From contig JAZGDL010000435.1 in assembly GCA_036477795.1 (NCBI GenBank), positions 1 to 63,721 of the forward strand: 63,721 bases of DNA, in the 5' to 3' direction. A program made the translations under genes and the position numbers. The stretch comes from Phycisphaerae bacterium (lineage in GTDB: Bacteria > Planctomycetota > Phycisphaerae > UBA1845). Shown one piece after another: positions 1 through 63,721 of the stretch. The notes beneath the pieces were generated by a model. The model made no database searches. It was not told the DNA's origin and saw only the letters and a list, made by a program, of their open reading frames with translations. Position 1 is the stretch's first letter. Every line of letters begins with the position of its first letter.

Positions 1-45
1 CGAAATCGTACTGGCAGTGTGCGTGGCTGTTTGTAGAATGACATA

Positions 46-121
46 GAGACCCTCCTTGGTCTAACCTACTGCACCTGAAACCAAGGAGGGTCTCCAAGCG
101 GGAATCATAACCAAGGAGGGT
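46..121. repeat. Perfect 15-bp inverted repeat plus a third direct copy; every + strand copy carries AAGGAGG
   Basis: GAGACCCTCCTTGGT (46-60) is the exact reverse complement of ACCAAGGAGGGTCTC (80-94), with a 19-nt loop. AACCAAGGAGGGT recurs at 79-91 and 109-121. Function unknown. Confidence 0.6.
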
Positions 122-335
122 TCCCGCAGCAAGTGAAATCGAGTGTTGACGCTCGCACGGAGGAATCAAGCGCCAGCGCCAACCGGCAACGCCGGTGGCA
201 TCCGGGCGGGGAGGCGCTTGGTTTATGCGCTCCAAGCGATCCCGATACCCCGCAGAGACCCCAAGAACTGCGGCAGTGCCATTCCCCTCTGACCCCAGAG
301 ATGCCTGACCCCAGAGATGCCACCGTCAGGCGGGA

Positions 336-542
336 ATGACCGTCCAACTCACGCCCCGCTCCGCCGATTCGCTCGGCTTGGCCTCCGTCGAGCGGACTTC
401 GGCACGTATCGTTGTCAAGGAGCTTCACCACGGTGTCGGTAACTACGAGTTCGACTGGGAAGTCAAAGCCGTGCGCAAGGGTTTCGAGAATTACCAAGTC
501 GTTCGGCCAAGCGATGACGTCCCCGCCCGTCGCGAACAATAA
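336..542 (+). pseudogene. Isolated C-terminal fragment (68 codons) of a fibre-like protein
   Basis: TVQLTPRSADSLGLASVERTSARIVVKELHHGVGNYEFDWEVKAVRKGFENYQV resembles the terminal beta-sandwich (YQLTP...F.V.E...G....F.W.V.A.RKG) seen at the ends of tail-fibre-like proteins. An in-frame TGA lies at 306-308 and the upstream frame has no convincing coding sequence. Confidence 0.3.
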
Positions 543-584
543 ACCGCGTGCTCAAAATCTGCGAGGAAGAGCCGGAGCAACAAG

Positions 585-824
585 ATGATCCACGCACAAG
601 CCCCGACGCTATGTTCGCTGGTCATGTTGGTGCTCGCAGTGCCCGCGTACGGCCAGTGGGTCGAGCAGACGTTTGAACTGCAGAAGGGCTGGAACAGTAT
701 CTTTCTGGAAGTCGACCCCGCACCCAGGCGAGCGAACGAGTTGTTCGCCGGCAAGCCGATCTCCGCGGTCTGGCTGCGCGTCTACCGATCCGACCCAAGA
801 CTCCCTATGCGCTTGCATGCTTAG
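585..824 (+). pseudogene. Truncated 5' fragment of a secreted protein gene (signal peptide plus about 45 aa)
   Basis: MIHAQAPTLCSLVMLVLAVPAYGQ is signal-peptide-like, followed by WVEQTFELQKGWNSIFLEVDP. The ORF degenerates after about 65 aa and runs into a hairpin-rich non-coding stretch. Confidence 0.3.
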
Positions 825-912
825 CGGGACCAGCTACTTTTGGGTATGCTTTAACCAGTAATGGCTGGCCGCGCGGATACTTCGAAACAACCGCCCGTGT
901 GATGGGCGGCTA

Positions 913-996
913 TTAAGAGTGCGTCCTAAAACCGAGGCGGACCCCGTCTTTTCCGAGCCGCGACCGTAAGAGCGGGCTTTTGGGACGCACTCTTAA
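913..996. repeat. Long hairpin with 19-nt arms (possible structured RNA or MITE-like remnant)
   Basis: TTAAGAGTGCGTCCTAAAA (913-931) pairs with TTTTGGGACGCACTCTTAA (978-996). There is one mismatch, which would be G-U in RNA. It is flanked by smaller hairpins at 891-909 and 1031-1050. Confidence 0.5.
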
Positions 997-1048
997 GCCG
1001 GGATCAACTTCGATTCCGCAGAGGCCGGTGGATGCGGTAGCGACCGCA

Positions 1049-2056
1049 TCAACGTATCACGTTATCCGGGAAACTGGCGGTGGCGAGCACGCCGGCGACG
1101 AAGGTGCCGTCGCTGTTGGGTACTTCGATGACGACGCGGAACGTGTTCGATGCGGCGTCAACCAGTGGATCAGCAGCCACGACGACTCCCTCGCGGATCA
1201 CAGGCACTGCCGCGGCATCGCCCGATGGATCGTCGGGCCTGGTGGCGCCGTCAGGTGATGAACAGGCCACTTGCACGACGGCTCTAGTGCCGACGTGAAC
1301 GCGTGAAAACAGGTCGGGCGGGAGGTGGCACTCGACCCACATGGGATCGAGCCGCACCAGGACGGCGATCGGCTCCAGGTCCGCCACGCCCTCGCCCTCT
1401 TCTTTCAATGTGCGAAGGATGACGCCGTCGAACGGGGCCAGTAGTTTGCGCTCGGCCAGCAGCAGTTGCTCCCGACGGTACTCCAAACCAGCGAGCTGCT
1501 TGTTGAAGCGCGCCGTCTCGGCGAGAACCTCGCGGAGCTCGACCTCGACGGTCGTTGTTTCGACCTCCCATTTGCTGGCGGCCTGCTTGGCTTCGAGCTC
1601 TTGAAACTGTCTCAGTTCGGTTTGCTTGAGCTTCAATTCTGTTTCGGCCAGGCGGATCTCGTGGTTGCTCTCGGCCTTGACGCGGGCGATGTCGAGCGAC
1701 TGCCGTTCGAGTTCGCTCTTGAGTTCGGCGATGACTTCGCCCTTCTTGACCTCTTGGCCGGCGACGACGGGCAGTCGGGCGAGCACCCCCGAGACACGGA
1801 GCACGAGGTCGACGTCGCGGCTGGGGCGTGTCAGGCCTTGATAGGTCTTGGCCGAATCCTGAGCTTCCACCCGGCGTGCCATCGGTACCGCTAGTGCCAT
1901 TATCATGACACCAATCAGCCCAGCCGACCGCCGAAGCGGTTTTCGATCATCCAAACGATGCGAGTCGCGACCCTGAATGCCACCAATGCGGGAGCATGAA
2001 GGGAGCGGTCCGCTTTGGGCGTCTACGGCTGTGGACGGAGTTGTCGGTGAATCCAT
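1049..2056 (-). CDS. HlyD-family membrane fusion protein (periplasmic adaptor), orphan
   Basis: 335-aa ORF. It has an N-terminal TM segment (LIGVMIMALAVPMA), a lipoyl-like motif (VVAGQEVKKGEVIAEL), a long coiled coil (ELERQSLDIARVKAESNHEIRLAETELKLKQTELRQFQELEAKQ) and the LLAPFDGVI motif. Confidence 0.85.
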   Translation of the reverse strand: MDSPTTPSTAVDAQSGPLPSCSRIGGIQGRDSHRLDDRKPLRRSAGLIGVMIMALAVPMARRVEAQDSAKTYQGLTRPSRDVDLVLRVSGVLARLPVVAGQEVKKGEVIAELKSELERQSLDIARVKAESNHEIRLAETELKLKQTELRQFQELEAKQAASKWEVETTTVEVELREVLAETARFNKQLAGLEYRREQLLLAERKLLAPFDGVILRTLKEEGEGVADLEPIAVLVRLDPMWVECHLPPDLFSRVHVGTRAVVQVACSSPDGATRPDDPSGDAAAVPVIREGVVVAADPLVDAASNTFRVVIEVPNSDGTFVAGVLATASFPDNVIR

Positions 2057-2220
2057 CGATGCAATACTCCAATTGGGTTACGGGCCGTCGCCAAGTTCCC
2101 GGCCCGGATCCGGTGCATTGTGTGCTGCCAAGGTCGAGAAATCCACCCCCGCCCATGCAGCATCGCGTGCCCTCGGGGGGATGAATCCCCATCCCAGCGG
2201 CGACGAGCGGCGGCAATAAA

Positions 2221-2330
2221 TACATGTGGGGCCGGCTTTCCAGCCGGTCGCATCGGGCCAGCGAGCGGTCTGACCGGCTGGAAAGCCGGTCCCACAGGCA
2301 GACATGGCTGACCTTGCGCTGTACTGCTAA
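2221..2330. repeat. Palindromic repeat element, copy A (one conserved terminus only)
   Basis: 25-nt arms TGTGGGGCCGGCTTTCCAGCCGGTC (2224-2248) and GACCGGCTGGAAAGCCGGTCCCACA (2271-2295). Terminus GACCTTGCGCTGTACTGCTAA at 2310-2330. The reverse complement aligns with 6191-6300. Confidence 0.7.
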
Positions 2331-2496
2331 ATTCCAATTCGATAATGGGCGCACGTCTCCGTTGACGCAACGACGTGCTGTCGAGTATGCTGTCAATCGG
2401 TTCTTTTCGCGTATCTCCGGCGGGCGGGCATCCGGATGTTGCCTCGTCGGGCGAGGCGAAATCAGAGCGAGCCACAAATAGGAAAGGAGAACGATT

Positions 2497-3837
2497 ATGA
2501 TGCGGGTTTTGTCGTCGGTTCTTTGGCTGGGTTGCGTAGCTGCGGCGTACGCGGGGGGCGTGGGCGTCCCCGGAACCATCGCCCACCAGGGCGTGATCGC
2601 CGTTCACGGGGAGCGGTTCACGGGGCAGGGAGAGTTTCGGTTCGCGTTGGTGAATGCCGAAACCGACGCCTACTTATGGGTGAACGACGGCAGCGCGGTG
2701 GCGAACCCCGATCCTCCGACGGACGCCGTGATCCTGCCAGTGATCAACGGCGTGTACAACGTCCGACTCGGCGACGAGGCCATCGGGAACATGACGGCTA
2801 TCCCGCCGGCGTTGTTCCATGACAACGACAACGTCGCCTTGCGCATCTGGTTCGACGATGCACGCGGCAACGGCACACATCGGCTCGCCCCGGATCAGCC
2901 GATCAGCAGTGTCCCCTTCGCCCATCACAGCGCGACCATTGACGACGACGCGGTAACGTCGGTCAAGATCGCTGATGGGCAGGTCGGCAACGTCGACTTG
3001 GCCGACAACGCCGTCAACAGCGCCAAGATCCAAGACGGAACCGTCATCGCGGCGGACTTGGCGACGAATTCGGTCAATAGCGCCGAGATCGCCAGCGGCG
3101 CGGTCAACACCGACGAAATTGCCAACAACGCGGTCACATCAGCGAAGATCGCGAGCGACGCTGCGTCGCTCAACAGGGTTTCCGGCGGAACGATGTGGTC
3201 CGTTGGGGGCAGCGTCGGCATCGGGACCAACGACCCAATTGGGTATCAGCTCCGCGTGAAAGGGAATGTCTGCATCACCGGGAACCTCTGCGTCGACGGT
3301 GCCATCACCGCTACCGGTCCCATTACCGCCCTCGTTTGTGGCATTGACTGCTTTGGTTGCTGCGCCGGTCCTTCCGACCGTCGCCTGAAGGACCACATCA
3401 AGCCGATTGCCGGGGGCCTCGAAAAGGTCACCCGCCTCCGCGGGGTCAGCTTCCAATGGCGGCGCGACGAGTTCCCCAAGATGAACTTCCGGGATGGCCA
3501 GCAGATCGGGCTGATCGCCCAGGAGGTGGCCGAGGTTCTCCCCGAGGTCGTGGTTAGCAATGCCGACGGCTACAAAGGCATCCAGTATGGCAAGGTCGTC
3601 GCGGTGCTGGTTGAGGCCATCAAGGAGCAGCAGCAGATGATCAACTCGACTCGAAGCGAGCTCGGCGAGCTGAAGCAGCGCCTCGCCGCGGTTGAACGCG
3701 CGGTTGGAGTGGAGCCGAAGCCCCAGCGCGCCAACTCCGCGGGTCTTGCCGGGGCGCTGACAGCCACCGCACTGGCCCTGGCCGGGCTGATCGGTTTCAT
3801 GATGCACGCCCGTTCGCGCAGGGGAGGAGCGCGATGA
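2497..3837 (+). CDS. Secreted fibre-like protein with a C-terminal S74-type intramolecular chaperone domain and a terminal TM anchor
   Basis: AAGGAG lies 7 nt upstream of the ATG, and a signal peptide is present. It carries the shared N-domain (HQGVIAVHGERFTGQGEFRFALV...NGVYNVRLGD...LRIWFDD). Short repeats follow (NAVNSAKIQDGTVIAADLATNSVNSAEI). The S74 signature is SDRRLKDHIKPI...LRGVSFQWRRDE...IGLIAQEVAEVLPEVV...IQYGKVVAVLVEAIKEQQ. The protein ends GLAGALTATALALAGLIGFMMHARSRRGGAR. Confidence 0.85.
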   Translation: MMRVLSSVLWLGCVAAAYAGGVGVPGTIAHQGVIAVHGERFTGQGEFRFALVNAETDAYLWVNDGSAVANPDPPTDAVILPVINGVYNVRLGDEAIGNMTAIPPALFHDNDNVALRIWFDDARGNGTHRLAPDQPISSVPFAHHSATIDDDAVTSVKIADGQVGNVDLADNAVNSAKIQDGTVIAADLATNSVNSAEIASGAVNTDEIANNAVTSAKIASDAASLNRVSGGTMWSVGGSVGIGTNDPIGYQLRVKGNVCITGNLCVDGAITATGPITALVCGIDCFGCCAGPSDRRLKDHIKPIAGGLEKVTRLRGVSFQWRRDEFPKMNFRDGQQIGLIAQEVAEVLPEVVVSNADGYKGIQYGKVVAVLVEAIKEQQQMINSTRSELGELKQRLAAVERAVGVEPKPQRANSAGLAGALTATALALAGLIGFMMHARSRRGGAR

Positions 3838-3864
3838 AACGCGGGCGACGTCAAACAACCGGGT

Positions 3865-3893
3865 GTCATGGGCAAACGAAGTTTGCCCATGAC
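3865..3893 (+). terminator. Strong hairpin 28 nt after the stop of the S74 fibre gene
   Basis: GTCATGGGCAAAC-gaa-GTTTGCCCATGAC is a perfect 13-bp stem with a 3-nt loop. No U-tract follows, so intrinsic terminator function is uncertain. Confidence 0.45.
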
Positions 3894-4168
3894 GTCAGTC
3901 GCCGCGTCCACGAACAGGGGCACGGGCAAGCTAGGAGCCTGTCCGAGTAATACAAAAACGGCTCACGGAATGGTGTCTTGAGCCCCTCGTACCCTGGGTT
4001 CAGAGGGGTGAAAATGCCAATCCATGCAAGTCAAACTGATTACTTGGACAGACTCCTAGAGCTTGCCCATGGCACCCGGCATACCTCAGGACTAGGACGC
4101 TTGTGGGACACCTCTTGTTTCTTTGCCTGCCAGTGCTTGCCCTTGCCCAGAGCGGGGATGGTTACCAA

Positions 4169-4556
4169 ATGAAACGCAGCAAGGTGGCCGGCGGCGGCGG
4201 AACGACCACGGGTGGCGGATACAACATAACGTGGAACCATGGGCGAGCATGACGCCGGCAGGATGAGCGGCGGCTATACCCTGATCGGAGGTTTCTCGGT
4301 CCCCCAGCCCTCCTGCCTGCCCCCGGTGGTGATCGGGAATATTTCATCGCGGTACGTTGAGATCATACCGGATGTGACCGGTACGGGCCTGGTGGCGTTT
4401 CACATTGAGCGCGGCGCTAAGGACGGGGGCCCTCCCAACGAGGGCTGGGTACAGTTGACTCACGTCGACTACGACGACGGTCCGCAAGGTCTGGTCAACA
4501 TCGGCAAGACCACGCCTGACTGTGCGGACGCCAGCTTCCTGACGCCGGATGCATAG
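4169..4556 (+). pseudogene. Frameshifted small ORF sharing a twin GG-Y-x-(L/I) motif with the 748-aa beta-helix protein
   Basis: ATG 4169 gives MKRSKVAGGGGTTTGGGYNITWNHGRA-stop. The next frame continues MGEHDAGRMSGGYTLIGGFSVPQ... (ORF 4239-4556). Joined, this parallels VTGGGTTATGG...YSLIGSI...STGGDYTIDSGF in the 39040 gene. Confidence 0.35.
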
Positions 4557-4906
4557 ACCAGCGGCGGTAACAACGCCCTGTATGTTACCGGCTTGCCGGT
4601 GTGTCCCAGCCGTCCGCCGGGCCGGGTGAAGCCTGACGACTGACACCGTTCCGCCGTCGCACTCCGCGTCGTGTCGTTCCCGGATCGCGTAAACTTCCAC
4701 CGGGAATGAAACGCGGCGGTCTGCCCCTTATGGCTCGTCTGTCCGTTTTCCGTGGACGGCGACGCCCAGCCGAGGTTACGGGCCGGATTCTGGGTGTAAA
4801 TAGGCTTTATTTCGGGGCGGCGGCTTGGTATACTCGCCCCTCGGGTACGGTTCGGGCAAGGCGTATCGAACGCCTGTTTCTACTTCGGAATAGACGGAGA
4901 GTGATC

Positions 4907-6094
4907 ATGTTGAAGAAGCACAAGAGAATCTCGATGGCGTTTATGGCCTTGGGATTGGCGCTGGTGGGGGTGGTGGTCAGTCATGTTTGGGCGGCGGTGC
5001 CGGCGGTCATGACGCACCAGGGCGTGATATCCGTCCACGGGGAGCGGTTCAGCGGAACGGGGAGTTTCTACTTCGCACTGGTCAGTTCCGCCGCGGATGT
5101 CAACCTGTGGACCAACGACGGAACGCAACTCGGAACGATGGCGCGCCCCGACGCAGCCCTCCCGCTCACCGTCGTCAACGGGGTATACAACGTGGCGCTC
5201 GGGGCTACGCCGATGCCGCCCGTTCCGTCGGAAGCGTTCGAGAACGACGACGTCCTTCTACGCATCTGGTTTGACGACGGCGCCGGAAACGGCGTCCATC
5301 AGCTTGCGCCCGACGTCGTGCTATCGAGCGCACCCTATGTTTTTCGGGCGTTGGACTCGGATCGAGCCGGCGAGGCCGAACACGCCGTTGAGGCTGACCA
5401 CGCTGCTGACGCCTCCACACTCGGCGGTTTCCTTCCGCGGGAACTCGTGCCCGCCGGCGCGATGCTCGCATTCGGCGGGTCCACAGCGCCCAACGGCTGG
5501 CTATTGTGCCACGGGTCGGCCGTCGGCAGGACGACCTTCGCCGACCTGTTCGCGGCGATTGGAACAGCCTACGGCAACGGCAACGGTTCCACGACGTTTC
5601 ATCTGCCCGATATGCGCGGGCGATTCCTGCGCGGCGTATCCGGTACGACCGCCAACGATCCCAACCGAACCACGCGCACCGCCTCGAACATCGGTGGCAG
5701 CACGGGCAACAACGTCGGGTCGCTGCAAGCTGACGCGACAAGCCGACCCAATTCCAACTTCACGACGAATTCCGTATCAAACCACACCCATTTCATCCAT
5801 CCGGCGGGGTCGCACTCGCACAGCGTCGACACCGCGACACATACGCACGTCGCCCAAATGCGCAATGGCGCTGCTACCGGAGGTTTTCCGACCGAGCCGC
5901 GGGCGGGCAGTGGCAGCTTCCTAGGCCTGCAAAGCATTCTTGGCGACGGTAACCACAACCACAGCCTCGGATCGGCGGCTGCCCATAACCATCCCGCGGT
6001 TTCGAGCGGCGGCCATGGACACTCCGTCACCGGCGGCGGTGACTCCGAAACCCGACCGGTCAATGTCTACGTCAATTGGATCATCAAGCACTGA
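4907..6094 (+). CDS. Secreted fibre-like protein with a phage tail-collar C-terminal domain
   Basis: Internal ATG at 4907 with GGAGA upstream and signal peptide MLKKHKRISMAFMALGLALVGVVVSHVWA (the longest ORF starts at 4706). It carries the shared N-domain (HQGVISVHGERFSGTGSFYFALV). Collar signature: GAMLAFGGSTAPNGWLLCHGSAVGRTTFADLFAAIGTAYGNGNGSTTFHLPDMRGRFLRG. His-rich tail (HTHFIHPAGSHSHS...HNHS...HGHS) ends ETRPVNVYVNWIIKH. Confidence 0.85.
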   Translation: MLKKHKRISMAFMALGLALVGVVVSHVWAAVPAVMTHQGVISVHGERFSGTGSFYFALVSSAADVNLWTNDGTQLGTMARPDAALPLTVVNGVYNVALGATPMPPVPSEAFENDDVLLRIWFDDGAGNGVHQLAPDVVLSSAPYVFRALDSDRAGEAEHAVEADHAADASTLGGFLPRELVPAGAMLAFGGSTAPNGWLLCHGSAVGRTTFADLFAAIGTAYGNGNGSTTFHLPDMRGRFLRGVSGTTANDPNRTTRTASNIGGSTGNNVGSLQADATSRPNSNFTTNSVSNHTHFIHPAGSHSHSVDTATHTHVAQMRNGAATGGFPTEPRAGSGSFLGLQSILGDGNHNHSLGSAAAHNHPAVSSGGHGHSVTGGGDSETRPVNVYVNWIIKH

Positions 6095-6190
6095 ACGAGC
6101 ACGATCTCCAGGAGTGATGGTCCCGACCGTCAGGCCCCGTGCTCGCGATGGGGGACCTGATTGCCGCGATCGTTCGCACGCGCCGAACTA

Positions 6191-6330
6191 CAGTGCAAGG
6201 TCAGCCGTTTCTGCCTGTGGGACCGGCTTTCCAGCCGGTCAGACCGCTCGCTGGCGCAATGAGACCGGCTGGAAAGCCGGTCCCACATGTATTGTAGCCG
6301 CCATGAGGCAACCTTGCGCTGCACTGCTAA
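6191..6330. repeat. Palindromic repeat element, copy B (complete, both termini)
   Basis: Left end is ACAGTGCAAGGTCAGCC. The core has 25-nt inverted arms (TGTGGGACCGGCTTTCCAGCCGGTC / GACCGGCTGGAAAGCCGGTCCCACA). Right end is ACCTTGCGCTGCACTGCTAA. It sits between convergent genes, and its last bases supply the stop codon of the SecA-like gene. Confidence 0.75.
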
Positions 6331-8318
6331 AATCGTTCCCCGGCGAATCCGAGGGATTCCTCGAGCCAGTCGTCGGAGCGTAGAACAGCGCGGCGTTGCG
6401 CGAAAGCCATTCGCTCGGCGCGGCGTTGGGCGCGGTTAAAGGCGGCGCGGGTCAATGAAGCCAAGTGATTGTTGCGTTCATTGACGGTGAGCTTTCGCAG
6501 GAATCGCCGGGCTCCCGGGGCGAAGCGGACGAGAAGGTCATCCTCAAGGCTTAGCAGGGCGACGGCGGAACCCGGGTCGCCCTGGCGGGCGGCGCGGCCG
6601 AACAACTGACGATCAATTCGCCCGGCGGCGTGGCGCTCAGATGCGACGACGTGCAGACCGCCGATCCCAGCGACGCCACGGCCCAGCTTGATGTCGGTGC
6701 CCCGACCGGCCATGTTCGTGGCCACGGTGATCGCCCCGCGTTGACCCGCTTGGGCGATGATGTTGGCTTCAGCCTCGTGCCGCACGGCGTTGAGGACCTG
6801 ATGTTTCAGCCCGGCTGTGGTGAGCAACGCGCTCAGACGCTCGCTATCCTTGACGCTTCGTGTGCCGACGAGCACCGGCTGCCCGTTGTCATGAACCTGT
6901 CGAACCTCATCGACAATGGCTTGCCACTTGGCGTCCGCCGTCGGGAAACAGCGATCGTGCTGCCGGCGGCGTTGCACGGGTCGATGAGTTGGAATGACCA
7001 CAACGGGCAGACCATAAACCCGCCAGTATTCGCTACGTCCTTCAATGACCGTGCCGCTCAGTCCCGACACTTTGACGTACATTCGGAAGAAACGCTGAAA
7101 ACTGATCCGGGCTTGCGTGATCTTGGGGGGATTGACGGTAACTTTCTCTTTGGCTTCGATGGCTTGGTGAAGCCCGTCGCGCCAGGTCCGGTCGGGCATG
7201 GTTCGACCCGTCGATTCGTCGACGATGACGATTTTGTCGTCGGCGATTATATATTGCTTGTCACGATGGAAGAATTCCCTGGCGGACAGCGCTTGGGTGG
7301 TCAGTTCCTCGCCGCGTCGTTGAGAGCGCCACAGGCCACCCAATGGGGATGACATTGCGTTCAGGCGGCGACGGCCATTTTGGGTCAGTGTGACTTCGTT
7401 GTATTGAGCAACGACGATATAATCCTCGAGGGGTTGAAGTTTCGCCGCGAGCGTCGCAGCCTCTGTGTAGCATTGCACTTGTTCGGCGTTGGGAGCCTCG
7501 CCGGAAATGATCAGCGGCGTCACGGCTTCATCGAGTAGAACGGAATCGGCTTCGTCTATGATGGCGCAGTGCAACCCTCTTTGAACGACTCGCTCCTGCG
7601 GATCGTAACGGTGGACGATTCCGTCGATCAGAACTTCCGACAGGTTCCGTCGGCCTGCGAGCACGAGCCGATCGCGAAGAAAATCAGCGGTGACCTCCTT
7701 GTTGGTGCAATAGGTCATGTCGGCGTGGTAGGCGCGGCGCCGTTCGGCGGGGGGCGTGTCCTGCTGAAGGGATGCCACGGTCAATCCGCAACATTGGAAG
7801 ATGCCGGCCATCCACTCCGCATCGCGCCGGGCCAAATAATCATTCACCGTGACGACGTGGCAGCCTCGGCCGCGCCAACCGACGAGCGTGGCAGCCATGG
7901 CGGCGACCAGCGTCTTGCCCTCTCCCGTGGCCATCTCACAGATGCAACCGCCGTCGCAGGCCAGCGCTGCGGCGATCTGTACGCGGAATGGCCGTTCTCC
8001 AATCTTGCGAAAAGCGATCTCGCGGATAATGGCCAGCGCTCGATCGACATCGTGCCGGGACTCTCTACCGCATCGGAATAGCTCCGCAAGTGGACCAGTG
8101 GTTTCTCGCAGATGTTTGTCTGATACGGTGAGAAACTCGCGCTCCATGCCCAGAACGGCGTCGGCGCGTCGTAGAAAATGGCGCGGTCCGGTTTGAAATC
8201 GCCGTATCACGCCGCGCAGCACATCCCATCCCGCATCCAGTCCCGTCGGCAGGGCCCGCAATCTTGCAGGATTCGACAGGCTGCGCCACGTTGAACCGAT
8301 GGTATGGGACACGGTCAT
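6327..8318 (-). CDS. Truncated SecA-like ATPase (DEAD-type motor plus preprotein cross-linking domain only)
   Basis: Walker A EMATGEGKT (7911-7934), VVTVNDYLARRD, IIDEADSVLLDEA, the PPXD segment, TNMAGRGTDIKLG and RIDRQLFGRAARQGDPGS. The protein ends about 75 aa after the motor. The ATG at 8318 overlaps the upstream stop (ATGA); the longest ORF begins at 8363. Confidence 0.9.
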   Translation of the reverse strand: MTVSHTIGSTWRSLSNPARLRALPTGLDAGWDVLRGVIRRFQTGPRHFLRRADAVLGMEREFLTVSDKHLRETTGPLAELFRCGRESRHDVDRALAIIREIAFRKIGERPFRVQIAAALACDGGCICEMATGEGKTLVAAMAATLVGWRGRGCHVVTVNDYLARRDAEWMAGIFQCCGLTVASLQQDTPPAERRRAYHADMTYCTNKEVTADFLRDRLVLAGRRNLSEVLIDGIVHRYDPQERVVQRGLHCAIIDEADSVLLDEAVTPLIISGEAPNAEQVQCYTEAATLAAKLQPLEDYIVVAQYNEVTLTQNGRRRLNAMSSPLGGLWRSQRRGEELTTQALSAREFFHRDKQYIIADDKIVIVDESTGRTMPDRTWRDGLHQAIEAKEKVTVNPPKITQARISFQRFFRMYVKVSGLSGTVIEGRSEYWRVYGLPVVVIPTHRPVQRRRQHDRCFPTADAKWQAIVDEVRQVHDNGQPVLVGTRSVKDSERLSALLTTAGLKHQVLNAVRHEAEANIIAQAGQRGAITVATNMAGRGTDIKLGRGVAGIGGLHVVASERHAAGRIDRQLFGRAARQGDPGSAVALLSLEDDLLVRFAPGARRFLRKLTVNERNNHLASLTRAAFNRAQRRAERMAFAQRRAVLRSDDWLEESLGFAGERF

Positions 8319-10486
8319 AGACGGAATCGCTTCTGAATCAATTGTTCGATGGACCGCCACCACTGCAGCGCGAGCGGCTTGGCCGGCAGTGCAAAACGGA
8401 CCACGACGCGCTGGCCCGCATAGAAAAACTGCTGACCGGCGGGTTCAATGCGGACTTCAAAGAACGGTTCGGCCGCTTTTCGTCCGGTGGGGTCATCGGC
8501 CTTGGTCTCGACGCTTCCTCCGGCGAAGATGCTCAAGGACTGAGCGGGCAGTTGTTCCTGGCCGGCGGGGTATATCTCGGTGATCGTGCCGCGCCATTGG
8601 ATGTCCGGGCGCGACCTCGCCCGGATTTCGACCTCCGGACGCGCGTCGCTCACGAGAATGGCAGCGGTGTATTGGTCGGCGGTGGCCCGTATGCAAAAGT
8701 CGGTCAGGTCGGCCACCATGCCGATGGGTTCGCCTCGGCGAACATAGGCGCCGATCCGGTTCTCAATACCTGGCGAAATCCAAGTGCCCGCGAACGGTGG
8801 ATAGATGGCGAGCGAGGCCAGTTCCTCGTGCTTTCGCGTGATCTGATCGTCCAGCGCGGTGGTCTGCTCCTCGAACACTTGGACGGCGGCCATGTCACTG
8901 TCCCGCAGAGCCCACCTCCGGCGCACTTCGGTTCCGCGTCTTTCCGCGAATAGGCTGCTCAGTTCCATGACGAGCTGCGCATTGTCGGCCTCCACGAGCG
9001 TCGCTTCGCCGGGCCTCGCCGCCGATCCCGAAGATGCGGCGCGTCGAATGAATCCGTCGGCCCGGGCGTGCACAATCGCGATGCGGCGCGGTTCCACGAC
9101 TCCTTCCGCGCGGAGATGATCGGGCACCGGGATCAGGCACATGGCGCAGGCGGTGCCGCCAACCATGGCGCTGATTGTACCAACGGCCCGGCGCCGAACG
9201 CGTGCTAATTCGCCGCTGGTCGCCAAGTAGTGGATCAGAGTAAAAAGCGGGACCAGGCCCATGGTGACGACGGCGCCCATCGCCAGGATGGCGCCGAGGA
9301 AGAAGAGCTTATCGGCGATGAACAAGATGATGGCTACGGCCACGATTGTGCGATAGATCGTAGACGTCACGGCGTAGAAAAAGAGCCAGCCGTGTTCGCG
9401 AGCCGTGCATGGATGGACGACGCTCTTGAGGCCCCAGAGGTAACGCTTCACCAGATAGTAGATGTACCGGCGGCTGCGCGTGGCGAGGTTCGGGATTTCC
9501 AACAAGTCCGACAGTATGTAGTAGCCATCGTAACGTAGAAGAGGATTGACATTGAACAGCAGTGTGGACACGCCGGAAATGAAAAGGACATTGTAGGCCA
9601 AAGCGTTCGTCAGTGTCCCTTGAGACGTGTTCGTCCAGACCAGGGCCGCGACACCGGCCAGGGCGAACTCTGCCAGGATTCCCGCGGCGCCGACGACAAT
9701 GCGCTGCCATTTGCTTCGAAACGTCCATGCGCTGGAGGCGTCGACGTATGGGACCGGCGTGAAGACAAGCAGCATGATGCCCATTTCGTGGACGTCCCCT
9801 CCGGTTCCATTGAGCCGTCCAAACCGCTTGCAGGCAAATGCGTGCCCAAACTCGTGGAACACTTTCGTCAGTACGAAGCAAACATAAAGCCAAGGGAGGT
9901 TGTCCTGGCTCAGAACGCCCGAAGCGTGGTTCTGCAGCGCCTCCCAGTGCCCGGCGAGGCTGACGAGGCCGAGGATCAGCAGCGCGCATACAGCGCCTCC
10001 GCCGTACCAGGTGAACGCACGTCCGAACAGCCATACCCAGCGGTTCAATAAATGATTGGGGTTGAACAAAGGTATCTTGGCGAACAAGATGCTGGATAGT
10101 CGTCCCTGTATTTCCCGCTTGATCCGCTTGCGGTACCGGCGGAAGAGCACTTCCGAATCGCCGGGCAGCTCGCAATAGAGCAGATTGGCGGCGTATAACC
10201 GGCCGAGCAGTTCAACGACTTCATTCTGAGTCGGGGCATCGTCGCCCAGCCGATCGTTACACAGCGTCCAGGCGTCCGCGACGCGGCGCCGCCCGTCCAG
10301 GAGGGCCATGAAGTAATAACCGGGCTCGTTCAACCGAAAGTGCTGGTTGTTGGCCGAGTCCCGCGCGACATGCCAGGTTCTCCCGCGAAACTGCTGCCGG
10401 TAGACGTGCACGGTGGTTCGCAATCGCGGTGACAGATCGGCGACCTTGTGCCAGGATTCACTGAAGGTGGTTCGCAAGGTCGTCAT
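8315..10486 (-). CDS. PqqD-like domain / M50 (site-2 protease) / HlyD-type periplasmic domain fusion protein
   Basis: 723 aa. The N-terminus is PqqD-like (FRLNEPGYYFMALLDGRRRVADAW...VVELLGRLYAANLL). Polytopic core carries HEFGH (9842-9856) and NPLLRYDG (9524-9547). The C-terminal ~270 aa are MFP-like (coiled coil, beta-barrel). Confidence 0.85.
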   Translation of the reverse strand: MTTLRTTFSESWHKVADLSPRLRTTVHVYRQQFRGRTWHVARDSANNQHFRLNEPGYYFMALLDGRRRVADAWTLCNDRLGDDAPTQNEVVELLGRLYAANLLYCELPGDSEVLFRRYRKRIKREIQGRLSSILFAKIPLFNPNHLLNRWVWLFGRAFTWYGGGAVCALLILGLVSLAGHWEALQNHASGVLSQDNLPWLYVCFVLTKVFHEFGHAFACKRFGRLNGTGGDVHEMGIMLLVFTPVPYVDASSAWTFRSKWQRIVVGAAGILAEFALAGVAALVWTNTSQGTLTNALAYNVLFISGVSTLLFNVNPLLRYDGYYILSDLLEIPNLATRSRRYIYYLVKRYLWGLKSVVHPCTAREHGWLFFYAVTSTIYRTIVAVAIILFIADKLFFLGAILAMGAVVTMGLVPLFTLIHYLATSGELARVRRRAVGTISAMVGGTACAMCLIPVPDHLRAEGVVEPRRIAIVHARADGFIRRAASSGSAARPGEATLVEADNAQLVMELSSLFAERRGTEVRRRWALRDSDMAAVQVFEEQTTALDDQITRKHEELASLAIYPPFAGTWISPGIENRIGAYVRRGEPIGMVADLTDFCIRATADQYTAAILVSDARPEVEIRARSRPDIQWRGTITEIYPAGQEQLPAQSLSIFAGGSVETKADDPTGRKAAEPFFEVRIEPAGQQFFYAGQRVVVRFALPAKPLALQWWRSIEQLIQKRFRL

Positions 10487-10497
10487 GGTGCTTCAAT

Positions 10498-10575
10498 GAA
10501 TGGCGAATAGCGAATGGAGAATTCAGAAAGGGGATTGACTCATCATTCGCTATTCGCCATTCGCTATTCGCCATT
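10498..10575. repeat. Intergenic hairpin built from GCGAATAGCGAATGG units inside the operon
   Basis: GAATGGCGAATAGCGAATGG (10498-10517) is complementary to two overlapping registers of the tandem 14-nt unit CATTCGCTATTCGC (10544-10571). It ends 12 nt upstream of the M50 fusion start codon. Confidence 0.7.
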
Positions 10576-10593
10576 TCCCTTATGCAGTCGTGG

Positions 10594-12522
10594 CTACCAC
10601 CAAAGTTGCATCCGCACCCAGTTGACGAATGGGCGCGTCCAGATCCACAGGTAGCTGCGGCGGTCCACATCGATTTTGGCGGTGCCCGCCATGCCGGGGC
10701 GAAGCCAGGGACGCGACTCGCCCAGGCGAACGCGCACCTTGAACACATTGCGCCCCTCGGCGACCTCGGCTACGGGATTGATGTGCTCGACCGTGAATGG
10801 CAGCAGGTCGCCGGGCAGCGATGCGGAAGCCAACCGTCCGGTCTGGGCGAGTCGGATGTCGGGGATCTGATCCTCGGGGATGGCGATCTCTGCGCGGAGG
10901 TCGTCCAACGGCGTCACTTCGAACAGCAGGTCGCCGGTCTTGAAGGGAGCCCCGAGCTGACGCTCGAGGTCTCCGGAGATGACGACGCCGGATGTAGCGG
11001 ACCGGATTTCGGCTTGAGCGATCTTATAATCGAGCAGATCGATCTGGGCCTGGATCCGGGCGGCTTGCGCCTCTGCGATCTGGGCCTCAGCCTCCTCGCC
11101 TCTACGCCGAGCCAGGGCTGCTCGCTTCGTTTCAGCCGAGGCTTCCGCCCGGGCCGAGGCGAGCTGCAATCGCAGTTCTGCGGTCTCGAATGTAGCCAGG
11201 ACCGTCTCGCCGGCGCGAACGGAATCGCCGATCTTGACGTGCACGTCTTCCAGGTATCCATCGAACGGCGCCGGCACGATCTGCCGTGTGCTAGGCTCAA
11301 TGACGAACGACCCTTCCGCCCGGTATTGGCCTTTGACCAGCGTGAGAAACAGCGCGGCTGCAAAGCCCAGCAGCGACAACACCTTGGCCCAGGTGTGCGT
11401 AGGGCCGACCAGGGCAGCCAGCCCACGCCGTATGGTCCTCGCTGCCCGGGCGCCGAACCAACGATCCCGCTCATAGAGATCCACGAGTCGCGCAGTGCAC
11501 AGATCGATAGCCAAACGTAGTGTGCGAACCTGGGCCGCATCCAAAGGGTCATCCAGGGGCCGGTCGATGGTCAGCACAGCGCATGACTCGGCAACGGGCC
11601 GGGCGGAGGACCGCCCGGCGCCGGTGTGGCGAATCGGTATGCTGCACACGGATACGGGGCCGTGGCGTGCGGAGAACTCGGCAGCGGCGCGATATACGTA
11701 ACGTGCGGCAGGGTCTGCCGGGTAGACAACCTCAACGTCCTGGTCGAACGATTCCTCCATGGTCGCTTCGAGGTCCTGAACGAGTTGCGTCCGGCGATCG
11801 AACCGTTCGGTGTGACTGAGGGCCCGCAGGACGACGTAGCGCCCCTGTCGAAAGCCAAGTCCGACGCGTTGCCCGTGCCACCGCGAGGCCACCTCGTTGC
11901 ACAAAGTCATGGCCGTGCTCAGGAATCGGTCGTGCTCGTTGACCGCGGCAACCACCTCCAAAGCCACTTTCATGTGCCGAAGGTCGTCATCGCGGGCTTC
12001 CAGCGTCAGCCTCATTTCGTACAGGCTGAGCAGTTGCATGGACAGTTCGAGGCGTTCGCGCCGGGTCTGGAGCTCAGCCGATGAGTCCGCGGCGATCACG
12101 AAGGCGGCCGCCCCGCGTACGGTCGAGGTGCTGCGAATCGGGATGGTCAACACGTGGCGGAGTGATGAACCGGGCTGAGGGCAGCCAGGCTCCGATCTGT
12201 CGTCGGAATCGGTGTCACGTAGTGGCACGATAAGAGTTCCGGCGTCGGAGGCATTGAGTTTCTTCGCCGCTTCGGCTGCGATCGCCAACCAGACCATGGG
12301 CGTGGAGGATTCGGTGCAACGCGGGTGAATGGCCAGGGGCTGGGCGACGCCGTCGGCATTGATTCGCAGGATGGCGCCACGTTCGGCGCCGGCCATGGCG
12401 CATTGTCCCGCGAGGAGATGATCCAGGAACTCGTCCGGCGGGCCCTCGAAGTGCGCCAGTTGCTCCAATGAGACGGCGCCGGGCGACGTCCCGGTCCAAG
12501 CTGGCCTAGCAACGTTCTCCAC
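10594..12522 (-). CDS. GAF-like sensor domains fused to a HlyD-family membrane fusion protein
   Basis: 642 aa. The ~370-aa cytoplasmic N-terminus has two GAF-like regions. One TM segment (VLSLLGFAAALFLTLV) follows. Then MFP features: PFDGYLEDVHVKIGDSVRAGETVL, a coiled coil (AEAQIAEAQAARIQAQIDLLDYKIAQAEI) and SGVVISGDL. Confidence 0.8.
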   Translation of the reverse strand: MENVARPAWTGTSPGAVSLEQLAHFEGPPDEFLDHLLAGQCAMAGAERGAILRINADGVAQPLAIHPRCTESSTPMVWLAIAAEAAKKLNASDAGTLIVPLRDTDSDDRSEPGCPQPGSSLRHVLTIPIRSTSTVRGAAAFVIAADSSAELQTRRERLELSMQLLSLYEMRLTLEARDDDLRHMKVALEVVAAVNEHDRFLSTAMTLCNEVASRWHGQRVGLGFRQGRYVVLRALSHTERFDRRTQLVQDLEATMEESFDQDVEVVYPADPAARYVYRAAAEFSARHGPVSVCSIPIRHTGAGRSSARPVAESCAVLTIDRPLDDPLDAAQVRTLRLAIDLCTARLVDLYERDRWFGARAARTIRRGLAALVGPTHTWAKVLSLLGFAAALFLTLVKGQYRAEGSFVIEPSTRQIVPAPFDGYLEDVHVKIGDSVRAGETVLATFETAELRLQLASARAEASAETKRAALARRRGEEAEAQIAEAQAARIQAQIDLLDYKIAQAEIRSATSGVVISGDLERQLGAPFKTGDLLFEVTPLDDLRAEIAIPEDQIPDIRLAQTGRLASASLPGDLLPFTVEHINPVAEVAEGRNVFKVRVRLGESRPWLRPGMAGTAKIDVDRRSYLWIWTRPFVNWVRMQLWW

Positions 12523-12580
12523 GGTCCAATCTCGGCAATGTCTCGGCGCCTGGCGCTCCCCGCGTATCCAACAAGTTGTC

Positions 12581-12955
12581 CTAGGCGGGTTTGCGACGTT
12601 GGGCGACGTTCAGCTCCAGCGGGCCGAATTGTTCCTCGTATCGCTTAATCTGCTGTCCCAGCGAGATGGCCAGCCTCTTGGCGGAATAGTAGTTCATCAC
12701 CACGCGATCGCCGACCGTAAACACGCAATTGACAGTGTTGTCGTCCTTGCGGACCGGCTGTGCATGGTCGATAAGGTTGACGCCGAAATCGATGATCACT
12801 TCCTCGGCGGTGAACTGTGTGCGGAAACCGTTGGCATAGGTCGTGCGCAGATCCCGTTGATCAACACGCAGCCGAACCTGACGCTTACCGACCTGATCCT
12901 GCGCTTGCTGCTCGACCTGCTCGTCTGCCGTATCGTTTTGTTTCGGAGTGTCCAT
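12581..12955 (-). CDS. DUF3467-like small protein, first gene of the operon
   Basis: 124 aa. After an acidic/Gln-rich N-terminus comes YANGFRTQFTAEEVIIDFGVNL...VVMNYYSAKRLAISLGQQIKRYEEQFG, matching my recollection of the DUF3467 pattern (Y.N......t..E...DFg). Confidence 0.7.
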   Translation of the reverse strand: MDTPKQNDTADEQVEQQAQDQVGKRQVRLRVDQRDLRTTYANGFRTQFTAEEVIIDFGVNLIDHAQPVRKDDNTVNCVFTVGDRVVMNYYSAKRLAISLGQQIKRYEEQFGPLELNVAQRRKPA

Positions 12956-13280
12956 TTCGGTCTACCGCCTTTCTGCCAAAATCGAGATCACGCCTCAGCG
13001 AGCCCCCCTCCCCAAACTGAGAAGTGCCCGTACCAAGCCGGGATCGAACTAGAGCATATCCGACGTGCGGTTGATTCGCAATTCAGAATCCAGAAGACCG
13101 CATGTCGGAGCCATCAGCAGCCTCAAGTGTCGCTTCAAGGCGATAATCGGCCGTTTTTGTTGTGGCAGCCGGGGGGACATGGTGATAGTATACGTCTGGA
13201 TATTGTGACGGGAAAGGGCCCACCGGCACATACCTACCGTCAAAACGAGGGCTTGGTCATTTAGGTCACGGAGGCACGGC

Positions 13281-16200
13281 ATGCGCACATCGACGTCCGA
13301 GGCGCGTGATGGGGGCTACTACTTTGAGCCGCTCGAGCCGCGAGTGTTACTCAGCGGCACGATGTTAACCCTCGACAGGCCCGACGAGCTGTTGGGCAAC
13401 CCGGGCGGGATGACGATCGACGCCGGCGACCGTGCTGCGTTCGAGGAAGGGTTGTCGGCGGTTCGATCGGTGCTCGAATCCGTCAGCGTGCTGGACGAGT
13501 ATCTGGCGCAACTTCCGCTTGTCGGGGGCAGTGTGCTCGACCGCCTCCCATCATTCGACGCCTTACAAGACCAAGTCATCGATCAGATCGAGAGCTTCTT
13601 CCAAGACAACCCGGCTCCGGTCGTGTCGTTGTTTGAGTCACACTTCGAGGGGCTGGGCTGGACGGTCGATTTCAACGCCGTCACGCACGAACTGTCCGCC
13701 AGCGTGCCCGTCAACATCGACGTGACGCTGACGGAGCAGGACGTCGACCTGAGTTCGCGGGATCCGATCGAGCTTAGCGGTGGAGACCTTTCGTTGGGGT
13801 TGGATCTGCCGAGTATGGATGTCCACGGACAGCTCGACTTGGACATCACCTTCGGCGTGGATTTGGATAACTCGGCGTTCTTCACTCAGGTTCCGAACTT
13901 CACGGCAACATTGGACGCCGGAGCCGACCCGCTGAATGCAGAGGCGACGCTGGGGTTCCTGGCCCTTTCGGTTGTCGGTGGCTCGTTGGACTTCCAGGCG
14001 GGTCTGGATATCGACATCGGGAACGGTCAAGTCCTGACCCTCTCGCAGCTTCAGAACACCCCGATTTCGCAACTTGTCGACGTGAACGTCGATCCGAGCT
14101 CGTCGATTTCAGCCGAGTTGCCACTGCAACTCACCGCCGGCGTCGGCAACCTGTTTACCCTCAGCGGAACGCCGCACGTGACGTTGTCGGTATCGGACCT
14201 GTTCGGCGTTTCCGACGGACCCACGTTTGATTACCAGGTTCAGGATCTTGACCAGTTGTCGGACTTCGAGGTGGCCTCTCCGGCGGCTGTGATCAGCGCG
14301 TTCAGCCAACTGGCCAACTGGTTTAACAACTTCGGTCTTAGCGAAGTATTCGATCTGGAACTGCCCTTCCTGGACGGTGTGGACCTATCGGCGCTGGACC
14401 TGGGCGAGGCGATGACCCAAGCCTTCACCGAACAGTTGCAGGCGATTCGGTTGACAGCCCCGAACAACGCCCCAACGGGGATGGTGACCGCCAACCTCAC
14501 CCTTCGGCTCAACGATCAGCAGAACGTCTCGGTGGGGATTTCGGGCAACTTTGCCAACACCGATGCCCTGGTCACAACCATCAACACTCAATTGACCACA
14601 AAGCTGAGCCAGCTTTTCGACGAGAACGAGGTGGACTTCCGCGGGATGGTTGAAGCGAACAATGCCAACGGGCGTGTCGAGTTCGTGGCCAACCCAAGCA
14701 AGGTGACGCAGGTGCGCGTCTCCTACACCGGGATGCAAGGCTTGGGGTTCGAGCAGAACCAGGAGGCGTCGGGGTTGGCCTTCGATTCCATCCAGAGCCT
14801 GGCAACGCTGCTGGGCAATGCGCTGGAGGGCAATACGCTGGGTCTGGCTGCCCAGGTCGGTGTCAACCCGACGTACGACCCCGAAACGCATGAGTTGACC
14901 TTCAACGTTGCGTTCACAGAAGAACTCGTCTCGGTTAAGGAGCCGCTGAGTTTCGGCCACGACTTCGGCGCGCTGGGCGCGATCAACACGTCGAGCACCA
15001 TGTCGTTCATGTCGACGGTTTCGGGTGCGTTCACCTTCGGGTTCCTGCTCCAGCCGTTGGCACCGGACTTCGTGTTGACGGATCAGACGTCGCTGGACCA
15101 ACTCGTGGCGCTCAACGGGTTCAAGAACAAGACGTTCGCGGACCTGTTGGCCTCGAGCGGACACGAACTGACGATCACCTTGCGCGATGGCACGACGCAC
15201 AACATTGATCTGAATGGGGCCTCGACGATCGGCGACGTGAGAAACCTGATTCAGACGCAGTCGCCGGTGACAGTGCAAATCAACGACGATCAAAACGGTC
15301 TGGACCTGATCCATCCCAACAACGTCAGCGGAAGCAGTAATTTCACGGTGCGTGCAGCCAACAGCGCGTTCGCCATCTACGCGCTGGGATTGCTGGCCAC
15401 CGGTGAGGAGTCGGGCGGGCAATGGGTCATCAGGGGCACGCCGTTGCACGGGGAGACGCTGGCAGACCGGATGTTCCTGCGCGACGATGCATCCATCGGC
15501 GGGCGGATCGACGCTATGGCGGCGGACATCGACGCCAGCGCGATGTTCGGCCGCAACCCGGTCGAAGAGGATCGTTTCTTCGTCGAGATCGGCATCGTGG
15601 ACGGCGGGGCCGTGGGATCGGCCGAGATCACAGTCGGATTGGCTGACCCCGACAATAGCGGCAACATTTTCCTCTCCGAATTGATTGACGCGGTCGCCGA
15701 CGACGTCACCAGCATCATCGATGCGTTCTCGCCCGATCCGACCGGGCACTTCATTGTCAATCTTCCGGTCGAGGTTTCATTCCTGAACATCGAGACGTCC
15801 CCCATGCCGGGCGAGGGCCCGCGGATCGTGCTGGAGTGGGACGCATCGGACCCGACCACCATCGAGCCGATGTTCCTGAATCTGGAGGACCTGCTCAGCT
15901 TCGAGAACGTGGGCGTCAGTGACATCATCTCGGCACTGACGGGGCCGGGCGGGTTAATCGACTATCTGCGCCAGATCGAGGGCGTCGACGAATTCTTCAC
16001 CATGGACATCCCGCTGCTGGATGCGAGCCTCGGCGACCTGGTGGACTTCGTCGACCGCTTTGCGGCGGACTTCGAGAAGTTTGAGCAGTCGCCGGCGTCG
16101 AGTCTGCAAACATTGGCGCAGAGCTTGGCCCAGACGTTGGGCATCCCCGCGTCTCTGGTCGACGTGGCGTTCGATTCCGTCTCAGCGCCGTCCACGTCAG

Positions 16201-19200
16201 AGGGGGGAAACCACGGATTGCAATCCGTGGGCTTTGCGGGCGCGGGAACGGGACCTGTCCTGAACATCGGGTTCACGTGGATGCGGGGATTTGAGGAGCA
16301 AAAACCGCTCAACCTGGACCTCGGTGAACTGATCGGCCTCGACGCGTTGGGCAACCTGGTAGACGTGGGCGGCAATGCGCTGCTCGACGTCCAGGGCGGG
16401 GTCCGGTTTGAGCTTCAAATGGGGTTGGATTTGAGCGACCCGCTTAACCCCGAGCCGTTCGTCTATGACTCCACGGAGGCGGTGCTGTCGCTGGGCGCGG
16501 GGGCGAACAGTATGGACATGTCGGCAGCGCTGGGTCCGTTGGGCGTGTTCGTGCGTGACGGTCTGGTGGCGCTCGGGCGTCGGGACGATATCGGCGCGCC
16601 CGCGGAATTGACGTTCGGCCTGGAGGATAACGACGGCGACGGTCGCATTGCGCTGTTCGAGTTGGGCTTTTCCAACGCGGATATCGATCTGGATGCCCAG
16701 GTCATGGCCAACTTGCCCATGTTCTTCCCGACTGCGTCCAACGGGATCGGCCCCTTGAACCTGACCATCGCCGACCTGCGTGACATCCCGGGAACGATCA
16801 CCACGCAGACGCCTGACTTCAGTTCAGCTCTGGATAATCTGAACCTCGGTCAGAACCTGTCGGCCATGTTCGACGGCTGGATCGGCCTGTTGACCTTCCT
16901 GGAGGACGCGCTGGACGGCGAGGTGTTCGGCATCGAGCTGCCCATCATCGGTGACAAACTGGCGTCTGCGTCGGACTTCTTCGGTCAAATGCGCGACGCG
17001 GTCCTCGGCGTCCTATCGCCGGACGATCTTATGGTCACCGGGGAGGAACTGGCTGCCATTGAAGGTGGAGAGTCGGTGGGCATCGATCCGATCGAGGCCC
17101 TGCGGCAGGCGCTGTTCGACGGGCTGGGCGACACGGGTTGGCTGCTCGACGCTCCGGGGACCAGCCCCGGGGTAAATATCGACGACATCGTCATCGTGCA
17201 AGGCCCGGACTCCATCGAGTTTCAGATGCGGCTCGGGCATGGACTCTTGGACGTGCCCAGCGATTCGGGGTTCGACTTCGATCTGGGGATGCCCGGCCTG
17301 GGATTGGAGGCCGAGGGTCAGATCGACTTCACCTCGGCCTTTGAGATGGACCTTGGTTTCGGCATCACCCTCGACGAGGGCGTGTACGTCAATTTCGATC
17401 CGTTCGGTGAGGGAGATGATATCACCGTCGACGTGCACGCCGGCGTTCCCGGTTTCACCGCCACCGGCGAGCTGTTGTTTCTCCAACTCGACCTCAATGA
17501 CGAGGACGCGTTCGGGGACGACGGCGATGAGTACAGCCCGAGCAGCCTGGACGCGTTGTTCGGCGTCGATCTGGACGGAGCGGAAGGCAACGGTCGTATC
17601 CTTCTGACGGAACTCTTCAGCGGCCTGAGTGAGCTCGAAGCGTCCGTCAACTTGGACGTCGACGTCAACCTCGAGGGCCAAGCCAGCTTCGGGGGCTTGG
17701 CGCAGTTCCCGTCGATGGATTTCTTCTTCGATCTGGACTGGTCCGGGTCCGCCAGCACCGCCACCGGATTTGATTTCGACACCGCGCCGGAAATCTGGTT
17801 CCGCGACGTCCGTCTGGATTTCGGCACGGTCATCGGCGACCTGCTCGGTCCGGTGGTCGACAGTGTGGGCGATGTGCTGGGGCCGACGTCGGATGTGCTC
17901 GACATTTTGACCACCCCACTCCCGCTGATCTCCGATCTGGGTGGCGACGTGACCCTGATAGATATCGCGACGATATTCGGCGAGGTCGAAGGGGTCGCGG
18001 AGTTTCTGAGTGCGCTCTCCGACGTAACTGATCTGATCGACTTCCTGGAAACCTTCGACGCAGGTGATGGGGAACTGTTCCTGAATGTAGGCAGCTTTCA
18101 GATCAGCGGCGAAGAAGCACTCGATGGAAACATGAAGGGCGGCCTGACTCCCACGACGACCGTCGAAGGCGATCCGCTGGGCGATATCGATCCCAATTCC
18201 CCGGCGGGCCAAGCGTTCATCATGGCCCAGAACGTGGGGGGGACGGCCGCACAGCGATCTGCCCAACCCAGCCAGGACCCCGTCGGATTCAGTTTCCCGA
18301 TCGTGCAGGATCCGTCGGAGGCGTTTTCGTTGTTGCTGGGTGGCAACCCGTCCATCATCGAATATGACTTTCCGGAGTTCGTCCTTGGGTTCGAGTACTC
18401 TCAGTTCTTCCCGATTATCGGTCCGCTCGGAGCGCAGGTGACCGGGAGCGTGGGGGCCAACTTCGACTTCGGTTTTGGGTACGACACCTTCGGCATCCGC
18501 CAGTTCGCCGAGAGCGACTTCAACAACTTCGGGGCCATCTTTGAGGGCTTCTTCATCAAGGACTTGAACGACGCCGGCGAGGATGTTCCCGAGGTCCAGC
18601 TCATCGCCGAGATCTCCGCGGGCGTGGAGATCAACGTCGGCGTCGGGCGGGCGGGCGTCGAGGGCGGAATCCGCGGGACCATCGATTTCAACTTGAACGA
18701 CCCCGACGGCGACGGGCGGGTGCGGGTCAACGAGCTCGCCGAGAACGTCGCCTTGGAGGGCAACCCGTTCCACATCTTCGACATCAGCGCCACCATCGAT
18801 GCCTTCCTTCGCGCTTACCTCGAGATCATCCCGATTATCGACATCGACATCACCATCGTTGACGTGACCATCATCGATATCGACTTCCCGCGTCCGGATA
18901 GCACGCCCCGTCTCGCGGAAGTCGACGCGATGGGCATGCTGAACGTCAACATCGGCTCGCGGGCCGGCAACCGCCTGCACGGCGACGTTGCTGACGGTGC
19001 GGAGTCGTTCATCCTGAGGCCTGGGGACAATGCGGGCGAGGTTATCGTCGAGGCCTTCGGGTTGCGGCAGACTTACAGCGACGTGGCGAACATCCTGGTG
19101 GCCGACGCGGGGGTAGGCAACGACTCGATTATTCTGGCCGGCGGGCTGGAGATCCCCTCCGAGATCCACGGCGGCGCGGGCGATGATACGCTGACAGGCT

Positions 19201-22200
19201 CGAAGGGACCGGTGACGTTCTATGGCGACGGCGGGAACGACACGCTGATGGGCTCCTCGGTGGACGACATGCTCTTCGGCGGCGCTGGCATGGACACGAT
19301 TCACGCCGGCCGAGGCGATGACCACGTCGATGGCGGCGACGGGGCGGACATGTTGTTCGGCGATTCCGGCGCGGACGTGATGATGGGCGGCGCGGGCGAT
19401 GACCAACTTTTCGGCGGGCGAGGCGATGACAACCTCGACGGCGGAATGGGCGTCGATCAGCTTTTCGGCGATGAGAACAATGACTTGCTGGTTGGCGGGG
19501 ACGGGGACGATCGCCTGGAAGGTGGCCTGGGTAACGACGCTTTGATCGGCGACATCGGGACGGCGGCTGTCAATGCCACGGGCGATTGGGTAATCGACGA
19601 AGGCAGCCTTTCCGGTTCCGGCAACGATGTACTGCTGGGCAATGCGGGCTTCGATGTGATGCACGGCGGCGCCGGCAACGACGATCTGCGCGGCGGCGCG
19701 GGTGGGGACACGATGTTTGGCGGGCTGGGCAGCGACCTGCTGCGCGGCGAGTCGGGCAACGATTTCCTCGACGGCGGCGAGGGCGACGACGATGGATCGC
19801 CTTTCGGCGCCTCGGCCGGCCTGATCGGCGGGCAGGGAAGTGACACACTCGTCGGCGGGTGGGGCAAGGACCGCATCTACGCCGGTATCAACGAATTCGG
19901 CGGCGGGGCTGCGGGCGAGAACCACATCATCTTTGGCGACGTGCAGGATCCTGACGCGCCGGCCCCGGGCAGTCCGTCGGATCACGCGGACGTGATTTAC
20001 GGTGACCTGGGCAATGACACGATTGACGCGGGGTACGGCGACGACAACGTCACCACGTTCATCGGCAGTGCCACCGTTCGAGGTCAGCAGGGCGCGGATA
20101 CGATTCTGATAGCCGCAGTGGGCAGCGACATTGTCTTCGTCGACGGCGGCACGGAGAACGACACGGTCAACCTGACGACGGGGCTGGGGAACGTCGACGT
20201 CTTCGGCGGCGCGGGCAACGACATTATCAATATCAATGCTGATAGGATTATCAGCGTCGATCTCGGGTCGGGTAACGATGTGTTGACCGTCAACGGCCTG
20301 GGCCAGGGTCAGATTTTCGTTCTTGGCGGTGCCGGAACGGATGATATCGACCTGGGCGCGGCGGGGGCCATCCTGGCCGGCGGCGGGCCTGTGATTGTGT
20401 TCGGCGACGCGGACGGCCTGGCATTGCCCGGCGGCGCGAACGACGACATCCGCATCTTCGCGACGGGCCCGGTGACGGTGGACGCGGGCGAAGGCGCGGA
20501 CACGGTCGACATTCAAGGGCCTGCGGGCAACGTCATCGTCGACGGGGACGGCAGCGCGTCGGCAGCCAATTCCGGCGCGGACGACATTGACATTGTGTCG
20601 TCTGCGAGTGTCACGGTCGATGCGGGACCCGCCGACGACTTCGTGACCATTCTGGGGCCGGTGACAGGTGCTGTGAACATAATCGGCGGGGGCGGTGCCG
20701 ACGACATCGACTTGGGTACGGCTTCCAACCCGACCGGCGCGCCGCTGGTCAACGTGTTCTCCGACGGCGATTCGGGCCCGATCGCGACGGGCGGTGTGGA
20801 CCATATCGATCTGTATGCACCGGGCGCGATCAACGTGGATTCCGGCGAGGCCGGCGATTTCGTGACCATTCGCGGCGGAGCTGGTGCGATCACAGTGCTG
20901 GCCGACGGGGCGCCGGGGACGATCGGTTTGAACTCCTCGGGAGCTGACAACGTGGACATCGTCGGGGACGGCGATGTTACGGTGCAGGCGGGCGCTCATG
21001 ACGACGACGTGACCATCAACGGCGCAGGATTGGGCGACGTGAAAGTTGTCGGCGATCACGGGTCGGATGAGATCACCATCGGGAATCCCGGTGGTATTCT
21101 TGCAAGCGGGGCGGTTGACGTATTTGCCGACGGCGAGTTCGGAGCGATTGCAGGCGGAGCAGCCGACGTGGTGGACATTTACGCCGACGGGCCAGTCACC
21201 GCGGACCTCGGTGAGGCCGGCGATGACTTGTCGGTTCACGGCTTCGCCGACGGACCGGTGACGGTGTTCGGCGATGGCCCGTTGGGTCTGGAATCAATTT
21301 CGGAACAGGCCTCGCCGGGTGGGCCGGATGTGATTGACATCGTCGCGGGGACGGGAGCGATCACCGTTTACGGTCAGGCGGGCGACGACGACATTCACAT
21401 CGAAGCGACGGGCGGGGACAGCCTCGTTTACGGGCACGAGGGTGACGACACCATCCGTATCATCGGTCCTGGTAACGACTCGATCATTGCGGGCACGGGT
21501 AACGATACGGTCTACGGCGGTGACGGTCGGGACGTCATCGTCGGCGGATTCGGCGACGACGTGATCTGGGGTGACGATGAGCTGGACGACGGCGACGGCA
21601 CGCCCGACGCATTGGGCGACGTGATCTGGGGCGGTGACCTGCCCGACGAGTGGGCTGGATTGGCTGACTTCGGTCGTCAGTTCTTCAGTGACGCGAGCGA
21701 TTTCATCGAGCCGCCGGGCTTCGAGGTGGCCGAGCAATTCAACCCGACAACCTATCGCGATCGCTATGGCCTGTTGAACGTGGTTCCGCTGGGTGGACTG
21801 GGTGTTTCGCTGGCGGGTGTGTCGTACATCGGCGATCGAATTGACGAAAACGGAAATCCGACCGGTGACGGAAAAGACGAGATTCACGGCGGACATAGCA
21901 GCGACTTCATCTTCGGCGGCTGGGATGAGGACAATCTCTTCGGCGGGGCTGGGCGGGATTACATCGACGGCGGAGAGGCCGACGACAAGGTTCGCGGCGG
22001 CGATGATGACGACGTCCTGCTCGGCGGATTGAACAGCGACGTCCTGCGCGGCGGCGAGGGAATCGATCAACTCTACGGCAATGAGGGCGACGACTTCCTC
22101 TTCGCCGACCACGGCCAATTCGGCGGCCCGTTTCCCAACGACCAGGCCGGTCAGCGATTGTGGGGCGGGGCGGGCTTTGACTACCTGTACGCCTACGCAC

Positions 22201-25200
22201 CGAGCTTCCAGGCGGAACTGGAATTCGACCGGATCGGCGACGAGCTTCGCGGCGGGACCGGCGGCGACTACCTGTACGGCAACCTGCGCATGGACCTTCT
22301 AAAGGGCGGCGACGACAACGACTATCTGCACGGCGACTACCTGGAAGGCCCCACCTATCCGCGAAACACGCTGGCGTCGGTGAATCGCGAGACGAGCAAC
22401 GGCGAGTTTGTGGGCTCAGCCGACCGGCTGTTCGGCGGGTTTGGCCAGGACCAGCTTTACGGCGGCGGAGGTAACGACACGCTGTGGGGCGGTCGCGATT
22501 CAGACTGGGTGGAGGGCCAGGACGGCAACGACCGGGCGTTCGGCGGAAACGGCGTGGACATTCTCGTCCTAGACGTCGACGGGAATTACCACGTATTGGG
22601 TGACGATTTTGACGGCTTCTTTGGAAACGAAGCGGAGGGCGACGTAGCCGACGCCCGCGAAGTCGATATCTTGCTGGTGGAGGGGGACAAGACGCGCGAC
22701 CCCGACAATCCCTTCATCGACAACATCGTGATGACCGAGACGGACGTGGCCATCACCGGTGACCGCGACCTGCCCGGTGACGGGAGGCTTAATAAGGCCG
22801 ATGCGGGCGCTACGGCGGAGTTTACGCTTTCGGTGACGGGATTGGGTGTCCCAATGCAAAGCGTTGCGGTCTCCGTGCCCAACGATCTGACCAACACCAA
22901 CATTGATAATCTGATTACCGACATCAATGCACAATTGGCCACAGCCTTGACTACGTCGGGAATCCCGTCGGACGCGGTCCATGCGGTGCGCGCCGGAGAT
23001 CGTATCCGCCTGCAAACCGTCGGGCTGGGCCAGTTTTCGGAGTTATTGATCACGAGTGTCAACGATGTGACACAGAATGTACTGGGCATCGCTCCGGACG
23101 CGTTCGTAGGCGCGTTTGTGACCGGCGAGTCAGCCCTGCCGACGGACGGAACGCTGGGTGGCGAAGCCTCGTTCACGGTGACGATCGACGGTGGGGGGAT
23201 CAACCAGCAGTCGATCAGTGTGACCGTGCCGGATGAGTCATCGACCGCCGGCGGGTTGGTCAGTGCAGTGGACTTCGCCGTCAATCACGCGTTGCAGACG
23301 GCGTCCCTGCCGGGCGACGCAGTGCGGGCGGTTCGCGTGGGAGATTTCCTGCGACTGGAGACCAACGGCCTGGGCGCTTCGGGTTCGATCACGTTATCCA
23401 ATGTCAACGCCGTCGCGGGCGACGTATTGGGGCTAAGCAACGACCAAACCGGAACGCCACTGTCCGCCATCGTCGGGCGACAGTTGATCAACGTCGATTA
23501 CAGCGGGCGGTCCATCTACGTAAGCTGGCGCGACCGCGGGAACCTGCCGCTGGTGGAACAGTTCCAGATTTCGGGCCTGATGGGTGACGACGTTATCGAA
23601 GTCCACCTGACCGAGGCCACCATCGAACAGCTTTCCAACGAGACACCGGGCGATCCGTGGGTGACGGTGATCAGCGGCGGTCCGGGCGACGATCGTATCC
23701 GCGGCAGCGAAGGGCGTGACCGCATTAACGGCGGTCCGGGAAGCGACCAACTGTTCGGCTTCGGCGGCAACGACCGCATCTGGGGCGCGGAATTCGGAGC
23801 TGATCCCAATGATATCGACCGGTTGTTCGCCGGACAGGGTAACGACGACCTGATCGGTGGAGAAAACGAGACGCAGTTCTACGCGTGGTCCATCCATCCG
23901 GAGGTGCCTGCCGGACTGGTTTCATCGTTTGACGTGGAGAGTTTCCTAACGGACGGTCCGGGCGTTGATTTCGGCGTGGTTGTCGATGACGCCGGGAGCC
24001 TGCTGCTGGACGACGGCAGCGGGGCCTTTGAGTTCGAAGACACCGGCCTGAACCGGATGTTGGGGTCGGAGTTCGAGGCCTCTACGGACTACTTCTTTGG
24101 CGGAACCGGGCTGGACTTCATGTTCGGCAACGGCGGCGGCGGGGAGACGGGCGATCTTCTGATCACTCGCCGGGGCGTCGTGTTTTCGGATGAGGATGGT
24201 GTGCTGTCCAGTGACGACGCGTGGAAGGACTACGCCCGCAGCACGGATCAGGTGTGGTATCTGGGCGCCAGCGCCGCCGATGACACCATCGAGGTGGACT
24301 TCGTCACGAATCCTTTCAACCCGTTCTTCGGCCGGCATGTGGTGACGTTGAGCACTGACGGCTCGTTCGATCCGCGATTCAGCGGCTTCGACAACTCGAC
24401 GGCGTACGACGGCAGCGGCGAGGCAACCCATGAGACGATGGACGAGGTGTACGACGTCGAGACGGAGTTGTTGGTGTCGCCGGAGATGGTGAACGAAGAC
24501 CTGGGCGAGCCGGACCTCGGCACCGTTCCCAGGGACACGCAGGACCGTCTGGTCGATCCGTTCGAGCTGACGCCGTTTGATCTGATTCAAGAATTGCTGG
24601 GCGAGGAGGACTTCCTGGCCATCATCATCGATGCGCTGGGCGGCGACGACGAAATAATCGTGGGCGAGACGGTGCAGGTGTCGGTGTGGGTGGACGCAGG
24701 CCCGGGAGACGACGTGGTGCTGATCCAGCCGCAACTGTCCTTCCTGCCGGACCTGACGGACCCCGTGGGCGACCGCAACGATCAACGGCTGAACGCTTAT
24801 CCGCTCGGAGAGGTCAACAATGAGGGCGAGATTATTCAGCCCATCGGGCTGGGCAACAGCGTCTTCACCGGCCTGACCATCGACAGCGCCCGCCAAGACA
24901 ATCCGGACATCGATTGGTATCGCTTCCTGATTTCACCGGATACGCCGACGGCGCCGGGTGACGAGCTGGAATTGATCGCGCTGCATGAGAACGACGACCT
25001 GAACCTGCAATTCTCGCTGCTTGATGCCGACGGCAATGCGGAGGGTGAGACCGCGGTCATCGGGACCGTGCCGCTGCCGTTTGACGGGCGGCTCGACGCC
25101 GACGCGGTGTTCACGCTAATTACCGACCCGGTGGTCGTGACGGCGATTTCGACGGCAGATAACGACACGCGAGAGGACCTGATAGACGACATCAACGCAG

Positions 25201-28200
25201 CCATCACCTCGCCGAATTTCAACGCCTCGCTGGTCAACGGGCGGCTGCGGATTGAAACGGTGGCGGCTGGTCCGGGGGCGAACGTCAGCATTGGGAACAC
25301 GAACTTGGTGACCAACGACGTTTTCGGTCTGGTGAACAATCATCCGCAGGTGGTGGTGCCGCTCTTGAGCGGGCTGGAGACCAGCCTCAACGAAGAGACC
25401 TGGGTGCGCGTCGAATCGGTCGGCAACGTTCCCACCGACTACGCCCTGGTCTTTTCGATGGCGTCGTTGGAAGACGGCCCGGACACCCTGCTAACCCCCG
25501 CGGGGGAACCGGTGGGCGACACGCGTGCGACGGCGTTTGCCCTGGACCGGGACCAGCCGATCAACCGGATCGACGACGTGGTCGGCCTGACGTTGCACGG
25601 CCCGACGTTGCACGGCCCGACGGACGAAGACTGGTATTCGTTCCGCCTGGGCGCGTCGAGGGGTACCAACCCGATCCGGATCACGTCGCACACGCCCACC
25701 ACACGACTGGGCATTGAGCTGTATCATGCCAACGATCCGGTTCCCATCCACTCCGCGACGACGTCCGGAGACCAACCGACTGCCGAGGTACATCTCGGCT
25801 CGACGAACCAGCCGCAGAACCCAGACGACGAGCTCTACTACGTACGCGTCGTGCGACAGAGCGACCTGGCCCACCCCGGCGAACGGGCCCGCTACGATTT
25901 GTTCCTCAACGTCGGATCCGAAGTCCAACCCGACACGACGGTGGATGACCCGTTCGTCCTGCCGTCGTTGGACCAGATCTTGCCGGTGACGGATCCATCA
26001 TTGGATCAACCGGGCGACGAGACGTGGTACAGCCTGACGTTGTCAGAGCCGGCCAGGGCGGGCGAGGGAATAGGCATTCGTTCGGTGGGCGCTTTCAGCG
26101 ACCTGACAGCCAGCATCTACCAGGTACTTAATCCCGAGTTTCTGACGAACGGCGGTGGATCAGTAACCGTTGAAGACCTGATCGATCAGGGAGCGGTGAC
26201 GAGTGCGCTGGCTACGATCGAAACCGGAGAGTTGGTCGATCTCGGCGCCGCGACGGAGGTGGTCGATCGGGGCACACAGGTCCTCGACCTCGCCGATCTG
26301 GGGCCCGACGTACCGGATACAGCCGTCACGTATTTGATTGGTGTGTCGGTAGCGCAGCGCGACTTGAACGGTGACGGACAGCCTGATCCGACAGCCCCCG
26401 GCTACGAGTTGTTCTCCATTTCCAGCGCCGTCAGCAAGTCGCGGTTGAATCTGGTGGCCGGCGAATCGCAGGACCTGTCCGGGCGCAGCCCGCTGGATCG
26501 TCGCGACGTGCTCATCGGCGGAACCGGGGACGATCGGCTGGTCGGTGGAACGGGCGAAGACTGGGTGATAGCCGGTGACGGGAACGACGTTCTGTCGGGC
26601 GGTCTCGATCGTCAAGCCAGCGACCTGTTGTTCGGTGGTGCGGGTGACGACATTTTCCAGTTGCTCCCCGACGCCCAGCCGATCATCCCCAGCACCGGGC
26701 GTAACGGCGATCCTCGCTTTCTGGACGACGTGCAGAGTGGCGACGCAGCCCTGGCGGACATGTTTGACGGCGGGTCGGGTGACGACCAAGTCCTATATCT
26801 GGGCGGTGACCTGGGCGAGGACGGAGTACCGATCCGCGACTTTGTCGCCATCGGGTACGACCGCTTCCTGCACCGCTACCGGTTAACCTCGTTGCTGTGG
26901 GACCAGGGCAACCACTTGTTCGTAGCCGATCCGCAGACCGACAGGTTCGATCAGCACTTCGCCTACTTCCAGGCGCGCGACATCGAGCGCACCGTCATCG
27001 ACACCGGAGATGGAGTCGACGTGGTCCACGCTGATGCGGGCTACATCCTCAACGGCGAAACCTGGGGCATTGCCCGCGGTGACGTGGAGGACAACGGGCT
27101 GGCCTATCAATCCATCGAGATTCGCGGCGGCGACGGCAAGGACTGGCTATACGGTGGAGCCGGCGTGGATATCATTTACGGCGAGGGGAACAAGGATTTC
27201 ATCGCCGGCGGTGAAGGCGATGATCATATTCTCGGCGGTCCCGGAAACGACGAGCTCTCCGGCAACAGGGGCAACTTCGCAGTTCCCAACCCGGACGAGA
27301 ATCCGAGCGATCCGGATGATGACTTCCTTTATGTGGGGTTCAGTGAGCGCCCGCCCAACACGCCCGACGACGTCACCCAGTCGGGCGGCGGAGTGCTGGT
27401 CGGCGACCCGTTGGCCCAAGATATCTACGAATTCGACTCCAACATCGCATTCCCACTGGCAGCCGATCGACCGCGACCGACGGGGATCGACATCCCGGGC
27501 CGGAGCGCGGTCGACGATTCCGGCGGGGCGGAGCGCGGCTACCTGGAATCGGGTGACAATTGGTCCAACGGTCCGCTCGAAGGATTCGGCGGGGGATCAC
27601 GCTCGCATCAATCCGTTCTCCTATCGGACCCGGCGTCGGTAGAATGGTTGTTTGAGAGTCTCACTCCGGGTGAGTACGAGATCTTCGCAACCTGGCCTGG
27701 CGATCCCGTCAACCCCAACCTGCAATACGCCACCAACACGCCGTTTGAAGTGTTCGTCGATGTTAACGCTACGCCGGAACTGTCGATGCTGGTGAACCAG
27801 CGCTTGGCGCCGCAGGACTTGGTGGAGCAGGGGTGGAGTTGGCAGCGGCTGGGAGTGGTAACGGTCGCCGACGGTGTGGTTCGCGTTCGGATGACCAACG
27901 ACGCCAATGCGGAAGTGTTGGCCGACGCGGTACGAATTTCGCCCGTCGAGCCGTTCCTGTCCGACGCCTTCGCGTTGGAGGGGCCGGAGGGAGCGACCAG
28001 CGGGCAGGACCCACAGCCCGGCAGTCAGTTGTCGCTGTTCCAGGAAATTGGTGACATCAATGACGACCGCGTTACGGATTACATCGTCTCCGGCAGTGGG
28101 ACGCCCTCGAGCGACAGCTACATTCTTCTGGGGCCGGTGGATCGCGACAGCCTGTTTCGAGTCGACTCCCTCGACATCAACGGCGATACGATCAACGACC

Positions 28201-31200
28201 TCCTTGTCCGGGGCGCGGGCTACAACTTCGAGGTTACGTTTGACACCAACGAGGAACTGGAAGGTTCCGCCGGTTCATTCCGCGTGGGCGGTCGAGCCGC
28301 CATCGTTGTCGACGGAACCACGCTGGGTCGACCGGCTGAGACGATGGGGGACGTCGACGGTGACGGGCTTGGCGATTTGATGTTCCTTAGCCAGGAAGAC
28401 GGAACCGGCAACTGGATCGTCAGCGTGGTCAGGGGCCGCACCCCGGCGGATGGAGGGTTCGATCGCTTCCTCGACGATTCGTATGTCGACTATAGCATTA
28501 CGTTGCCCGCGGAGATTGCCCAAGACATAAGCGAGATCGGGGTCCACACCCTGGATTGGAACAACGATGGGTGGGACGACGTGCTGGTGCAGTGGCAACG
28601 GGACGTCTCCTTGATGGCCGGCGTGGAGCAGGTGGGATTGCTGTTCTCCGGGCAGACGCTGGTTGCTATGGGAGACGTCAACCAGAACCACGCGTCGACT
28701 CGGTTCCGCCGCGACGATTTCCACAACCCCGGAACCATCAGCGATCTAACGTCGATCGTCGTTGGAGACGTGAACGGCGACGGCTTCGAGGACGTCGTGT
28801 TCGGCGATCAGCGTTTCGCCGCCGGGATGCCGAACAGCGGGCGCGGGTATCTGATTCTGGGTCGCCCGTCGTTCGTGTCGGACATCTACCTGGATCACGC
28901 GACGGCGAACTTGGTGCAATCCGATTACATCTGGTCCGGCGTCGGCTTGGGGGCGGGCGTGTTCTCCCTGGGCGATGTCAACAGCGACGGTTATGACGAT
29001 TTCGCCTTGACTCGCTCGTTGTCCGGCACAGCTCAAGACAATCGCGACGGCGTCATTGTGTACGGCGGCGGTCCCAACCTCACCGTTCAGCCGACGGCGC
29101 AACCGCCCGTGCTCAACGACTCGAACAACGAATTGGTCCGCGTGGACCGCAACGTGCCGTCGGGGCAGTTCGTTCACGGCGATCTTTTCGTGCAGGCCGG
29201 TGATTTCGACGGTGATGGCCGGACGGACCTGGCCATCGGCGAGCCGGTGCGTCACTTGTCGCCCACTGCCGGCGAGGTCTCCGATGAGTCGCTGGTTGAT
29301 CCGTCGGGCGGATTCCTGCATTTGTTCTGGTCGGGGCTTGACGTTGCGGTTCCCACCACGCCCACTGCCCCGGTGCAACTGTCCCTGGCGTTTGCGGACG
29401 TGTCCATCGAAGGTGAAGTGGGTAGGGATCAATTCGGCCGGCTGCCGGGTAGCGGGAACCTCGATCTGGACGGTGATCGCATCAACGAATTGATCGTCGG
29501 CGCAGCCGCTGCCGACGTGCGGACGGGCGTGGCGGGCAACGGCCCCAATGATGTCGATCGAGACGCGGGCCGGGTCTACGTGATATTCGGCGGAACAGGT
29601 CGCCAAGTGCAACTCCCGACTTCCGGCGTGAACTTCCTGACCAACCGCGACATCCCGGGCGGAGGGTTGTTCGTCGTCGATCCAGCGACCGGACAACCGT
29701 TCCGTAGCGAGCTGGCGGTCCTGGAAGACTCAGCCGTCCTGGTCGGGTTTGATCCGCTACCGGCTGACGGACGTCTCGGGGCGGGCCTGTCGGGGAGTTT
29801 CGCCCTTGCGCTGGAAGGCCTGCTCGAGGGCTCGGCGGTTTCCGACCCCATCGTCATTTTTGATGATCCGACGAATCAAACAGCCCAGGATCTGGTGAAC
29901 GACATTCAGGGCGCGTTCAACAACGTGTTTATTGGGAATCAACTTCTTTCGAGCGTGGTGCAGCCGGTTCTGGATGCACAGGGGCAACTGCGTTTGGAAA
30001 CGATCGGCCTGGGCACGGACGGGCGGATCACGGTGGTAAACGTCAACGACGTGACGCGCAACGTGTTGCGTCTGCGGGAGGGCGATACCGGGGCATACGA
30101 ATTGGAGGACTGGCACCGGTTCGGCACGTTGGGCGACGGGCAGATCGGCAATCAGATTCGGGTGCTGCTGCGTGATCCCGAGTCGGGGGTGTTGAACGTG
30201 TCTCGACCCGCGCTGGCGTTGTCGTTTTCGACGGCGCCGGACGGCGGTGATCGACCGATTCTGTTCGTAAACGGCACGTTGGCTCCTGACGGGACGGCCG
30301 CGGACGTCATGCCGCCTGTGTTCTTCGGCCCCAGCCTGGAGGTCGGGGGCGGCGCGGGTCGTGTCGGGATCATGGAGTTCGACCTGACCGGGCTGCTGGG
30401 GTACATGGACAATCCGGAGCTGATCGACAACGTCACGCTGCAACTGCTGATGGCGCACGAGGCCGGCGGGCAGGCAAACCCGGGCACGTTGAGTGTGTCC
30501 CTGCTGGACGACAAGGCGGACGTGGCGGTGACGGCCACGGACGTGAGCAGGACGGCTGAGTTCTTTGAAGGGATCGAGCAGAGTTTCCTCACGGGCAATG
30601 GTTGGCCGACGAGTTCGGAGGGGAACGAATTCTTCGTCACGCTTGATCTGACGCAACACATTCGAGACGCTTTGGCGGCGGGCAAGACTCGGGTCAGTTT
30701 GCGGTTTGAATCTGACGTCGCGTTTCCGTTGTTCATCGAAGGGCTGGGTTCGGGGCGATCCGAATTATCCTTCGAGGTGGCCCCGCGCGGGGGGGTCGTG
30801 TTCGACGTGTTCGACGCCGACGGTCACCGGCTAACCGGCACGCGTGTGCTTGAGGGTGGCTTCGGGGGCAGCGGTCAGCGTATCGACGCGGGTGCTAGCG
30901 TGTTGGACATGCGGGACCTCGACGCGGGCGAATACTTCGTTCGAGTATACGATCCCTTTGAGAACCTGTACGAGGCTGGCCGACCGGCCGCTCTCGACTA
31001 CCTGATCGAGATCTCGCCGCCCAAGTTGGGTGACGCGGACGTACCGCCGGAACGTGACGAGATTTATGGCGAGGACGGCAACGACGTCATCGCCGGCAAC
31101 AACTACGTCGACCGCCTGTATGGCGGGCCAGGCATCGATACCTTTACGGCCGAAGCACTGGAAGTGCGCGATCGGGGCCTGGTTACAGGCAACCCGGCCA

Positions 31201-34200
31201 TCGACGACCTTCTGCCACCGGACATCGAGGCCCGTCCGCTGCCCGCGCCCGGTGAAGACGGGGGGCGCGTCGCACGTCCGGACAACTTCGAGGTGGAGTT
31301 CGCGTCGCTGGACATGGAGCTGCTGATCGCCGACGCGCTGGGTCTGACGACTTTGACGCCGACGGGTACGGAGCGTGTTCCGAGGCCTCTGCTGGCCACC
31401 GATCTGACACAGTTGCTTGAACTGAACCTGAGCAACATGGACCTGGTCGTTAGGGAGATCAAAGACGACGGCGGGATGTTCGTCGGGCGAGATGATCTGA
31501 AGGGCCTGGACTACGCGGTCAACCTGGAATACCTGAGCCTGGACCGCAACGAGCTGGAGAACATCGGATTCATCTTGCCGGGCATCCGGCCGGAGCGCGA
31601 GACGCAAGGCGAGTTGGGCCTGCGAGGCTTGCGCTACCTGGATCTGGATTACAACCCGCTGGTTCCGCAGCTCAACGAGTCCGTCCTTGGGCTGCTGGAG
31701 CTCGAGCCGCTGCAACCGGTGACCATCCTGCGCGGCATGCAGTATCTGAGCGCCGATGGCATCGCCGATCCATTCGGACAGGAGCCGCCGGAGGGACAGG
31801 ATGCCTATCATTCGCTTCTTTTGTGGGTGGACGATCTGACGCAGTTGCGTTGGCTCTCCGCAACCGGGACCGGCACCGCCGATTTTGCGCCGTTGCGTGA
31901 CCTGGACGCACTCCAATACGCCTATCTGGGCGAGAACGCCTTCGCCGACGACCCCGACTCGGGGCAGTTCGTGCTGAACGTCTTCGCCGGAGCGAACGAT
32001 CTGCGGTGGCTCGATCTGAGCGGCAGCGCGGTGGGCGAGTTGCGCGATCTGTTGGGCGTATACTTGGTGGACGACAATGACCGCGAGTATTCGGAGATCG
32101 GTTCGGGCTGGCTGAATGATGAGAACGAATTGGCTTTCGACGACGATTATCGCGTTCTCTTCAACGGCGAAGAGGAATCGCTGGCGGTGGCTGCGTTCGA
32201 TGGTCTCGCGGAAGACGTCTACGACGTGTTCGTGACCTGGCCCGCCGACGCCAGCCGTGGTCCGGTGCAGTACACCGCTACGATCGGTGGCGAGATACCT
32301 GTCCAGTCTGCCCAAGTCGATCAGACGCAATCACCCGCGGGGGACGCTCTGCCGTTAGCGCTGGGACAGGTAATCCGTGGCACAACTGATCTGCCGGTCA
32401 GCGGGAACCTCACCGCGACGGCTACGTTTTCGATCGAAGTGAACGGACTGCCCGGCGGGCCGGCGACGGTCAACGTGCAGGTGCTTGACCAGGGCGACAA
32501 CGACACGATCGATGAACTGGTCAACGAGGTGGACGTGCGCATCGGCGGGGCACTTGCTGTCCTGGGCAATCCCGATTTGCCGCAAGGGTCGATCCGCGCG
32601 ATTCGGGTGAACGAACGGCTGTGGTTGCAGACGGTTGGCCTGGGTGAAAACGTTTCGCTGGACCTATCCGCCGCGAACGCGGTCACGCAAAACGTCCTGG
32701 GGCTGTCAGCCGGTCAGACGTCGGAAGTGGTCGGGCTGACGGATGGTGTATGGGAGAACGTGTTGTCCGGCGTGGCCCTGGAGGGCGATGCTTCCATCGC
32801 TCTGGCGACATTGAACGGCCCCTTCGGAACGACGGCCGCGGACGCGGTGGCGGTCGTGCTGTCCGATCCGTTCCCGCTGCTGCAGGCCGTCGATCTAGGC
32901 GGCTCCGTAGTGCTCAACAACCGCGCGTTGGATTTCCTGCTCGATGAGCTTCGCATCCGCGTGGCGGGCAACAACACGTCTGGCGACGCGATCGCCGCCG
33001 GAGTTGTGGCGGAATCGCTCGACGCGACGTTTTTCATGGTCACTCCGATCGAACCGCAATTCACAGAGGCCGATGCGTCCGACCCGTTGGAAATCCCGCT
33101 ATCCCTGGTGAACCCGATTGCCCCGGTTGACTTTGCTGTCGTACTGGATGGTCCCGGCGTCGCGGCGGTGGTGAACGGGAACACGTTGTCACTGACCCCG
33201 GACACGGGTTTCACCGGATCGGTGGTCGTCACGGTGCGCGCCGAAGAATCTGATGGCGGGCGGACGGCGGAGGAGCGCTTCGACTTGCACGTCGGCGTGG
33301 GTGCGGCGTACGGCAGCGTGGCCGGGCTGTCACAAGACGAGTTGGGTCAGCCGACGTTGGACGTGCTGGAAGGGCTGACGTTGTACCTCGACGAGTTCCG
33401 CAACGGCGTTTTCGATCCGGGGTTCGAACGGCTTACGGTCGCGGACGTCAACGGCAATTTCGTGTTTACGGACCTGCCCTTCCTGCCTGAGAGCAACACG
33501 CACGCGGTCGGCATCTTGCTGCCGGATGATCAGGTAGTGCCGACGGCGGCCAGCGGATCACCGTCGGGCGAGGGCTGGATCCAGACTGACGGCGGATCGG
33601 ACGAGCGCGAACTATACACCGTCCTGTTGAATGTTCTGGACGGCCAGGACGTGACGAGCGACGGGTTTGTGGAGTTCAACAACGCGCTGTACTTCGCGGT
33701 GGACAACGCCCAAGTCTGGCGGTTCGACGGCGCGGCAGTGGAAACCGTCTGGACCGGGGCTGACCCTAAGGATTTCGTTCCGTTCGGTGGGGACCTGTAT
33801 TTCGCGGGGGCGGGCGAGATGCAACGCTTGAGCGTGGATGGGAATGGGCAAGTGGCTGTCCAGACCGTCGATGTCAATCCGGGTGGGGATTCGGCCCCGG
33901 TGGACCTGACGGTATTCAACGACGTGCTGTACTTCGGGGCTGCGGGTACGGGGACGGACCGCGAGTTGTGGCAGTTGGTCGAGGATGCCGGTGGCGTGCC
34001 GCAGGTCTCGCAGGCGGCGGACATCAATGCGGGCGGCTCGTCCGATCCGCAATCGCTGCTCGTATACGACATCGACGAGTTGCTCGCCCCGGCGTTGTAC
34101 TTCTCAGCGCAGCACGCGACGCTGGGTCGCGAGCTGTGGCGCTACGACGGGGTGTCAGCCCCGCAGTTGTTGGACATTGTTGCGGGCGCGGGCAGTTCGA

Positions 34201-37200
34201 ACCCGGTGCTGGAGACTGCGTATGACGGTGGCGAGGCGGATTTTGCGGCGTTGTACTTCGCAGCGCAGCAAACCGGCGGTGGAGCGGTTGTTCCGCTACG
34301 ATTACGGTTCTCGTTTACCCAGTTTGGTCTGGACGACAACTGGTACAACCAGGATTTGACCAACCCGGCGGAATTCACGGTGGTGGGTGACGCTTTGTAT
34401 CTTGTCGCCGACGAGGCGGCGGCGGGTCGGGAGCTGTTCCGGTTTGCCAATGCCAACTCGAACCTGACTGTGTTCGACGTGGCCCCGGGGATGTCGGGTT
34501 CGGGGCCGGAGTATCTGGTGCCGTTCGATGGCACTGTGTACTTTGCGGCTGACAACGGGGCGGCGGGGCGCGAGTTGTGGCGGGTGGACGGAGATGAGGC
34601 GGTTCAGGTCGCGGATGTTGATCCGAGCGGGGCATCGTCGCCATCACATCTGACGGTCTTTGCGGACGCCCTTTCGGATCGTCCGACCTTTGGCGAAACG
34701 CTGTACATGGTCGCGACGAACGGGGAGGGATCGCCGGACCTGTGGCGCGCGGGTTACACGCGCGGGCTGGCGTCGATCGCGCCGAGCAACGGGATGGCGA
34801 TCTTCGATACAAGCGTCGATCCGGACCTGTCATTTGCAGCCGTGCAGGGATTGGCGGTGCGGGTCAACGGTTTGTTCGGCGACGCGGAGGTGGAGGAGGG
34901 ATCGGAAATCCAACTTGACGCGGTTCTAGCGGCTGAGACAGGGATTTTGCAACCCACCTACTCGTGGGTGGTTGAATCGAGCAACGGTCAGGTGATCCCG
35001 CCCGGGGATCAGCCGACGCTTGCCTTCACGCCGAGCGACGACGGGCTTTATCAGGTGACGTTGACGGTCAGCGATGCGGCGGATCTGTTCCGCAGCGTGT
35101 CGGCGAGCGTGTTCATTGCGACCGGAAACGTTGCGCCGGAGGTGGAGATCGTCTCGGCGGACGCGCAATTCCCCGCCGGTTACGACGAGGGGCAAGTGAT
35201 CACGTTGGATGCGTCGGTGTTTGACCCGGGTGATGACGCGCACACGTACCTGTGGCAGGTCGCGGCGAGCAACGGGCAGATTGTACCGGATGGGATGAGT
35301 CCGCAGTTGGTCTTTTCGGCTGAGCAGGCGGGAATGTACACGGTGACGCTGACGGTGACCGACGACGAGGGTGCGTTCGACACGGCTGAGGTGCTTCTGA
35401 CAGCCAACGATGTAGCCCCGGAAATCAGCGTGAACATCGTGCCCGGCGTCGGCGACGTGGTCGACGAGGGGACGCCGTTTGCGGCCGACGGGTCATTCGT
35501 CGATGCCCCGAACGACGTGTGGACCGCGACGGTGGACTACGGCGATGGGTCGGGCGTGCAGCCGCTGCCGCTGAATCCCGATCAGACATTCTTGCTGGAA
35601 CACGTGTACGCGGACAACCCTGACGTTGGCGACAGCTACATGGTCACCGTGACCGTGGACGACGGTGACAACAATTCGGCACTCAGTTTCCCGGTGACGG
35701 TGAACAACGTAGCCCCGACGGCGTCGATCGATGAGTTTCCGACCGAGATAGTCGACGAGGGGCAGCCGGTGACGTTGATCGGTTCGGCGACGGATGTGCC
35801 TTCCGATTTGGATGAGATCACGTTCAACTGGAGCGTGGTCGCGTCCAACGGCCAGCAGATCCCTTCGGGAGCAGGCGAGTTGCTGCCCGATGGGCGGACC
35901 AGCTTCACCTTTACGCCGAATGACGACGGGCTGTACACGGTGTCGCTGGCGGCGTCCGACGCTGACGACGCCGGGGAGGCGGTTTCGGTCCCGATTACCG
36001 TGGGCGACGTGCCGCCGTCGATCGTGCTCGACGTGGAAACTCCCGGTCCGTTCTTCGAGGGCGGGCTCGTGGAGCTCAGCGCCGATGTGACCGACCCGGT
36101 CAAGGGTACCGGCGATTTCACTTATGTATGGGAGGCGGACGGTCCAAACAGCCAACACGAAACCGGGGACGGGCTGACGTTCAGCTTCGCACCCAACGAC
36201 GACGGCGCGTATAACGTTTTGTTCACCGTCTTCGACGACGGAGAGCAGGTTGCACAGGAATCCATGACCATCGACGTGCTCAACGTCGCACCCGTGGCCG
36301 ACATTGATGTCGTGCCGCCGGGTCCGTTCTTCGAGGGTGGCAGCATCGTAGTCGGCGGTGTCGGCACCGACGTCGGCGTAAACGACGAGCTGTCACTGGA
36401 CTGGAGCGTTTCGGCGGGCAACGGCCAGGTCAATTTCCCGCAGGGCGATGGCTCCGTCTACGGGTTCACCTTCCAGAACGACGGTGAGTACGTCATCGAG
36501 CTGACCGTAACGGATGATTCCGAGGCGTCGCACACCGACAGGGTCGTGATCCACGTCGACAACGTGGCGCCTTCGTTCGCACTGGAAGAGGTGCCTGCGG
36601 TCGTCCTCGGCGAGGCAGCGACCATCGCCGGATCGGCCACCGACCCAGGTGTCACGGGGCTGCCGGGCGTCGTCGATGATCTCCTGACCGCGACGGTTGA
36701 CTTCGACGACGGTACGGTGGATTCGGTGGTGATCGCCCACGGTACGTTCAGCCTGAACCATGTCTACGCGGAAAGAGGCGTCTATGACGTTACCGTCACC
36801 GTGGACGACGAGGTCGACCAGACCTCGCAGATGATCCAGATCGTGGTGTCGGACCTGACCGTTGAGGCCTGGTACTCCGTCGCCTTGCACGACGGGATCG
36901 AAGCCACCCTGTCAATCCCCGACGACGGGTTGTTCTCCGAACCGCGGCAGAGCGGCGTCAACACGTTGCTGATCGAATTCAGCGAAGCCATCGATCCCGG
37001 CTCGTTCGCTCCGGAGGACGTTATGGTGGTGGGCGTTGATGCCAACGGGCAGGCCGTGAATCTGGCGGGCATCAACGTATCGACCTCGACGCGCGACGGA
37101 GACACCGTCGCCGTGGTGACGTTCAGCGGCCCGTTGCCCGACTACGCCCGTTATCTCGTGTCTATCACCGGTATCGTTTCGGCGGACTCCGAAGCGCTCC

Positions 37201-38033
37201 CGTCGCTCCCGCTGGCGGGCGATTCAGATAGGATCATCACCGCCCTGGTTGGCGACGTAACCGGCGACCTGCGCGTGAACAACACCGATCTCGGGGCCAT
37301 CGCCGGTTTGATAACGGCGAATTCGCCCGTCGTGTTCGACCCCGCCAACCCCAACCACGTGCGGAGCGATTTGAACCACGACGCCTCGTTCAGCAATCTA
37401 GACGTTCAGGTGGCCCTGCCGTTACGGGGCCGTGACGCTACATCGATCCCCGACCCGATCCTGCCGACGGGCGCCCCTCAGACGACCCAGTCGTCGCCGA
37501 TTAAGCCCACGGATTCGAATCCGTGGGATGCGAATGCCGACCTCGACTCGCCGTTTCAATTCACACCGGCGGATGCCCATGTCGTCATCGGTCCACGCCG
37601 TCCGGATGAAGGCCCGATCCGTCGCGCATTGCAAAAGGGCCTACGCATCGTGCAAAAGGCGTTGCGAATCAATGACGCGCCCAAACCCATGGTCGCGCAG
37701 AGGCTTATGCCCACCGACGGGGTGGTATCGCTCAAGTCCAACAGGATGCGGCCACCCACCATTGACATTCTGTCATTGCTGAATCAACGGGAGACCGGGC
37801 CGCAACACCCGGTCCGCAAGTCCCCGCCCGTCATCGAGGGACGCCTGAGCGAATTGACGATTCTGGACGAAGCTTGGCGGACGCCGGTCGATTTGTTCGG
37901 CGATTCGGACGGCGACCGCCCACTCTTGCGGCGAAGTTCGACAGTCCATCCGTCACGGCTCGAAGCCGATCACCGTGTGGACGTGCTCGCCATGGCCGGC
38001 GGCTCCAGTCACGCTCGGGGAGGAGCTCGGTAA
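13281..38033 (+). CDS. Giant multidomain surface/secreted protein, 8250 aa
   Basis: Uninterrupted ORF with GGAGG 8 nt upstream of the ATG. N-terminal motif YYFEPLEPRVLLSG, with no classical signal peptide. RTX GGxGxD nonapeptide blocks at about 19170-19900, 21880-22570, 23650-23860, 26500-26660, 27120-27260 and 31040-31150. FG-GAP propeller at about 28050-29600. LRR at about 31390-32060. ELWxxDG repeats at about 33640-34760. About 7 PKD domains at about 34850-36850. Dockerin-like pair at about 37245-37420. Low-complexity tail. Confidence 0.95.
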   Translation: MRTSTSEARDGGYYFEPLEPRVLLSGTMLTLDRPDELLGNPGGMTIDAGDRAAFEEGLSAVRSVLESVSVLDEYLAQLPLVGGSVLDRLPSFDALQDQVIDQIESFFQDNPAPVVSLFESHFEGLGWTVDFNAVTHELSASVPVNIDVTLTEQDVDLSSRDPIELSGGDLSLGLDLPSMDVHGQLDLDITFGVDLDNSAFFTQVPNFTATLDAGADPLNAEATLGFLALSVVGGSLDFQAGLDIDIGNGQVLTLSQLQNTPISQLVDVNVDPSSSISAELPLQLTAGVGNLFTLSGTPHVTLSVSDLFGVSDGPTFDYQVQDLDQLSDFEVASPAAVISAFSQLANWFNNFGLSEVFDLELPFLDGVDLSALDLGEAMTQAFTEQLQAIRLTAPNNAPTGMVTANLTLRLNDQQNVSVGISGNFANTDALVTTINTQLTTKLSQLFDENEVDFRGMVEANNANGRVEFVANPSKVTQVRVSYTGMQGLGFEQNQEASGLAFDSIQSLATLLGNALEGNTLGLAAQVGVNPTYDPETHELTFNVAFTEELVSVKEPLSFGHDFGALGAINTSSTMSFMSTVSGAFTFGFLLQPLAPDFVLTDQTSLDQLVALNGFKNKTFADLLASSGHELTITLRDGTTHNIDLNGASTIGDVRNLIQTQSPVTVQINDDQNGLDLIHPNNVSGSSNFTVRAANSAFAIYALGLLATGEESGGQWVIRGTPLHGETLADRMFLRDDASIGGRIDAMAADIDASAMFGRNPVEEDRFFVEIGIVDGGAVGSAEITVGLADPDNSGNIFLSELIDAVADDVTSIIDAFSPDPTGHFIVNLPVEVSFLNIETSPMPGEGPRIVLEWDASDPTTIEPMFLNLEDLLSFENVGVSDIISALTGPGGLIDYLRQIEGVDEFFTMDIPLLDASLGDLVDFVDRFAADFEKFEQSPASSLQTLAQSLAQTLGIPASLVDVAFDSVSAPSTSEGGNHGLQSVGFAGAGTGPVLNIGFTWMRGFEEQKPLNLDLGELIGLDALGNLVDVGGNALLDVQGGVRFELQMGLDLSDPLNPEPFVYDSTEAVLSLGAGANSMDMSAALGPLGVFVRDGLVALGRRDDIGAPAELTFGLEDNDGDGRIALFELGFSNADIDLDAQVMANLPMFFPTASNGIGPLNLTIADLRDIPGTITTQTPDFSSALDNLNLGQNLSAMFDGWIGLLTFLEDALDGEVFGIELPIIGDKLASASDFFGQMRDAVLGVLSPDDLMVTGEELAAIEGGESVGIDPIEALRQALFDGLGDTGWLLDAPGTSPGVNIDDIVIVQGPDSIEFQMRLGHGLLDVPSDSGFDFDLGMPGLGLEAEGQIDFTSAFEMDLGFGITLDEGVYVNFDPFGEGDDITVDVHAGVPGFTATGELLFLQLDLNDEDAFGDDGDEYSPSSLDALFGVDLDGAEGNGRILLTELFSGLSELEASVNLDVDVNLEGQASFGGLAQFPSMDFFFDLDWSGSASTATGFDFDTAPEIWFRDVRLDFGTVIGDLLGPVVDSVGDVLGPTSDVLDILTTPLPLISDLGGDVTLIDIATIFGEVEGVAEFLSALSDVTDLIDFLETFDAGDGELFLNVGSFQISGEEALDGNMKGGLTPTTTVEGDPLGDIDPNSPAGQAFIMAQNVGGTAAQRSAQPSQDPVGFSFPIVQDPSEAFSLLLGGNPSIIEYDFPEFVLGFEYSQFFPIIGPLGAQVTGSVGANFDFGFGYDTFGIRQFAESDFNNFGAIFEGFFIKDLNDAGEDVPEVQLIAEISAGVEINVGVGRAGVEGGIRGTIDFNLNDPDGDGRVRVNELAENVALEGNPFHIFDISATIDAFLRAYLEIIPIIDIDITIVDVTIIDIDFPRPDSTPRLAEVDAMGMLNVNIGSRAGNRLHGDVADGAESFILRPGDNAGEVIVEAFGLRQTYSDVANILVADAGVGNDSIILAGGLEIPSEIHGGAGDDTLTGSKGPVTFYGDGGNDTLMGSSVDDMLFGGAGMDTIHAGRGDDHVDGGDGADMLFGDSGADVMMGGAGDDQLFGGRGDDNLDGGMGVDQLFGDENNDLLVGGDGDDRLEGGLGNDALIGDIGTAAVNATGDWVIDEGSLSGSGNDVLLGNAGFDVMHGGAGNDDLRGGAGGDTMFGGLGSDLLRGESGNDFLDGGEGDDDGSPFGASAGLIGGQGSDTLVGGWGKDRIYAGINEFGGGAAGENHIIFGDVQDPDAPAPGSPSDHADVIYGDLGNDTIDAGYGDDNVTTFIGSATVRGQQGADTILIAAVGSDIVFVDGGTENDTVNLTTGLGNVDVFGGAGNDIININADRIISVDLGSGNDVLTVNGLGQGQIFVLGGAGTDDIDLGAAGAILAGGGPVIVFGDADGLALPGGANDDIRIFATGPVTVDAGEGADTVDIQGPAGNVIVDGDGSASAANSGADDIDIVSSASVTVDAGPADDFVTILGPVTGAVNIIGGGGADDIDLGTASNPTGAPLVNVFSDGDSGPIATGGVDHIDLYAPGAINVDSGEAGDFVTIRGGAGAITVLADGAPGTIGLNSSGADNVDIVGDGDVTVQAGAHDDDVTINGAGLGDVKVVGDHGSDEITIGNPGGILASGAVDVFADGEFGAIAGGAADVVDIYADGPVTADLGEAGDDLSVHGFADGPVTVFGDGPLGLESISEQASPGGPDVIDIVAGTGAITVYGQAGDDDIHIEATGGDSLVYGHEGDDTIRIIGPGNDSIIAGTGNDTVYGGDGRDVIVGGFGDDVIWGDDELDDGDGTPDALGDVIWGGDLPDEWAGLADFGRQFFSDASDFIEPPGFEVAEQFNPTTYRDRYGLLNVVPLGGLGVSLAGVSYIGDRIDENGNPTGDGKDEIHGGHSSDFIFGGWDEDNLFGGAGRDYIDGGEADDKVRGGDDDDVLLGGLNSDVLRGGEGIDQLYGNEGDDFLFADHGQFGGPFPNDQAGQRLWGGAGFDYLYAYAPSFQAELEFDRIGDELRGGTGGDYLYGNLRMDLLKGGDDNDYLHGDYLEGPTYPRNTLASVNRETSNGEFVGSADRLFGGFGQDQLYGGGGNDTLWGGRDSDWVEGQDGNDRAFGGNGVDILVLDVDGNYHVLGDDFDGFFGNEAEGDVADAREVDILLVEGDKTRDPDNPFIDNIVMTETDVAITGDRDLPGDGRLNKADAGATAEFTLSVTGLGVPMQSVAVSVPNDLTNTNIDNLITDINAQLATALTTSGIPSDAVHAVRAGDRIRLQTVGLGQFSELLITSVNDVTQNVLGIAPDAFVGAFVTGESALPTDGTLGGEASFTVTIDGGGINQQSISVTVPDESSTAGGLVSAVDFAVNHALQTASLPGDAVRAVRVGDFLRLETNGLGASGSITLSNVNAVAGDVLGLSNDQTGTPLSAIVGRQLINVDYSGRSIYVSWRDRGNLPLVEQFQISGLMGDDVIEVHLTEATIEQLSNETPGDPWVTVISGGPGDDRIRGSEGRDRINGGPGSDQLFGFGGNDRIWGAEFGADPNDIDRLFAGQGNDDLIGGENETQFYAWSIHPEVPAGLVSSFDVESFLTDGPGVDFGVVVDDAGSLLLDDGSGAFEFEDTGLNRMLGSEFEASTDYFFGGTGLDFMFGNGGGGETGDLLITRRGVVFSDEDGVLSSDDAWKDYARSTDQVWYLGASAADDTIEVDFVTNPFNPFFGRHVVTLSTDGSFDPRFSGFDNSTAYDGSGEATHETMDEVYDVETELLVSPEMVNEDLGEPDLGTVPRDTQDRLVDPFELTPFDLIQELLGEEDFLAIIIDALGGDDEIIVGETVQVSVWVDAGPGDDVVLIQPQLSFLPDLTDPVGDRNDQRLNAYPLGEVNNEGEIIQPIGLGNSVFTGLTIDSARQDNPDIDWYRFLISPDTPTAPGDELELIALHENDDLNLQFSLLDADGNAEGETAVIGTVPLPFDGRLDADAVFTLITDPVVVTAISTADNDTREDLIDDINAAITSPNFNASLVNGRLRIETVAAGPGANVSIGNTNLVTNDVFGLVNNHPQVVVPLLSGLETSLNEETWVRVESVGNVPTDYALVFSMASLEDGPDTLLTPAGEPVGDTRATAFALDRDQPINRIDDVVGLTLHGPTLHGPTDEDWYSFRLGASRGTNPIRITSHTPTTRLGIELYHANDPVPIHSATTSGDQPTAEVHLGSTNQPQNPDDELYYVRVVRQSDLAHPGERARYDLFLNVGSEVQPDTTVDDPFVLPSLDQILPVTDPSLDQPGDETWYSLTLSEPARAGEGIGIRSVGAFSDLTASIYQVLNPEFLTNGGGSVTVEDLIDQGAVTSALATIETGELVDLGAATEVVDRGTQVLDLADLGPDVPDTAVTYLIGVSVAQRDLNGDGQPDPTAPGYELFSISSAVSKSRLNLVAGESQDLSGRSPLDRRDVLIGGTGDDRLVGGTGEDWVIAGDGNDVLSGGLDRQASDLLFGGAGDDIFQLLPDAQPIIPSTGRNGDPRFLDDVQSGDAALADMFDGGSGDDQVLYLGGDLGEDGVPIRDFVAIGYDRFLHRYRLTSLLWDQGNHLFVADPQTDRFDQHFAYFQARDIERTVIDTGDGVDVVHADAGYILNGETWGIARGDVEDNGLAYQSIEIRGGDGKDWLYGGAGVDIIYGEGNKDFIAGGEGDDHILGGPGNDELSGNRGNFAVPNPDENPSDPDDDFLYVGFSERPPNTPDDVTQSGGGVLVGDPLAQDIYEFDSNIAFPLAADRPRPTGIDIPGRSAVDDSGGAERGYLESGDNWSNGPLEGFGGGSRSHQSVLLSDPASVEWLFESLTPGEYEIFATWPGDPVNPNLQYATNTPFEVFVDVNATPELSMLVNQRLAPQDLVEQGWSWQRLGVVTVADGVVRVRMTNDANAEVLADAVRISPVEPFLSDAFALEGPEGATSGQDPQPGSQLSLFQEIGDINDDRVTDYIVSGSGTPSSDSYILLGPVDRDSLFRVDSLDINGDTINDLLVRGAGYNFEVTFDTNEELEGSAGSFRVGGRAAIVVDGTTLGRPAETMGDVDGDGLGDLMFLSQEDGTGNWIVSVVRGRTPADGGFDRFLDDSYVDYSITLPAEIAQDISEIGVHTLDWNNDGWDDVLVQWQRDVSLMAGVEQVGLLFSGQTLVAMGDVNQNHASTRFRRDDFHNPGTISDLTSIVVGDVNGDGFEDVVFGDQRFAAGMPNSGRGYLILGRPSFVSDIYLDHATANLVQSDYIWSGVGLGAGVFSLGDVNSDGYDDFALTRSLSGTAQDNRDGVIVYGGGPNLTVQPTAQPPVLNDSNNELVRVDRNVPSGQFVHGDLFVQAGDFDGDGRTDLAIGEPVRHLSPTAGEVSDESLVDPSGGFLHLFWSGLDVAVPTTPTAPVQLSLAFADVSIEGEVGRDQFGRLPGSGNLDLDGDRINELIVGAAAADVRTGVAGNGPNDVDRDAGRVYVIFGGTGRQVQLPTSGVNFLTNRDIPGGGLFVVDPATGQPFRSELAVLEDSAVLVGFDPLPADGRLGAGLSGSFALALEGLLEGSAVSDPIVIFDDPTNQTAQDLVNDIQGAFNNVFIGNQLLSSVVQPVLDAQGQLRLETIGLGTDGRITVVNVNDVTRNVLRLREGDTGAYELEDWHRFGTLGDGQIGNQIRVLLRDPESGVLNVSRPALALSFSTAPDGGDRPILFVNGTLAPDGTAADVMPPVFFGPSLEVGGGAGRVGIMEFDLTGLLGYMDNPELIDNVTLQLLMAHEAGGQANPGTLSVSLLDDKADVAVTATDVSRTAEFFEGIEQSFLTGNGWPTSSEGNEFFVTLDLTQHIRDALAAGKTRVSLRFESDVAFPLFIEGLGSGRSELSFEVAPRGGVVFDVFDADGHRLTGTRVLEGGFGGSGQRIDAGASVLDMRDLDAGEYFVRVYDPFENLYEAGRPAALDYLIEISPPKLGDADVPPERDEIYGEDGNDVIAGNNYVDRLYGGPGIDTFTAEALEVRDRGLVTGNPAIDDLLPPDIEARPLPAPGEDGGRVARPDNFEVEFASLDMELLIADALGLTTLTPTGTERVPRPLLATDLTQLLELNLSNMDLVVREIKDDGGMFVGRDDLKGLDYAVNLEYLSLDRNELENIGFILPGIRPERETQGELGLRGLRYLDLDYNPLVPQLNESVLGLLELEPLQPVTILRGMQYLSADGIADPFGQEPPEGQDAYHSLLLWVDDLTQLRWLSATGTGTADFAPLRDLDALQYAYLGENAFADDPDSGQFVLNVFAGANDLRWLDLSGSAVGELRDLLGVYLVDDNDREYSEIGSGWLNDENELAFDDDYRVLFNGEEESLAVAAFDGLAEDVYDVFVTWPADASRGPVQYTATIGGEIPVQSAQVDQTQSPAGDALPLALGQVIRGTTDLPVSGNLTATATFSIEVNGLPGGPATVNVQVLDQGDNDTIDELVNEVDVRIGGALAVLGNPDLPQGSIRAIRVNERLWLQTVGLGENVSLDLSAANAVTQNVLGLSAGQTSEVVGLTDGVWENVLSGVALEGDASIALATLNGPFGTTAADAVAVVLSDPFPLLQAVDLGGSVVLNNRALDFLLDELRIRVAGNNTSGDAIAAGVVAESLDATFFMVTPIEPQFTEADASDPLEIPLSLVNPIAPVDFAVVLDGPGVAAVVNGNTLSLTPDTGFTGSVVVTVRAEESDGGRTAEERFDLHVGVGAAYGSVAGLSQDELGQPTLDVLEGLTLYLDEFRNGVFDPGFERLTVADVNGNFVFTDLPFLPESNTHAVGILLPDDQVVPTAASGSPSGEGWIQTDGGSDERELYTVLLNVLDGQDVTSDGFVEFNNALYFAVDNAQVWRFDGAAVETVWTGADPKDFVPFGGDLYFAGAGEMQRLSVDGNGQVAVQTVDVNPGGDSAPVDLTVFNDVLYFGAAGTGTDRELWQLVEDAGGVPQVSQAADINAGGSSDPQSLLVYDIDELLAPALYFSAQHATLGRELWRYDGVSAPQLLDIVAGAGSSNPVLETAYDGGEADFAALYFAAQQTGGGAVVPLRLRFSFTQFGLDDNWYNQDLTNPAEFTVVGDALYLVADEAAAGRELFRFANANSNLTVFDVAPGMSGSGPEYLVPFDGTVYFAADNGAAGRELWRVDGDEAVQVADVDPSGASSPSHLTVFADALSDRPTFGETLYMVATNGEGSPDLWRAGYTRGLASIAPSNGMAIFDTSVDPDLSFAAVQGLAVRVNGLFGDAEVEEGSEIQLDAVLAAETGILQPTYSWVVESSNGQVIPPGDQPTLAFTPSDDGLYQVTLTVSDAADLFRSVSASVFIATGNVAPEVEIVSADAQFPAGYDEGQVITLDASVFDPGDDAHTYLWQVAASNGQIVPDGMSPQLVFSAEQAGMYTVTLTVTDDEGAFDTAEVLLTANDVAPEISVNIVPGVGDVVDEGTPFAADGSFVDAPNDVWTATVDYGDGSGVQPLPLNPDQTFLLEHVYADNPDVGDSYMVTVTVDDGDNNSALSFPVTVNNVAPTASIDEFPTEIVDEGQPVTLIGSATDVPSDLDEITFNWSVVASNGQQIPSGAGELLPDGRTSFTFTPNDDGLYTVSLAASDADDAGEAVSVPITVGDVPPSIVLDVETPGPFFEGGLVELSADVTDPVKGTGDFTYVWEADGPNSQHETGDGLTFSFAPNDDGAYNVLFTVFDDGEQVAQESMTIDVLNVAPVADIDVVPPGPFFEGGSIVVGGVGTDVGVNDELSLDWSVSAGNGQVNFPQGDGSVYGFTFQNDGEYVIELTVTDDSEASHTDRVVIHVDNVAPSFALEEVPAVVLGEAATIAGSATDPGVTGLPGVVDDLLTATVDFDDGTVDSVVIAHGTFSLNHVYAERGVYDVTVTVDDEVDQTSQMIQIVVSDLTVEAWYSVALHDGIEATLSIPDDGLFSEPRQSGVNTLLIEFSEAIDPGSFAPEDVMVVGVDANGQAVNLAGINVSTSTRDGDTVAVVTFSGPLPDYARYLVSITGIVSADSEALPSLPLAGDSDRIITALVGDVTGDLRVNNTDLGAIAGLITANSPVVFDPANPNHVRSDLNHDASFSNLDVQVALPLRGRDATSIPDPILPTGAPQTTQSSPIKPTDSNPWDANADLDSPFQFTPADAHVVIGPRRPDEGPIRRALQKGLRIVQKALRINDAPKPMVAQRLMPTDGVVSLKSNRMRPPTIDILSLLNQRETGPQHPVRKSPPVIEGRLSELTILDEAWRTPVDLFGDSDGDRPLLRRSSTVHPSRLEADHRVDVLAMAGGSSHARGGAR

Positions 38034-38932
38034 TGCGGTGCAGACTTCATTGCAACTACTCGCCGATCGTCGCCGCTCTAGCGGTGGGTGTGGCATCGTT
38101 TGGGGTGGGGCCGTCCCGCGCGGACTACCTGCTCTACGCTGTCAGCGACGGGTGCACCGCTGACAAAGTCAATCCGGGCGATACCGTGGAGGTCGAGTTG
38201 TGGCTGTCGTCGGACAATGAGGATCACAGCAACTCGATCATCGTGCAGATCGCGTTTTCGTCACCCGGGTGGGTGTACAACTCGTTGACCTGGCACGGCG
38301 TGTACGCGGGGAGCATCTACGACGACAGCACGCCCGACGCCTTCCCCGTCATGTTGACACCTGACGTTCTCACCGGCCCCAGTCACCCCGCCGGCGTCGT
38401 GGACATCGAGTTGTCCAACGTCGCCATCGATCCTTATTGCGTCGGGCCCAACAATGCCGGGGCCGGTCCGTGCGACTGTCCCGGCGGCACGTGCATCGGC
38501 GGCCAATGCGTTGGGGGCCCTTTTGCGGGATCATCCTGCTCGATGAACTGCCCCAGCGGGGTGGTCTGCACCAACCGTTTTGCCGAGGGCCTGCTGGCCA
38601 CGCTGTCACTCACCGTGCCGCCCGATTTCACCGGATCGGATGTGGTCATCGTTCAACCCGTTGTCGACACCATTGCCAACGGATTCGACGAAGTGTCCAC
38701 GTCAGCGTGGCCGGGTTTGGCGGTGTATTTGGAATGCGTCGTCGCCGGGGACATTGATTGTGACGGGGCGGTGACGCTGAACGACTACAACGAGTGGGAA
38801 TCGTGCCTGACGGGTCCGGGGGGAATCGTCTCGCCGGGGTGTGTGCCTTTTGATTTTGATGGCGATAGCGACGTCGATATGTTAGACTGGAGTGGTTTTC
38901 AACGTGATTTCACGTTGCTCTGTGGCCTTTGA
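38033..38932 (+). CDS. Secreted cohesin-like beta-sandwich protein with a Cys-rich insert and a C-terminal dockerin-like module
   Basis: The ATG overlaps the giant gene stop (TAATG at 38031-38035). Signal peptide IVAALAVGVASFGVGPSRA. Cohesin-like segments are VNPGDTVEVELWLSS...IIVQIAFSS and GLLATLSLTVPPDFTGSDVVIVQP. The EF-hand pair is GDIDCDGAVTLNDY / FDFDGDSDVDMLDW. The longest ORF starts at 37874, inside the giant gene. Confidence 0.75.
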   Translation: MRCRLHCNYSPIVAALAVGVASFGVGPSRADYLLYAVSDGCTADKVNPGDTVEVELWLSSDNEDHSNSIIVQIAFSSPGWVYNSLTWHGVYAGSIYDDSTPDAFPVMLTPDVLTGPSHPAGVVDIELSNVAIDPYCVGPNNAGAGPCDCPGGTCIGGQCVGGPFAGSSCSMNCPSGVVCTNRFAEGLLATLSLTVPPDFTGSDVVIVQPVVDTIANGFDEVSTSAWPGLAVYLECVVAGDIDCDGAVTLNDYNEWESCLTGPGGIVSPGCVPFDFDGDSDVDMLDWSGFQRDFTLLCGL

Positions 38933-39039
38933 AAGAAATGGGTTTGGAATAGATACACGAGGTGCCGCGCCGTTCTGTTCGCGGATGGGCTCATTCACTG
39001 GATGTATGACAAGAAAACTTGACGTGAGGTAGCGGAAAG

Positions 39040-41286
39040 ATGTCACACACTGCAATGATGTTAGTTACCGGTTTGTTGTACTCGATAGGTCCGTCTAACC
39101 GGGGGCCGGCCGGCGCGTCGGACCGGCAGCAAACGGACAATCCCTACACGCTCACCGAGTCCTCCGTGCAAGGTGATCCGGTGATTGTCAACCGGCCGCA
39201 GCCCGTCGCTCGAGGGGGTGCAGGGGATTGCCCCTATTCGTTAGCGCCGATGGACGTGACCGGCGGCGGGACGACGGCCACGGGCGGCCCGGTGGACGAT
39301 GGGGCGCTCTATTCGCTGATCGGCTCGATTGCGTGGATCAGCCAGAGTGAGCAATCTACCGGCGGAGACTACACGATCGATTCCGGCTTTCACAACACTT
39401 CTCATGGCCCGGTGACCTGTTTCGGGAGCTCGGGGATCGACTGCAACAACAACTTCATCGACGACGAGTGCGATATCGCGGCTGGTTTCAGTCTGGATCG
39501 TGACGGTAATTGCCAGCCGGACGAGTGCGACGATTGTATCGGCGTGGACCTGATCGCCAATGCGTGCCGCCTTGATTGCGGCGCGTTCGACGGCGCTTGC
39601 GAGGTGACCGGCTGCGGCGAGAGTATAGACGTCGACGGCAACGGCGTTCCTGACTTGTGTGACCCCGATTGCGACGGCGACGGCATCCCCAACTCCGTCG
39701 ACGATCCATCATTCCGCTTTTATGTAGATGGCGATGCTACCGGAGCCGGCGACGGATCGACTTGGACCGATGCGTTCACCGACCTGCAAGACGCCATCTG
39801 TGCCGCTCGCGGACTGCAGCCCTATTGCACTCCGGCGACGTGCAAGACATGCTCGACCAGTCCCACCGATATCAACAACAGCGTGTCGGTGGAAATCTGG
39901 GTTGCTGATGGGATTTATACTCCCGCCGTCAGCGCTCGCGACGATCATTTCCGGTTGACAACCTGCGTGGCGCTGTACGGCGGTTTTGCAGGCGACGAGA
40001 CCGAGCGTGACCAGCGCGATCCGCAGGCCCATACGACAACCCTCAGCGGCGATCTTGCGGATGACGACGCCCAACCCAACGGGAACGCGGAAAACAGTTT
40101 CCACGTGGTCGATTCCAGTCCGGAGGGGCAGATCGCCCAGGATAGCTCAGCCGTCCTCGACGGCTTCACGGTCACCGGCGGTAACGCCAATGGAAACACG
40201 GGCGGGAACAAGGTGGGCGGCGGGCTGAGGACGTTCTTTGCCTCGCCATCCGTTGTCGGTTGTGTTTTCGAAAACAACTTCGCTCTTAATCGTGGTGGCG
40301 GAGTCTTTTTGACTATTGGGAGTACCTCTACCTTTGAGAATTGTACGTTTCGCGACAACTCAGCCCAACTCGGCGGCGGGTTCTCGTCGGGCAACGGCGT
40401 AGCCGCGAGACTTTCCCGGTGTGTCTTTGCGGACAATACCGCCTTCATCGGGAGCCTCATTGATTCCGGCTCCGGCGGCGCGTTTTCCGCCCAACAAAAC
40501 AGCACGCCGGTCCTGATCGACTGCGTTTTCCACGGCAATCACGCCGACCGTTACGGCGGGGCCCTCTACAACAGCAGCAGCGCGACTCGGCTCATCAATG
40601 TCACCATCATTCACAACGACGCGGATTACGTCGGTGGCGGCATCTATGACGTCGATAGCCACACCACCGTCCACAGCTCGACCATCGCCGGCAACCACGC
40701 CGATAACGCCGATGGTCCGGTGACCGGCGGCGGCGGAATCGCCGGACAAAACAGCAACCCCTTCATCGTCAACTCCATCTTGTGGGGCAACACAGCCGCC
40801 GTCGCAGCCGACGTGGAGTCCGCTCAGATCAGCGGCGGTTCACCGGGCATCGGCTACACGATTGTCGAGGGCCTGGATCAGTTCGACCTGCCCGTCAGCG
40901 CCAACTTCGACGCCGATCCTCTTTTTGCCGACCTGCCCGGCGGCGACGTGCAGTTGATGACCGGATCGCCGGCCATCGACCGCGGCGATCGCTATCAGCT
41001 CCCGCTGGATCCGGCGAGTGTCCACGCGGGCGTGGCCCAGCCACTCCAACACGATCTCGCGGGTCAGCCTCGCGTCGCCGGTCCGGAACTCGACCTCGGC
41101 GCCTTTGAACTCTTCGTATGCAGTTCGACGTTTTTCCTCGACCCGGACTGGATCAACTTTGTCGAATGCGTGACAGGGCCTGCAGGTGAGATCAAGAACG
41201 GCCTGTGTGCGTGCTACGATTCCGACGCCGACCAGGATGTAGACTTCAACGACTTCGCCACCTTCCAAATCGCCCTAAGCCCATGA
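39040..41286 (+). CDS. Secreted right-handed beta-helix (Pmp/pectin-lyase-like) protein with TSP3-like Ca-binding repeats
   Basis: 748 aa. DVDGNGVPDLCDPDCDGDGIPNSVDD is followed by FYVDGDATGAGDGSTWTDAFTDLQDAI. FxxN/GGG repeats are present (FENNFALNRGGGVF, FRDNSAQLGGGF, FHGNHADRYGGALYN). The C-terminal loop YDSDADQDVDFNDFATFQ is dockerin-like. Confidence 0.8.
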   Translation: MSHTAMMLVTGLLYSIGPSNRGPAGASDRQQTDNPYTLTESSVQGDPVIVNRPQPVARGGAGDCPYSLAPMDVTGGGTTATGGPVDDGALYSLIGSIAWISQSEQSTGGDYTIDSGFHNTSHGPVTCFGSSGIDCNNNFIDDECDIAAGFSLDRDGNCQPDECDDCIGVDLIANACRLDCGAFDGACEVTGCGESIDVDGNGVPDLCDPDCDGDGIPNSVDDPSFRFYVDGDATGAGDGSTWTDAFTDLQDAICAARGLQPYCTPATCKTCSTSPTDINNSVSVEIWVADGIYTPAVSARDDHFRLTTCVALYGGFAGDETERDQRDPQAHTTTLSGDLADDDAQPNGNAENSFHVVDSSPEGQIAQDSSAVLDGFTVTGGNANGNTGGNKVGGGLRTFFASPSVVGCVFENNFALNRGGGVFLTIGSTSTFENCTFRDNSAQLGGGFSSGNGVAARLSRCVFADNTAFIGSLIDSGSGGAFSAQQNSTPVLIDCVFHGNHADRYGGALYNSSSATRLINVTIIHNDADYVGGGIYDVDSHTTVHSSTIAGNHADNADGPVTGGGGIAGQNSNPFIVNSILWGNTAAVAADVESAQISGGSPGIGYTIVEGLDQFDLPVSANFDADPLFADLPGGDVQLMTGSPAIDRGDRYQLPLDPASVHAGVAQPLQHDLAGQPRVAGPELDLGAFELFVCSSTFFLDPDWINFVECVTGPAGEIKNGLCACYDSDADQDVDFNDFATFQIALSP

Positions 41287-41432
41287 AAACCTCCAACCTT
41301 CTAACGCATGCGGTCCTTTTGACAACTATGTATTCTGCCCTGGGGGATAGTTTTGCGACGATGCACCATCAAGGCGTCGTCGCCGGTCGTGGCGAACGCT
41401 TTGCGGGTCAGGGAGCGTTTCTATTTGCATAG
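41283..41432 (+). pseudogene. 49-codon stub of a fibre paralogue (signal peptide plus the first ~23 aa of the shared N-domain)
   Basis: MKTSNLLTHAVLLTTMYSALGDSFATMHHQGVVAGRGERFAGQGAFLFA-stop. The ATG overlaps the upstream stop (ATGA). The intact paralogue starts 30 nt after the stub's stop. Confidence 0.5.
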
Positions 41433-41461
41433 GTAGATGGGGTAACAGGAGGAATGTAACG

Positions 41462-43153
41462 ATGAATGGCAAACGGTTCTCAATCGCCGTCGCACCGTGG
41501 TTGGTGTTCATGGCTTCCACATCCTCGGCGGCGACGTTCCACCATCAGGGCGTTGTCGCGGTTCAGGGCGAGCGCTTCACCGGCCAAGGTCTGTTCCGGT
41601 TCGCATTGGTCGATCCGGATACGGACGTCTATCTGTGGACCAGCGACGGCAGCGCCGTAGCCCACCCCGATCCGCCGACCGCCGCTGTCTCGCTGACCAC
41701 CGTCAACGGCGTGTACAACGTACTTCTGGGTGATCCGTCCGTCACCAACATGACCGCGATTCCCGATTCGGTATTCGCTGCAAACGAGAACGTCGTCCTA
41801 CGTCTTTGGTTTGACGACGGCAGGGGGAACGGCACCCACCGCCTCACCCCCGATGTCTCGATCACCGCTTCGCCCTACGCCCATCAAGCCAGGAGCAGCG
41901 AGCGGCTCAACATTCCCGGGACCGACACCGCAGCCGTCACCGTGGCGGGCAACGGCAACGTCGGCATCGGCACGGACGACGCGACAAACCGCCTGACCGT
42001 CCAGGGATCGGCGAGCATCAGCGACGACCTTGGCGTGGGGACCGATGCCCCTGACAACACCCTGACCGTGGCGGGCGACGCCGACTTCACCGGCAACGTG
42101 GGCATCGGGACGACAGACCCCAGTGCCAAGCTCGACGTGGAGGGAACGACGGAACTCAACGGCGACGTCACCATCAACAGCAACCTGACCGTCGGTACGG
42201 ATACGCTCTTCGTGAGCGGCACGAGCGGCAACGTCGGCATTGGAGTCACCAACCCACAGAACAGGCTCGACGTCGAAGGCGGAGCGGTGATCGGATCGGT
42301 TTATTCCGGGACCAATATCGCCCCTAGCAACGGGCTGCTCGTGCAGGGTCGTGTCGGCATTGGCACATCTTCGCCGATCGCTCAACGACTGCACGCCAGG
42401 GGCCCGGCTGCATCCGCCGGCGTAGTCTTGCCTCAGCATCACGTTGCCTACATCGAGAACACAAGTGAGTGTTCCGAACCGTGCATTATCTTGAACCTTG
42501 GTGGCTTGGGGATCAAGACCAGCTACTTTAACCTTCCCGGGGACCGCGATCGATTCATTACCTTCTTCGGCCGGAACAATTTGCACGTGGGCAGTATTCG
42601 CGGTAATGGTTTCAGCGGGATCAGCTTCGTTAGCGGCGGAGGTGACTACGCTGAGTGGCTGCCGAAGCGTGACAGCGAGGAGACGTTCGAGCCCGGCCAG
42701 ATCGTGGGCATCCACGCAGGTCGGGTGTCGAAAACTCTGACCGGCGCCGATCACGTGTCAGTCATAAGCACCGGGCCCATCATCGAAGGAAATTACCCCG
42801 GGGACGCCCTTCGTCACACGCATATCCCCGTGGTGTTCGTCGGGCAGGCGCCGGTCCGCGTGCGCGGTCCGGTGAACGAAGGTGACGTCGTCATAGGCAC
42901 AACGCATGACGGCGTGGGCGTGGGCGTCGCCCCGAGCGCGGTTCCGGTCCACCAGCTTGGACGCGTCGTGGGCACCGCGTGGACCGGTTCGGATGACGAC
43001 GGGGTGAAGGAAATCAACGTGGGCATTAATCTCGGTTCGAGTACGACCGGCACGCAGGTGTTGGTTGCCGTGATGGAAGCCCAAAACCGAACGATTGAGG
43101 CTTTGCAAGCAAGAATATCGGCCATCGAATCCCGACTGGACAACGCGCGATGA
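41462..43153 (+). CDS. Secreted fibre-like protein with a C-terminal peptidase-G2-type (neck-appendage) chaperone-like domain
   Basis: AGGAGG upstream of the start. Signal peptide present. It carries the shared N-domain (HHQGVVAVQGERFTGQGLFRFALV). GNVGIGT-type repeats follow. The C-terminus reads GGGDYAEWLPKRDSEETFEPGQIVGIHAGRVSK...HVSVISTGPIIEGN...GDVVIG, ending in a coiled coil. Confidence 0.85.
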   Translation: MNGKRFSIAVAPWLVFMASTSSAATFHHQGVVAVQGERFTGQGLFRFALVDPDTDVYLWTSDGSAVAHPDPPTAAVSLTTVNGVYNVLLGDPSVTNMTAIPDSVFAANENVVLRLWFDDGRGNGTHRLTPDVSITASPYAHQARSSERLNIPGTDTAAVTVAGNGNVGIGTDDATNRLTVQGSASISDDLGVGTDAPDNTLTVAGDADFTGNVGIGTTDPSAKLDVEGTTELNGDVTINSNLTVGTDTLFVSGTSGNVGIGVTNPQNRLDVEGGAVIGSVYSGTNIAPSNGLLVQGRVGIGTSSPIAQRLHARGPAASAGVVLPQHHVAYIENTSECSEPCIILNLGGLGIKTSYFNLPGDRDRFITFFGRNNLHVGSIRGNGFSGISFVSGGGDYAEWLPKRDSEETFEPGQIVGIHAGRVSKTLTGADHVSVISTGPIIEGNYPGDALRHTHIPVVFVGQAPVRVRGPVNEGDVVIGTTHDGVGVGVAPSAVPVHQLGRVVGTAWTGSDDDGVKEINVGINLGSSTTGTQVLVAVMEAQNRTIEALQARISAIESRLDNAR

Positions 43154-43198
43154 CGCGGCTTGTCGATGCGGGCTGGCCATACCCGAAGGAGAACCTAC

Positions 43199-44011
43199 AT
43201 GATCCGTTTAATGATCGCGTGTCTGTGCTCCTGTGCGGCTACGGCCCACGCCGGCCTGCACCACCAGGGCGTCGTCGCGGTTCAGGGCGAGCGCTTCACA
43301 GGCCAAGGTCTGTTCCGGTTCGCATTGGTCAATCCGGATACGGACGTCTATCTATGGACCAGCGACGGCAGCGCCGTGGTCCACCCCGATCCGCCGACCG
43401 CCGCCGTGACGCTCACCACGATCAACGGCGTGTACAACGTGCTCCTTGGCGATCCGTCGCTAACCAACATGACCGAGATTCCCGACGAAGTGTTCGCCCA
43501 GAACGACGACGTTGTTCTCCGTATCTGGTTCGACGATAACAACGGGCACGGCACCCACCGCCTCACCCCGGACCTGTCCATTGCTCCGGTTCCCTACGCC
43601 GCCCGCGCTTCCCGGTGCGATGGCATCGGTGTTCCGGGCAGCGCCGAACTGGCCGTGATCGCGGAACCCGACGGCGATGTATTGGTTCAAAGCGGAGATC
43701 TAATCGTTGAAAACGGGAATCTCACCGTGGGCGGGACCTTTACGAATTTCTCCGTGGTCGGACCGTTCTTCGTTACGGCGATCACTACCCCGAGGCCGCG
43801 GAGCGTGCAGCTTACCGAGATTGCAACGTCTTTCTGCGCGTTGACGGGGGAAGAGTTCGATCCCTCCCCGTCGTCCGGTATCGCCAGGGTATCGTGTCGC
43901 ATCCAAACATCGGGCGAGCACTGGACTCTGGTTGCGGAGCTCACCGGGAATCTTGTGGCGACGGGGGTAGTAACTTGTGAAGCGCGATGCTTCGTGTTCG
44001 AGGGCCAGTAA
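43199..44011 (+). CDS. Secreted fibre-like protein, shared N-domain plus an unassigned Cys-containing C-terminal domain
   Basis: AAGGAG lies 7 nt upstream of ATG 43199 (the longest ORF starts at 43160). Signal peptide MIRLMIACLCSCAATAHA. The N-domain is highly similar at the DNA level to 41530-41890. The C-terminus is FCALTGEEF...VSCRIQTSGEHWTLVAEL...VTCEARCFVFEGQ. Confidence 0.8.
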   Translation: MIRLMIACLCSCAATAHAGLHHQGVVAVQGERFTGQGLFRFALVNPDTDVYLWTSDGSAVVHPDPPTAAVTLTTINGVYNVLLGDPSLTNMTEIPDEVFAQNDDVVLRIWFDDNNGHGTHRLTPDLSIAPVPYAARASRCDGIGVPGSAELAVIAEPDGDVLVQSGDLIVENGNLTVGGTFTNFSVVGPFFVTAITTPRPRSVQLTEIATSFCALTGEEFDPSPSSGIARVSCRIQTSGEHWTLVAELTGNLVATGVVTCEARCFVFEGQ

Positions 44012-45788
44012 GGTTGCCGTGGAACGACGCATCGCGGTAACGGCCGGTTTGGTCCTCGGCATGATGCTTCTCCCCTTGCGTTGCTCGCTGCCGTCACCGG
44101 GTCCACCCGATGACCAACCAGGGATTGACGTCCTTGCGGCGCCGACATGTGACACTTCCCAATATCGCTGGGCAGTGCTGCCCGACGGGGACATCCCCCC
44201 CTCAGCCGAGACCGACGCGGTGCGTGCCCTGGCGGTCTTTGATGACGGATCAGGACCGGCCCTGTACGTCGGCGGACAATTCTCCTCGACGGGCGGCATC
44301 GAGGCGGCCAACATCGCTCGTTACGATGGGCAGGGGTGGACTGCCCTCGGGCCGGGTGTCGACGGGCCCGTGTTTGCGTTGGTGGTGTGGGATGACGGCA
44401 GCGGTCCCGCCCTCTATGCCGGCGGCGAGTTCACTCAGGCCGGCGATTCCTCAGCCCATTTCATCGCCCGGTGGGACGGCTTCAACTGGTCCTCCCTGGG
44501 CGAGACTGGGTGTGGCGAGTTGACCCGCGACGACTGCCTGGCCGCCGACGGCGTCCCCCATGGGACGGGCATGGGCTGCGAAGCCGTGTCATGTCCTAGC
44601 ACTCCCGCCGAAGCCTGCTGCCTCAGTATCTTCGGGCAGTCCGATGATTGCGCGGACCTTACCCGCGACGAATGTGTAGCCACGAACGGCTCGCCCCAGG
44701 GACCGAACACGCGATGTGACGCGGTGCAGTGTGAAGGTGCGACGCCAGAGGCCTGCTGCCTGCCGACCGGAGGCTGCGCTGATGCCGACTTCAATTCGTG
44801 TCGAATCCTGGGGGGCGTCGCCCAGGGATCGGGAACAGCCTGTGTCGGATTGGATTGCGCCAACCAGGCTACGGTAGCGTGTTGCCTTCAATCCGGCAGT
44901 TGCCGCGATCTGCCCGCGGCCGCGTGCGAGCGGGCTGATGGGACACCGCAAGGTCCGGGCTCGCTCTGCGCCGGTGTATCGTGCCCGCCGGCGCCGACTC
45001 AAGCCTGTTGCCTGTCCTTGCCGTTGAACGGCCCGGTCACGGCGCTGGCGAGATTTGATGACGGCGACGGCCCGCGACTGTACATCGGTGGGGCCTTCAC
45101 GCACGCGGGCAGCCTGGCAATCAACGGTATCGCCCGTTGGGACGGAACGACCTATCACCCGTTGGGAATGGGTGTTGATAGTGTCGTGTTCGATATGGTC
45201 GCCTACGATGACGGCCTCGGGCCGGCGCTGTACGCGGTCGGCCCGTTCGCGACCGCCGGAGGCAGGACCGTCAACGGTATCGCTCGATGGGATACCCGGG
45301 AATGGTCATCGTTGGGCGACGGACTCAGCAGCGCGGCGCTCGCGGCGGCGGTCTTCGACGATGGATCGGGGCCCGCTCTCTACGTCGGCGGCGCGTTCAC
45401 CATCGCCGACGACGTAGCCGCCGGGTTCATCGCCCGCTGGGACGGATCGTCGTGGTCGCCACTGGCTGACGGGGTTGACGGCACGGTCAATGCACTTCTC
45501 GTGTTTGATGACGGCGACGGGGGTGACCTGTACGCCGCCGGCGAATTCACGCATGCCGGAACGTCCCAAGCGGCTCACATCGCCCGCTGGTCCGGCCAGG
45601 AGTGGTCCGCGTTGAACGCCGGCATCGACGGTCGCCTTTCCGCGCTGGCGCTTTTCGCCTCCGACGACGAGGTGGCCTTGTACGCCGGCGGCACGTTCAC
45701 TCGCGCATCCGACGTGCAGGCCTACAACATCGCCCGATGGACCTGCGCCGCGCTACCCACGCGTGAATCGAACGATACGACACCGTAG
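43977..45788 (+). CDS. Secreted beta-propeller-like repeat protein with five tandem Cys-rich ACC repeats
   Basis: About 9 repeats of FDDGSGPALY(V/A)GGxF...IARWDGxxWxxLG. Cys-rich repeats lie at about 44505-45025. The true start may be the GTG at 44019, just after the upstream stop (taagg SD-like). Confidence 0.8.
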   Translation: MKRDASCSRASKVAVERRIAVTAGLVLGMMLLPLRCSLPSPGPPDDQPGIDVLAAPTCDTSQYRWAVLPDGDIPPSAETDAVRALAVFDDGSGPALYVGGQFSSTGGIEAANIARYDGQGWTALGPGVDGPVFALVVWDDGSGPALYAGGEFTQAGDSSAHFIARWDGFNWSSLGETGCGELTRDDCLAADGVPHGTGMGCEAVSCPSTPAEACCLSIFGQSDDCADLTRDECVATNGSPQGPNTRCDAVQCEGATPEACCLPTGGCADADFNSCRILGGVAQGSGTACVGLDCANQATVACCLQSGSCRDLPAAACERADGTPQGPGSLCAGVSCPPAPTQACCLSLPLNGPVTALARFDDGDGPRLYIGGAFTHAGSLAINGIARWDGTTYHPLGMGVDSVVFDMVAYDDGLGPALYAVGPFATAGGRTVNGIARWDTREWSSLGDGLSSAALAAAVFDDGSGPALYVGGAFTIADDVAAGFIARWDGSSWSPLADGVDGTVNALLVFDDGDGGDLYAAGEFTHAGTSQAAHIARWSGQEWSALNAGIDGRLSALALFASDDEVALYAGGTFTRASDVQAYNIARWTCAALPTRESNDTTP

Positions 45789-45948
45789 CCTGCCGTCCCT
45801 ATCGTTTATTCCGTATCTCTTTGTCAACAAACGACTTACCAATTGACGCCTGGGGGAACGCCGCAAAGCTCACCCACCCTTGATGATGGTTCCTGGAGGC
45901 TGTGAAATAGGCCCGGTTCGTGTTTTGCTGCTGCTCATCCGTGGGGTG

Positions 45949-46083
45949 TTCCTTGACCGAGCGGAACTCGCCGCCGAGGTTTTCGGGATGGACAGGTCCA
46001 ACGTAGCCAACGTGTTCGATGCTGGAGCCACGGAGCAAGGGCGACCATACTTCGTCATGGAGCATGTCCCCTTGAACGATTAC
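45949..46083 (+). pseudogene. Ser/Thr kinase remnant (subdomains IV-V only)
   Basis: NVANVFDAGATEQGRPYFVMEHVPLNDY matches the HPNI..VFD.G...GRPYFVMEYV.G stretch. Compare GRPYFAMEHVEG in the intact kinase at 48116. No ATP-binding or catalytic loop follows. Confidence 0.45.
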
Positions 46084-46136
46084 GCCGTTGGCGGTATACG
46101 AGGGGGGCAAGGCGTGTGAAACTGAGGAGCTGGGTG

Positions 46137-46553
46137 ATGCGGATCGTGTCGCGAACGCTGTGTTTGTCTATGACAGTGGCTGCGCTTGGGGGCGCAAGCG
46201 GCTGTCTGGTTGTAGCCGCTGCCGCCGGGACCGGTATCTCCGTGGTCTACTTCAAGGGCGAGTTCAGAGCCCGGCTCGCAGCGTCGCCGCAGGCCGTGAC
46301 CAGCGCCGCCGCCGCCGTGCTACGCGATATGAAGATGTACATCTTGTCCGAGGAATCGACCCAGATCGACGGCCGCATCATCGCACGGACCGCGACCGAC
46401 AAGAAGATCACGCTCACCATCAAGAGCGAAGGCGGCGGGATCAGCAAGCTGGCCATTCGCGTCGGCATCCTCGGTGACGAATACCTCAGCCGGGCCATCT
46501 ACGACAAGATCCTCAAGAGCTTTCCATCCGAATCCACCAGCGACGCGAGCTAG
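46137..46553 (+). CDS. DUF3568-like lipoprotein
   Basis: GAGGAG lies 7 nt upstream of ATG 46137. Lipobox LGGASGC. KLAIRVGILGDEYLSRAIYDKILKSF fits the DUF3568 pattern (IRVG.fGD...S..I). Confidence 0.7.
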   Translation: MRIVSRTLCLSMTVAALGGASGCLVVAAAAGTGISVVYFKGEFRARLAASPQAVTSAAAAVLRDMKMYILSEESTQIDGRIIARTATDKKITLTIKSEGGGISKLAIRVGILGDEYLSRAIYDKILKSFPSESTSDAS

Positions 46554-46915
46554 CTTCTTGAGCGCGACTCCCTTCGGTTGGCTGGGTGGGATGGCCACGT
46601 TCCTGGGTTTGAGGCGCCGTATCTTGACCGACTTGTTCTCGTGAGTGATGGTCAGCTCATCGTCGACCACGTGGGCTCCACAGTTTAGGCCCACTCCAGA
46701 CGCCCATCCCCCACTCAGATCACGTTCTAGCGGCCTTGCTGCGGACCTTGTGTAGCGTCGGATGGGTGCCATGGTGTGACACCCAGGCTTGACCGATCTC
46801 AGCCCCGATCCGCCTGTCCTGTGCTGGTCCACCGATTCTTGTGCTTCGCGGGATTGCTCGTAAGACGTTACGGCTCAAGCCGTTATGCTAGCGTGCAGTA
46901 ATCCCTGGAGGCAGC

Positions 46916-47122
46916 ATGACCAAGCACACGAATCCGCCCAGAATCCCGCTCCCCCAAGGTTGGCCCCGGCGCGTCAAGTCGGCCATGCTGCACGTTATCT
47001 CGTTGGCCCAATACTCCATGGCCTACACGCGCGGTGGGGCGGCCAACAGCCCGATCGCCCGAGTGCGCCTCAAGGCGGAAAACGAGCGACTCAAGCAACA
47101 GGTGCCGCTGCTCATGGAGGAG
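46916..47122 (+). mobile_element. N-terminal remnant of a transposase (integrase-core type); no catalytic domain present
   Basis: RIPLPQGWPRRVKSAMLHVISLAQYSMAYTRGGAANSPIARVRLKAENERLKQQVPLLMEE resembles the conserved N-terminus of planctomycete-type transposases, from memory. The sequence becomes low-complexity afterwards. Confidence 0.4.
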
Positions 47123-47463
47123 ACGGCATCTGGCAGCTCCTGCCATTGCCTGCGCCCAAACGTCGCCGTGGTGAAGCCCTCTCCATCGGCGATGTGTTTC
47201 GATCACTCGGGCCCCAGATTCCTGACCACAAGCCGCCTCAGACTTCAAGACCGCCGGACTCCCGCGCTTCCTGACGCCGGCAACAGCCCATAGCAGCCGG
47301 TGGCGATTCCAGGAGACGGGCGGGCGCAGGATCGCGCTGTCGGCGGTGCGGCAGCACACGGGGCTCGGCGTCAAATGTCGCGCCATGGCTTGATTCGATT
47401 CATCGCCTTGTGGTAAACTACAGGGCGCATCGTTTATGGTTGATGTGAGTCGGTAAACGCGCG

Positions 47464-48090
47464 ATGATCACAGATGCAGGCCAGTTCAACGCGAGTACCT
47501 TGCCTACACTCCTGCTCAGACGCTCCGCGCGGTTGAATCGGTACGTAAGTTCAAAGATACCCCGGACGCTGACGAGCCGTATTGCCGCCGAGGACATCCT
47601 CCAGGAAGTCTGGATCGCTGCGCACCGGCGGATTTCGCATTTCAGGCCGCACGGACCGGGTGCGTTTGACCAATGGTTGTTTGCGATCATCAACAACAAG
47701 CTGCTCGACGCCATCAAAACGGCGCGGCGGGTCAGACACGGCGGAACCGCGCGCTGGACGGATCTTGACCGTCACAAGCAATCTTCTTTCCTGAATGTCT
47801 TCGGTAGGGCTGCAGCATGCTACCGTACTCCCAGTAGCGAGTTTTCTTCCAAGGAAGCGATCCGCGCTGTCCGGATGGCGATCGACAGCCTTCCCGACGA
47901 CCGTCGGCGAGCCATTTGGCTGATCGATATCGATGGCTTCTCGGTCGCCGACGTTGCTCGAAAAATGCACAAGACCACTACCGCGGTCAGGGGTCTGTTG
48001 TTCCACGGCCGTCGCCAGCTCCGCGAGCGGGTAGGGAATGCCGCGAGCTTCTTCACCGACGCGGCTTCGTCCGAAACCGCACCTTTGTGA
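47464..48090 (+). CDS. ECF-type RNA polymerase sigma factor
   Basis: Region 2 is EDILQEVWIAAHRRISHF...FDQWLFAIINNKLLDAIK. Region 4 is LPDDRRRAIWLIDIDGFSVADVARKMHKTTTAVRGLLFHGRRQLRE. Confidence 0.9.
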   Translation: MITDAGQFNASTLPTLLLRRSARLNRYVSSKIPRTLTSRIAAEDILQEVWIAAHRRISHFRPHGPGAFDQWLFAIINNKLLDAIKTARRVRHGGTARWTDLDRHKQSSFLNVFGRAAACYRTPSSEFSSKEAIRAVRMAIDSLPDDRRRAIWLIDIDGFSVADVARKMHKTTTAVRGLLFHGRRQLRERVGNAASFFTDAASSETAPL

Positions 48091-48115
48091 TGGCCGTGCT
48101 TTATGTTAAGCTGCC

Positions 48116-50803
48116 ATGATGCGGTCCTTTCAAAAACCGCCCACTCAACAAGAGCCGTCGCCCTCGTCGAAGTCGATCAGGGTCGAGAGGGTTATTGAGG
48201 CAGCGCTGCGCGAGCGAAAGGCGGGCACCCCGATCGACGAGGCCGCCGTCATATCGCAACATCCCGAACTCATGACCGAGCTGGGCGAAGAACTCGCCAA
48301 GCTGCGCCACATTGATGCAGCCGCAGACTACGTGAAGCAGCATCCGATCTCTCCGGGCGGCCAAAACGGCGACAACATCGAATTCGATGACGCTCTGAAT
48401 TACCTGACCGAAACGCTCACCGGCTATGAGGTCCTTGAACGAATCCACTACGGTGGTCAGGGGGTGGTCTATAAGGCCGAACAACGATGCACCGGCCGGT
48501 CGGTTGCGATCAAGGTCTTGCTTCAGGGGCCGTTCGCGTCCCAGAGACAGCGCCTCCGCTTTGAGCGCGAAGTAGCGCTGGTCTCGCGCCTGCGACATCC
48601 AAACATCGTCACGGTGTTCGAAAGCGGGAGCGTGCGAGGCAGACCCTATTTCGCCATGGAGCACGTGGAAGGGTTGCCGATCGACGATTACTTTCTGCTC
48701 CACAGTACGCCGGCCCGGGATCGCATCAAGCTCTTTGCAACCGTGTGCCGGGGTGTCGCTCATGCCCACCAACGCGGGGTAATCCATCGCGATCTGAAAC
48801 CCGACAACATCTTGGTGGAGCCCGATGGTGGGCCAAAGATCCTGGACTTTGGTCTGGCCAAAGACTTTCTCACCCCAGACACGAAAACCGTGTCTGTCGA
48901 TGGGCAGATCGTCGGCACGCTTCCCTATCTGAGTCCGGAACAAGCCGACGGCCGCAACGACGATGTCGATACGCGAACGGACATCTACTCACTAGGTGTG
49001 GTCTTGTTCGAAGTCTTGACGGGCGGATTCCCATATCCGGTTACCGGTGACCCGAAGACGGTTCGCTCCAATATCATCTCCCGCGAGCCCGTCCGGCTGC
49101 GCAAAGTGCTGCAAGAAGCCGATCCCGACGAACCTATAAAACCCGGCGACATCGGTGCCGACCTTGAGGCCATCGTCCGCAAAGCGTTGGAGAAAGAACC
49201 CAGGCTTCGCTACCAGTCGGCCGCAGAATTCGCGGAAGACCTCGAACGGTACCTGGCTGGCGAACCGGTAGCGGCCAAGGGCGCCGGCGGATTCTATGTC
49301 CTACGCAAGGCCATCCGCCGACACCGCGTATCTGTGGTTTTAGCCGCAGCATTCCTACTCCTCGTAGGCGCATTCATTGGGGCAATCCTCAATGTAACGC
49401 TACAGCGTGACGCCGCACAAGCCACGGGCGCATTGCGAGAGCACCTCGCACGGAACTGGGACACCGATCTCGTGCATGAACTACACGCCAACATGATCAA
49501 CTCCAATCGCCTGGCCGAAATCGCTGAAATGCCGCCCGAACTCGTGAAGGCCTATCTGGCCCGCTACCAGGGCGCGCCGATAGAACCGTTTGAGGATTTC
49601 AGGGACTTGGTGGTCGATAAGCCTGAGAATCTTCTCGAAGCAATTCGTGATCCGGAGCATCAAGAGTTCAAGGAGGCAGGCAACTGGCTCCAGCAAGTAG
49701 AGCCGCGCCTGGAAAGCGTCTCTGAAACGCTCAAAACCACGACGGTTTCCTTCGGCCCAGGAGAACACGCGGGATTCACATGGGTTGCGACCGCGTATTC
49801 TAAACTTATCGCGAGCGAAGTTGTGAATACGCTGGTGGCCCGGGCATATTGGCTCCATGCCTCGGGCGAGGACCAATGGGCGCTGGAAAGCCTTAGCGCC
49901 GCCCGGCGACTGGCACAAGACTTGGGTGACGGCGTGACGCTGGTGCACAAACGATGGTCAATCATGTTGCGGGCACAGACTTACGTGTGTCTCCGACTCA
50001 TGTTGACCGACGCGATCCGAGACGCCGAACCGATCGGAGGATTAGTCGAGTGGTTACGCTCGGACCCAGTCCTTGTCAGCTTGTCCTCGGGTCTTCGGGT
50101 TGAAACGGTATTCATGTCCCAGTTTGTAATCGCTGCCTTCGAATCGGACTCCTCAGATGGATCTCAGTATCTCAATCTGGACACTCTCAGCGACGTTTCC
50201 GGCGGCGTTCTCGGCGAGTTCACTTATGAACATCGGAGGTTCGCGCTGCGGATGACACCTGGCCACGTTGGTAGCGTGTTCGATATATTTCGATCATCGG
50301 CTCAAGGATGGGAAGAGATGGGGCTTGCTGAACTGGATCGATCATTGAGCGAGTGGGGCGAATGGTATACTACGAACGCAGCACAGGATCCCGTCGTCTT
50401 GCTGCTTCCCCAGTCTGGCGGCGCCTATCGTGGACGACTGGTCACGGCGGCAATGCGCCGCGCCTTGCGTTTGGTGGCATTCACGGCTCAACACTATGAG
50501 CGAGAGCGAAGATGGGCGGATCGGTTGATTGATGCGATTCCGGGCGAGTACCACGACGAGATGATCGATCCGATAACGGGAAGGAACTTCGTTTACGACA
50601 TCATTGATATGATCCCGAGACTGCGATCGAGTACGATCTCCGGACTTGGCGAACATTCCATGAGGTTGACAAACAGATTTGTGGGAGCGCTGGACGAGGA
50701 TGGTCGGCTGACGTACTTCCCGGCATCAGGGCGGGGACAGTGCAGCCGAACAGTCCTCAAACCAGCGGCCTTTTTCTTGGCGGCGGAATCAACCGACGAT
50801 TAA
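48116..50803 (+). CDS. Transmembrane Ser/Thr protein kinase with a large extracytoplasmic domain
   Basis: GGQGVVYKA...VAIKVL, HRDLKPDNILV, DFGLAK, GTLPYLSPEQ. One TM segment (VVLAAAFLLLVGAFIGAIL), then about 470 aa of unassigned domain. The start is 26 nt after the sigma gene stop. Confidence 0.9.
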   Translation: MMRSFQKPPTQQEPSPSSKSIRVERVIEAALRERKAGTPIDEAAVISQHPELMTELGEELAKLRHIDAAADYVKQHPISPGGQNGDNIEFDDALNYLTETLTGYEVLERIHYGGQGVVYKAEQRCTGRSVAIKVLLQGPFASQRQRLRFEREVALVSRLRHPNIVTVFESGSVRGRPYFAMEHVEGLPIDDYFLLHSTPARDRIKLFATVCRGVAHAHQRGVIHRDLKPDNILVEPDGGPKILDFGLAKDFLTPDTKTVSVDGQIVGTLPYLSPEQADGRNDDVDTRTDIYSLGVVLFEVLTGGFPYPVTGDPKTVRSNIISREPVRLRKVLQEADPDEPIKPGDIGADLEAIVRKALEKEPRLRYQSAAEFAEDLERYLAGEPVAAKGAGGFYVLRKAIRRHRVSVVLAAAFLLLVGAFIGAILNVTLQRDAAQATGALREHLARNWDTDLVHELHANMINSNRLAEIAEMPPELVKAYLARYQGAPIEPFEDFRDLVVDKPENLLEAIRDPEHQEFKEAGNWLQQVEPRLESVSETLKTTTVSFGPGEHAGFTWVATAYSKLIASEVVNTLVARAYWLHASGEDQWALESLSAARRLAQDLGDGVTLVHKRWSIMLRAQTYVCLRLMLTDAIRDAEPIGGLVEWLRSDPVLVSLSSGLRVETVFMSQFVIAAFESDSSDGSQYLNLDTLSDVSGGVLGEFTYEHRRFALRMTPGHVGSVFDIFRSSAQGWEEMGLAELDRSLSEWGEWYTTNAAQDPVVLLLPQSGGAYRGRLVTAAMRRALRLVAFTAQHYERERRWADRLIDAIPGEYHDEMIDPITGRNFVYDIIDMIPRLRSSTISGLGEHSMRLTNRFVGALDEDGRLTYFPASGRGQCSRTVLKPAAFFLAAESTDD

Positions 50804-51178
50804 GCAGTCTGCCGTAGCGCAGGGACAGTTGGTCTGGGTCGATCCCGAGGGACAAGTTCCTGGCGCGGTTATACAGTCTCCGACGAAGTCATCACAGCAA
50901 CAAACGCCTACCGGCGTGCCCCCACCGGTCGCGGCGAATCGCTCTCCGTTGAAGTCCACGGCATCACACGTGCCGTTTTCGGCCATCTCTTCAAGCGCCC
51001 CAACGTCCGCTTGGTCGGGAAGGTTGCCATCCACTAATTCACTTGGTGAATAGTTCCATGTGATGGCCGGAGCTTGCGGATCTTTCCGTTGCTCCCCACC
51101 AATGTTGAGTCCAGCGACGGTGCCCGCACTTACCAAGGCGGTAGCCATCATCGTTCCGACAATTTTCGTGCTGCGCAT
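50789..51178 (-). CDS. Small secreted Cys-rich protein
   Basis: AAGGAG lies 8 nt upstream of the ATG at 51178. Signal peptide MRSTKIVGTMMATALVSAGTVAG. The C-terminus is GVCCCDDFVGDCITAPGTCPSGSTQTNCPCATADC. The longest ORF extends to 51316. Confidence 0.5.
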   Translation of the reverse strand: MRSTKIVGTMMATALVSAGTVAGLNIGGEQRKDPQAPAITWNYSPSELVDGNLPDQADVGALEEMAENGTCDAVDFNGERFAATGGGTPVGVCCCDDFVGDCITAPGTCPSGSTQTNCPCATADCLIVG

Positions 51179-51783
51179 TAGAACATCTCCTTTTGGTACT
51201 GCTGTCTTCGTGGCTCGGCGTGCGCGCACACTCTGCGCGCATCTCTGGGCACCGAGCCCAACGTCCTTGTGTTGGTGCAACGTTGAGAAGTGGAACGGCG
51301 CGGCGAACGTCGCCACTCCATTCCCGAGAACCGGTCTCGCCTATTTCGCCATCGATGGCGGGGTCACTGAGGCCCCACTAATTCAAACGACGTGCATGCC
51401 CGAGGCGCACACCCCAACTTTGAGATTTTCGAGATCACGCAGAGTGAACGACGGAAGGTAAACGTGGTTTCGTCAGGCCTGGGCGGTGCCTTCTGGGTCG
51501 TGCGTTGCGTTGCTTCGCGTAACCCATCCAGCCAGCGTCACGAGAAGAAGTTGCCATGGTTGGAGCACGTTCATAAGCGCGATTCTCCAGCGCTATATGC
51601 TCGAGTTGTAACTTGTGGCGGGCAAGCGACTTAGGGGGGGTCTGCGACACTTCCGGCAGCCTCTTGATATCCGCCAAGCCCCGCTTACGGGGCACCAAAC
51701 ACAGCATCTCCCAATACTTACAGAGACGCTCGGCATGGGTCCTTCAGGAATTCCTCTTCTGAAAAAAAACCTGAAAAAACGCT

Positions 51784-51822
51784 TGACGTTCGGACATTGT
51801 TAGGTTATATTGTACCTAACAG
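51784..51822 (+). promoter_or_regulatory. Near-consensus sigma-70-like promoter overlapped by an 8-N8-8 palindrome
   Basis: TTGACG (51784-51789), a 17-nt spacer, then TATATT (51807-51812). A-tracts lie just upstream (51761-51780). TGTTAGGT (51799-51806) and ACCTAACA (51815-51822) flank the -10 element. The site is 224 nt upstream of lexA. Confidence 0.4.
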
Positions 51823-52045
51823 CAGCCGAATAGCCTGGGACGGCACGGCTAGACGCGGCGCCTCCGCGAACGGTGGCTGGCTTCTGCCGGCTGTGGCCGC
51901 CTGCAGCGCCGGCAGACAATAGTGAATGAAACGCGAATGGTTTTGTGTTGAGCGGCGTGCTATAGTGTGTTATCGGCCCCGGGGGCGAATTCCGGACCGC
52001 GTGGCCTCCGGGGTCGTCTCTTGACTAGACCGCAGGAGTCTTTTC

Positions 52046-52702
52046 ATGCCCAAGTCTAAAACCGTCATGTCCAAGCCTAAAACGCGCCCGCCCGCCCGCC
52101 GTCTGACGCCCAGACAACTCGATATCCTGACCTTCATTCGCAACTTCCAGCGTAGCCACGGTTATTCTCCAACGATGCAGGAGCTCGCCGACGAGTTGGG
52201 TATCACCAAGGTCACCGTATTCGAGCACGTCGAAGCCCTCATCGCCAAAGGGCTACTTCGTCGGACCCGGCACAAGGCCCGTTCCTTGGAGCTTAGCCCC
52301 TCCGCGGAGTTTCCTGATGAACGGCCGACCCTCATACCCCTGGCCGGCCGCATTGCCGCCGGTTTGCCGGTCGATGCCATTGAAAACGCGGAGTCCGTCG
52401 ACCTGGAGACCCTTTTTGAAACCCGTCACCGCCGCTTTGTCCTTGAAGTTCAGGGCCAGAGCATGATCGACGAGCAAATTCGCGACGGAGACCTGGTGGT
52501 TGTGGAGGATCGCCCCAACGTTCGTGATGGTGATACCGTGGTGGCGGTCCTGCCAACCGGAGAAGCCACGCTGAAGCAGTTCTTTCGGGAAGGTGATCGC
52601 GTGCGGCTTCAACCGGCCAACCCCGATTTCGAGCCGATCCTTGTCGACGAAAACGACCTCCAGGTTCAAGGCGTCGTGATCGGAGTCATTCGCCGTTACT
52701 AG
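52046..52702 (+). CDS. lexA: LexA repressor
   Basis: AGGAG RBS. Winged-helix segment LTPRQLDILTFIRNFQRSHGYSPTMQELADELGI. IPLAGRIAAGLP is present. S24 peptidase core: VQGQSMIDEQIRDGDLVVVE...VAVLPTGEATLKQF...LQPANPDFEPI. Confidence 0.95.
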   Translation: MPKSKTVMSKPKTRPPARRLTPRQLDILTFIRNFQRSHGYSPTMQELADELGITKVTVFEHVEALIAKGLLRRTRHKARSLELSPSAEFPDERPTLIPLAGRIAAGLPVDAIENAESVDLETLFETRHRRFVLEVQGQSMIDEQIRDGDLVVVEDRPNVRDGDTVVAVLPTGEATLKQFFREGDRVRLQPANPDFEPILVDENDLQVQGVVIGVIRRY

Positions 52703-52704
52703 AC

Positions 52705-52847
52705 GTACAGCGCAAGGTCACGCTGGACCGAGAATCCCTTCTCGGTCCCCCTTCCTGGCGGCCACGGGAAGGGATTCCCGCAACGGATGGGTGCGAGAAA
52801 GGATTCTCGCACCAGCACTTGTCGGCGACTTTGCGCTGTACTGCTAG
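52705..52847. repeat. Repeat element copy C: same termini as copies A and B, different hairpin-rich core
   Basis: GTACAGCGCAAGGTC (52705-52719) and GACTTTGCGCTGTAC (52827-52841) are inverted termini. The core holds three local hairpins (ACCGAGA/TCTCGGT, CCCTTCC/GGAAGGG, GTGCGAGAA/TTCTCGCAC). It starts 3 nt after the lexA stop. Confidence 0.7.
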
Positions 52848-52986
52848 CACGGCCTGCCGCTCGTCGCACTCCTCTCACGATGTGACCATGACCGTGCTTG
52901 CAGCCGGGATGTCAATGCTCGTATAATGGCGGTCATGGAGTCGGCAACCAGAGAATCTCTGGGCAGGAGAAGCGGAGGTTGTCAAG

Positions 52987-53592
52987 ATGCTAAGACGTTC
53001 ATTATTGGTCTTGTGTTTGGTGGCTTGCATGTCGGTCATCACGTCGGCCGAAGTGTTCGTCGAGTATTGGCCTGTTGGCGATGCGCCGAACGGCGTCAAC
53101 GATCCGATCGAAGCTGACATCAGCGCGGGCGATGTCAACATAACGCTGAACATTGGGCTGACCGCCCCGGGCGGAGAGACGCTAATGGTGGGAGCCGACT
53201 TCGTGTTCAGTTGGCCCGGAGGGTTTAGCATGACCAACTTCCAGTGGGATGAGGGCAACTTTAATACAGGGTTTACAGACAACACGCTTCCCGCGCCCGC
53301 GCTCGTCGCTCCTAAGCTCCGTCCTGCAACCATTCCCGTCGGCCCCGATCCGCAGTTGGCGCTCGCTACTGTGGACGTATCGATCGACGCATCGGTTTTG
53401 GCGGGTGACCACTTCATCACAGCGGGGAGCTTCGGAGACCAGGCGAACCCGACGATCAACGACTTCTTCGCTTCACCATTTGATATTGACCCGGGTAGCG
53501 GCTCGATTCCGTTCAACGTGATTCCCGAACCTGCGACCTTGGCGTTCCTCGTGTCAGGTGGGTTCATCGCCCTGCGTCGTCGTCGTTCGTAA
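52987..53592 (+). CDS. PEP-CTERM sorting-domain protein
   Basis: Signal peptide MLRRSLLVLCLVACMSVITSA. The C-terminus is VIPEPATLAFLVSGGFIALRRRRS (PEP motif, TM segment, Arg cluster). Confidence 0.85.
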   Translation: MLRRSLLVLCLVACMSVITSAEVFVEYWPVGDAPNGVNDPIEADISAGDVNITLNIGLTAPGGETLMVGADFVFSWPGGFSMTNFQWDEGNFNTGFTDNTLPAPALVAPKLRPATIPVGPDPQLALATVDVSIDASVLAGDHFITAGSFGDQANPTINDFFASPFDIDPGSGSIPFNVIPEPATLAFLVSGGFIALRRRRS

Positions 53593-53649
53593 GCCGCGGC
53601 GTGCCGGTCATGCCGATACTGAGAGCTTGGTTGGGGAGATACGGGAGAC

Positions 53650-54561
53650 GTGCCTGCGAACCAACAACACCGCGGCTTCACTCTTATCGAATTGCTGGTG
53701 GTTATCTCAATCATCGGGTTGCTCATGTCGATTCTGCTGCCTTCGCTGTCGAGAGCGCGCAAGCAGGCCCGCACTGTCCTTTGCCTTGCGCATCTCCGCG
53801 AGCTGTCTCACGGCTGGCACATGTACGCCGACGAAAACAACGATATTTCCCTGCCGGGGCGCTTTGCAAAAGAACCGGGAGGCACCTCAAACCCGGCCAA
53901 CTGGTACGACGTTGGAAACGGGTTGAAGTATCGTCCGCGATGGGTTGCAACGATGGGCAAGCAGGTGGGCGTTTTCGCATTCAATGAACCCAGCACCAGC
54001 GATGACCGACAGGACTACGACAGCAACGTATATCAGTGTCCGTCCGCCGCCGCGTGGATCGACGAGCGCAACTACGCCTATGGCTACAACCACCAATTCC
54101 TCGGCAACGCCCGCAAGACGAATGGCCGATTCCACAACTTCCCGATCAACCGATCGCGGATTCGCAGCTTCGCGGGCACGGTGCTGGGGGCCGATTGTAT
54201 GGGAACGGCTGCAGGGGTTCCGAGACGCGAACGCAGATCCTATTCCAATCAGGGGACTGACTTCACCGAGTTGGGGAATCACGGGTGGACGCTCGATCCT
54301 CCGCGGTTAACCGAGACATCCGATCGCGGCACCGGTGACGCCGGCAGCCCCCGGACAGCCGTGGACCCACGGCACCTGGGAAGAGCCAACGTCGTTTTCT
54401 GTGACGGCCATGCCGTGAGCTTGACGCCGGAGCAACTGGGTTATCGCACCCTGTCAGGCGGCGCCTACGTGGATCTGCAAGTCGTTGACGACCAGCCCAC
54501 CAACCGCCTGTTCAGCGGTTCGGGCCGCGACGACGACCCGCCCGACTTACCCGCCGCGTAG
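53650..54561 (+). CDS. DUF1559-type protein with a prepilin N-terminal methylation motif and an H-X9-DG motif
   Basis: GFTLIELLVVISIIGLLMSILLPSLSRARKQAR is at the N-terminus. NVVFCDGHAVSL lies near the C-terminus. GTG start. Confidence 0.9.
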   Translation: MPANQQHRGFTLIELLVVISIIGLLMSILLPSLSRARKQARTVLCLAHLRELSHGWHMYADENNDISLPGRFAKEPGGTSNPANWYDVGNGLKYRPRWVATMGKQVGVFAFNEPSTSDDRQDYDSNVYQCPSAAAWIDERNYAYGYNHQFLGNARKTNGRFHNFPINRSRIRSFAGTVLGADCMGTAAGVPRRERRSYSNQGTDFTELGNHGWTLDPPRLTETSDRGTGDAGSPRTAVDPRHLGRANVVFCDGHAVSLTPEQLGYRTLSGGAYVDLQVVDDQPTNRLFSGSGRDDDPPDLPAA

Positions 54562-54568
54562 TTAGCCC

Positions 54569-54756
54569 GGATTATTCTTACCGCAGAGATCGCAGAGCAT
54601 TATATGGTAAGAAGTTACGGCCGAAGTCTCGCTTGTCTCATTCCGATCCCGGCGCGCCAGGATTTGTTTCGGCCGCGCCGGTATTCCGCGCTGACCCCTC
54701 GGACTTCCCATCTTTTCCGTCTCTGCGGGCTCTGCGTGCTCCGCGGTGAATAATCC
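54569..54756. repeat. 188-bp element bounded by imperfect ~30-nt inverted repeats
   Basis: GGATTATTCTTACCGCAGAGATCGCAGAGC (54569-54598) versus the reverse complement of GCTCTGCGTGCTCCGCGGTGAATAATCC (54729-54756). It lies directly after the DUF1559 gene stop. Confidence 0.55.
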
Positions 54757-55026
54757 GCGTTAGTGTTCACTGCAAGTCAATGCCCGGGTGCCCCCACATG
54801 GCACAGATGAACAGTGGAATGCCCCACCACGCACCGGGGAAACGTGGCAATTGGGCGTTTGTTGCCCCCCGCCAGCGGTCGAACACTTGACTGATCTGGC
54901 GTAGTATGCCCCAATCCGAACACGGTCTAGTCCTGAACGACGGGGGAAAAATCCCAGGTTGCCAAAGCAGCGTTGCAGCCCGAGGAGCATGTTGGCGAAG
55001 GTAGGCGCGTCAGACGACGGTGGGGT

Positions 55027-57138
55027 ATGGGTTCGCACGATACGATCACACTGAGCCGATCCACGGATGTGCACACACCCGCGGTCGACGTCACCGTTCC
55101 GCGCGAACTGGGCCCCGTGCGACTTCTGCGGGAGATCGGACGCGGCGGAATGGGTGTCGTTTACGTGGGGCGGCATCAGATGCTCGATCGAGATGTCGCG
55201 GTCAAGTTCCTACTCAACGCCGTGGCCGGATCCGATGATCCCGGTTTTGCACGGTTCCTGGAAGGCGCCCGCGCCGCGGCGCGGCTGGAACATCCCGGGC
55301 TCACCACCATCCACCACGCCGACGTGGTTGATGGCATTCCATATCTGGTGATGCAGTACATCGACGGCCCCGCACTGAGCGACGTGTTGAAGCGAACGGG
55401 ACCGCTGAGCCTGCCGGCATTGTTCGCCGTTCTCGACGCGGTCTCGCAGGCTATCGGGGCGCTGCACGACCGCGAGATCGTTCACCGGGACATCAAGCCG
55501 AGCAACATGCTGCTGGACTGGGAGGGGCAGGTGTTCGTGACCGATTTCGGGTTGGCCTGTTCGCGCCCGCTGGGGCAGCGCGGGGAACCGTCCGCCGGGC
55601 TGGCTGGCACGCCCGCGTACATGGCTCCGGAGATGTTTGAAGAGACCATCTCGCCGCGCAGCGACGTCTATGCCTTGGGGATTACAGCCTTCGAGCTGCT
55701 AACCGGGGATCTGCCGTTCACCGGTACGCTCGAAGAGCTTCGCCAAAAACACCTCCATGAGCCGTTGCCGCTTGACCCGCTTCGGCGACGTCAGGTCGAT
55801 GCTGCGATCATCGAGGTGCTGGAGCGAGCCGCGCACAAAAATGCCATGTTCCGCTACAAGACCGCTGAGCATTTCGGAAAAGCCCTGAAAGCCGTCATCA
55901 CCACGGACGAGTTGCTACGGGAGGGCGTGGCCGAGCTGCAGAAGCTGAGAACCCGGTCGGTCGACAAAGAATCCGATGCGGCTACGACAGAAGCACCCGG
56001 GCATACGCCTACCAGCACGTACTTCGATCGCTTGTCCGAAATGGCCGACGAAAAGCGTGCCACGCGAGAGCTGCCGGACGAGGAGGACGCACCCAAACCC
56101 ACACAGGATGATCGCGCGCAGGCGCCCACGGTTTCACCCGACGACCGACCTGTCGGGCTCGGGTCGATTCCCGATCCACCTTCGGCGGAGCCCGCACGGG
56201 CTGCCGCCCTGGTCGCCGATGTGCCGTGCGCCAAGTGCGATTACAACCTGCGCGGGCTTGCCGCGGGCGGGGGGTGCCCTGAATGCGGCGAGGCAGTCGC
56301 TTCGAGTCTGCGGCCGGATCGGCTGTTGTTTGCGAATCCGAAGTGGCTTTCTACGATCGCGCTGGGACAAGCGCTCATCTTCGCCACCATGATTGCCATC
56401 CCAATATTCCCCGTCGTCGCGCTTGTGGTGTTTAGTATGCTACGACTGTCGGGCGTGGAATTCTTGCATCTGATGAGGTTACTCATGTCTGTGTTCGGGG
56501 CCATCGCCGGCGGTGGAATCGCGACGGGCGTGTTCATGTCGACGCGGCGTGAGCCGGCGCTGGCAGCGCCCAAACGCACACCCGTGACTGCTCGGATAGC
56601 TCGAGTGTGTGCGCTAGTGGGAATACCCGGAATCTTCGCAGGAACGACGGTGTCTTCATCTTCCGGTGCGGTTAGCGGTCCGAGTACGACGCTCATCCCC
56701 CTCGGCGAATTCGTACTACCCATAGGGCTCGCAGCCTGTGTGATCGGAGGCTTGAGCCTTCTACTGTATCTCAGGAAACTGGCGGAGCGAGTTCCCGATG
56801 CAAAACTGCTTCGTTCATCTCGGCAATTGGCTACGCTGCTGTGCGCCCTTGTGCCCCTAGGACTCGGTTCCCTGGCCTTGAGTGCGCGTTTCCCACCTGC
56901 CACCGCCTTCCCCGAGACTCGATTGATGTTTTGGCTTAAGACGGCAATCGTGGGCATCCCTGCTGTTCTAACTGCAGCGACGGTGTTGCTTTATTGGTGC
57001 CTGATGGTCGCCTATCGCCGGTCCATGAAACGGGTGATCGCCGTTGCCGTCTCCTACGACACCCTCTTTGGTGATATCCCGACCAAGACCGTGCTCCCGT
57101 GTGCTGAACATGGCATCACGGACGGCGCAGAATTGTAA
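55027..57138 (+). CDS. Ser/Thr protein kinase fused to a zinc-ribbon motif and a polytopic membrane domain
   Basis: GRGGMGVVYVG...VAVKFL, HRDIKPSNMLL, DFGLAC, GTPAYMAPE. Then CAKCDYNLRGLAAGGGCPECG and at least 6 hydrophobic segments. An alternative TTG start exists at 54973. Confidence 0.9.
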   Translation: MGSHDTITLSRSTDVHTPAVDVTVPRELGPVRLLREIGRGGMGVVYVGRHQMLDRDVAVKFLLNAVAGSDDPGFARFLEGARAAARLEHPGLTTIHHADVVDGIPYLVMQYIDGPALSDVLKRTGPLSLPALFAVLDAVSQAIGALHDREIVHRDIKPSNMLLDWEGQVFVTDFGLACSRPLGQRGEPSAGLAGTPAYMAPEMFEETISPRSDVYALGITAFELLTGDLPFTGTLEELRQKHLHEPLPLDPLRRRQVDAAIIEVLERAAHKNAMFRYKTAEHFGKALKAVITTDELLREGVAELQKLRTRSVDKESDAATTEAPGHTPTSTYFDRLSEMADEKRATRELPDEEDAPKPTQDDRAQAPTVSPDDRPVGLGSIPDPPSAEPARAAALVADVPCAKCDYNLRGLAAGGGCPECGEAVASSLRPDRLLFANPKWLSTIALGQALIFATMIAIPIFPVVALVVFSMLRLSGVEFLHLMRLLMSVFGAIAGGGIATGVFMSTRREPALAAPKRTPVTARIARVCALVGIPGIFAGTTVSSSSGAVSGPSTTLIPLGEFVLPIGLAACVIGGLSLLLYLRKLAERVPDAKLLRSSRQLATLLCALVPLGLGSLALSARFPPATAFPETRLMFWLKTAIVGIPAVLTAATVLLYWCLMVAYRRSMKRVIAVAVSYDTLFGDIPTKTVLPCAEHGITDGAEL

Positions 57139-57193
57139 AGCGTTCAGAAAGCCCCTCCTTGAGGCGCGCAAGCATCCAGCGGAGTAGGACGGG

Positions 57194-57229
57194 GGCGGGA
57201 CGGCTACGCTTGCGTGGATGCGTCCCGCC
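57194..57229. terminator. Hairpin between convergent genes (possible bidirectional terminator)
   Basis: GGCGGGACG (57194-57202) and CGTCCCGCC (57221-57229) form a 9-bp stem with an 18-nt loop. There is no U-tract. Confidence 0.3.
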
Positions 57230-57256
57230 GGGTGCACGCATGTCTGCACCGGTGCT

Positions 57257-57736
57257 TCACAGTGGGACGAATCGAGTTACGTCGATCGCGGTACTACGGC
57301 CGGTGCCACCGACGGCACGGAGGTACCGCTGCACGTAGCCGAGCGTGGGGTGGAAACGAACGCGAAGGAAGGTGGTGCTGCGGTCGCCGCCGAAGGGGTT
57401 GGAGGGGCCGTGCAGCACTTCCAGCTCACGTTCGAGCGTATTGAATATGCCTTCGACCGTGAAATCGCCGGGGCGATTGCTGGTGGTGGGATCACCGTTT
57501 CGGGTGAGCTCCAGCACCCGGCCGCGGCGCACGTGCACGCGGTAATGGCCACCCATCATTTCAAATTCCATTTCGTATTCAGCCGGTCCTACGCTGGCCC
57601 ATCTGGCCCGTGCAGCCTCGAGTGCTTCGGCGGCCAGGGGTTCCATCGGTTTGCGGGCATAGACGAGCAACCCGGCAGGTAGCCCGACCAGGATCACCGC
57701 CGCGATGCCCAACGTGCGTTTGGTAAGGTGAAACAT
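57257..57736 (-). CDS. Membrane-anchored hypothetical protein
   Basis: 159-aa ORF with an N-terminal TM segment (LGIAAVILVGLPAGLLVYA) and a globular remainder. No family assigned with confidence. Confidence 0.6.
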   Translation of the reverse strand: MFHLTKRTLGIAAVILVGLPAGLLVYARKPMEPLAAEALEAARARWASVGPAEYEMEFEMMGGHYRVHVRRGRVLELTRNGDPTTSNRPGDFTVEGIFNTLERELEVLHGPSNPFGGDRSTTFLRVRFHPTLGYVQRYLRAVGGTGRSTAIDVTRFVPL

Positions 57737-57833
57737 GGTGCCCGGGACATCCTAAGCAAGCAGTTCAGACGCGTAGGGCCCGCCATGCGGACCACGAACG
57801 CTACAAGAGCAATGTAACACTTTTCGACCTGTA

Positions 57834-58316
57834 TCATAGCGGGATGAGACGGCTCAAATGATGGGCGCAGTGAATGCGGTGCAGATGGTCCCATTCAGGC
57901 CGGGTGAGCCGGCCGAAGAAAGGGTGAAAGTGCAACGGGCCGGTGTGTGATTGAAAGCGATCGATGGCCGATGCCAGACGTTTGACGGTGGCTTCGGAAT
58001 CGGGTTGGGCCGGCGGGTTCAGTTTCTCGGTGACGGTAAACCCGGAGTCGATGCTGTCGGTCTGGAACACACGCCGGAGGGCGGTGCGGCCGAACAACAC
58101 GCGCATCAACCGGTGACGGCGAACGCCGAACCCGTCCATCGATCCGGTGAAACTGTCCGCCAGATGGACGCAAACCTGGGCCAAGGTCCACCGCCCGGTG
58201 CTTCGATGGCCGCCGGCTTGCAGCCGCTCAACCTCCGGCATTACCTCGGACAGGTCCGCAAAGACCAGGTCTCTCCTACCGTCAACAGTTCTTGAGTTAT
58301 CCGGACCGGCACTCAT
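57834..58316 (-). CDS. DUF1569 / DinB-superfamily protein
   Basis: WTLAQVCVHLADSF and HFHPFFGRLTRPEWDHLHRIHCAHHLS match the DUF1569 pattern. The start overlaps the upstream stop (ATGA at 58313-58316). Confidence 0.75.
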   Translation of the reverse strand: MSAGPDNSRTVDGRRDLVFADLSEVMPEVERLQAGGHRSTGRWTLAQVCVHLADSFTGSMDGFGVRRHRLMRVLFGRTALRRVFQTDSIDSGFTVTEKLNPPAQPDSEATVKRLASAIDRFQSHTGPLHFHPFFGRLTRPEWDHLHRIHCAHHLSRLIPL

Positions 58317-59122
58317 CTCGACGGGTCGCCCGCAAGGGGAGCACTACAGATTGTGCGGCCGTCCAGCCAGTGCGTCTGCGGGTACCCGTTCGGTGATGGG
58401 TCGGGACTCATGACATGCCTGGCAACGACGCTCTTTATGAAGGGTTTGTTGGTGCAGTCGGTGTGGGATCCGGTCCAGCCGTAGCGGATGTACTTTCGGC
58501 TCCAGGGGATGTTCACCACGCGACCGGCCATGCCGGGGGGCCTATCGAGACCGACCAGGCCGGCGGACTTGACGCCGTGTTTGCCGTCGATAGTGCCGAT
58601 GACCGTCACTCCTTCAAGGATCAGATCGTGCGGTGAGTGATAGACGTAGATGTTCCCGTCCATGTTGTTCAGGGCTTTGCGAACGTCGTAATTGTGAGAG
58701 AGTGACGACCCCAGCAGTACCAGGTTGTTGATTGTGGTGTCGGCGTCCAGGCCTTCGACCGCCCAGACAGCCACGCCGGTGCCGGCGGACAGGGCGATGA
58801 TGTTGAGCTGGCTGTCCGGGTACTTGCGACGGTAGCGCTTGATACGGCCGGTAAGGGCCAGGGCCCGAAGCTTGGCGGCGCCGATGTTGAGCTGATCGAT
58901 GAGAGGGACCAGCGAAGTGGTCCAGATGTAGATTTCAACGTCGCCGGCATAGCCCGCCTCTTTGAGCCCGTTAGGAACGCTGGAGGCGCCGAAACCCCAG
59001 TTGCCGGCGCCGTCCAGGTAGAAGGTCTTGCCGAACGATTCAGCGGGACGACGGCCGGTGGCGCATCCGGTAAGAACGGCCAATGATATGATGGTTGTCA
59101 GTTGGAAAACCGTGCGCCTCAT
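58313..59122 (-). CDS. Lipoprotein with a probable alpha/beta-hydrolase fold
   Basis: Lipobox AVLTGC. The nucleophile-elbow-like motif is IIALSAGTG. Secondary-structure periodicity is typical of the alpha/beta fold. Catalytic assignment is tentative. Confidence 0.65.
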   Translation of the reverse strand: MRRTVFQLTTIISLAVLTGCATGRRPAESFGKTFYLDGAGNWGFGASSVPNGLKEAGYAGDVEIYIWTTSLVPLIDQLNIGAAKLRALALTGRIKRYRRKYPDSQLNIIALSAGTGVAVWAVEGLDADTTINNLVLLGSSLSHNYDVRKALNNMDGNIYVYHSPHDLILEGVTVIGTIDGKHGVKSAGLVGLDRPPGMAGRVVNIPWSRKYIRYGWTGSHTDCTNKPFIKSVVARHVMSPDPSPNGYPQTHWLDGRTICSAPLAGDPSR

Positions 59123-59335
59123 AACCGTCCCCTCGCGTTAGCAAGTGCCGGCTCCCCATCGCCACACCCGTGCTCGCCCTAACGTTGGTGCAAGATAAGT
59201 GTACGATATCGCTGTCGCCGGTCAAGGACTAATCAAGTGGTGCGGTCACCAGGGGTGCGTGGATCGTCGTGTCCCCCACCTCGAAACGAGGCGGGCCATC
59301 CGCCGTGCGTGACACTTTCGGCGGACGGTGCCTGT

Positions 59336-60859
59336 TTAGAATCCGTTGTTGCGGAACCAGATCACGGCGTCGTTGGTGACACCGGAACGCCCACGCCGGT
59401 CCAGGGTGCCGATGATGTCCACCAGACCGTCACCGTCCAGGTCCACGATTTCGATTCCGTTAATGATCGTTCCAGGGGCTGCCACTTCTGACGGGTCGAC
59501 GTTGGGGTCGGTGAGTGCCGGAGTCGCGGCACCTTCGTCGTCGATGATCAGTGTTTCGTCCCACTGTTCAAACACCGTGCTGGAGGGGAAGGGGGCCAGG
59601 GCGACCAGGGCACCGGCGGCGCTGGCCACCACCTCGAGCTGACCGTCGCCGTCGAGGTCGGCCACCTTGAGTGCTCTCGGGGCGCTGGTGTTGAACTCCG
59701 CAATGGTGAAGACCTGCCAGGGCAGACCGCGGATGGGGTCGGTAGTGGGGTTCTGGGGCCCCTTGAACCAGACGATCAATTGCCCGGCGGTGGAACGGGC
59801 CACGACGTCGGCGATGCCGTCGTTGTCGATGTCGCCCATGGCGATGACATCGATGCCCGGCTCGATCTGGCCCACGGTACCGCGCTGCCAGGTTCCGTCG
59901 CTGATGTGGAAGAAGTCGGGTACGTCGATAGTGGGGTTGCGATGCCAGCGGAGGCGTTGGCCTCGGGCGGTGGGATAGGTGGACACTATGTCCACGTCAC
60001 CGTCGCGATCAATGTCGGCAGTAGCAACCCACTTGATCGGCGGGGCGTCCAAATCGATCGGAATCGCCGCCCAAGCGTTGGATTGCCGTGCGGTGTCGGG
60101 ACCGGGATTGACGTAGTACTCAACGCGGTTGCCGCCGCCTTCGCAATCGTTGGCGTTGAAGGCCACGACGATGTCCAGACCGTCTTGGCCGTCAATGTCC
60201 GCCAGGGCCATGCTGGTAAAACCACCAGCTTCCGGGTTGGAGGGGTCCGCGGGTGAGGCGCCGGCGGTCTCCGTTTGAGACAGGGGGACCTGCTCCCAGG
60301 CCAGCGCGTTGGTGGCGTTGGCAGCATCGTCAGGTCCGAAGAATATGATGATCACACCAGAGGGTGCGTCCTGGGCTTCGAGTATTTCGCCGGTCAGGCG
60401 ACATCGGGCAAAGGTACCGTTATCTTTGATCATGGCTACTATATCGTTCCTGCCGTCGCCGTCCATGTCGGCGATCTCCAGCCCGGATACGATGGTGATG
60501 GGGAAATCGCCCGCCAGCGTGACGGTCTCAAACGTGATGGTCTCAGACGGTGTGCCGGCATTGACGCGCCTCTGGAAATGAATCTGCAGAGGCTTGGATT
60601 CGTTCCAGGCGGTGGCCAGGTCCAGCATGCCGTCCCCGTCGACGTCGCCCGAGGTGACGAACGCGGGGCCCGACGAATCCTCGTTTCGCGGATCAACCTG
60701 AATGGCGGTGAATTCACCGCGTCCCACCGCGCCCGCCGAGCCGTCGAGAAAAAGATTCAAGATGCGTTCAGGAACGAAGGGGATGATGACCTGACAGCCG
60801 GCCAGGGCCGCAGCCAACAGGACCGGTAATGTGAAGCCCAGCATGCGCTTTGTGTTCAT
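59336..60859 (-). CDS. FG-GAP/VCBS repeat lipoprotein (7-bladed propeller-like)
   Basis: AAGGTGGA SD lies before the ATG at 60859. Lipobox LAGC. Seven Ca-loop motifs are present (DVDGDGMLDL, DMDGDGRNDIV, DIDGQDGLDIV, DIDRDGDVDIV, DIDNDGIADVV, DLDGDGQLEVV, DLDGDGLVDII). The longest ORF reaches 60922. Confidence 0.85.
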   Translation of the reverse strand: MNTKRMLGFTLPVLLAAALAGCQVIIPFVPERILNLFLDGSAGAVGRGEFTAIQVDPRNEDSSGPAFVTSGDVDGDGMLDLATAWNESKPLQIHFQRRVNAGTPSETITFETVTLAGDFPITIVSGLEIADMDGDGRNDIVAMIKDNGTFARCRLTGEILEAQDAPSGVIIIFFGPDDAANATNALAWEQVPLSQTETAGASPADPSNPEAGGFTSMALADIDGQDGLDIVVAFNANDCEGGGNRVEYYVNPGPDTARQSNAWAAIPIDLDAPPIKWVATADIDRDGDVDIVSTYPTARGQRLRWHRNPTIDVPDFFHISDGTWQRGTVGQIEPGIDVIAMGDIDNDGIADVVARSTAGQLIVWFKGPQNPTTDPIRGLPWQVFTIAEFNTSAPRALKVADLDGDGQLEVVASAAGALVALAPFPSSTVFEQWDETLIIDDEGAATPALTDPNVDPSEVAAPGTIINGIEIVDLDGDGLVDIIGTLDRRGRSGVTNDAVIWFRNNGF

Positions 60860-60893
60860 TTCTTCCACCTTGGGCGGCGCGATTTGGCGCCGC

Positions 60894-62699
60894 TTATGGG
60901 CAACCGGGGACCAGTGGGGCATCCAGCCCCACGTCCTCGGGCAGTAGCACGTTTCGGAACCAGATGATGACGTCGGTGCTCAATCCGCTGAGGGAGCGGC
61001 GGTCGACCGTGGCGATGATGTCGTTGGCGCCGTCGCAGTCGAGATCCAGAACCAGGACGTCGTTGATGAACGCGGGGCCTGCGGCTGCGAACAACGACGT
61101 TTCCAGTTGGGCGTCGTCCACAATCAGATTGGAGGACCACTCGTCGAATACGGTGGGGGCGGTGCTGGAGTCGATCCAGAAGACCGAACCCTCGGCGGCC
61201 AGCAGCAGCTCAAGCTGGCCGTCGAAATTGATGTCCCCCAGGGCGATGCCCAACGGCAACTGATCGGCCAGCTCAAAGAGGGTGTAGACCGCCCAGGGAA
61301 TGTCGGCGAAGACATCGGTGACGTTGAGCTCGTCGTCGGGGCTGGGATGGCGGAACCATTGGATCACCCTGCCCCCGTTGGACCGCAAGACGATGTCATC
61401 AAAGCCGTCGCCGTCGACATCGCCGACGGCCATCACGTCGGTGCCGCCGTCGACCTGACCGACGGGGTGACGCGTCCAGACGCGGTCGTCGATAACGCCC
61501 GTTTCACTGGGGTTCTCCAGCCAGGAGATGTTCCGGGTGATGGCGTCGACACGGGTTACGTACACATCCAGGTCTCCGTCCCCGTCAATGTCGTTGAGCA
61601 CGATGTCCTTGAGCAAGGGTGCGTTCCGGTCCAGGATGATTTGGTTCCAGACCTCGCCGTCCCGGGCCGCGGCAGCACCGGGATTGGGATAAAGCTCAAC
61701 CTCGTTGATGCCGTTGTGGCAGGGGTCCTTGGCCACATTGGCGGTAATGAGAATGTCCGGAAGACCATCACCGTTGATATCGCCCACGGCGAGCGCGTTC
61801 ATTCCACCGTTTTCAGGTATATCCATGGCCCGCCCGTCGCCGAACGGGATGCCGGGGAAATTGTCATCGATGAGTGCCAGAATACTTATCTCTTCTTCGC
61901 ACTCGACGTCGTCACACAGCTCGCCCGCACAGATTGTGTCACCTCCGCAACCGGGCAGGACCGCGTCAACGCAAGCGGTGCGGGCGTCCTCAACGCATTC
62001 CCGTAGACGTTCTTCGATGACCTGGCGGTCGGGTAACTTGTTCCTTCCGAAGAGTGAGGCCACCAGCCGCACCTGTTCCCAATCGCCGCCGACGGTGACA
62101 TCGCCCGCCGGTGCAAAGAGGATGACGATCTCGCCGACGAAACTGGCCGGCTGTTCCGTGCCGTTGCCGGGGCAGATGGCCAGGCCGCCGTTGTGCTTGA
62201 CCAGCAGGACGATGTCCAGCCGGCCGTCCTGGTCGATGTCGGCAAGTTCGATGCCGGCCATGATGGCCAGCGGAGAGGTCCCGTCGATCTGAACGCTCTG
62301 GAACAAAACACGGTCCTGGTCGTCGCGGCGCTGCAACTGCAACTGGATCACCTGAGACTGGTTCCAAACCGAGGCCAGGTCAGGAAACCCGTCACGGTCG
62401 ATATCGCCCCAGGCCACGAATTTGGGGCCGGCGCTGTCCTCGCTGAAAGGATCGATCGAACGGGCGGCGAAGAAGCTGTCGGTGGCGACCTCGTCCTCCG
62501 CTTGGGGCTCAAAAGGAACGATGGTGCCGGCACCTTCACCGACGGTGAAGAAGCTGCCCAGGTCCACAAAACCGCCCTCAACCGGCATGATAGCCACGGT
62601 GGTATCGTCCCCCCCGCCGCCGATGAACATGGCGCAACCAAGTGTGAACATGCCGCAAAGCACTGCGCAACCGATCGGTTTGACAATCCTGGTCCTCAT
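60894..62699 (-). CDS. FG-GAP/VCBS repeat lipoprotein, tandem paralogue with a Cys-rich insert
   Basis: GGAGA SD lies before the ATG at 62699. Lipobox FTLGC. Motifs DIDRDGFPDL, DIDQDGRLDIV, DINGDGLPDIL, DIDGDGDLDVY, DVDGDGFDDIV, DINFDGQLELL, DLDCDGANDII. The longest ORF reaches 62774. Confidence 0.85.
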   Translation of the reverse strand: MRTRIVKPIGCAVLCGMFTLGCAMFIGGGGDDTTVAIMPVEGGFVDLGSFFTVGEGAGTIVPFEPQAEDEVATDSFFAARSIDPFSEDSAGPKFVAWGDIDRDGFPDLASVWNQSQVIQLQLQRRDDQDRVLFQSVQIDGTSPLAIMAGIELADIDQDGRLDIVLLVKHNGGLAICPGNGTEQPASFVGEIVILFAPAGDVTVGGDWEQVRLVASLFGRNKLPDRQVIEERLRECVEDARTACVDAVLPGCGGDTICAGELCDDVECEEEISILALIDDNFPGIPFGDGRAMDIPENGGMNALAVGDINGDGLPDILITANVAKDPCHNGINEVELYPNPGAAAARDGEVWNQIILDRNAPLLKDIVLNDIDGDGDLDVYVTRVDAITRNISWLENPSETGVIDDRVWTRHPVGQVDGGTDVMAVGDVDGDGFDDIVLRSNGGRVIQWFRHPSPDDELNVTDVFADIPWAVYTLFELADQLPLGIALGDINFDGQLELLLAAEGSVFWIDSSTAPTVFDEWSSNLIVDDAQLETSLFAAAGPAFINDVLVLDLDCDGANDIIATVDRRSLSGLSTDVIIWFRNVLLPEDVGLDAPLVPGCP

Positions 62700-63052
62700 C
62701 GTGGGATTCTCCGCCGCAGGCGATTGTTTATTCGTGGTCCTAGTCCCGTTCATCGGCCCAATGATCCTCATCACTTGGGATAACAGGATCCTCCGGAAAT
62801 CTGCCGTTCACCAGCCTGCCCCAAAGGGGTCTGTTGCTATGAATCCGTCAAGGTCCGTCGGGGCGGCCGCGCCCGACCCCGTTGGCTGGCGCATTGTAAG
62901 TGTAGCCAGGCACTTGTGGTAGTGAAATCTCTCGGGCACTGCAACACCACCAAAATCGCCCTTTTTCGACGTCCTGGTTCGATTTCCGGTATGCCGCGCC
63001 TCCGCTCGGGCGAGCAACCGACCGTCACGGTGCACACAGCAGGCTAGATGCC

Positions 63053-63136
63053 CTACCGGGCGCTATCAATCAGGAAGTCGAGAAGCGAAAAAACAATGGT
63101 CAGAATCGTTCCGAAAATCGCTATCAAAATGCGCAT
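63053..63136 (-). CDS. Possible 27-aa hydrophobic micro-ORF
   Basis: AAGGA lies 6 nt upstream of the ATG. The peptide is MRILIAIFGTILTIVFSLLDFLIDSAR. It sits in a locally AT-richer patch and was absent from the ORF track because of its size. Confidence 0.2.
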   Translation of the reverse strand: MRILIAIFGTILTIVFSLLDFLIDSAR

Positions 63137-63429
63137 CCCACATCCTTTCCAGCGTTGTCTGCGACGGGGTGGCGTGGGCAGGCATCCTGCCCGTCCTTTC
63201 ACACGCGCGTGCAGGGGCAAGCGTGGCTAGCTTACGCCACCCCGTCGGGCCCAATCGGCCTGTGTCGGCGGGGATTCTAACATTATCCGAACTGGACGCC
63301 AACCATTGGCCAGGATCGACCTCAGCCCCCCTTGATGGTTATCATGCATCTTAGGGACGTGACTGGTGTGAAACGATCACCGCATGACGCTCGCGACGGT
63401 TTCCGAAAGTCGAACGAGGTTACGAAGAC

Positions 63430-63721
63430 ATGTCTCGGGATGGTTATCTCCTGCAAGCGGACCGCGAGCTTCTCGCCCAGTCCGAGGTTGACACCTTTCG
63501 GGCCCGTGGCCCCGGCGGGCAGAAGCGCAACAAGACGGACTCGGCGGTCCGTTTGCGGCATCGGCCGACTCACCTGATGGTGCTCGCGGTGGAGAGCCGA
63601 TCGCAACACGAGAACCGCGCACGGGCGCTGAAGCGCTTGCGGCGGGCGATCGCACTGCACGTCCGAACACCGGTTGACGTAGCCCGGTATGAGCCGGGAG
63701 CGGTGGTGGCCCAATGTCTGG
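63430..63721 (+). CDS. RF-1 domain (GGQ) peptide-chain-release-factor-like protein, 5' part, runs off the window
   Basis: [70 protein letters not shown]. The GGQ motif and flanking NK..SAVRL.H.PT are typical of the ArfB/PrfH-like family. The ORF is open to the window end. Confidence 0.8.

What the first reader, a model, noticed from the sequence alone, without database searches (positions are those of the whole stretch)
2497..44011. Paralogous secreted fibre genes: one conserved N-terminal domain, interchangeable C-terminal modules, three of them phage-derived
Five loci share an N-terminal ~130-aa domain: 2497, 4907, the stub at 41283, 41462 and 43199. The pattern is HHQG(V/I)..V.GERF(T/S)G.G.F.FAL.......LW..DG...P..V.NGVYNV.LG....M..IP..VF.....V.LR(I/L)WFDD..GNG.H.L.PD..I...PYA. 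All have signal peptides. Their C-termini differ completely: an S74 intramolecular chaperone, a tail-collar domain, a peptidase-G2-type chaperone-like domain and an unassigned Cys-containing domain. The window has no capsid, terminase, portal, baseplate or integrase genes, so these are cellular, secreted proteins using tail-fibre tips. They bracket the giant-protein locus. Inference: a polymorphic set of surface fibres or adhesins diversified by module swapping.
Basis: partly seen in the sequence, partly recalled or inferred. Interest (0 to 1): 0.65.

Follow-up and report, generated by a model that had tools for sequence, protein, structure and literature searches.

The report
MAT-like secreted fibre adhesin paralogs

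Summary
A six-frame HMM scan finds exactly five copies of a ~120-aa N-terminal domain: four full genes (2497, 4907, 41462, 43199) and a 49-aa stub (41283) ended by a TTG>TAG nonsense codon. The paralogs align only in this domain (BLASTP 1e-35 and 1e-73). The C-termini differ: S74 chaperone with its Ser293/Lys298 dyad, tail collar plus HxH tip, phi29-gp12-type (G2) autochaperone starting at D395, and a rare four-Cys domain.

The N-domain has no Pfam model. It is nonetheless widespread: 3,975 clusters among 1.84 billion representatives, usually right after a signal peptide. It models as a confident beta-sandwich with no PDB or viral structural homologue, and it was not found in the phage collections searched. 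Its only family hit is NCBIfam Bdello_MAT_N, below cut-off but seen in 80 of 106 members. The g41462 stalk repeat hits only Bdellovibrio MAT crystal structures.

Neither the window nor the related Phycisphaerae loci hold phage genes. These are short, divergent new members. A 96%-identical tract between the tandem paralogs and tip differences between relatives point to ongoing module exchange.

The parts
2497..3837 (+). g2497, 446 aa, S74-type fibre. Layout: signal peptide; N-domain; 'AVxSAKIxDG' stalk repeats plus a Cys-rich cap; S74 chaperone; coiled coil; C-terminal hydrophobic helix.
2575..2937 (+). N-domain of g2497 (HMM positions 2-120)
   Evidence: E 1.4e-51
3373..3552 (+). S74 intramolecular chaperone core of g2497. 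The SDRRLK motif gives Ser293 and Lys298, the predicted self-cleavage dyad.
   Evidence: Pfam PF13884 1.1e-16. Aligned to SDERLK and SDRRIK of 8JOV and 6F45. Motif position.
3742..3804 (+). 21-aa hydrophobic helix (aa 416-436) followed by HARSRRGGAR: a putative membrane anchor on the chaperone part.
   Evidence: Kyte-Doolittle 19-aa maximum of 1.92. This is the highest among the 14 proteins with an S74 motif checked; none of the others ends in such a hydrophobic helix plus basic tail. No PEP-CTERM hit in NCBIfam.
4907..6094 (+). g4907, 395 aa, collar-type fibre. Layout: signal peptide; N-domain (5009-5356); tail-collar domain (5456-5629); HxH-rich tip ending ETRPVNVYVNWIIKH.
   Evidence: (Collar 1e-22). 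Orthologues at 67% (L005) and 61% (L007).
41283..41432 (+). Stub of 49 aa: a signal peptide plus the first ~23 aa of the N-domain, ended by TAG where the paralogs have TTG (Leu). Homology runs two more codons, then meets the AGGAGG ribosome-binding site of g41462. It is a pseudogene remnant of a fifth paralog.
   Evidence: 71-73% DNA identity to the paralogs; E 3.3e-05
41462..43153 (+). g41462, 563 aa, G2-type fibre. Layout: signal peptide; N-domain (41534-41899); 'GNVGIGTxxPxxxLxVxG' stalk repeats; phi29-gp12-type autochaperone from D395 (42644-43150); terminal coiled coil.
   Evidence: 3GQH, E 4e-07; the stalk hits only Bdellovibrio MAT structures 8OND and 8OL4
41549..41683 (+). 135-nt tract 96% identical to g43199. 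The rest of the N-domain is 71-80% identical, and the signal-peptide and C-terminal parts are at background level. Probable gene-conversion tract.
   Evidence: (300-nt repeat at 85%)
43199..44011 (+). g43199, 270 aa, short fibre. Layout: signal peptide; N-domain (43256-43615); short linker; ~100-aa C-terminal domain with four conserved Cys (about 43706-44008), unassigned.
   Evidence: relatives P0006 and P0007 only; C-domain pLDDT 55-69

Best explanation
The four genes encode Sec-exported, probably homotrimeric fibre adhesins built like the Bdellovibrio mosaic adhesive trimer (MAT) proteins.

Proposed parts and roles:
- A conserved ~120-aa N-terminal beta-sandwich lies directly after the signal peptide. 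It is inferred to be the cell-proximal base that holds the fibre on a conserved envelope component.
- A repeat-built stalk follows.
- The variable C-terminal end sets what is bound.

In two of the four proteins the C-terminal module is a self-cleaving intramolecular chaperone: S74 in g2497 and the phi29-gp12/G2 type in g41462. Such a module would drive trimer folding and then cut itself off, at Ser293 and before Asp395 respectively. That would expose the preceding cap as the mature tip. In g4907 (collar plus HxH) and g43199 (four-Cys domain) the C-terminal domain itself is the tip.

The repertoire diversifies by duplication and by recombination within or at the end of the shared N-domain. This swaps stalks and tips and leaves scars such as the stub at 41283.

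Shown here: domain content, catalytic motifs, the family's distribution, non-phage context, mosaicism. Inferred: trimerisation, cleavage, surface display, adhesion, and the ligand.
For: N-domain in the window: present in five loci and nowhere else. Homology is limited to it.

Family size and position: 3,975 clusters at E<=1e-3 and 3,150 at E<=1e-10 among 1.84 billion representatives. The domain starts within 50 aa of the N-terminus in 122 of 150 proteins.

C-terminal partners in 106 members: Collar 20, S74 13, Kelch 10, Gp10_C 3, G2 2, plus single cases of FGE-sulfatase, RCC1, LVIVD, beta-helix and YadA head. Several of these (S74, FGE, beta helix) are among the tip types that Caulton et al. 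list for MAT proteins.

Link to MAT:
- All four window proteins hit NCBIfam NF053851 Bdello_MAT_N (E 4e-4 to 0.016). So do 80 of 106 members (best 7.9e-08), the family consensus (1.1e-06) and P0143 (2.8e-09).
- Matches in different members fall in the same order along the profile: positions 4-76, 58-84 and 108-158.
- The stalk repeat of g41462 hits only Bdellovibrio MAT structures in the PDB (8OND at 0.021, 8OL4 at 0.047). The repeat of the related L003 fibre hits 8OND, 8OML and 8ON4 at about 1e-3.

N-domain structure: the AF2 model has pLDDT 89.7 and no significant PDB or BFVD neighbour. This matches the statement that the MAT N-domain has no structural homologue (PMC10769870).

Chaperones: the S74 dyad motif is conserved. 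The G2-type domain aligns from the start of the cleaved phi29 gp12 autochaperone chain.

Not a phage: the N-domain is absent from IMG/VR and INPHARED. The window neighbours are HlyD, SecA-like, RTX giant protein, beta-helix, propeller, sigma factor and kinases. Related loci are flanked by AIR synthase, LytB, EF-G, EF-Ts, UMP kinase, amylase and aminotransferase.

Module exchange:
- A 96% tract lies inside 71-80% flanks.
- In L005 the HlyD orthologue is followed directly by the g4907 orthologue, with no g2497 between.
- L003 and P0004 share g2497's N-domain and stalk but have other ends.
Against: - Every hit to Bdello_MAT_N is far below its 60-bit cut-off (best 37 bits). The best stretch covers mostly the last ~40 residues of the domain, so homology of the whole domain is probable, not proven.
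- The PDB stalk hits for g41462 are weak (E 0.02-0.05) and rest on a short repeat.
- The proteins are much shorter (270-563 aa) than Bdellovibrio MATs (~600-1,900 aa).
- No trimer model could be made, and no signal-peptide predictor was available.
- No expression or localisation data were found (one search lists no runs).
- Ten of 106 family members carry Kelch propellers and others carry enzyme-like domains, so the N-domain is not restricted to fibres.
- Phycisphaerae are not known predators, so the biological target is open.
Confidence: 0.7

Rival explanations
1. The genes are leftovers of a degraded prophage, tailocin or extracellular contractile injection system. They would be its tail fibres, with the N-domain as the baseplate-attachment domain.
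For: The C-terminal parts give strong PHROGs tail-fibre hits and Pfam S74, Collar and G2 hits. The stub at 41283 shows gene decay. The window cannot be extended: the only public contig found is shorter than the window.
Against: - No phage, tailocin or eCIS structural family appears among the ORFs scanned in 64 kb.
- All four proteins begin with signal-peptide-like sequences, which virion and eCIS fibres lack.
- The N-domain gives no PHROGs hit, no IMG/VR locus, no INPHARED tblastn hit and no significant BFVD fold match.
- Homologues in four other MAGs lie between housekeeping genes.
Confidence: 0.05
2. The N-domain is a general surface-display or sorting module of PVC bacteria, comparable in role to 'choice-of-anchor' or other cargo tags. 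It would carry many kinds of cargo: fibres, Kelch propellers and enzymes. The four window genes would then be unrelated cargos sharing an export or anchoring tag, not one functional adhesin repertoire.
For: Partners include Kelch (10 of 106), FGE-sulfatase, RCC1, LVIVD, beta-helix and pectinesterase. P0010 combines choice-of-anchor Q domains with three C-terminal N-domain copies. Named homologues come from Chthoniobacterales, Prosthecobacter and other Verrucomicrobia. An HlyD gene is conserved next to the collar-type fibre in L005.
Against: - This differs from the best explanation mainly in emphasis, because a conserved anchoring end is also the proposed MAT role.
- In the window all four cargos are fibre-type: repeat stalks, trimer chaperones, collar.
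- Caulton et al. already count an FGE tip and beta-helix tips as MAT tips.
Confidence: 0.2
3. The shared N-terminal similarity is an artefact of composition or of recent local duplication, without functional meaning.
For: High G+C (about 62%). g41462 and g43199 are adjacent and 85% identical over 300 nt.
Against: - Fifty columns are invariant across copies that are only 67-72% identical in DNA.
- Thousands of homologues exist in other organisms.
- The fold prediction is confident.
Confidence: 0.01

Closest known systems
Bdellovibrio bacteriovorus mosaic adhesive trimer (MAT) fibre superfamily (Caulton et al. 2024, PMC10769870; NCBIfam NF053851 Bdello_MAT_N)
   Same: - Signal peptide, then a conserved N-terminal domain with no structural homologue, then a repeat stalk and variable C-terminal tips.
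- Both S74 and non-S74 members.
- Many paralogs per genome, and tips exchanged between relatives.
- The stalk repeat GNVGIGTxxPxxKLxVxG is shared with the solved MAT structures.
- The N-domain gives consistent sub-threshold hits to Bdello_MAT_N.
- The paper's Supplementary Table S3 already lists MAT proteins outside Bdellovibrio, including one PVC-group planctomycete.
   Different: - The N-domain is too divergent to pass the NCBIfam cut-off (at most 37 bits against 60).
- The proteins are two to four times shorter.
- Tail-collar/HxH tips, the phi29-gp12-type autochaperone and the four-Cys domain are not among the tip types tabulated for strain HD100.
- g2497 adds a membrane-anchor-like helix after S74.
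- The host is a Phycisphaerae bacterium with no known predatory habit.
Phage tail fibres and tailspikes with C-terminal intramolecular chaperones (endosialidase/T5 pb1 S74 type; phi29 gp12 G2 type) and tail-collar fibres (T4 gp12-like, 'microcystin-dependent protein' MdpB-like)
   Same: The C-terminal modules are homologous: PF13884 at 1e-16, PF07484 at 1e-22, and 3GQH at 4e-07. The catalytic or cleavage motifs are present.
   Different: The window proteins have signal peptides and a non-phage N-terminal domain where phage fibres have a virion-attachment domain. There are no virion genes nearby.
Eukaryotic MYRF (myelin regulatory factor)
   Same: For g2497 only: the order payload, S74-type chaperone, then a hydrophobic membrane helix. 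MYRF structure 7DC3 is the third PDB hit (9.4e-06). In MYRF, trimerisation and self-cleavage release the N-terminal part from the membrane (established knowledge).
   Different: The payload is a secreted fibre, not a transcription factor. The resemblance is in arrangement only, and the membrane helix is predicted from hydropathy alone.

Membership tests
MAT (mosaic adhesive trimer) superfamily | Conserved N-terminal domain homologous to the Bdellovibrio MAT N-domain (NF053851) | tested here: inconclusive
   All four window proteins hit NF053851, at E 4e-4 to 0.016 and 15-20 bits against a 60-bit cut-off. Other hits: 80 of 106 family members at E<=0.01, the family consensus at 1.1e-06 and P0143 at 2.8e-09. 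The matches fall in the same order along the profile but are partial. No Bdellovibrio N-domain sequence was available for a direct profile or fold comparison.
MAT (mosaic adhesive trimer) superfamily | N-domain directly after a signal peptide, at the conserved end of the protein | tested here: met
   The domain starts at aa 20-35 in all four proteins, after signal-peptide-like leaders. It starts within 50 aa in 122 of 150 homologues. Leaders were judged by inspection only.
MAT (mosaic adhesive trimer) superfamily | Repeat-built trimeric beta-prism stalk | tested here: inconclusive
   The repeat motif is shared with solved MAT stalks: g41462 against 8OND at 0.021 and 8OL4 at 0.047, the only PDB hits; L003 against 8OND, 8OML and 8ON4 at about 1e-3. 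Trimer formation could not be modelled. In the monomer AF2 model of g43199 the linker has pLDDT below 50.
MAT (mosaic adhesive trimer) superfamily | Variable, exchangeable C-terminal tips, with S74 and non-S74 subfamilies | tested here: met
   The window has four different C-termini. Partner spectrum. Relatives with the same N-domain and stalk but other tips.
MAT (mosaic adhesive trimer) superfamily | Multi-copy paralogous repertoire in one genome | tested here: met
   Four genes plus one stub in 64 kb. At least three copies in MAG OFTM258 (L002, and two in L004) and three in OFTM321 (L005, and two in L006), and at least two in OFTM5.
MAT (mosaic adhesive trimer) superfamily | Exposure on the cell surface and binding of foreign surface glycans | not testable with these tools
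   No localisation, proteomic or RNA data were found.
Peptidase_S74 intramolecular chaperone (g2497) | Domain match above the curated cut-off, with the Ser-x4-Lys dyad at its start | tested here: met
   PF13884 at 61.3 bits against a 22-bit cut-off. SDRRLK gives Ser293 and Lys298, aligned to SDERLK and SDRRIK of 8JOV and 6F45. Cleavage itself was not tested.
Peptidase_G2 / phi29 gp12 autochaperone (g41462) | Homology to the autocleaved C-terminal domain, starting at the Asp of the D-[FY]-A-E motif | tested here: met
   The single sequence is below the Pfam cut-off (16.5 against 25 bits). The six-sequence profile hits 3GQH at 4e-07, 6QZ9 at 1.5e-06 and the Dpo31 chaperone 28NB at 1.7e-04, aligned from the first residue of 3GQH. 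The L002 orthologue passes Pfam at 25.4 bits.
Phage tail collar fibre (g4907) | Collar domain above the cut-off | tested here: met
   PF07484 at 80.2 bits against a 24-bit cut-off. PHROGs tail, collar and fibre families down to 3e-24.
Prophage / tailocin / eCIS tail fibre | Encoded in a cluster with sheath, tube, baseplate, capsid or terminase genes; no signal peptide | tested here: not met
   No such family was found among the window ORFs scanned or in the flanks of L001, L002, L004 and L007. Leaders are present. Sequence beyond the window ends is unavailable.

The most novel reading that the evidence does not exclude
The ~120-aa N-domain may be the hallmark of a very large, un-catalogued surface-display system of PVC and other environmental bacteria (about 4,000 clusters at 50% identity, no Pfam model). 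The Bdellovibrio MAT fibres would be only one specialised branch of it. On this reading, non-predatory Phycisphaerae use short fibres with phage-type tips for recognising particles, polysaccharides or other cells. g2497 would show a bacterial version of the MYRF mechanism: the fibre folds while tethered to the inner membrane by a transmembrane helix on its S74 chaperone, and self-cleavage then releases it.
Probability: 0.3. Interest if true: 0.6.

Novelty: new member of a known kind. Interest (0 to 1): 0.42.

Why it matters
MAT fibres were described in 2024 as the prey-recognition repertoire of Bdellovibrio. What holds their conserved end on the cell is still unknown.

This work shows that a distantly related N-domain heads thousands of proteins in Planctomycetota, Verrucomicrobiota and other uncultured bacteria, with the same logic of swappable phage-type tips. 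That widens the question from predation to general bacterial surface recognition. It also offers short (270-560 aa), more tractable members for structural work on the base domain and on tip exchange.

For annotation, it identifies a domain that Pfam lacks and that the NCBIfam model misses at its cut-off.

Tried and rejected
- Word-index homology searches found nothing, both with the single N-domain and with the g43199 C-domain alignment. The exhaustive representative search was needed.
- A profile of the N-domain against PDB sequences gave only a 1.5 E-value hit.
- Foldseek with the N-domain model gave only generic beta-sandwich matches: best E 0.05 against PDB and 1.4e-3 against BFVD, with TM below 0.55.
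- The full-length AF2 model of g43199 left the C-domain at pLDDT 55-69, and its Foldseek matches are meaningless. That tip stays unassigned.
- From its sequence pattern I suspected a C1q/TNF-like tip in the L003 relative. Pfam and PDB sequence searches did not support this, and the ORF is cut by the contig end.
- A PEP-CTERM reading of the g2497 tail was rejected: no NCBIfam hit.
- No sequencing run holds the region, so neither expression nor strain variation could be read from reads.
- The IMG/VR scan with the wider alignment A5 failed for lack of a conserved stretch. The scan with A2 found nothing.
- The only public contig found with g41462 (GCA_044345325.1, 56 kb) is shorter than the window, so the flanks could not be extended.

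Full report

Yes. The four ORFs at 2497-3837, 4907-6094, 41462-43153 and 43199-44011 (all on the + strand) were translated and aligned. They share a ~120-residue block directly after signal-peptide-like leaders. Fifty columns are invariant and identity to g2497 is 51-64%.

BLASTP between paralogs gives 1e-35 (g2497 vs g4907) and 1e-73 (g41462 vs g43199). The similarity stops after the motif (V/A)P(Y/F)A, and nothing significant aligns in the C-terminal parts.

A six-frame scan of the whole window with an HMM of the domain finds exactly these four copies plus the stub.

The stub (41283-41432) encodes a leader and the first ~23 residues of the domain. It ends at a TAG where the paralogs have TTG (Leu). 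Similarity continues for two more codons and then runs into the AGGAGG ribosome-binding site of g41462. It is a decayed, truncated fifth paralog.

The true start of the second gene is 4907, not the upstream ATG at 4706, because orthologues align from that methionine.

**2. The C-terminal modules**

- *g2497.* It has a Peptidase_S74 chaperone (1.1e-16). Its SDRRLK motif (Ser293, Lys298) aligns with the same motif in solved fibre chaperones. The preceding 'AVxSAKIxDG' repeats and the chaperone give strong PHROGs tail-fibre hits.
- *g4907.* It has a tail-collar domain (1e-22), followed by an HxH-rich stretch and a C-terminal ETRPVNVYVNWIIKH.
- *g41462.* The Pfam G2 hit is below cut-off (0.006). 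A profile of six orthologous C-domains hits the phi29 gp12 autochaperone at 4e-07. The alignment starts at the first residue of that cleaved chain (DFAEY), which corresponds to D395 (DYAEW) here.
- *g43199.* Its last ~100 residues have four conserved cysteines. Only two other clusters resemble them (P0006 and P0007). No family, PDB or fold match was obtained.

**3. What is the N-domain?**

Pfam and PHROGs have nothing for it. An exhaustive HMMER search of 1.84 billion cluster representatives finds 3,975 clusters at E<=1e-3 and 3,150 at E<=1e-10.

In the best 150 hits the domain begins within the first 50 residues in 122 proteins. Three proteins carry exactly three tandem copies.

Named relatives come from Chthoniobacterales, Prosthecobacter and other Verrucomicrobia, and all are 'hypothetical'. 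A genome scan finds seven loci, all in Phycisphaerae MAGs. The window therefore most likely comes from a Phycisphaerae bacterium (62% G+C).

AlphaFold2 with a 28-sequence alignment gives a confident beta-sandwich (pLDDT 89.7). It has no significant neighbour in the PDB (best E 0.05, TM 0.42) or among predicted viral structures (best 1.4e-3, TM 0.46).

The domain is absent from IMG/VR by pattern scan and from INPHARED phage genomes by tblastn.

**4. The link to a known family**

NCBIfam gives one recurring hit for the N-domain: NF053851, 'Bdello_MAT_N, mosaic adhesive trimer family chimeric fiber protein'.

- All four window proteins hit it (E 4e-4 to 0.016).
- So do 80 of 106 family members (best 7.9e-08), the family consensus (1.1e-06) and P0143 (2.8e-09, 37 bits).
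- All scores are below the 60-bit cut-off.
- The strongest stretch is the last ~40 residues (profile positions 108-158). Other members match profile positions 4-76 and 58-84 in the same order.

I read this as probable distant homology of the whole domain, not as proof.

Independent support comes from the stalk. The repeat GNVGIGTxxPxxKLxVxG of g41462 hits only two PDB sequences below E 1, and both are Bdellovibrio MAT fibres (8OND Bd2133; 8OL4/8ONF). The same repeat in the related fibre of locus L003 hits 8OND, 8OML and 8ON4 at about 1e-3.

Caulton et al. 2024 (PMC10769870) describe MAT proteins as follows:
- surface-exposed homotrimeric fibres;
- an invariable predicted N-terminal domain with no PDB homologue, presumed to bind a component of the cell's own surface;
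- beta-prism stalks;
- swappable tips, in S74 and non-S74 subfamilies;
- 21 genes in strain HD100.

Their Supplementary Table S3 lists examples outside Bdellovibrio, including a PVC-group planctomycete, Omnitrophica, FCB-group bacteria and Myxococcales. The tips listed there include S74-like, FGE and beta helix. I see several of the same kinds of partner in this family (Collar 20, S74 13, Kelch 10, Gp10_C 3, G2 2, FGE, beta-helix, YadA head and others).

**5. Context**

The window has no phage structural or integration genes among the large ORFs scanned. Reading along the window:

- *Upstream block.* Next to g2497 and g4907 lie an HlyD-family gene (1049-2056, - strand), a SecA-like ATPase, an M50/PqqD/HlyD fusion and another HlyD, all on the - strand.
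- *Centre.* The 8250-aa ORF follows, with RTX, PKD and FG-GAP repeats.
- *Downstream block.* After the giant ORF come a dockerin-like protein and a beta-helix/PMP protein. The stub, g41462 and g43199 follow, and then a beta-propeller protein and a DUF3568 protein.
- *Far end.* An ECF sigma factor and Ser/Thr kinases.

The neighbourhood is thus dominated by secreted surface proteins and secretion components.

In related MAGs the homologues lie between AIR synthase, LytB, EF-G, EF-Ts, UMP kinase, amylase and aminotransferase genes. Sequence beyond the window ends could not be obtained, though.

**6. Evidence for module exchange**

- g41462 and g43199 are tandem. Their DNA is 96% identical over 41549-41683 and 71-80% over the rest of the N-domain. 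It is at background level in the leader and after about 41864. This pattern is expected from a recent gene-conversion tract.
- In MAG OFTM321 (L005) the HlyD orthologue (66%) is followed directly by the g4907 orthologue (67%), with no g2497-type gene between. A second locus (L006) has an S74-type gene followed by a collar-type gene.
- L003 and P0004 share g2497's N-domain and stalk repeats but continue into different, non-S74 ends.
- The stub is a scar of such turnover.

**7. Most likely mechanism**

Shown:
- domain content;
- catalytic motifs;
- family distribution;
- mosaic structure;
- non-phage context.

Inferred, in order:
- Sec export;
- folding into homotrimers, nucleated from the C-terminus by the S74 or G2 chaperone where one is present;
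- self-cleavage at Ser293 (g2497) and before Asp395 (g41462);
- retention on the envelope through the N-domain;
- ligand binding by the distal end.

g2497 adds an unusual feature. After the S74 domain and a coiled coil it ends in a 21-residue hydrophobic helix and a basic tail. None of the 13 other proteins with an S74 motif that I checked ends this way. The order payload, S74, membrane helix matches eukaryotic MYRF, which is among its PDB hits. This suggests folding while tethered to the membrane, with release by self-cleavage. It is a hypothesis from hydropathy only.

**8. Rivals**

- *Prophage, tailocin or eCIS remnants.* Unlikely (0.05), for the reasons in section 5.
- *General display tag.* The broader reading is that the N-domain is a display or anchoring tag for many cargos, not only fibres (0.2). 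The Kelch and enzyme-like partners support it. It overlaps with the best explanation more than it contradicts it.
- *Chance similarity.* Excluded.

**9. Novelty and score**

The architecture and its logic are already published for Bdellovibrio, with a PVC example listed. This is therefore a new, divergent set of members, not a new kind.

Points of interest:
- the size of the un-catalogued N-domain family;
- its presence in bacteria not known to be predators;
- the short, tractable proteins;
- tip types not tabulated for strain HD100 (collar/HxH, gp12-type chaperone, four-Cys domain);
- the membrane-anchored S74 variant.

Interest 0.42.

Noticed in passing
window 6327-12522 (- strand), with 1049-2056 (-): A SecA-like ATPase (678 aa; SecA_DEAD 1.6e-89), an M50-peptidase/PqqD/HlyD fusion (723 aa) and an HlyD protein (642 aa) lie divergently upstream of the giant RTX ORF. 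A further HlyD gene lies at 1049-2056. No ABC transporter or TolC was seen among the ORFs scanned, which makes this an unusual secretion-gene set for an RTX protein.
   Followed up: no
window 13281-38033 (+): A single 8250-aa ORF with many RTX nonapeptide repeats (1e-63), PKD, FG-GAP and Golvesin_C domains. The long antisense ORFs inside it (for example 17013-21239) are most likely by-products of its composition.
   Followed up: partly
window 3742-3834 (+), C-terminus of g2497: The S74 chaperone is followed by a hydrophobic helix and a basic tail. This arrangement resembles MYRF and was seen in none of the 13 other proteins with an S74 motif that were checked.
   Followed up: partly
window 41549-41683 vs 43268-43402: A 135-nt tract is 96% identical between the tandem paralogs and sits inside 71-80% flanks. 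It is a probable gene-conversion tract.
   Followed up: partly
proteins P0003, P0005, P0010 (metagenomic homologues): Each carries exactly three tandem copies of the N-domain. In P0010 they sit at the C-terminus of a 1936-aa protein with choice-of-anchor Q domains. This could be a single-chain mimic of a trimeric base.
   Followed up: no
window 37874-41286 and 44019-45788 (+): Co-directional genes pack tightly around the downstream fibre genes. They encode a weakly dockerin-like protein, a beta-helix/Chlamydia-PMP/TSP3-repeat protein (748 aa) and a Rax2/DUF5122 beta-propeller protein (589 aa) that starts 8 nt after g43199. They may form one surface-protein transcription unit.
   Followed up: no
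window 47464-57138: An ECF-type sigma factor lies directly upstream of a Ser/Thr kinase (895 aa). A LexA/S24-like repressor (52046-52702), a protein with a type IV pilin N-methylation motif (53650-54561) and a second kinase (721 aa) follow.
   Followed up: no
L002 12070-12768: An IS200/Y1 transposase gene lies immediately downstream of the G2-type fibre homologue in MAG OFTM258.
   Followed up: no
protein P0158: One N-domain homologue is held under a eukaryotic-proteome source label (eukprot). This is probably bacterial contamination of that data set.
   Followed up: no

Follow-up and report, generated by a model that had tools for sequence, protein, structure and literature searches.

An export route for some of the largest bacterial proteins that has so far not been described is most likely encoded by a conserved set of genes, which is present in the 63,721-nucleotide contig of a Phycisphaerae bacterium analyzed here (the window) and is shared by at least seven phyla. 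Together with a TolC-family outer-membrane factor encoded elsewhere in the genome, its products probably form a dedicated envelope-spanning export apparatus, which probably also trims leaders, for proteins with an N-terminal LEPR-XLL motif. It is established that these genes form a conserved set, which domains they encode, that the catalytic motifs are intact and that the set is physically linked to genes for LEPR-XLL proteins. The cargo candidate in the window is an RTX/PKD protein of 8250 aa, whose gene is transcribed divergently. A description of the module was not found in the searchable literature.

LEPR-XLL (NF012209) is a curated but functionally orphan motif carried by some of the longest bacterial proteins. 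Its carriers are found in Planctomycetota, Verrucomicrobiota and many Proteobacteria, and include proteins of ~8,000 aa in Vibrio and Neptuniibacter.

The gene cluster and the giant protein

Table 1. Positions of the module genes, the giant gene and associated features in the window.
Feature	Position	Strand	Remarks
Short MFP gene	1049-2056	-	335 aa; outside the region covered by the original prediction
SecA-like gene	6327-8318	-	663 aa from ATG; frame also opens at GTG 8363
ATGA overlap, M50-MFP stop/SecA-like start	8315-8318	-	read directly in the sequence
M50-MFP fusion gene	8315-10486	-	723 aa
GAF-MFP gene	10594-12522	-	642 aa
DUF3467 gene	12581-12955	-	124 aa
Divergent intergenic region, operon vs. 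giant gene	12956-13280		325 bp
Giant ORF	13281-38033	+	8250 aa; RTX, PKD and FG-GAP repeats, N-terminal LEPR-XLL leader
LEPR-XLL motif FEPLEPRVLLS	13323-13355	+	residues 15-25 of the giant protein; proposed export/recognition signal

The original prediction described an operon of four minus-strand genes, which are separated by gaps of 58 nt (12523-12580) and 107 nt (10487-10593), share one ATGA overlap and face the giant gene across a divergent region. This layout was reproduced in every detail, and profile searches returned the same domain assignments. All four genes are real, but the module is larger, with the short MFP gene as a fifth component; its product is also the third of the MFP-type proteins that had been counted in the window. 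The ATGA overlap suggests translational coupling of the M50-MFP and SecA-like genes. The promoters of the operon and of the giant gene presumably both lie within the divergent region; a scan of this region with the sigma-70 consensus, which is uninformative for such an organism, gave no match. The predicted lack of an ABC transporter was confirmed for all frames of at least 60 aa in the window, which contain neither an ABC signature nor a GxxGxGK[ST] Walker A motif. The accompanying claim that TolC is missing is correct for the window, where no OEP/TolC homologue was found, but does not extend beyond it: a TolC-family OEP gene is located in or beside the module at 15 of 82 related loci and at locus L114.

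The giant protein contains 15 RTX (HemolysinCabind) stretches as well as PKD and FG-GAP domains, in agreement with the many RTX blocks noticed before. The RTX blocks are located in the middle of the protein, and the PKD domains near the C terminus. Its N terminus (residues 15-29) matches the LEPR-8K model NF012209 with 23.7 bits (cut-off, 17), and no other LEPR-type motif is present in the window. The profile of the motif, compiled from 106 leaders, consists of a hydrophobic residue, E-x-L-E-P-R, a hydrophobic residue, and L-L-S. In these leaders, K and R make up 20-30% of the residues upstream of the motif vs. 0-3% downstream, where D and E account for 10-20%, and a hydrophobic core is found in only five of them. 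Judged by its composition, the LEPR leader looks like an export signal. What marks the cargo is the LEPR-XLL leader and neither RTX repeats nor size; small LEPR proteins, such as those at loci L001 (89 aa) and L027, also adjoin the module.

The SecA-like protein matches the Pfam and NCBIfam profiles SecA_DEAD (1.5e-89), SecA_PP_bind (4e-27) and P-loop_SecA (1e-58). Of the SecA domains, it retains the DEAD motor with NBD1 and NBD2, the long scaffold helix and the preprotein cross-linking domain; a helical wing domain, a two-helix finger and a C-terminal tail are missing. SecA_SW was not matched in the Pfam search, and the part of Bacillus subtilis SecA that can be aligned is restricted to residues 26-608. 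The two-helix finger of canonical SecA inserts into SecY. The C termini of all 60 full-length homologues lie 0-7 residues past a common point, and no variation occurs in their Walker A, DEAD and VI motifs; on this basis, the ATPase looks active. A TM segment was not predicted in the protein. Its assignment as housekeeping SecA was rejected, as it scores 614 against a cut-off of 814 for NF009538 and its domain set is incomplete. SecA2 was also rejected: the scores for all four SecA2 equivalog models are under the cut-off, and no SecY-like family recurs in the neighborhood.

The M50-MFP protein consists of a putative PqqD-like RRE (residues ~26-99), a polytopic M50 site-2-protease domain and an MFP domain with an α-hairpin (residues 453-704), with seven hydrophobic segments in total. 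According to the predicted topology, the RRE and the GAF region of the GAF-MFP protein are cytoplasmic and the MFP domains periplasmic. The scores for PqqD (PF05402; 23.0 bits) and Peptidase_M50 (26.0 bits) are just under the respective cut-offs of 23.4 and 27.2, but many homologues carry PF05402 and homologues carry PF02163; HlyD_D23 was matched with 31.8 bits. Both motifs of the M50 family, HExxH (residues 211-215) and NxxPxxxxDG (NPLLRYDG, residues 312-320), are present, and none of the residues H211, E212, H215, N312 and D320 is exchanged in any of 62 homologues; on this evidence, the protease looks active. In an AlphaFold2 model (pLDDT 84), the N-terminal unit is composed of three strands (residues 26-52) followed by three helices (residues 54-99), and the best Foldseek matches of the protein are MacA, AcrA, MexA and EmrA (E ~1e-11), all of them adaptors that dock onto TolC. 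More than 6,900 relatives are found in databases. The N-terminal half resembles RRE-bearing RiPP leader peptidases (NCBIfam daptide_HExxH vs. residues 20-412, 1.6e-47). Nevertheless, a daptide or epipeptide RiPP maturation protease was rejected, with scores of 162 against a cut-off of 300 for NF041824 and of 38 against 225 for NF058609; RiPP enzymes do not recur among the neighbors of the module at the 82 loci.

The GAF-MFP protein comprises a putative GAF-type sensor region, one TM segment (residues 377-395) and an MFP domain that matches HlyD_D23, HlyD_3 and RND_mfp. Of 25 aligned homologues, 24 matched GAF, GAF_2 or GAF_3 (best E, 2e-12), but the sensor region of the copy in the window remained unmatched in Pfam. 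One homologue contains a PilZ domain. The short MFP matches Pfam HlyD_3, HlyD_D23 and Biotin_lipoyl_2 and has an N-terminal membrane anchor, formed by a single hydrophobic segment (residues 45-63), in front of its MFP domain. The soluble DUF3467 protein (PF11950; 61.8 bits vs. a cut-off of 25) was modeled by AlphaFold2 (pLDDT 71) as four strands followed by a long helix, for which Foldseek found no match in the PDB with E < 0.6. A SecB-type chaperone was considered and rejected, the probability in hhalign being 0.3% against a manually entered sequence of Escherichia coli SecB. Thus, the suggestion that DUF3467 acts as a chaperone found support neither in similarity to SecB nor in a fold match.

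Conservation of the module and linkage to LEPR-XLL genes

The co-occurrence of truncated-SecA, M50-MFP, GAF-MFP and, less often, DUF3467 genes, which the original prediction had proposed to examine across genomes, was found in a fixed order and in many phyla. Nearly all of 82 related loci show the order GAF-MFP, PqqD/RRE-M50-MFP, truncated SecA-like, with the GAF-MFP gene directly upstream of the M50-MFP gene, and the order is kept in essentially every locus that is long enough, at 36-78% identity. The hosts belong to at least seven phyla or classes thereof, i.e., Planctomycetota, Verrucomicrobiota, Desulfobacterota, Nitrospirota, Methylomirabilota, Beta- and Gammaproteobacteria, and Bacteroidota. 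Many of the loci come from MAG contigs, for which the taxonomic assignment may not be reliable. Such conservation of the order across phyla in the 82 loci is more than chance would give. When all neighboring ORFs were clustered, the only recurrent families were the three core families, the short MFP and DUF3467. A homologue of the short MFP is encoded beside the GAF-MFP, M50-MFP and SecA-like genes at ~40 of the 82 loci, and the DUF3467 gene is found directly upstream of the GAF-MFP gene at ~26 related loci, including those of Nitrospira, Methylomirabilia and Burkholderiales.

A SecA-derived motor is encoded in ~90% of the operons. The gene is absent from ~5 of ~65 operons identified via the M50 protein and from several operons identified via LEPR genes, in Marinobacter suaedae, Thiodiazotropha, Thiotrichales and Desulforhopalus, and no other ATPase gene is present there; the loci concerned are L076, L055, L133, L165, L189 and L191. 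The motor is, therefore, not a universal member of the operon. An ABC family was detected neither among the recurrent neighbors at the 82 loci nor in the operons without SecA.

The module was also repeatedly found as the direct neighbor of genes for LEPR-motif proteins, many of them giant; this was the second point that the original prediction had proposed to examine across genomes. ORFs flanking the module encode LEPR-type N-terminal motifs at 16 of the 82 loci, in 13 cases less than 500 bp from the edge of the module; among the taxa concerned are Nitrospira, Ramlibacter, Verrucomicrobia and Gammaproteobacteria. A rank-based neighbor test gave P = 0.003, though blurred by shadow ORFs. A reverse scan for the DNA pattern of the motif yielded 120 blocks of 8 kb, of which ~113 contain true N-terminal LEPR leaders. 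Module genes are present in ~15 of these 113 blocks (~13%), vs. roughly 0.5% expected by our own estimate, which assumes a single locus of ~8 kb in a genome of at least 3 Mb. A giant of ~7,950 aa (leader, ...RFRLESLEPRLLLSADP) is encoded by cultured Neptuniibacter caesariensis MED92 and by four complete Neptuniibacter genomes, where its gene immediately precedes the module in the same orientation. Four Vibrio species possess a homologous giant, with downstream homology to GAF-MFP in V. maerlii and, weakly, in V. superstes. Altogether, this arrangement was seen in Nitrospira, Burkholderiales, Gammaproteobacteria, Verrucomicrobia, Myxococcota and Desulfobacterota. In most cases, no other gene separates the LEPR gene from the module, and most of the adjoining LEPR genes encode proteins of 1,000-8,000 aa. 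However, ~60 of the 82 module loci have no LEPR gene within the available flanks, and the majority of LEPR genes do not adjoin a module. Thus, the linkage is frequent but not obligatory.

A possible export route and its alternatives

As both the conservation of the gene set and its linkage to LEPR genes were borne out, an MFP conduit with a SecA-type motor and, possibly, N-terminal processing of the cargo remains the best reading. The proposed replacement of the ABC component by such a motor has to be qualified in that the motor is not universal. Translocation, leader cleavage and complex formation can be outlined from the sequences as follows. The leader, i.e., a basic stretch followed by the LEPR motif, would be recognized in the cytoplasm. 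The best candidate for its receptor is the PqqD-like RRE at the N terminus of M50-MFP, and the PPXD clamp of the SecA-like protein might be an alternative or additional one. The DEAD motor of the SecA-like protein would then thread the chain with the N terminus first, so that export could take place during translation, which would suit a cargo of 8,000 residues. The inner membrane may be passed via an assembly around the polytopic M50 domain and the MFP anchors. The M50-fused, GAF-fused and short MFPs would build a duct through the periplasm and attach to a TolC-like channel, and the leader would be removed by the M50 intramembrane metalloprotease. The cytoplasmic GAF region may gate the system upon binding of a small ligand, and DUF3467 may be an accessory factor. 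As a counterpoint to the export reading, an inner-membrane protein-conducting channel was not found, and the SecA-like protein lacks the finger that inserts into SecY.

Adjacency to the giant gene could be coincidental if LEPR genes are common and the four genes form an unrelated housekeeping operon. Planctomycete genomes can indeed hold several LEPR genes (two MAGs gave two or three LEPR loci each), and most module loci lack a LEPR neighbor. Yet, the repetition of the adjacency across the taxa listed above, the immediate neighborhood of the two and the surplus of modules in LEPR blocks over the expected fraction make coincidence very improbable. Alternatively, the module might serve RiPP- or bacteriocin-like peptide maturation and export, or small-molecule efflux, with an indirect LEPR neighborhood, e.g., via co-regulated surface functions. 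Such a role, which would agree with the similarity of the RRE and M50 half to daptide and YydH/LiaK RiPP leader proteases, with the efflux-pump architecture of an MFP plus an OMF and with the existence of small LEPR ORFs like that in L001, is considered quite unlikely. The recurrent neighbors include neither a RiPP-modifying enzyme nor a precursor-like family, and the score for the daptide model is far under the cut-off. Furthermore, a SecA-derived motor is not known to play a role in peptide or drug efflux, and the sole recurrent neighbor class has one N-terminal motif across phyla and consists mostly of very long proteins.

There is also some chance, albeit a low one, that the module acts on LEPR-XLL proteins after or independently of their export, in anchoring, retention, release, quality control or regulated proteolysis. 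The M50 protease would then cut a membrane-associated leader and the MFPs and TolC would hold the protein, whilst the general Sec system or a canonical T1SS encoded elsewhere would translocate it. The linkage fits any LEPR-specific function, the operons without a SecA-like gene indicate that the module may not inherently include an ATP motor, and the cargo contains RTX repeats, which mark T1SS substrates in characterized systems. In addition, GAF domains, along with PilZ in one homologue, are reminiscent of LapA-type adhesins, whose retention and release are under c-di-GMP control. However, the prevalence of a SecA-derived motor (~90% of the operons) with invariant ATPase motifs and a PPXD clamp is hard to explain without threading of polypeptides. 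Moreover, the leaders lack a Sec-type hydrophobic core, an ABC transporter does not recur near the module, and the RTX blocks of the giant are central, whereas blocks accompanying a T1SS signal would be located next to the C terminus.

Beyond a dedicated export apparatus, the module might, more tentatively, represent a new class of secretion system, distributed over at least seven phyla, in which an RRE reads LEPR-XLL, a fingerless SecA-derived motor threads the cargo from N to C terminus, possibly co-translationally, through a duct of three MFPs and TolC, and the M50 protease acts as leader peptidase. If so, this class would explain how many of the largest proteins of diderm bacteria, of up to ~8,000 aa, leave the cell without Sec-, Tat- or T1SS-type signals. 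An architecture in which a SecA-derived motor is combined with an intramembrane leader peptidase, TolC and three MFPs would be new among secretion systems. Evolution would have put the SecA motor to use a second time, with no SecY-type coupling, and RRE-type leader recognition would extend from small RiPP peptides to giant proteins. Pairing of the motif with a machine opens experiments in cultured and partly tractable hosts, i.e., Neptuniibacter, species of the Vibrio halioticoli group, M. suaedae, Ramlibacter and Opitutaceae D2-102. It would also improve the annotation of thousands of genes now labeled 'PqqD family chaperone', 'efflux RND adaptor', 'SecA' or 'hypothetical'.

Comparison with known systems

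Like a T1SS, the module contains MFP adaptors of the MacA/AcrA/HlyD fold, many related operons include a TolC-family gene, and the linked cargo, whose gene commonly adjoins the machinery, is often giant, repeat-rich and RTX-bearing. In contrast to a T1SS, however, an ABC transporter is encoded neither in the window nor by conserved neighbors, and the candidate energizer is a SecA-derived DEAD motor. Furthermore, where a T1SS has one MFP, the module has three distinct ones, of which two carry fused cytoplasmic or membrane domains. The conserved signal (LEPR-XLL) is located at the N terminus rather than the C terminus, and an intramembrane M50 protease is built into the module.

The accessory Sec systems of Gram-positive bacteria export giant serine-rich adhesins. 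They consist of SecA2 alone or of SecA2 and SecY2 with Asp proteins and resemble the module in that a SecA paralogue serves only a few very large surface proteins with an atypical N-terminal signal and is encoded beside its cargo. The SecA-like protein of the module, however, scores below the SecA2 cut-offs and breaks off after the scaffold helix, neither SecY2 nor Asp genes recur nearby, and the hosts are diderm, with MFPs and an OMF as partners. The closest structural matches of the periplasmic domain come from tripartite efflux pumps such as MacAB-, AcrAB- and EmrAB-TolC, and docking of the α-hairpin onto an OMF is implied. Unlike these pumps, the module lacks an RND, MFS or ABC inner-membrane transporter, and the linked substrates are leader-bearing proteins.

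With the RRE-bearing RiPP leader peptidases (daptide_HExxH, YydH/LiaK), M50-MFP shares the succession of a PqqD-like element and an HExxH intramembrane metalloprotease, a layout suited to the binding and cleavage of an N-terminal leader. It differs from them in its scores far under the family cut-offs, in its fusion to an MFP, in the lack of RiPP enzymes nearby and in its presumed substrates, which are proteins of up to ~8,000 aa. Finally, as in the PEP-CTERM/exosortase and LPXTG/sortase systems, a short conserved sorting motif on many otherwise unrelated surface proteins is genomically linked to one specific membrane enzyme system. The LEPR-XLL motif is, however, N-terminal, and its partner is not a single transpeptidase but a module comprising an ATPase, MFPs and a protease.

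Gene layout of the window

The four minus-strand ORFs of the predicted operon were all reproduced (see the table), together with the gaps of 58 and 107 nt inside the operon, the ATGA at 8315-8318, where the stop codon of the M50 gene overlaps the start codon of the SecA-like gene, and the divergent region of 325 bp between the operon and the 8250-aa ORF. Domain and signature searches also confirmed that three membrane-fusion protein (MFP)-type proteins are encoded in the window and that an ABC-type signature is absent from it. Between the operon and the third MFP gene, which encodes a short MFP, lie two fibre-like genes on the plus strand. No gene for TolC or another outer-membrane efflux protein (OEP) was found in the window either. 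A promoter/terminator consensus scan of 6000-13400 was uninformative, since the matches were at or below shuffle expectation.

Features of the window (forward-strand coordinates)
Feature	Position	Strand	Remarks
Short MFP	1049-2056	-	
Fibre-like gene	2497-3837	+	NF053851-like
Fibre-like gene	4706-6094	+	
SecA-like ATPase	6327-8318	-	663 aa counted from ATG; frame also opens at GTG 8363
M50 fusion	8315-10486	-	723 aa
GAF-MFP	10594-12522	-	642 aa
DUF3467 protein	12581-12955	-	124 aa
Giant ORF	13281-38033	+	8250 aa
β-helix protein	39040-41286	+	748 aa
ORF	41462-43153	+	NF053851-like
ORF	43160-44011	+	NF053851-like
ECF-type sigma factor gene, Ser/Thr kinase gene immediately 3'	47464-50803	+	kinase 895 aa
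Second Ser/Thr kinase gene	54973-57138	+	721 aa
Adjacent FG-GAP/VCBS-repeat proteins	59336-62774	-	528 + 626 aa, ~29-nt overlap

One of the two fibre-like genes between the SecA-like and short MFP genes encodes a Sec-type signal peptide and an endosialidase-chaperone (Peptidase_S74) domain, and the other a phage tail collar domain. The three ORFs marked in the table show weak N-terminal matches to NF053851, a Bdellovibrio 'mosaic adhesive trimer' fibre family, at E values of 4e-4 to 4e-3, which is far under the cut-off, and one of them has a weak Peptidase_G2 match. Together, they may make up a trimeric surface-fibre family downstream of the giant gene. The protein encoded directly after the giant gene contains a right-handed β-helix, a PMP repeat and a choice-of-anchor Q domain. 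The pairing of an ECF sigma factor with a Ser/Thr kinase is typical of planctomycete-like genomes. The FG-GAP repeat is common to the minus-strand pair at the end of the window and the giant protein. Between 16000 and 36000, GC skew along the giant gene's coding strand is strongly positive, reaching +0.16, against ~0 elsewhere in the window.

Proteins of the module

Pfam and NCBIfam searches detected SecA_DEAD, SecA_PP_bind and P-loop_SecA in the SecA-like protein, and no match to the wing/scaffold domain SecA_SW. The protein can be aligned to residues 26-608 of Bacillus subtilis SecA and then stops; thus, by the domain positions in the established SecA structure, wing domain, two-helix finger and C-terminal tail are all missing from it. 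The same end point, within 0-7 residues, was found in 60 full-length homologues, in all of which Walker A (TGEGKT), the DEAD box and motif VI are invariant. The protein scores under the cut-off of every SecA and SecA2 equivalog model, and hydropathy revealed no transmembrane (TM) segment.

The M50 fusion falls slightly short of the Pfam cut-offs for PqqD (23.0 bits, cut-off 23.4) and Peptidase_M50 (26.0 bits, cut-off 27.2), and also matches HlyD_D23. Its residues 20-412 give a strong yet sub-threshold match (1.6e-47) to the NCBIfam daptide model for proteases with a RiPP recognition element (RRE) and an HExxH motif. More than 6,900 relatives of nearly constant length are present in the databases, with ~50% identity inside the Phycisphaerae. 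An AlphaFold2 model (mean pLDDT 84) has three regions: residues 26-99, predicted to form three strands followed by three helices, like RREs; a polytopic region bearing the invariant HExxH (211-215) and NPLLRYDG (312-320) motifs; and a predicted periplasmic barrel-sandwich/β-barrel domain with an α-hairpin at 503-557, for which the best fold matches in the PDB are MacA, AcrA, MexA and EmrA (E ~1e-11). As read from the sequence, the protease motifs of this protein and the ATPase motifs of the SecA-like protein are intact.

The GAF-MFP contains HlyD/RND-MFP domains (Pfam/NCBIfam) and a single TM segment at 377-395, and the short MFP an N-terminal membrane anchor, both as judged by hydropathy. The GAF-like domains of the original prediction went undetected by Pfam in the window's own copy, but Pfam GAF was detected in 24 of 25 aligned homologues; since a PDB sequence search with the cytoplasmic region of the window protein gave no matches, the assignment was made through these homologues. 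In one of them, a PilZ domain (5.6e-08) is additionally present, which hints that the module may be under control of c-di-GMP or another nucleotide.

The product of the fourth gene was identified as DUF3467 by Pfam/NCBIfam domain search and has no TM segment according to hydropathy. It had been proposed to act as a small chaperone or adaptor. Its AlphaFold2 model (pLDDT 71), in which four strands precede a long helix, at first suggested a SecB-like chaperone, but hhalign gave a probability of only 0.3% against Escherichia coli SecB, Foldseek found no fold match in the PDB (best E 0.69), and PDB sequence and profile searches yielded nothing meaningful. Thus, the chaperone idea was abandoned.

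Conservation of the module and linkage to LEPR-XLL genes

When each species was represented by one genome, scanning yielded at least 595 loci, of which the best 80 were kept and supplemented with two from long contigs. All ORFs of these 82 loci were searched with the window proteins. The order GAF-MFP, M50-MFP, SecA-like was found in practically every sampled locus that was long enough, in agreement with the predicted co-occurrence. The sampled loci, many of which are MAG contigs whose taxonomic assignment is uncertain, stem from Planctomycetota, Verrucomicrobiota (Limisphaerales, Puniceicoccaceae), Desulfobacterota, Nitrospira, Methylomirabilia, Flavobacteriales, Burkholderiales (Ramlibacter) and Gammaproteobacteria (Neptuniibacter caesariensis MED92, Motiliproteus, Oceanospirillum, Thiogranum). 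When the remaining ORFs of the 82 loci were clustered all against all, only two further recurrent families emerged, i.e., the short MFP, present in ~40 of them, and DUF3467, which, where found, always lies immediately upstream of the GAF-MFP gene. The short MFP is thus a fifth gene of the module. In 15 of these best-scoring and long-contig loci, it is adjoined by a gene for a TolC-family OEP; hence, the lack of TolC noted in the original prediction holds for the window, but in other loci a TolC-family outer-membrane factor (OMF) is part of the system. The typical operon in Verrucomicrobia and Desulfobacterota is OEP, short MFP, GAF-MFP, M50-MFP, SecA-like. In the Opitutaceae isolate D2-102, a LEPR gene, the OEP gene and the SecA-like gene are on one strand, with the short MFP and GAF-MFP genes divergent. 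The Desulfobacterales MAG CAYPSZ01 contains two separate module copies, one of them (locus L207, the other being L054) with DUF3467 and an adjoining LEPR gene.

The SecA-like motor is a module member in practically every long-enough locus but absent from a minority of operons, i.e., L076, L055, L133 (Desulforhopalus), L165 (Thiotrichales), L189 (Ca. Thiodiazotropha) and L191 (Marinobacter suaedae). The order here is GAF-MFP, M50-MFP, short MFP, followed in L191, L189 and L165 by a LEPR gene. No substitute ATPase gene was found near these operons, the neighbours being unrelated genes, and their M50-MFP copies are more divergent (~320-440 bits).

The giant protein contains 15 RTX stretches plus PKD and FG-GAP domains, and its N-terminus, MRTSTSEARDGGYYFEPLEPRVLLSG, passes the NCBIfam model NF012209 for the LEPR-XLL leader motif. 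Such N-termini were sought in module-flanking ORFs with a regular expression, which in its loose form gave 0-5 matches on shuffled sequences, and then with a small HMM of the motif. They were present at 16 of the 82 loci (the best 80 of at least 595, plus two), in 13 cases less than 500 bp from the module edge, in Planctomycetota, Nitrospira (L045), Ramlibacter (L078), Verrucomicrobia (L080) and a gammaproteobacterium (L069). Five more loci carry giant ORFs whose N-termini lie beyond the DNA covered. An upstream walk in N. caesariensis MED92 revealed a ~7,950-aa gene, the product of which starts with MAIKWNDLGKSRLWNAVNRANIGVPTEGAQRPSSARNALRNDRFRLESLEPRLLLSADP, ending 25 bp before the GAF-MFP gene, an arrangement repeated in four complete Neptuniibacter genomes. 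A homologous giant is found in four Vibrio species; in V. maerlii, and at a weak level in V. superstes, it is followed downstream by GAF-MFP homology.

In a reverse scan, a degenerate DNA pattern for the motif, biased to CGN-Arg and CTN-Leu codons and thus to high-GC genomes, gave at least 120 blocks of 8 kb. Genuine N-terminal LEPR leaders were present in ~113 of these, and ~15 of the ~113 contained module genes as well, including blocks from Rhodoferax, Desulforhopalus, Thiotrichales, a Myxococcota chromosome, Chthoniobacteraceae, Ca. Thiodiazotropha and M. suaedae. Although the majority of the sampled modules and of the sampled LEPR genes are not adjacent to one another, chance adjacency was rejected, as by our own estimate, with one ~8-kb locus per genome of 3 Mb or more, only ~0.5% would be expected. 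A rank-based immediate-neighbour test gave P = 0.003; since shadow ORFs in high-GC DNA make this test less sharp, more weight was given to the distances and the reverse scan. Thus, the adjacency to LEPR-motif genes anticipated in the original prediction recurs in other genomes. Giants are among these neighbours, but small LEPR ORFs with a full leader, of ~89 to ~200 aa, adjoin the module too, e.g., 7340-7608(-) in L001 and 5442-6092(-) in L027. The leader is therefore not limited to giant proteins, and the linked cargo is defined by its LEPR-XLL leader, not by its size.

Alignment of 106 distinct leaders on the motif revealed a hydrophobic residue, E-x-L-E-P-R, a hydrophobic residue, L-L-S and then A or G. 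In the 25 residues before the motif, K/R account for 20-30% and acidic residues are few, whilst the 35 residues after it contain 0-3% K/R and 10-20% D/E. The way in which the loci were found determines the motif core in part, but not the charge asymmetry. This asymmetry is the pattern that would be expected of an N-terminal export signal of which the basic part stays in the cytoplasm. A Sec signal peptide needs a hydrophobic stretch, and a 12-residue hydrophobic stretch was present in only 5 of the 106 leaders. Thus, the leader looks like an export signal, but not like a Sec signal.

Proposed export route and comparison with known systems

Given a module conserved over several phyla, with intact motifs, three MFPs and often an OMF gene, RRE-like and GAF domains and repeated linkage to LEPR genes, dedicated export and processing is the most economical explanation, and the module probably, if by no wide measure, exports and processes LEPR-XLL proteins. 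Less confidence is placed in a step-by-step mechanism, every step of which we infer. The SecA-derived motor would take the position held by the ABC transporter in type I secretion, and the RRE-M50 unit would recognize and remove the leader; the RRE-like and GAF domains of the module are predicted to be cytoplasmic. Threading with the N-terminus first might allow export during translation, which would be attractive for proteins of 8,000 residues. No inner-membrane channel was identified for the module, and its motor is without the finger that inserts into SecY. Overall, the original interpretation is supported in part: its comparative predictions held, but corrections were needed on TolC, which belongs to the system in other loci, on the fifth gene, on the leader as the defining mark of the cargo and on the SecA-like gene, which is not universal.

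Full-text searches of the literature yielded no description of the module or of an LEPR-XLL export route, only incidental mentions and work on SecA2 of Gram-positives and chloroplasts. A passage in PMC10868602 mentions incidentally a Vibrio LEPR-XLL/RTX protein of ~8,000 aa.

Comparison with known systems argues against membership of any of them. Like a type I secretion system, the module would have a periplasmic and outer-membrane duct, but no ABC transporter was found in the window or among the recurrent neighbours and the signal-like element is N-terminal, unlike in type I secretion. Its motor is Sec-like; however, the protein is truncated and scores below the cut-offs, in contrast to housekeeping SecA, and these same properties, together with the lack of a SecY2 partner, the diderm hosts and the MFP/OMF partners, set it apart from the accessory SecA2/SecY2 system. 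Leader recognition and cleavage would be RiPP-like, but a RiPP cluster is unlikely, as the scores remain below the cut-offs and modifying enzymes do not recur among the neighbours. Combining a proposed duct, motor and leader processing that are each reminiscent of a different system, the module seems to represent a type of system not described before.
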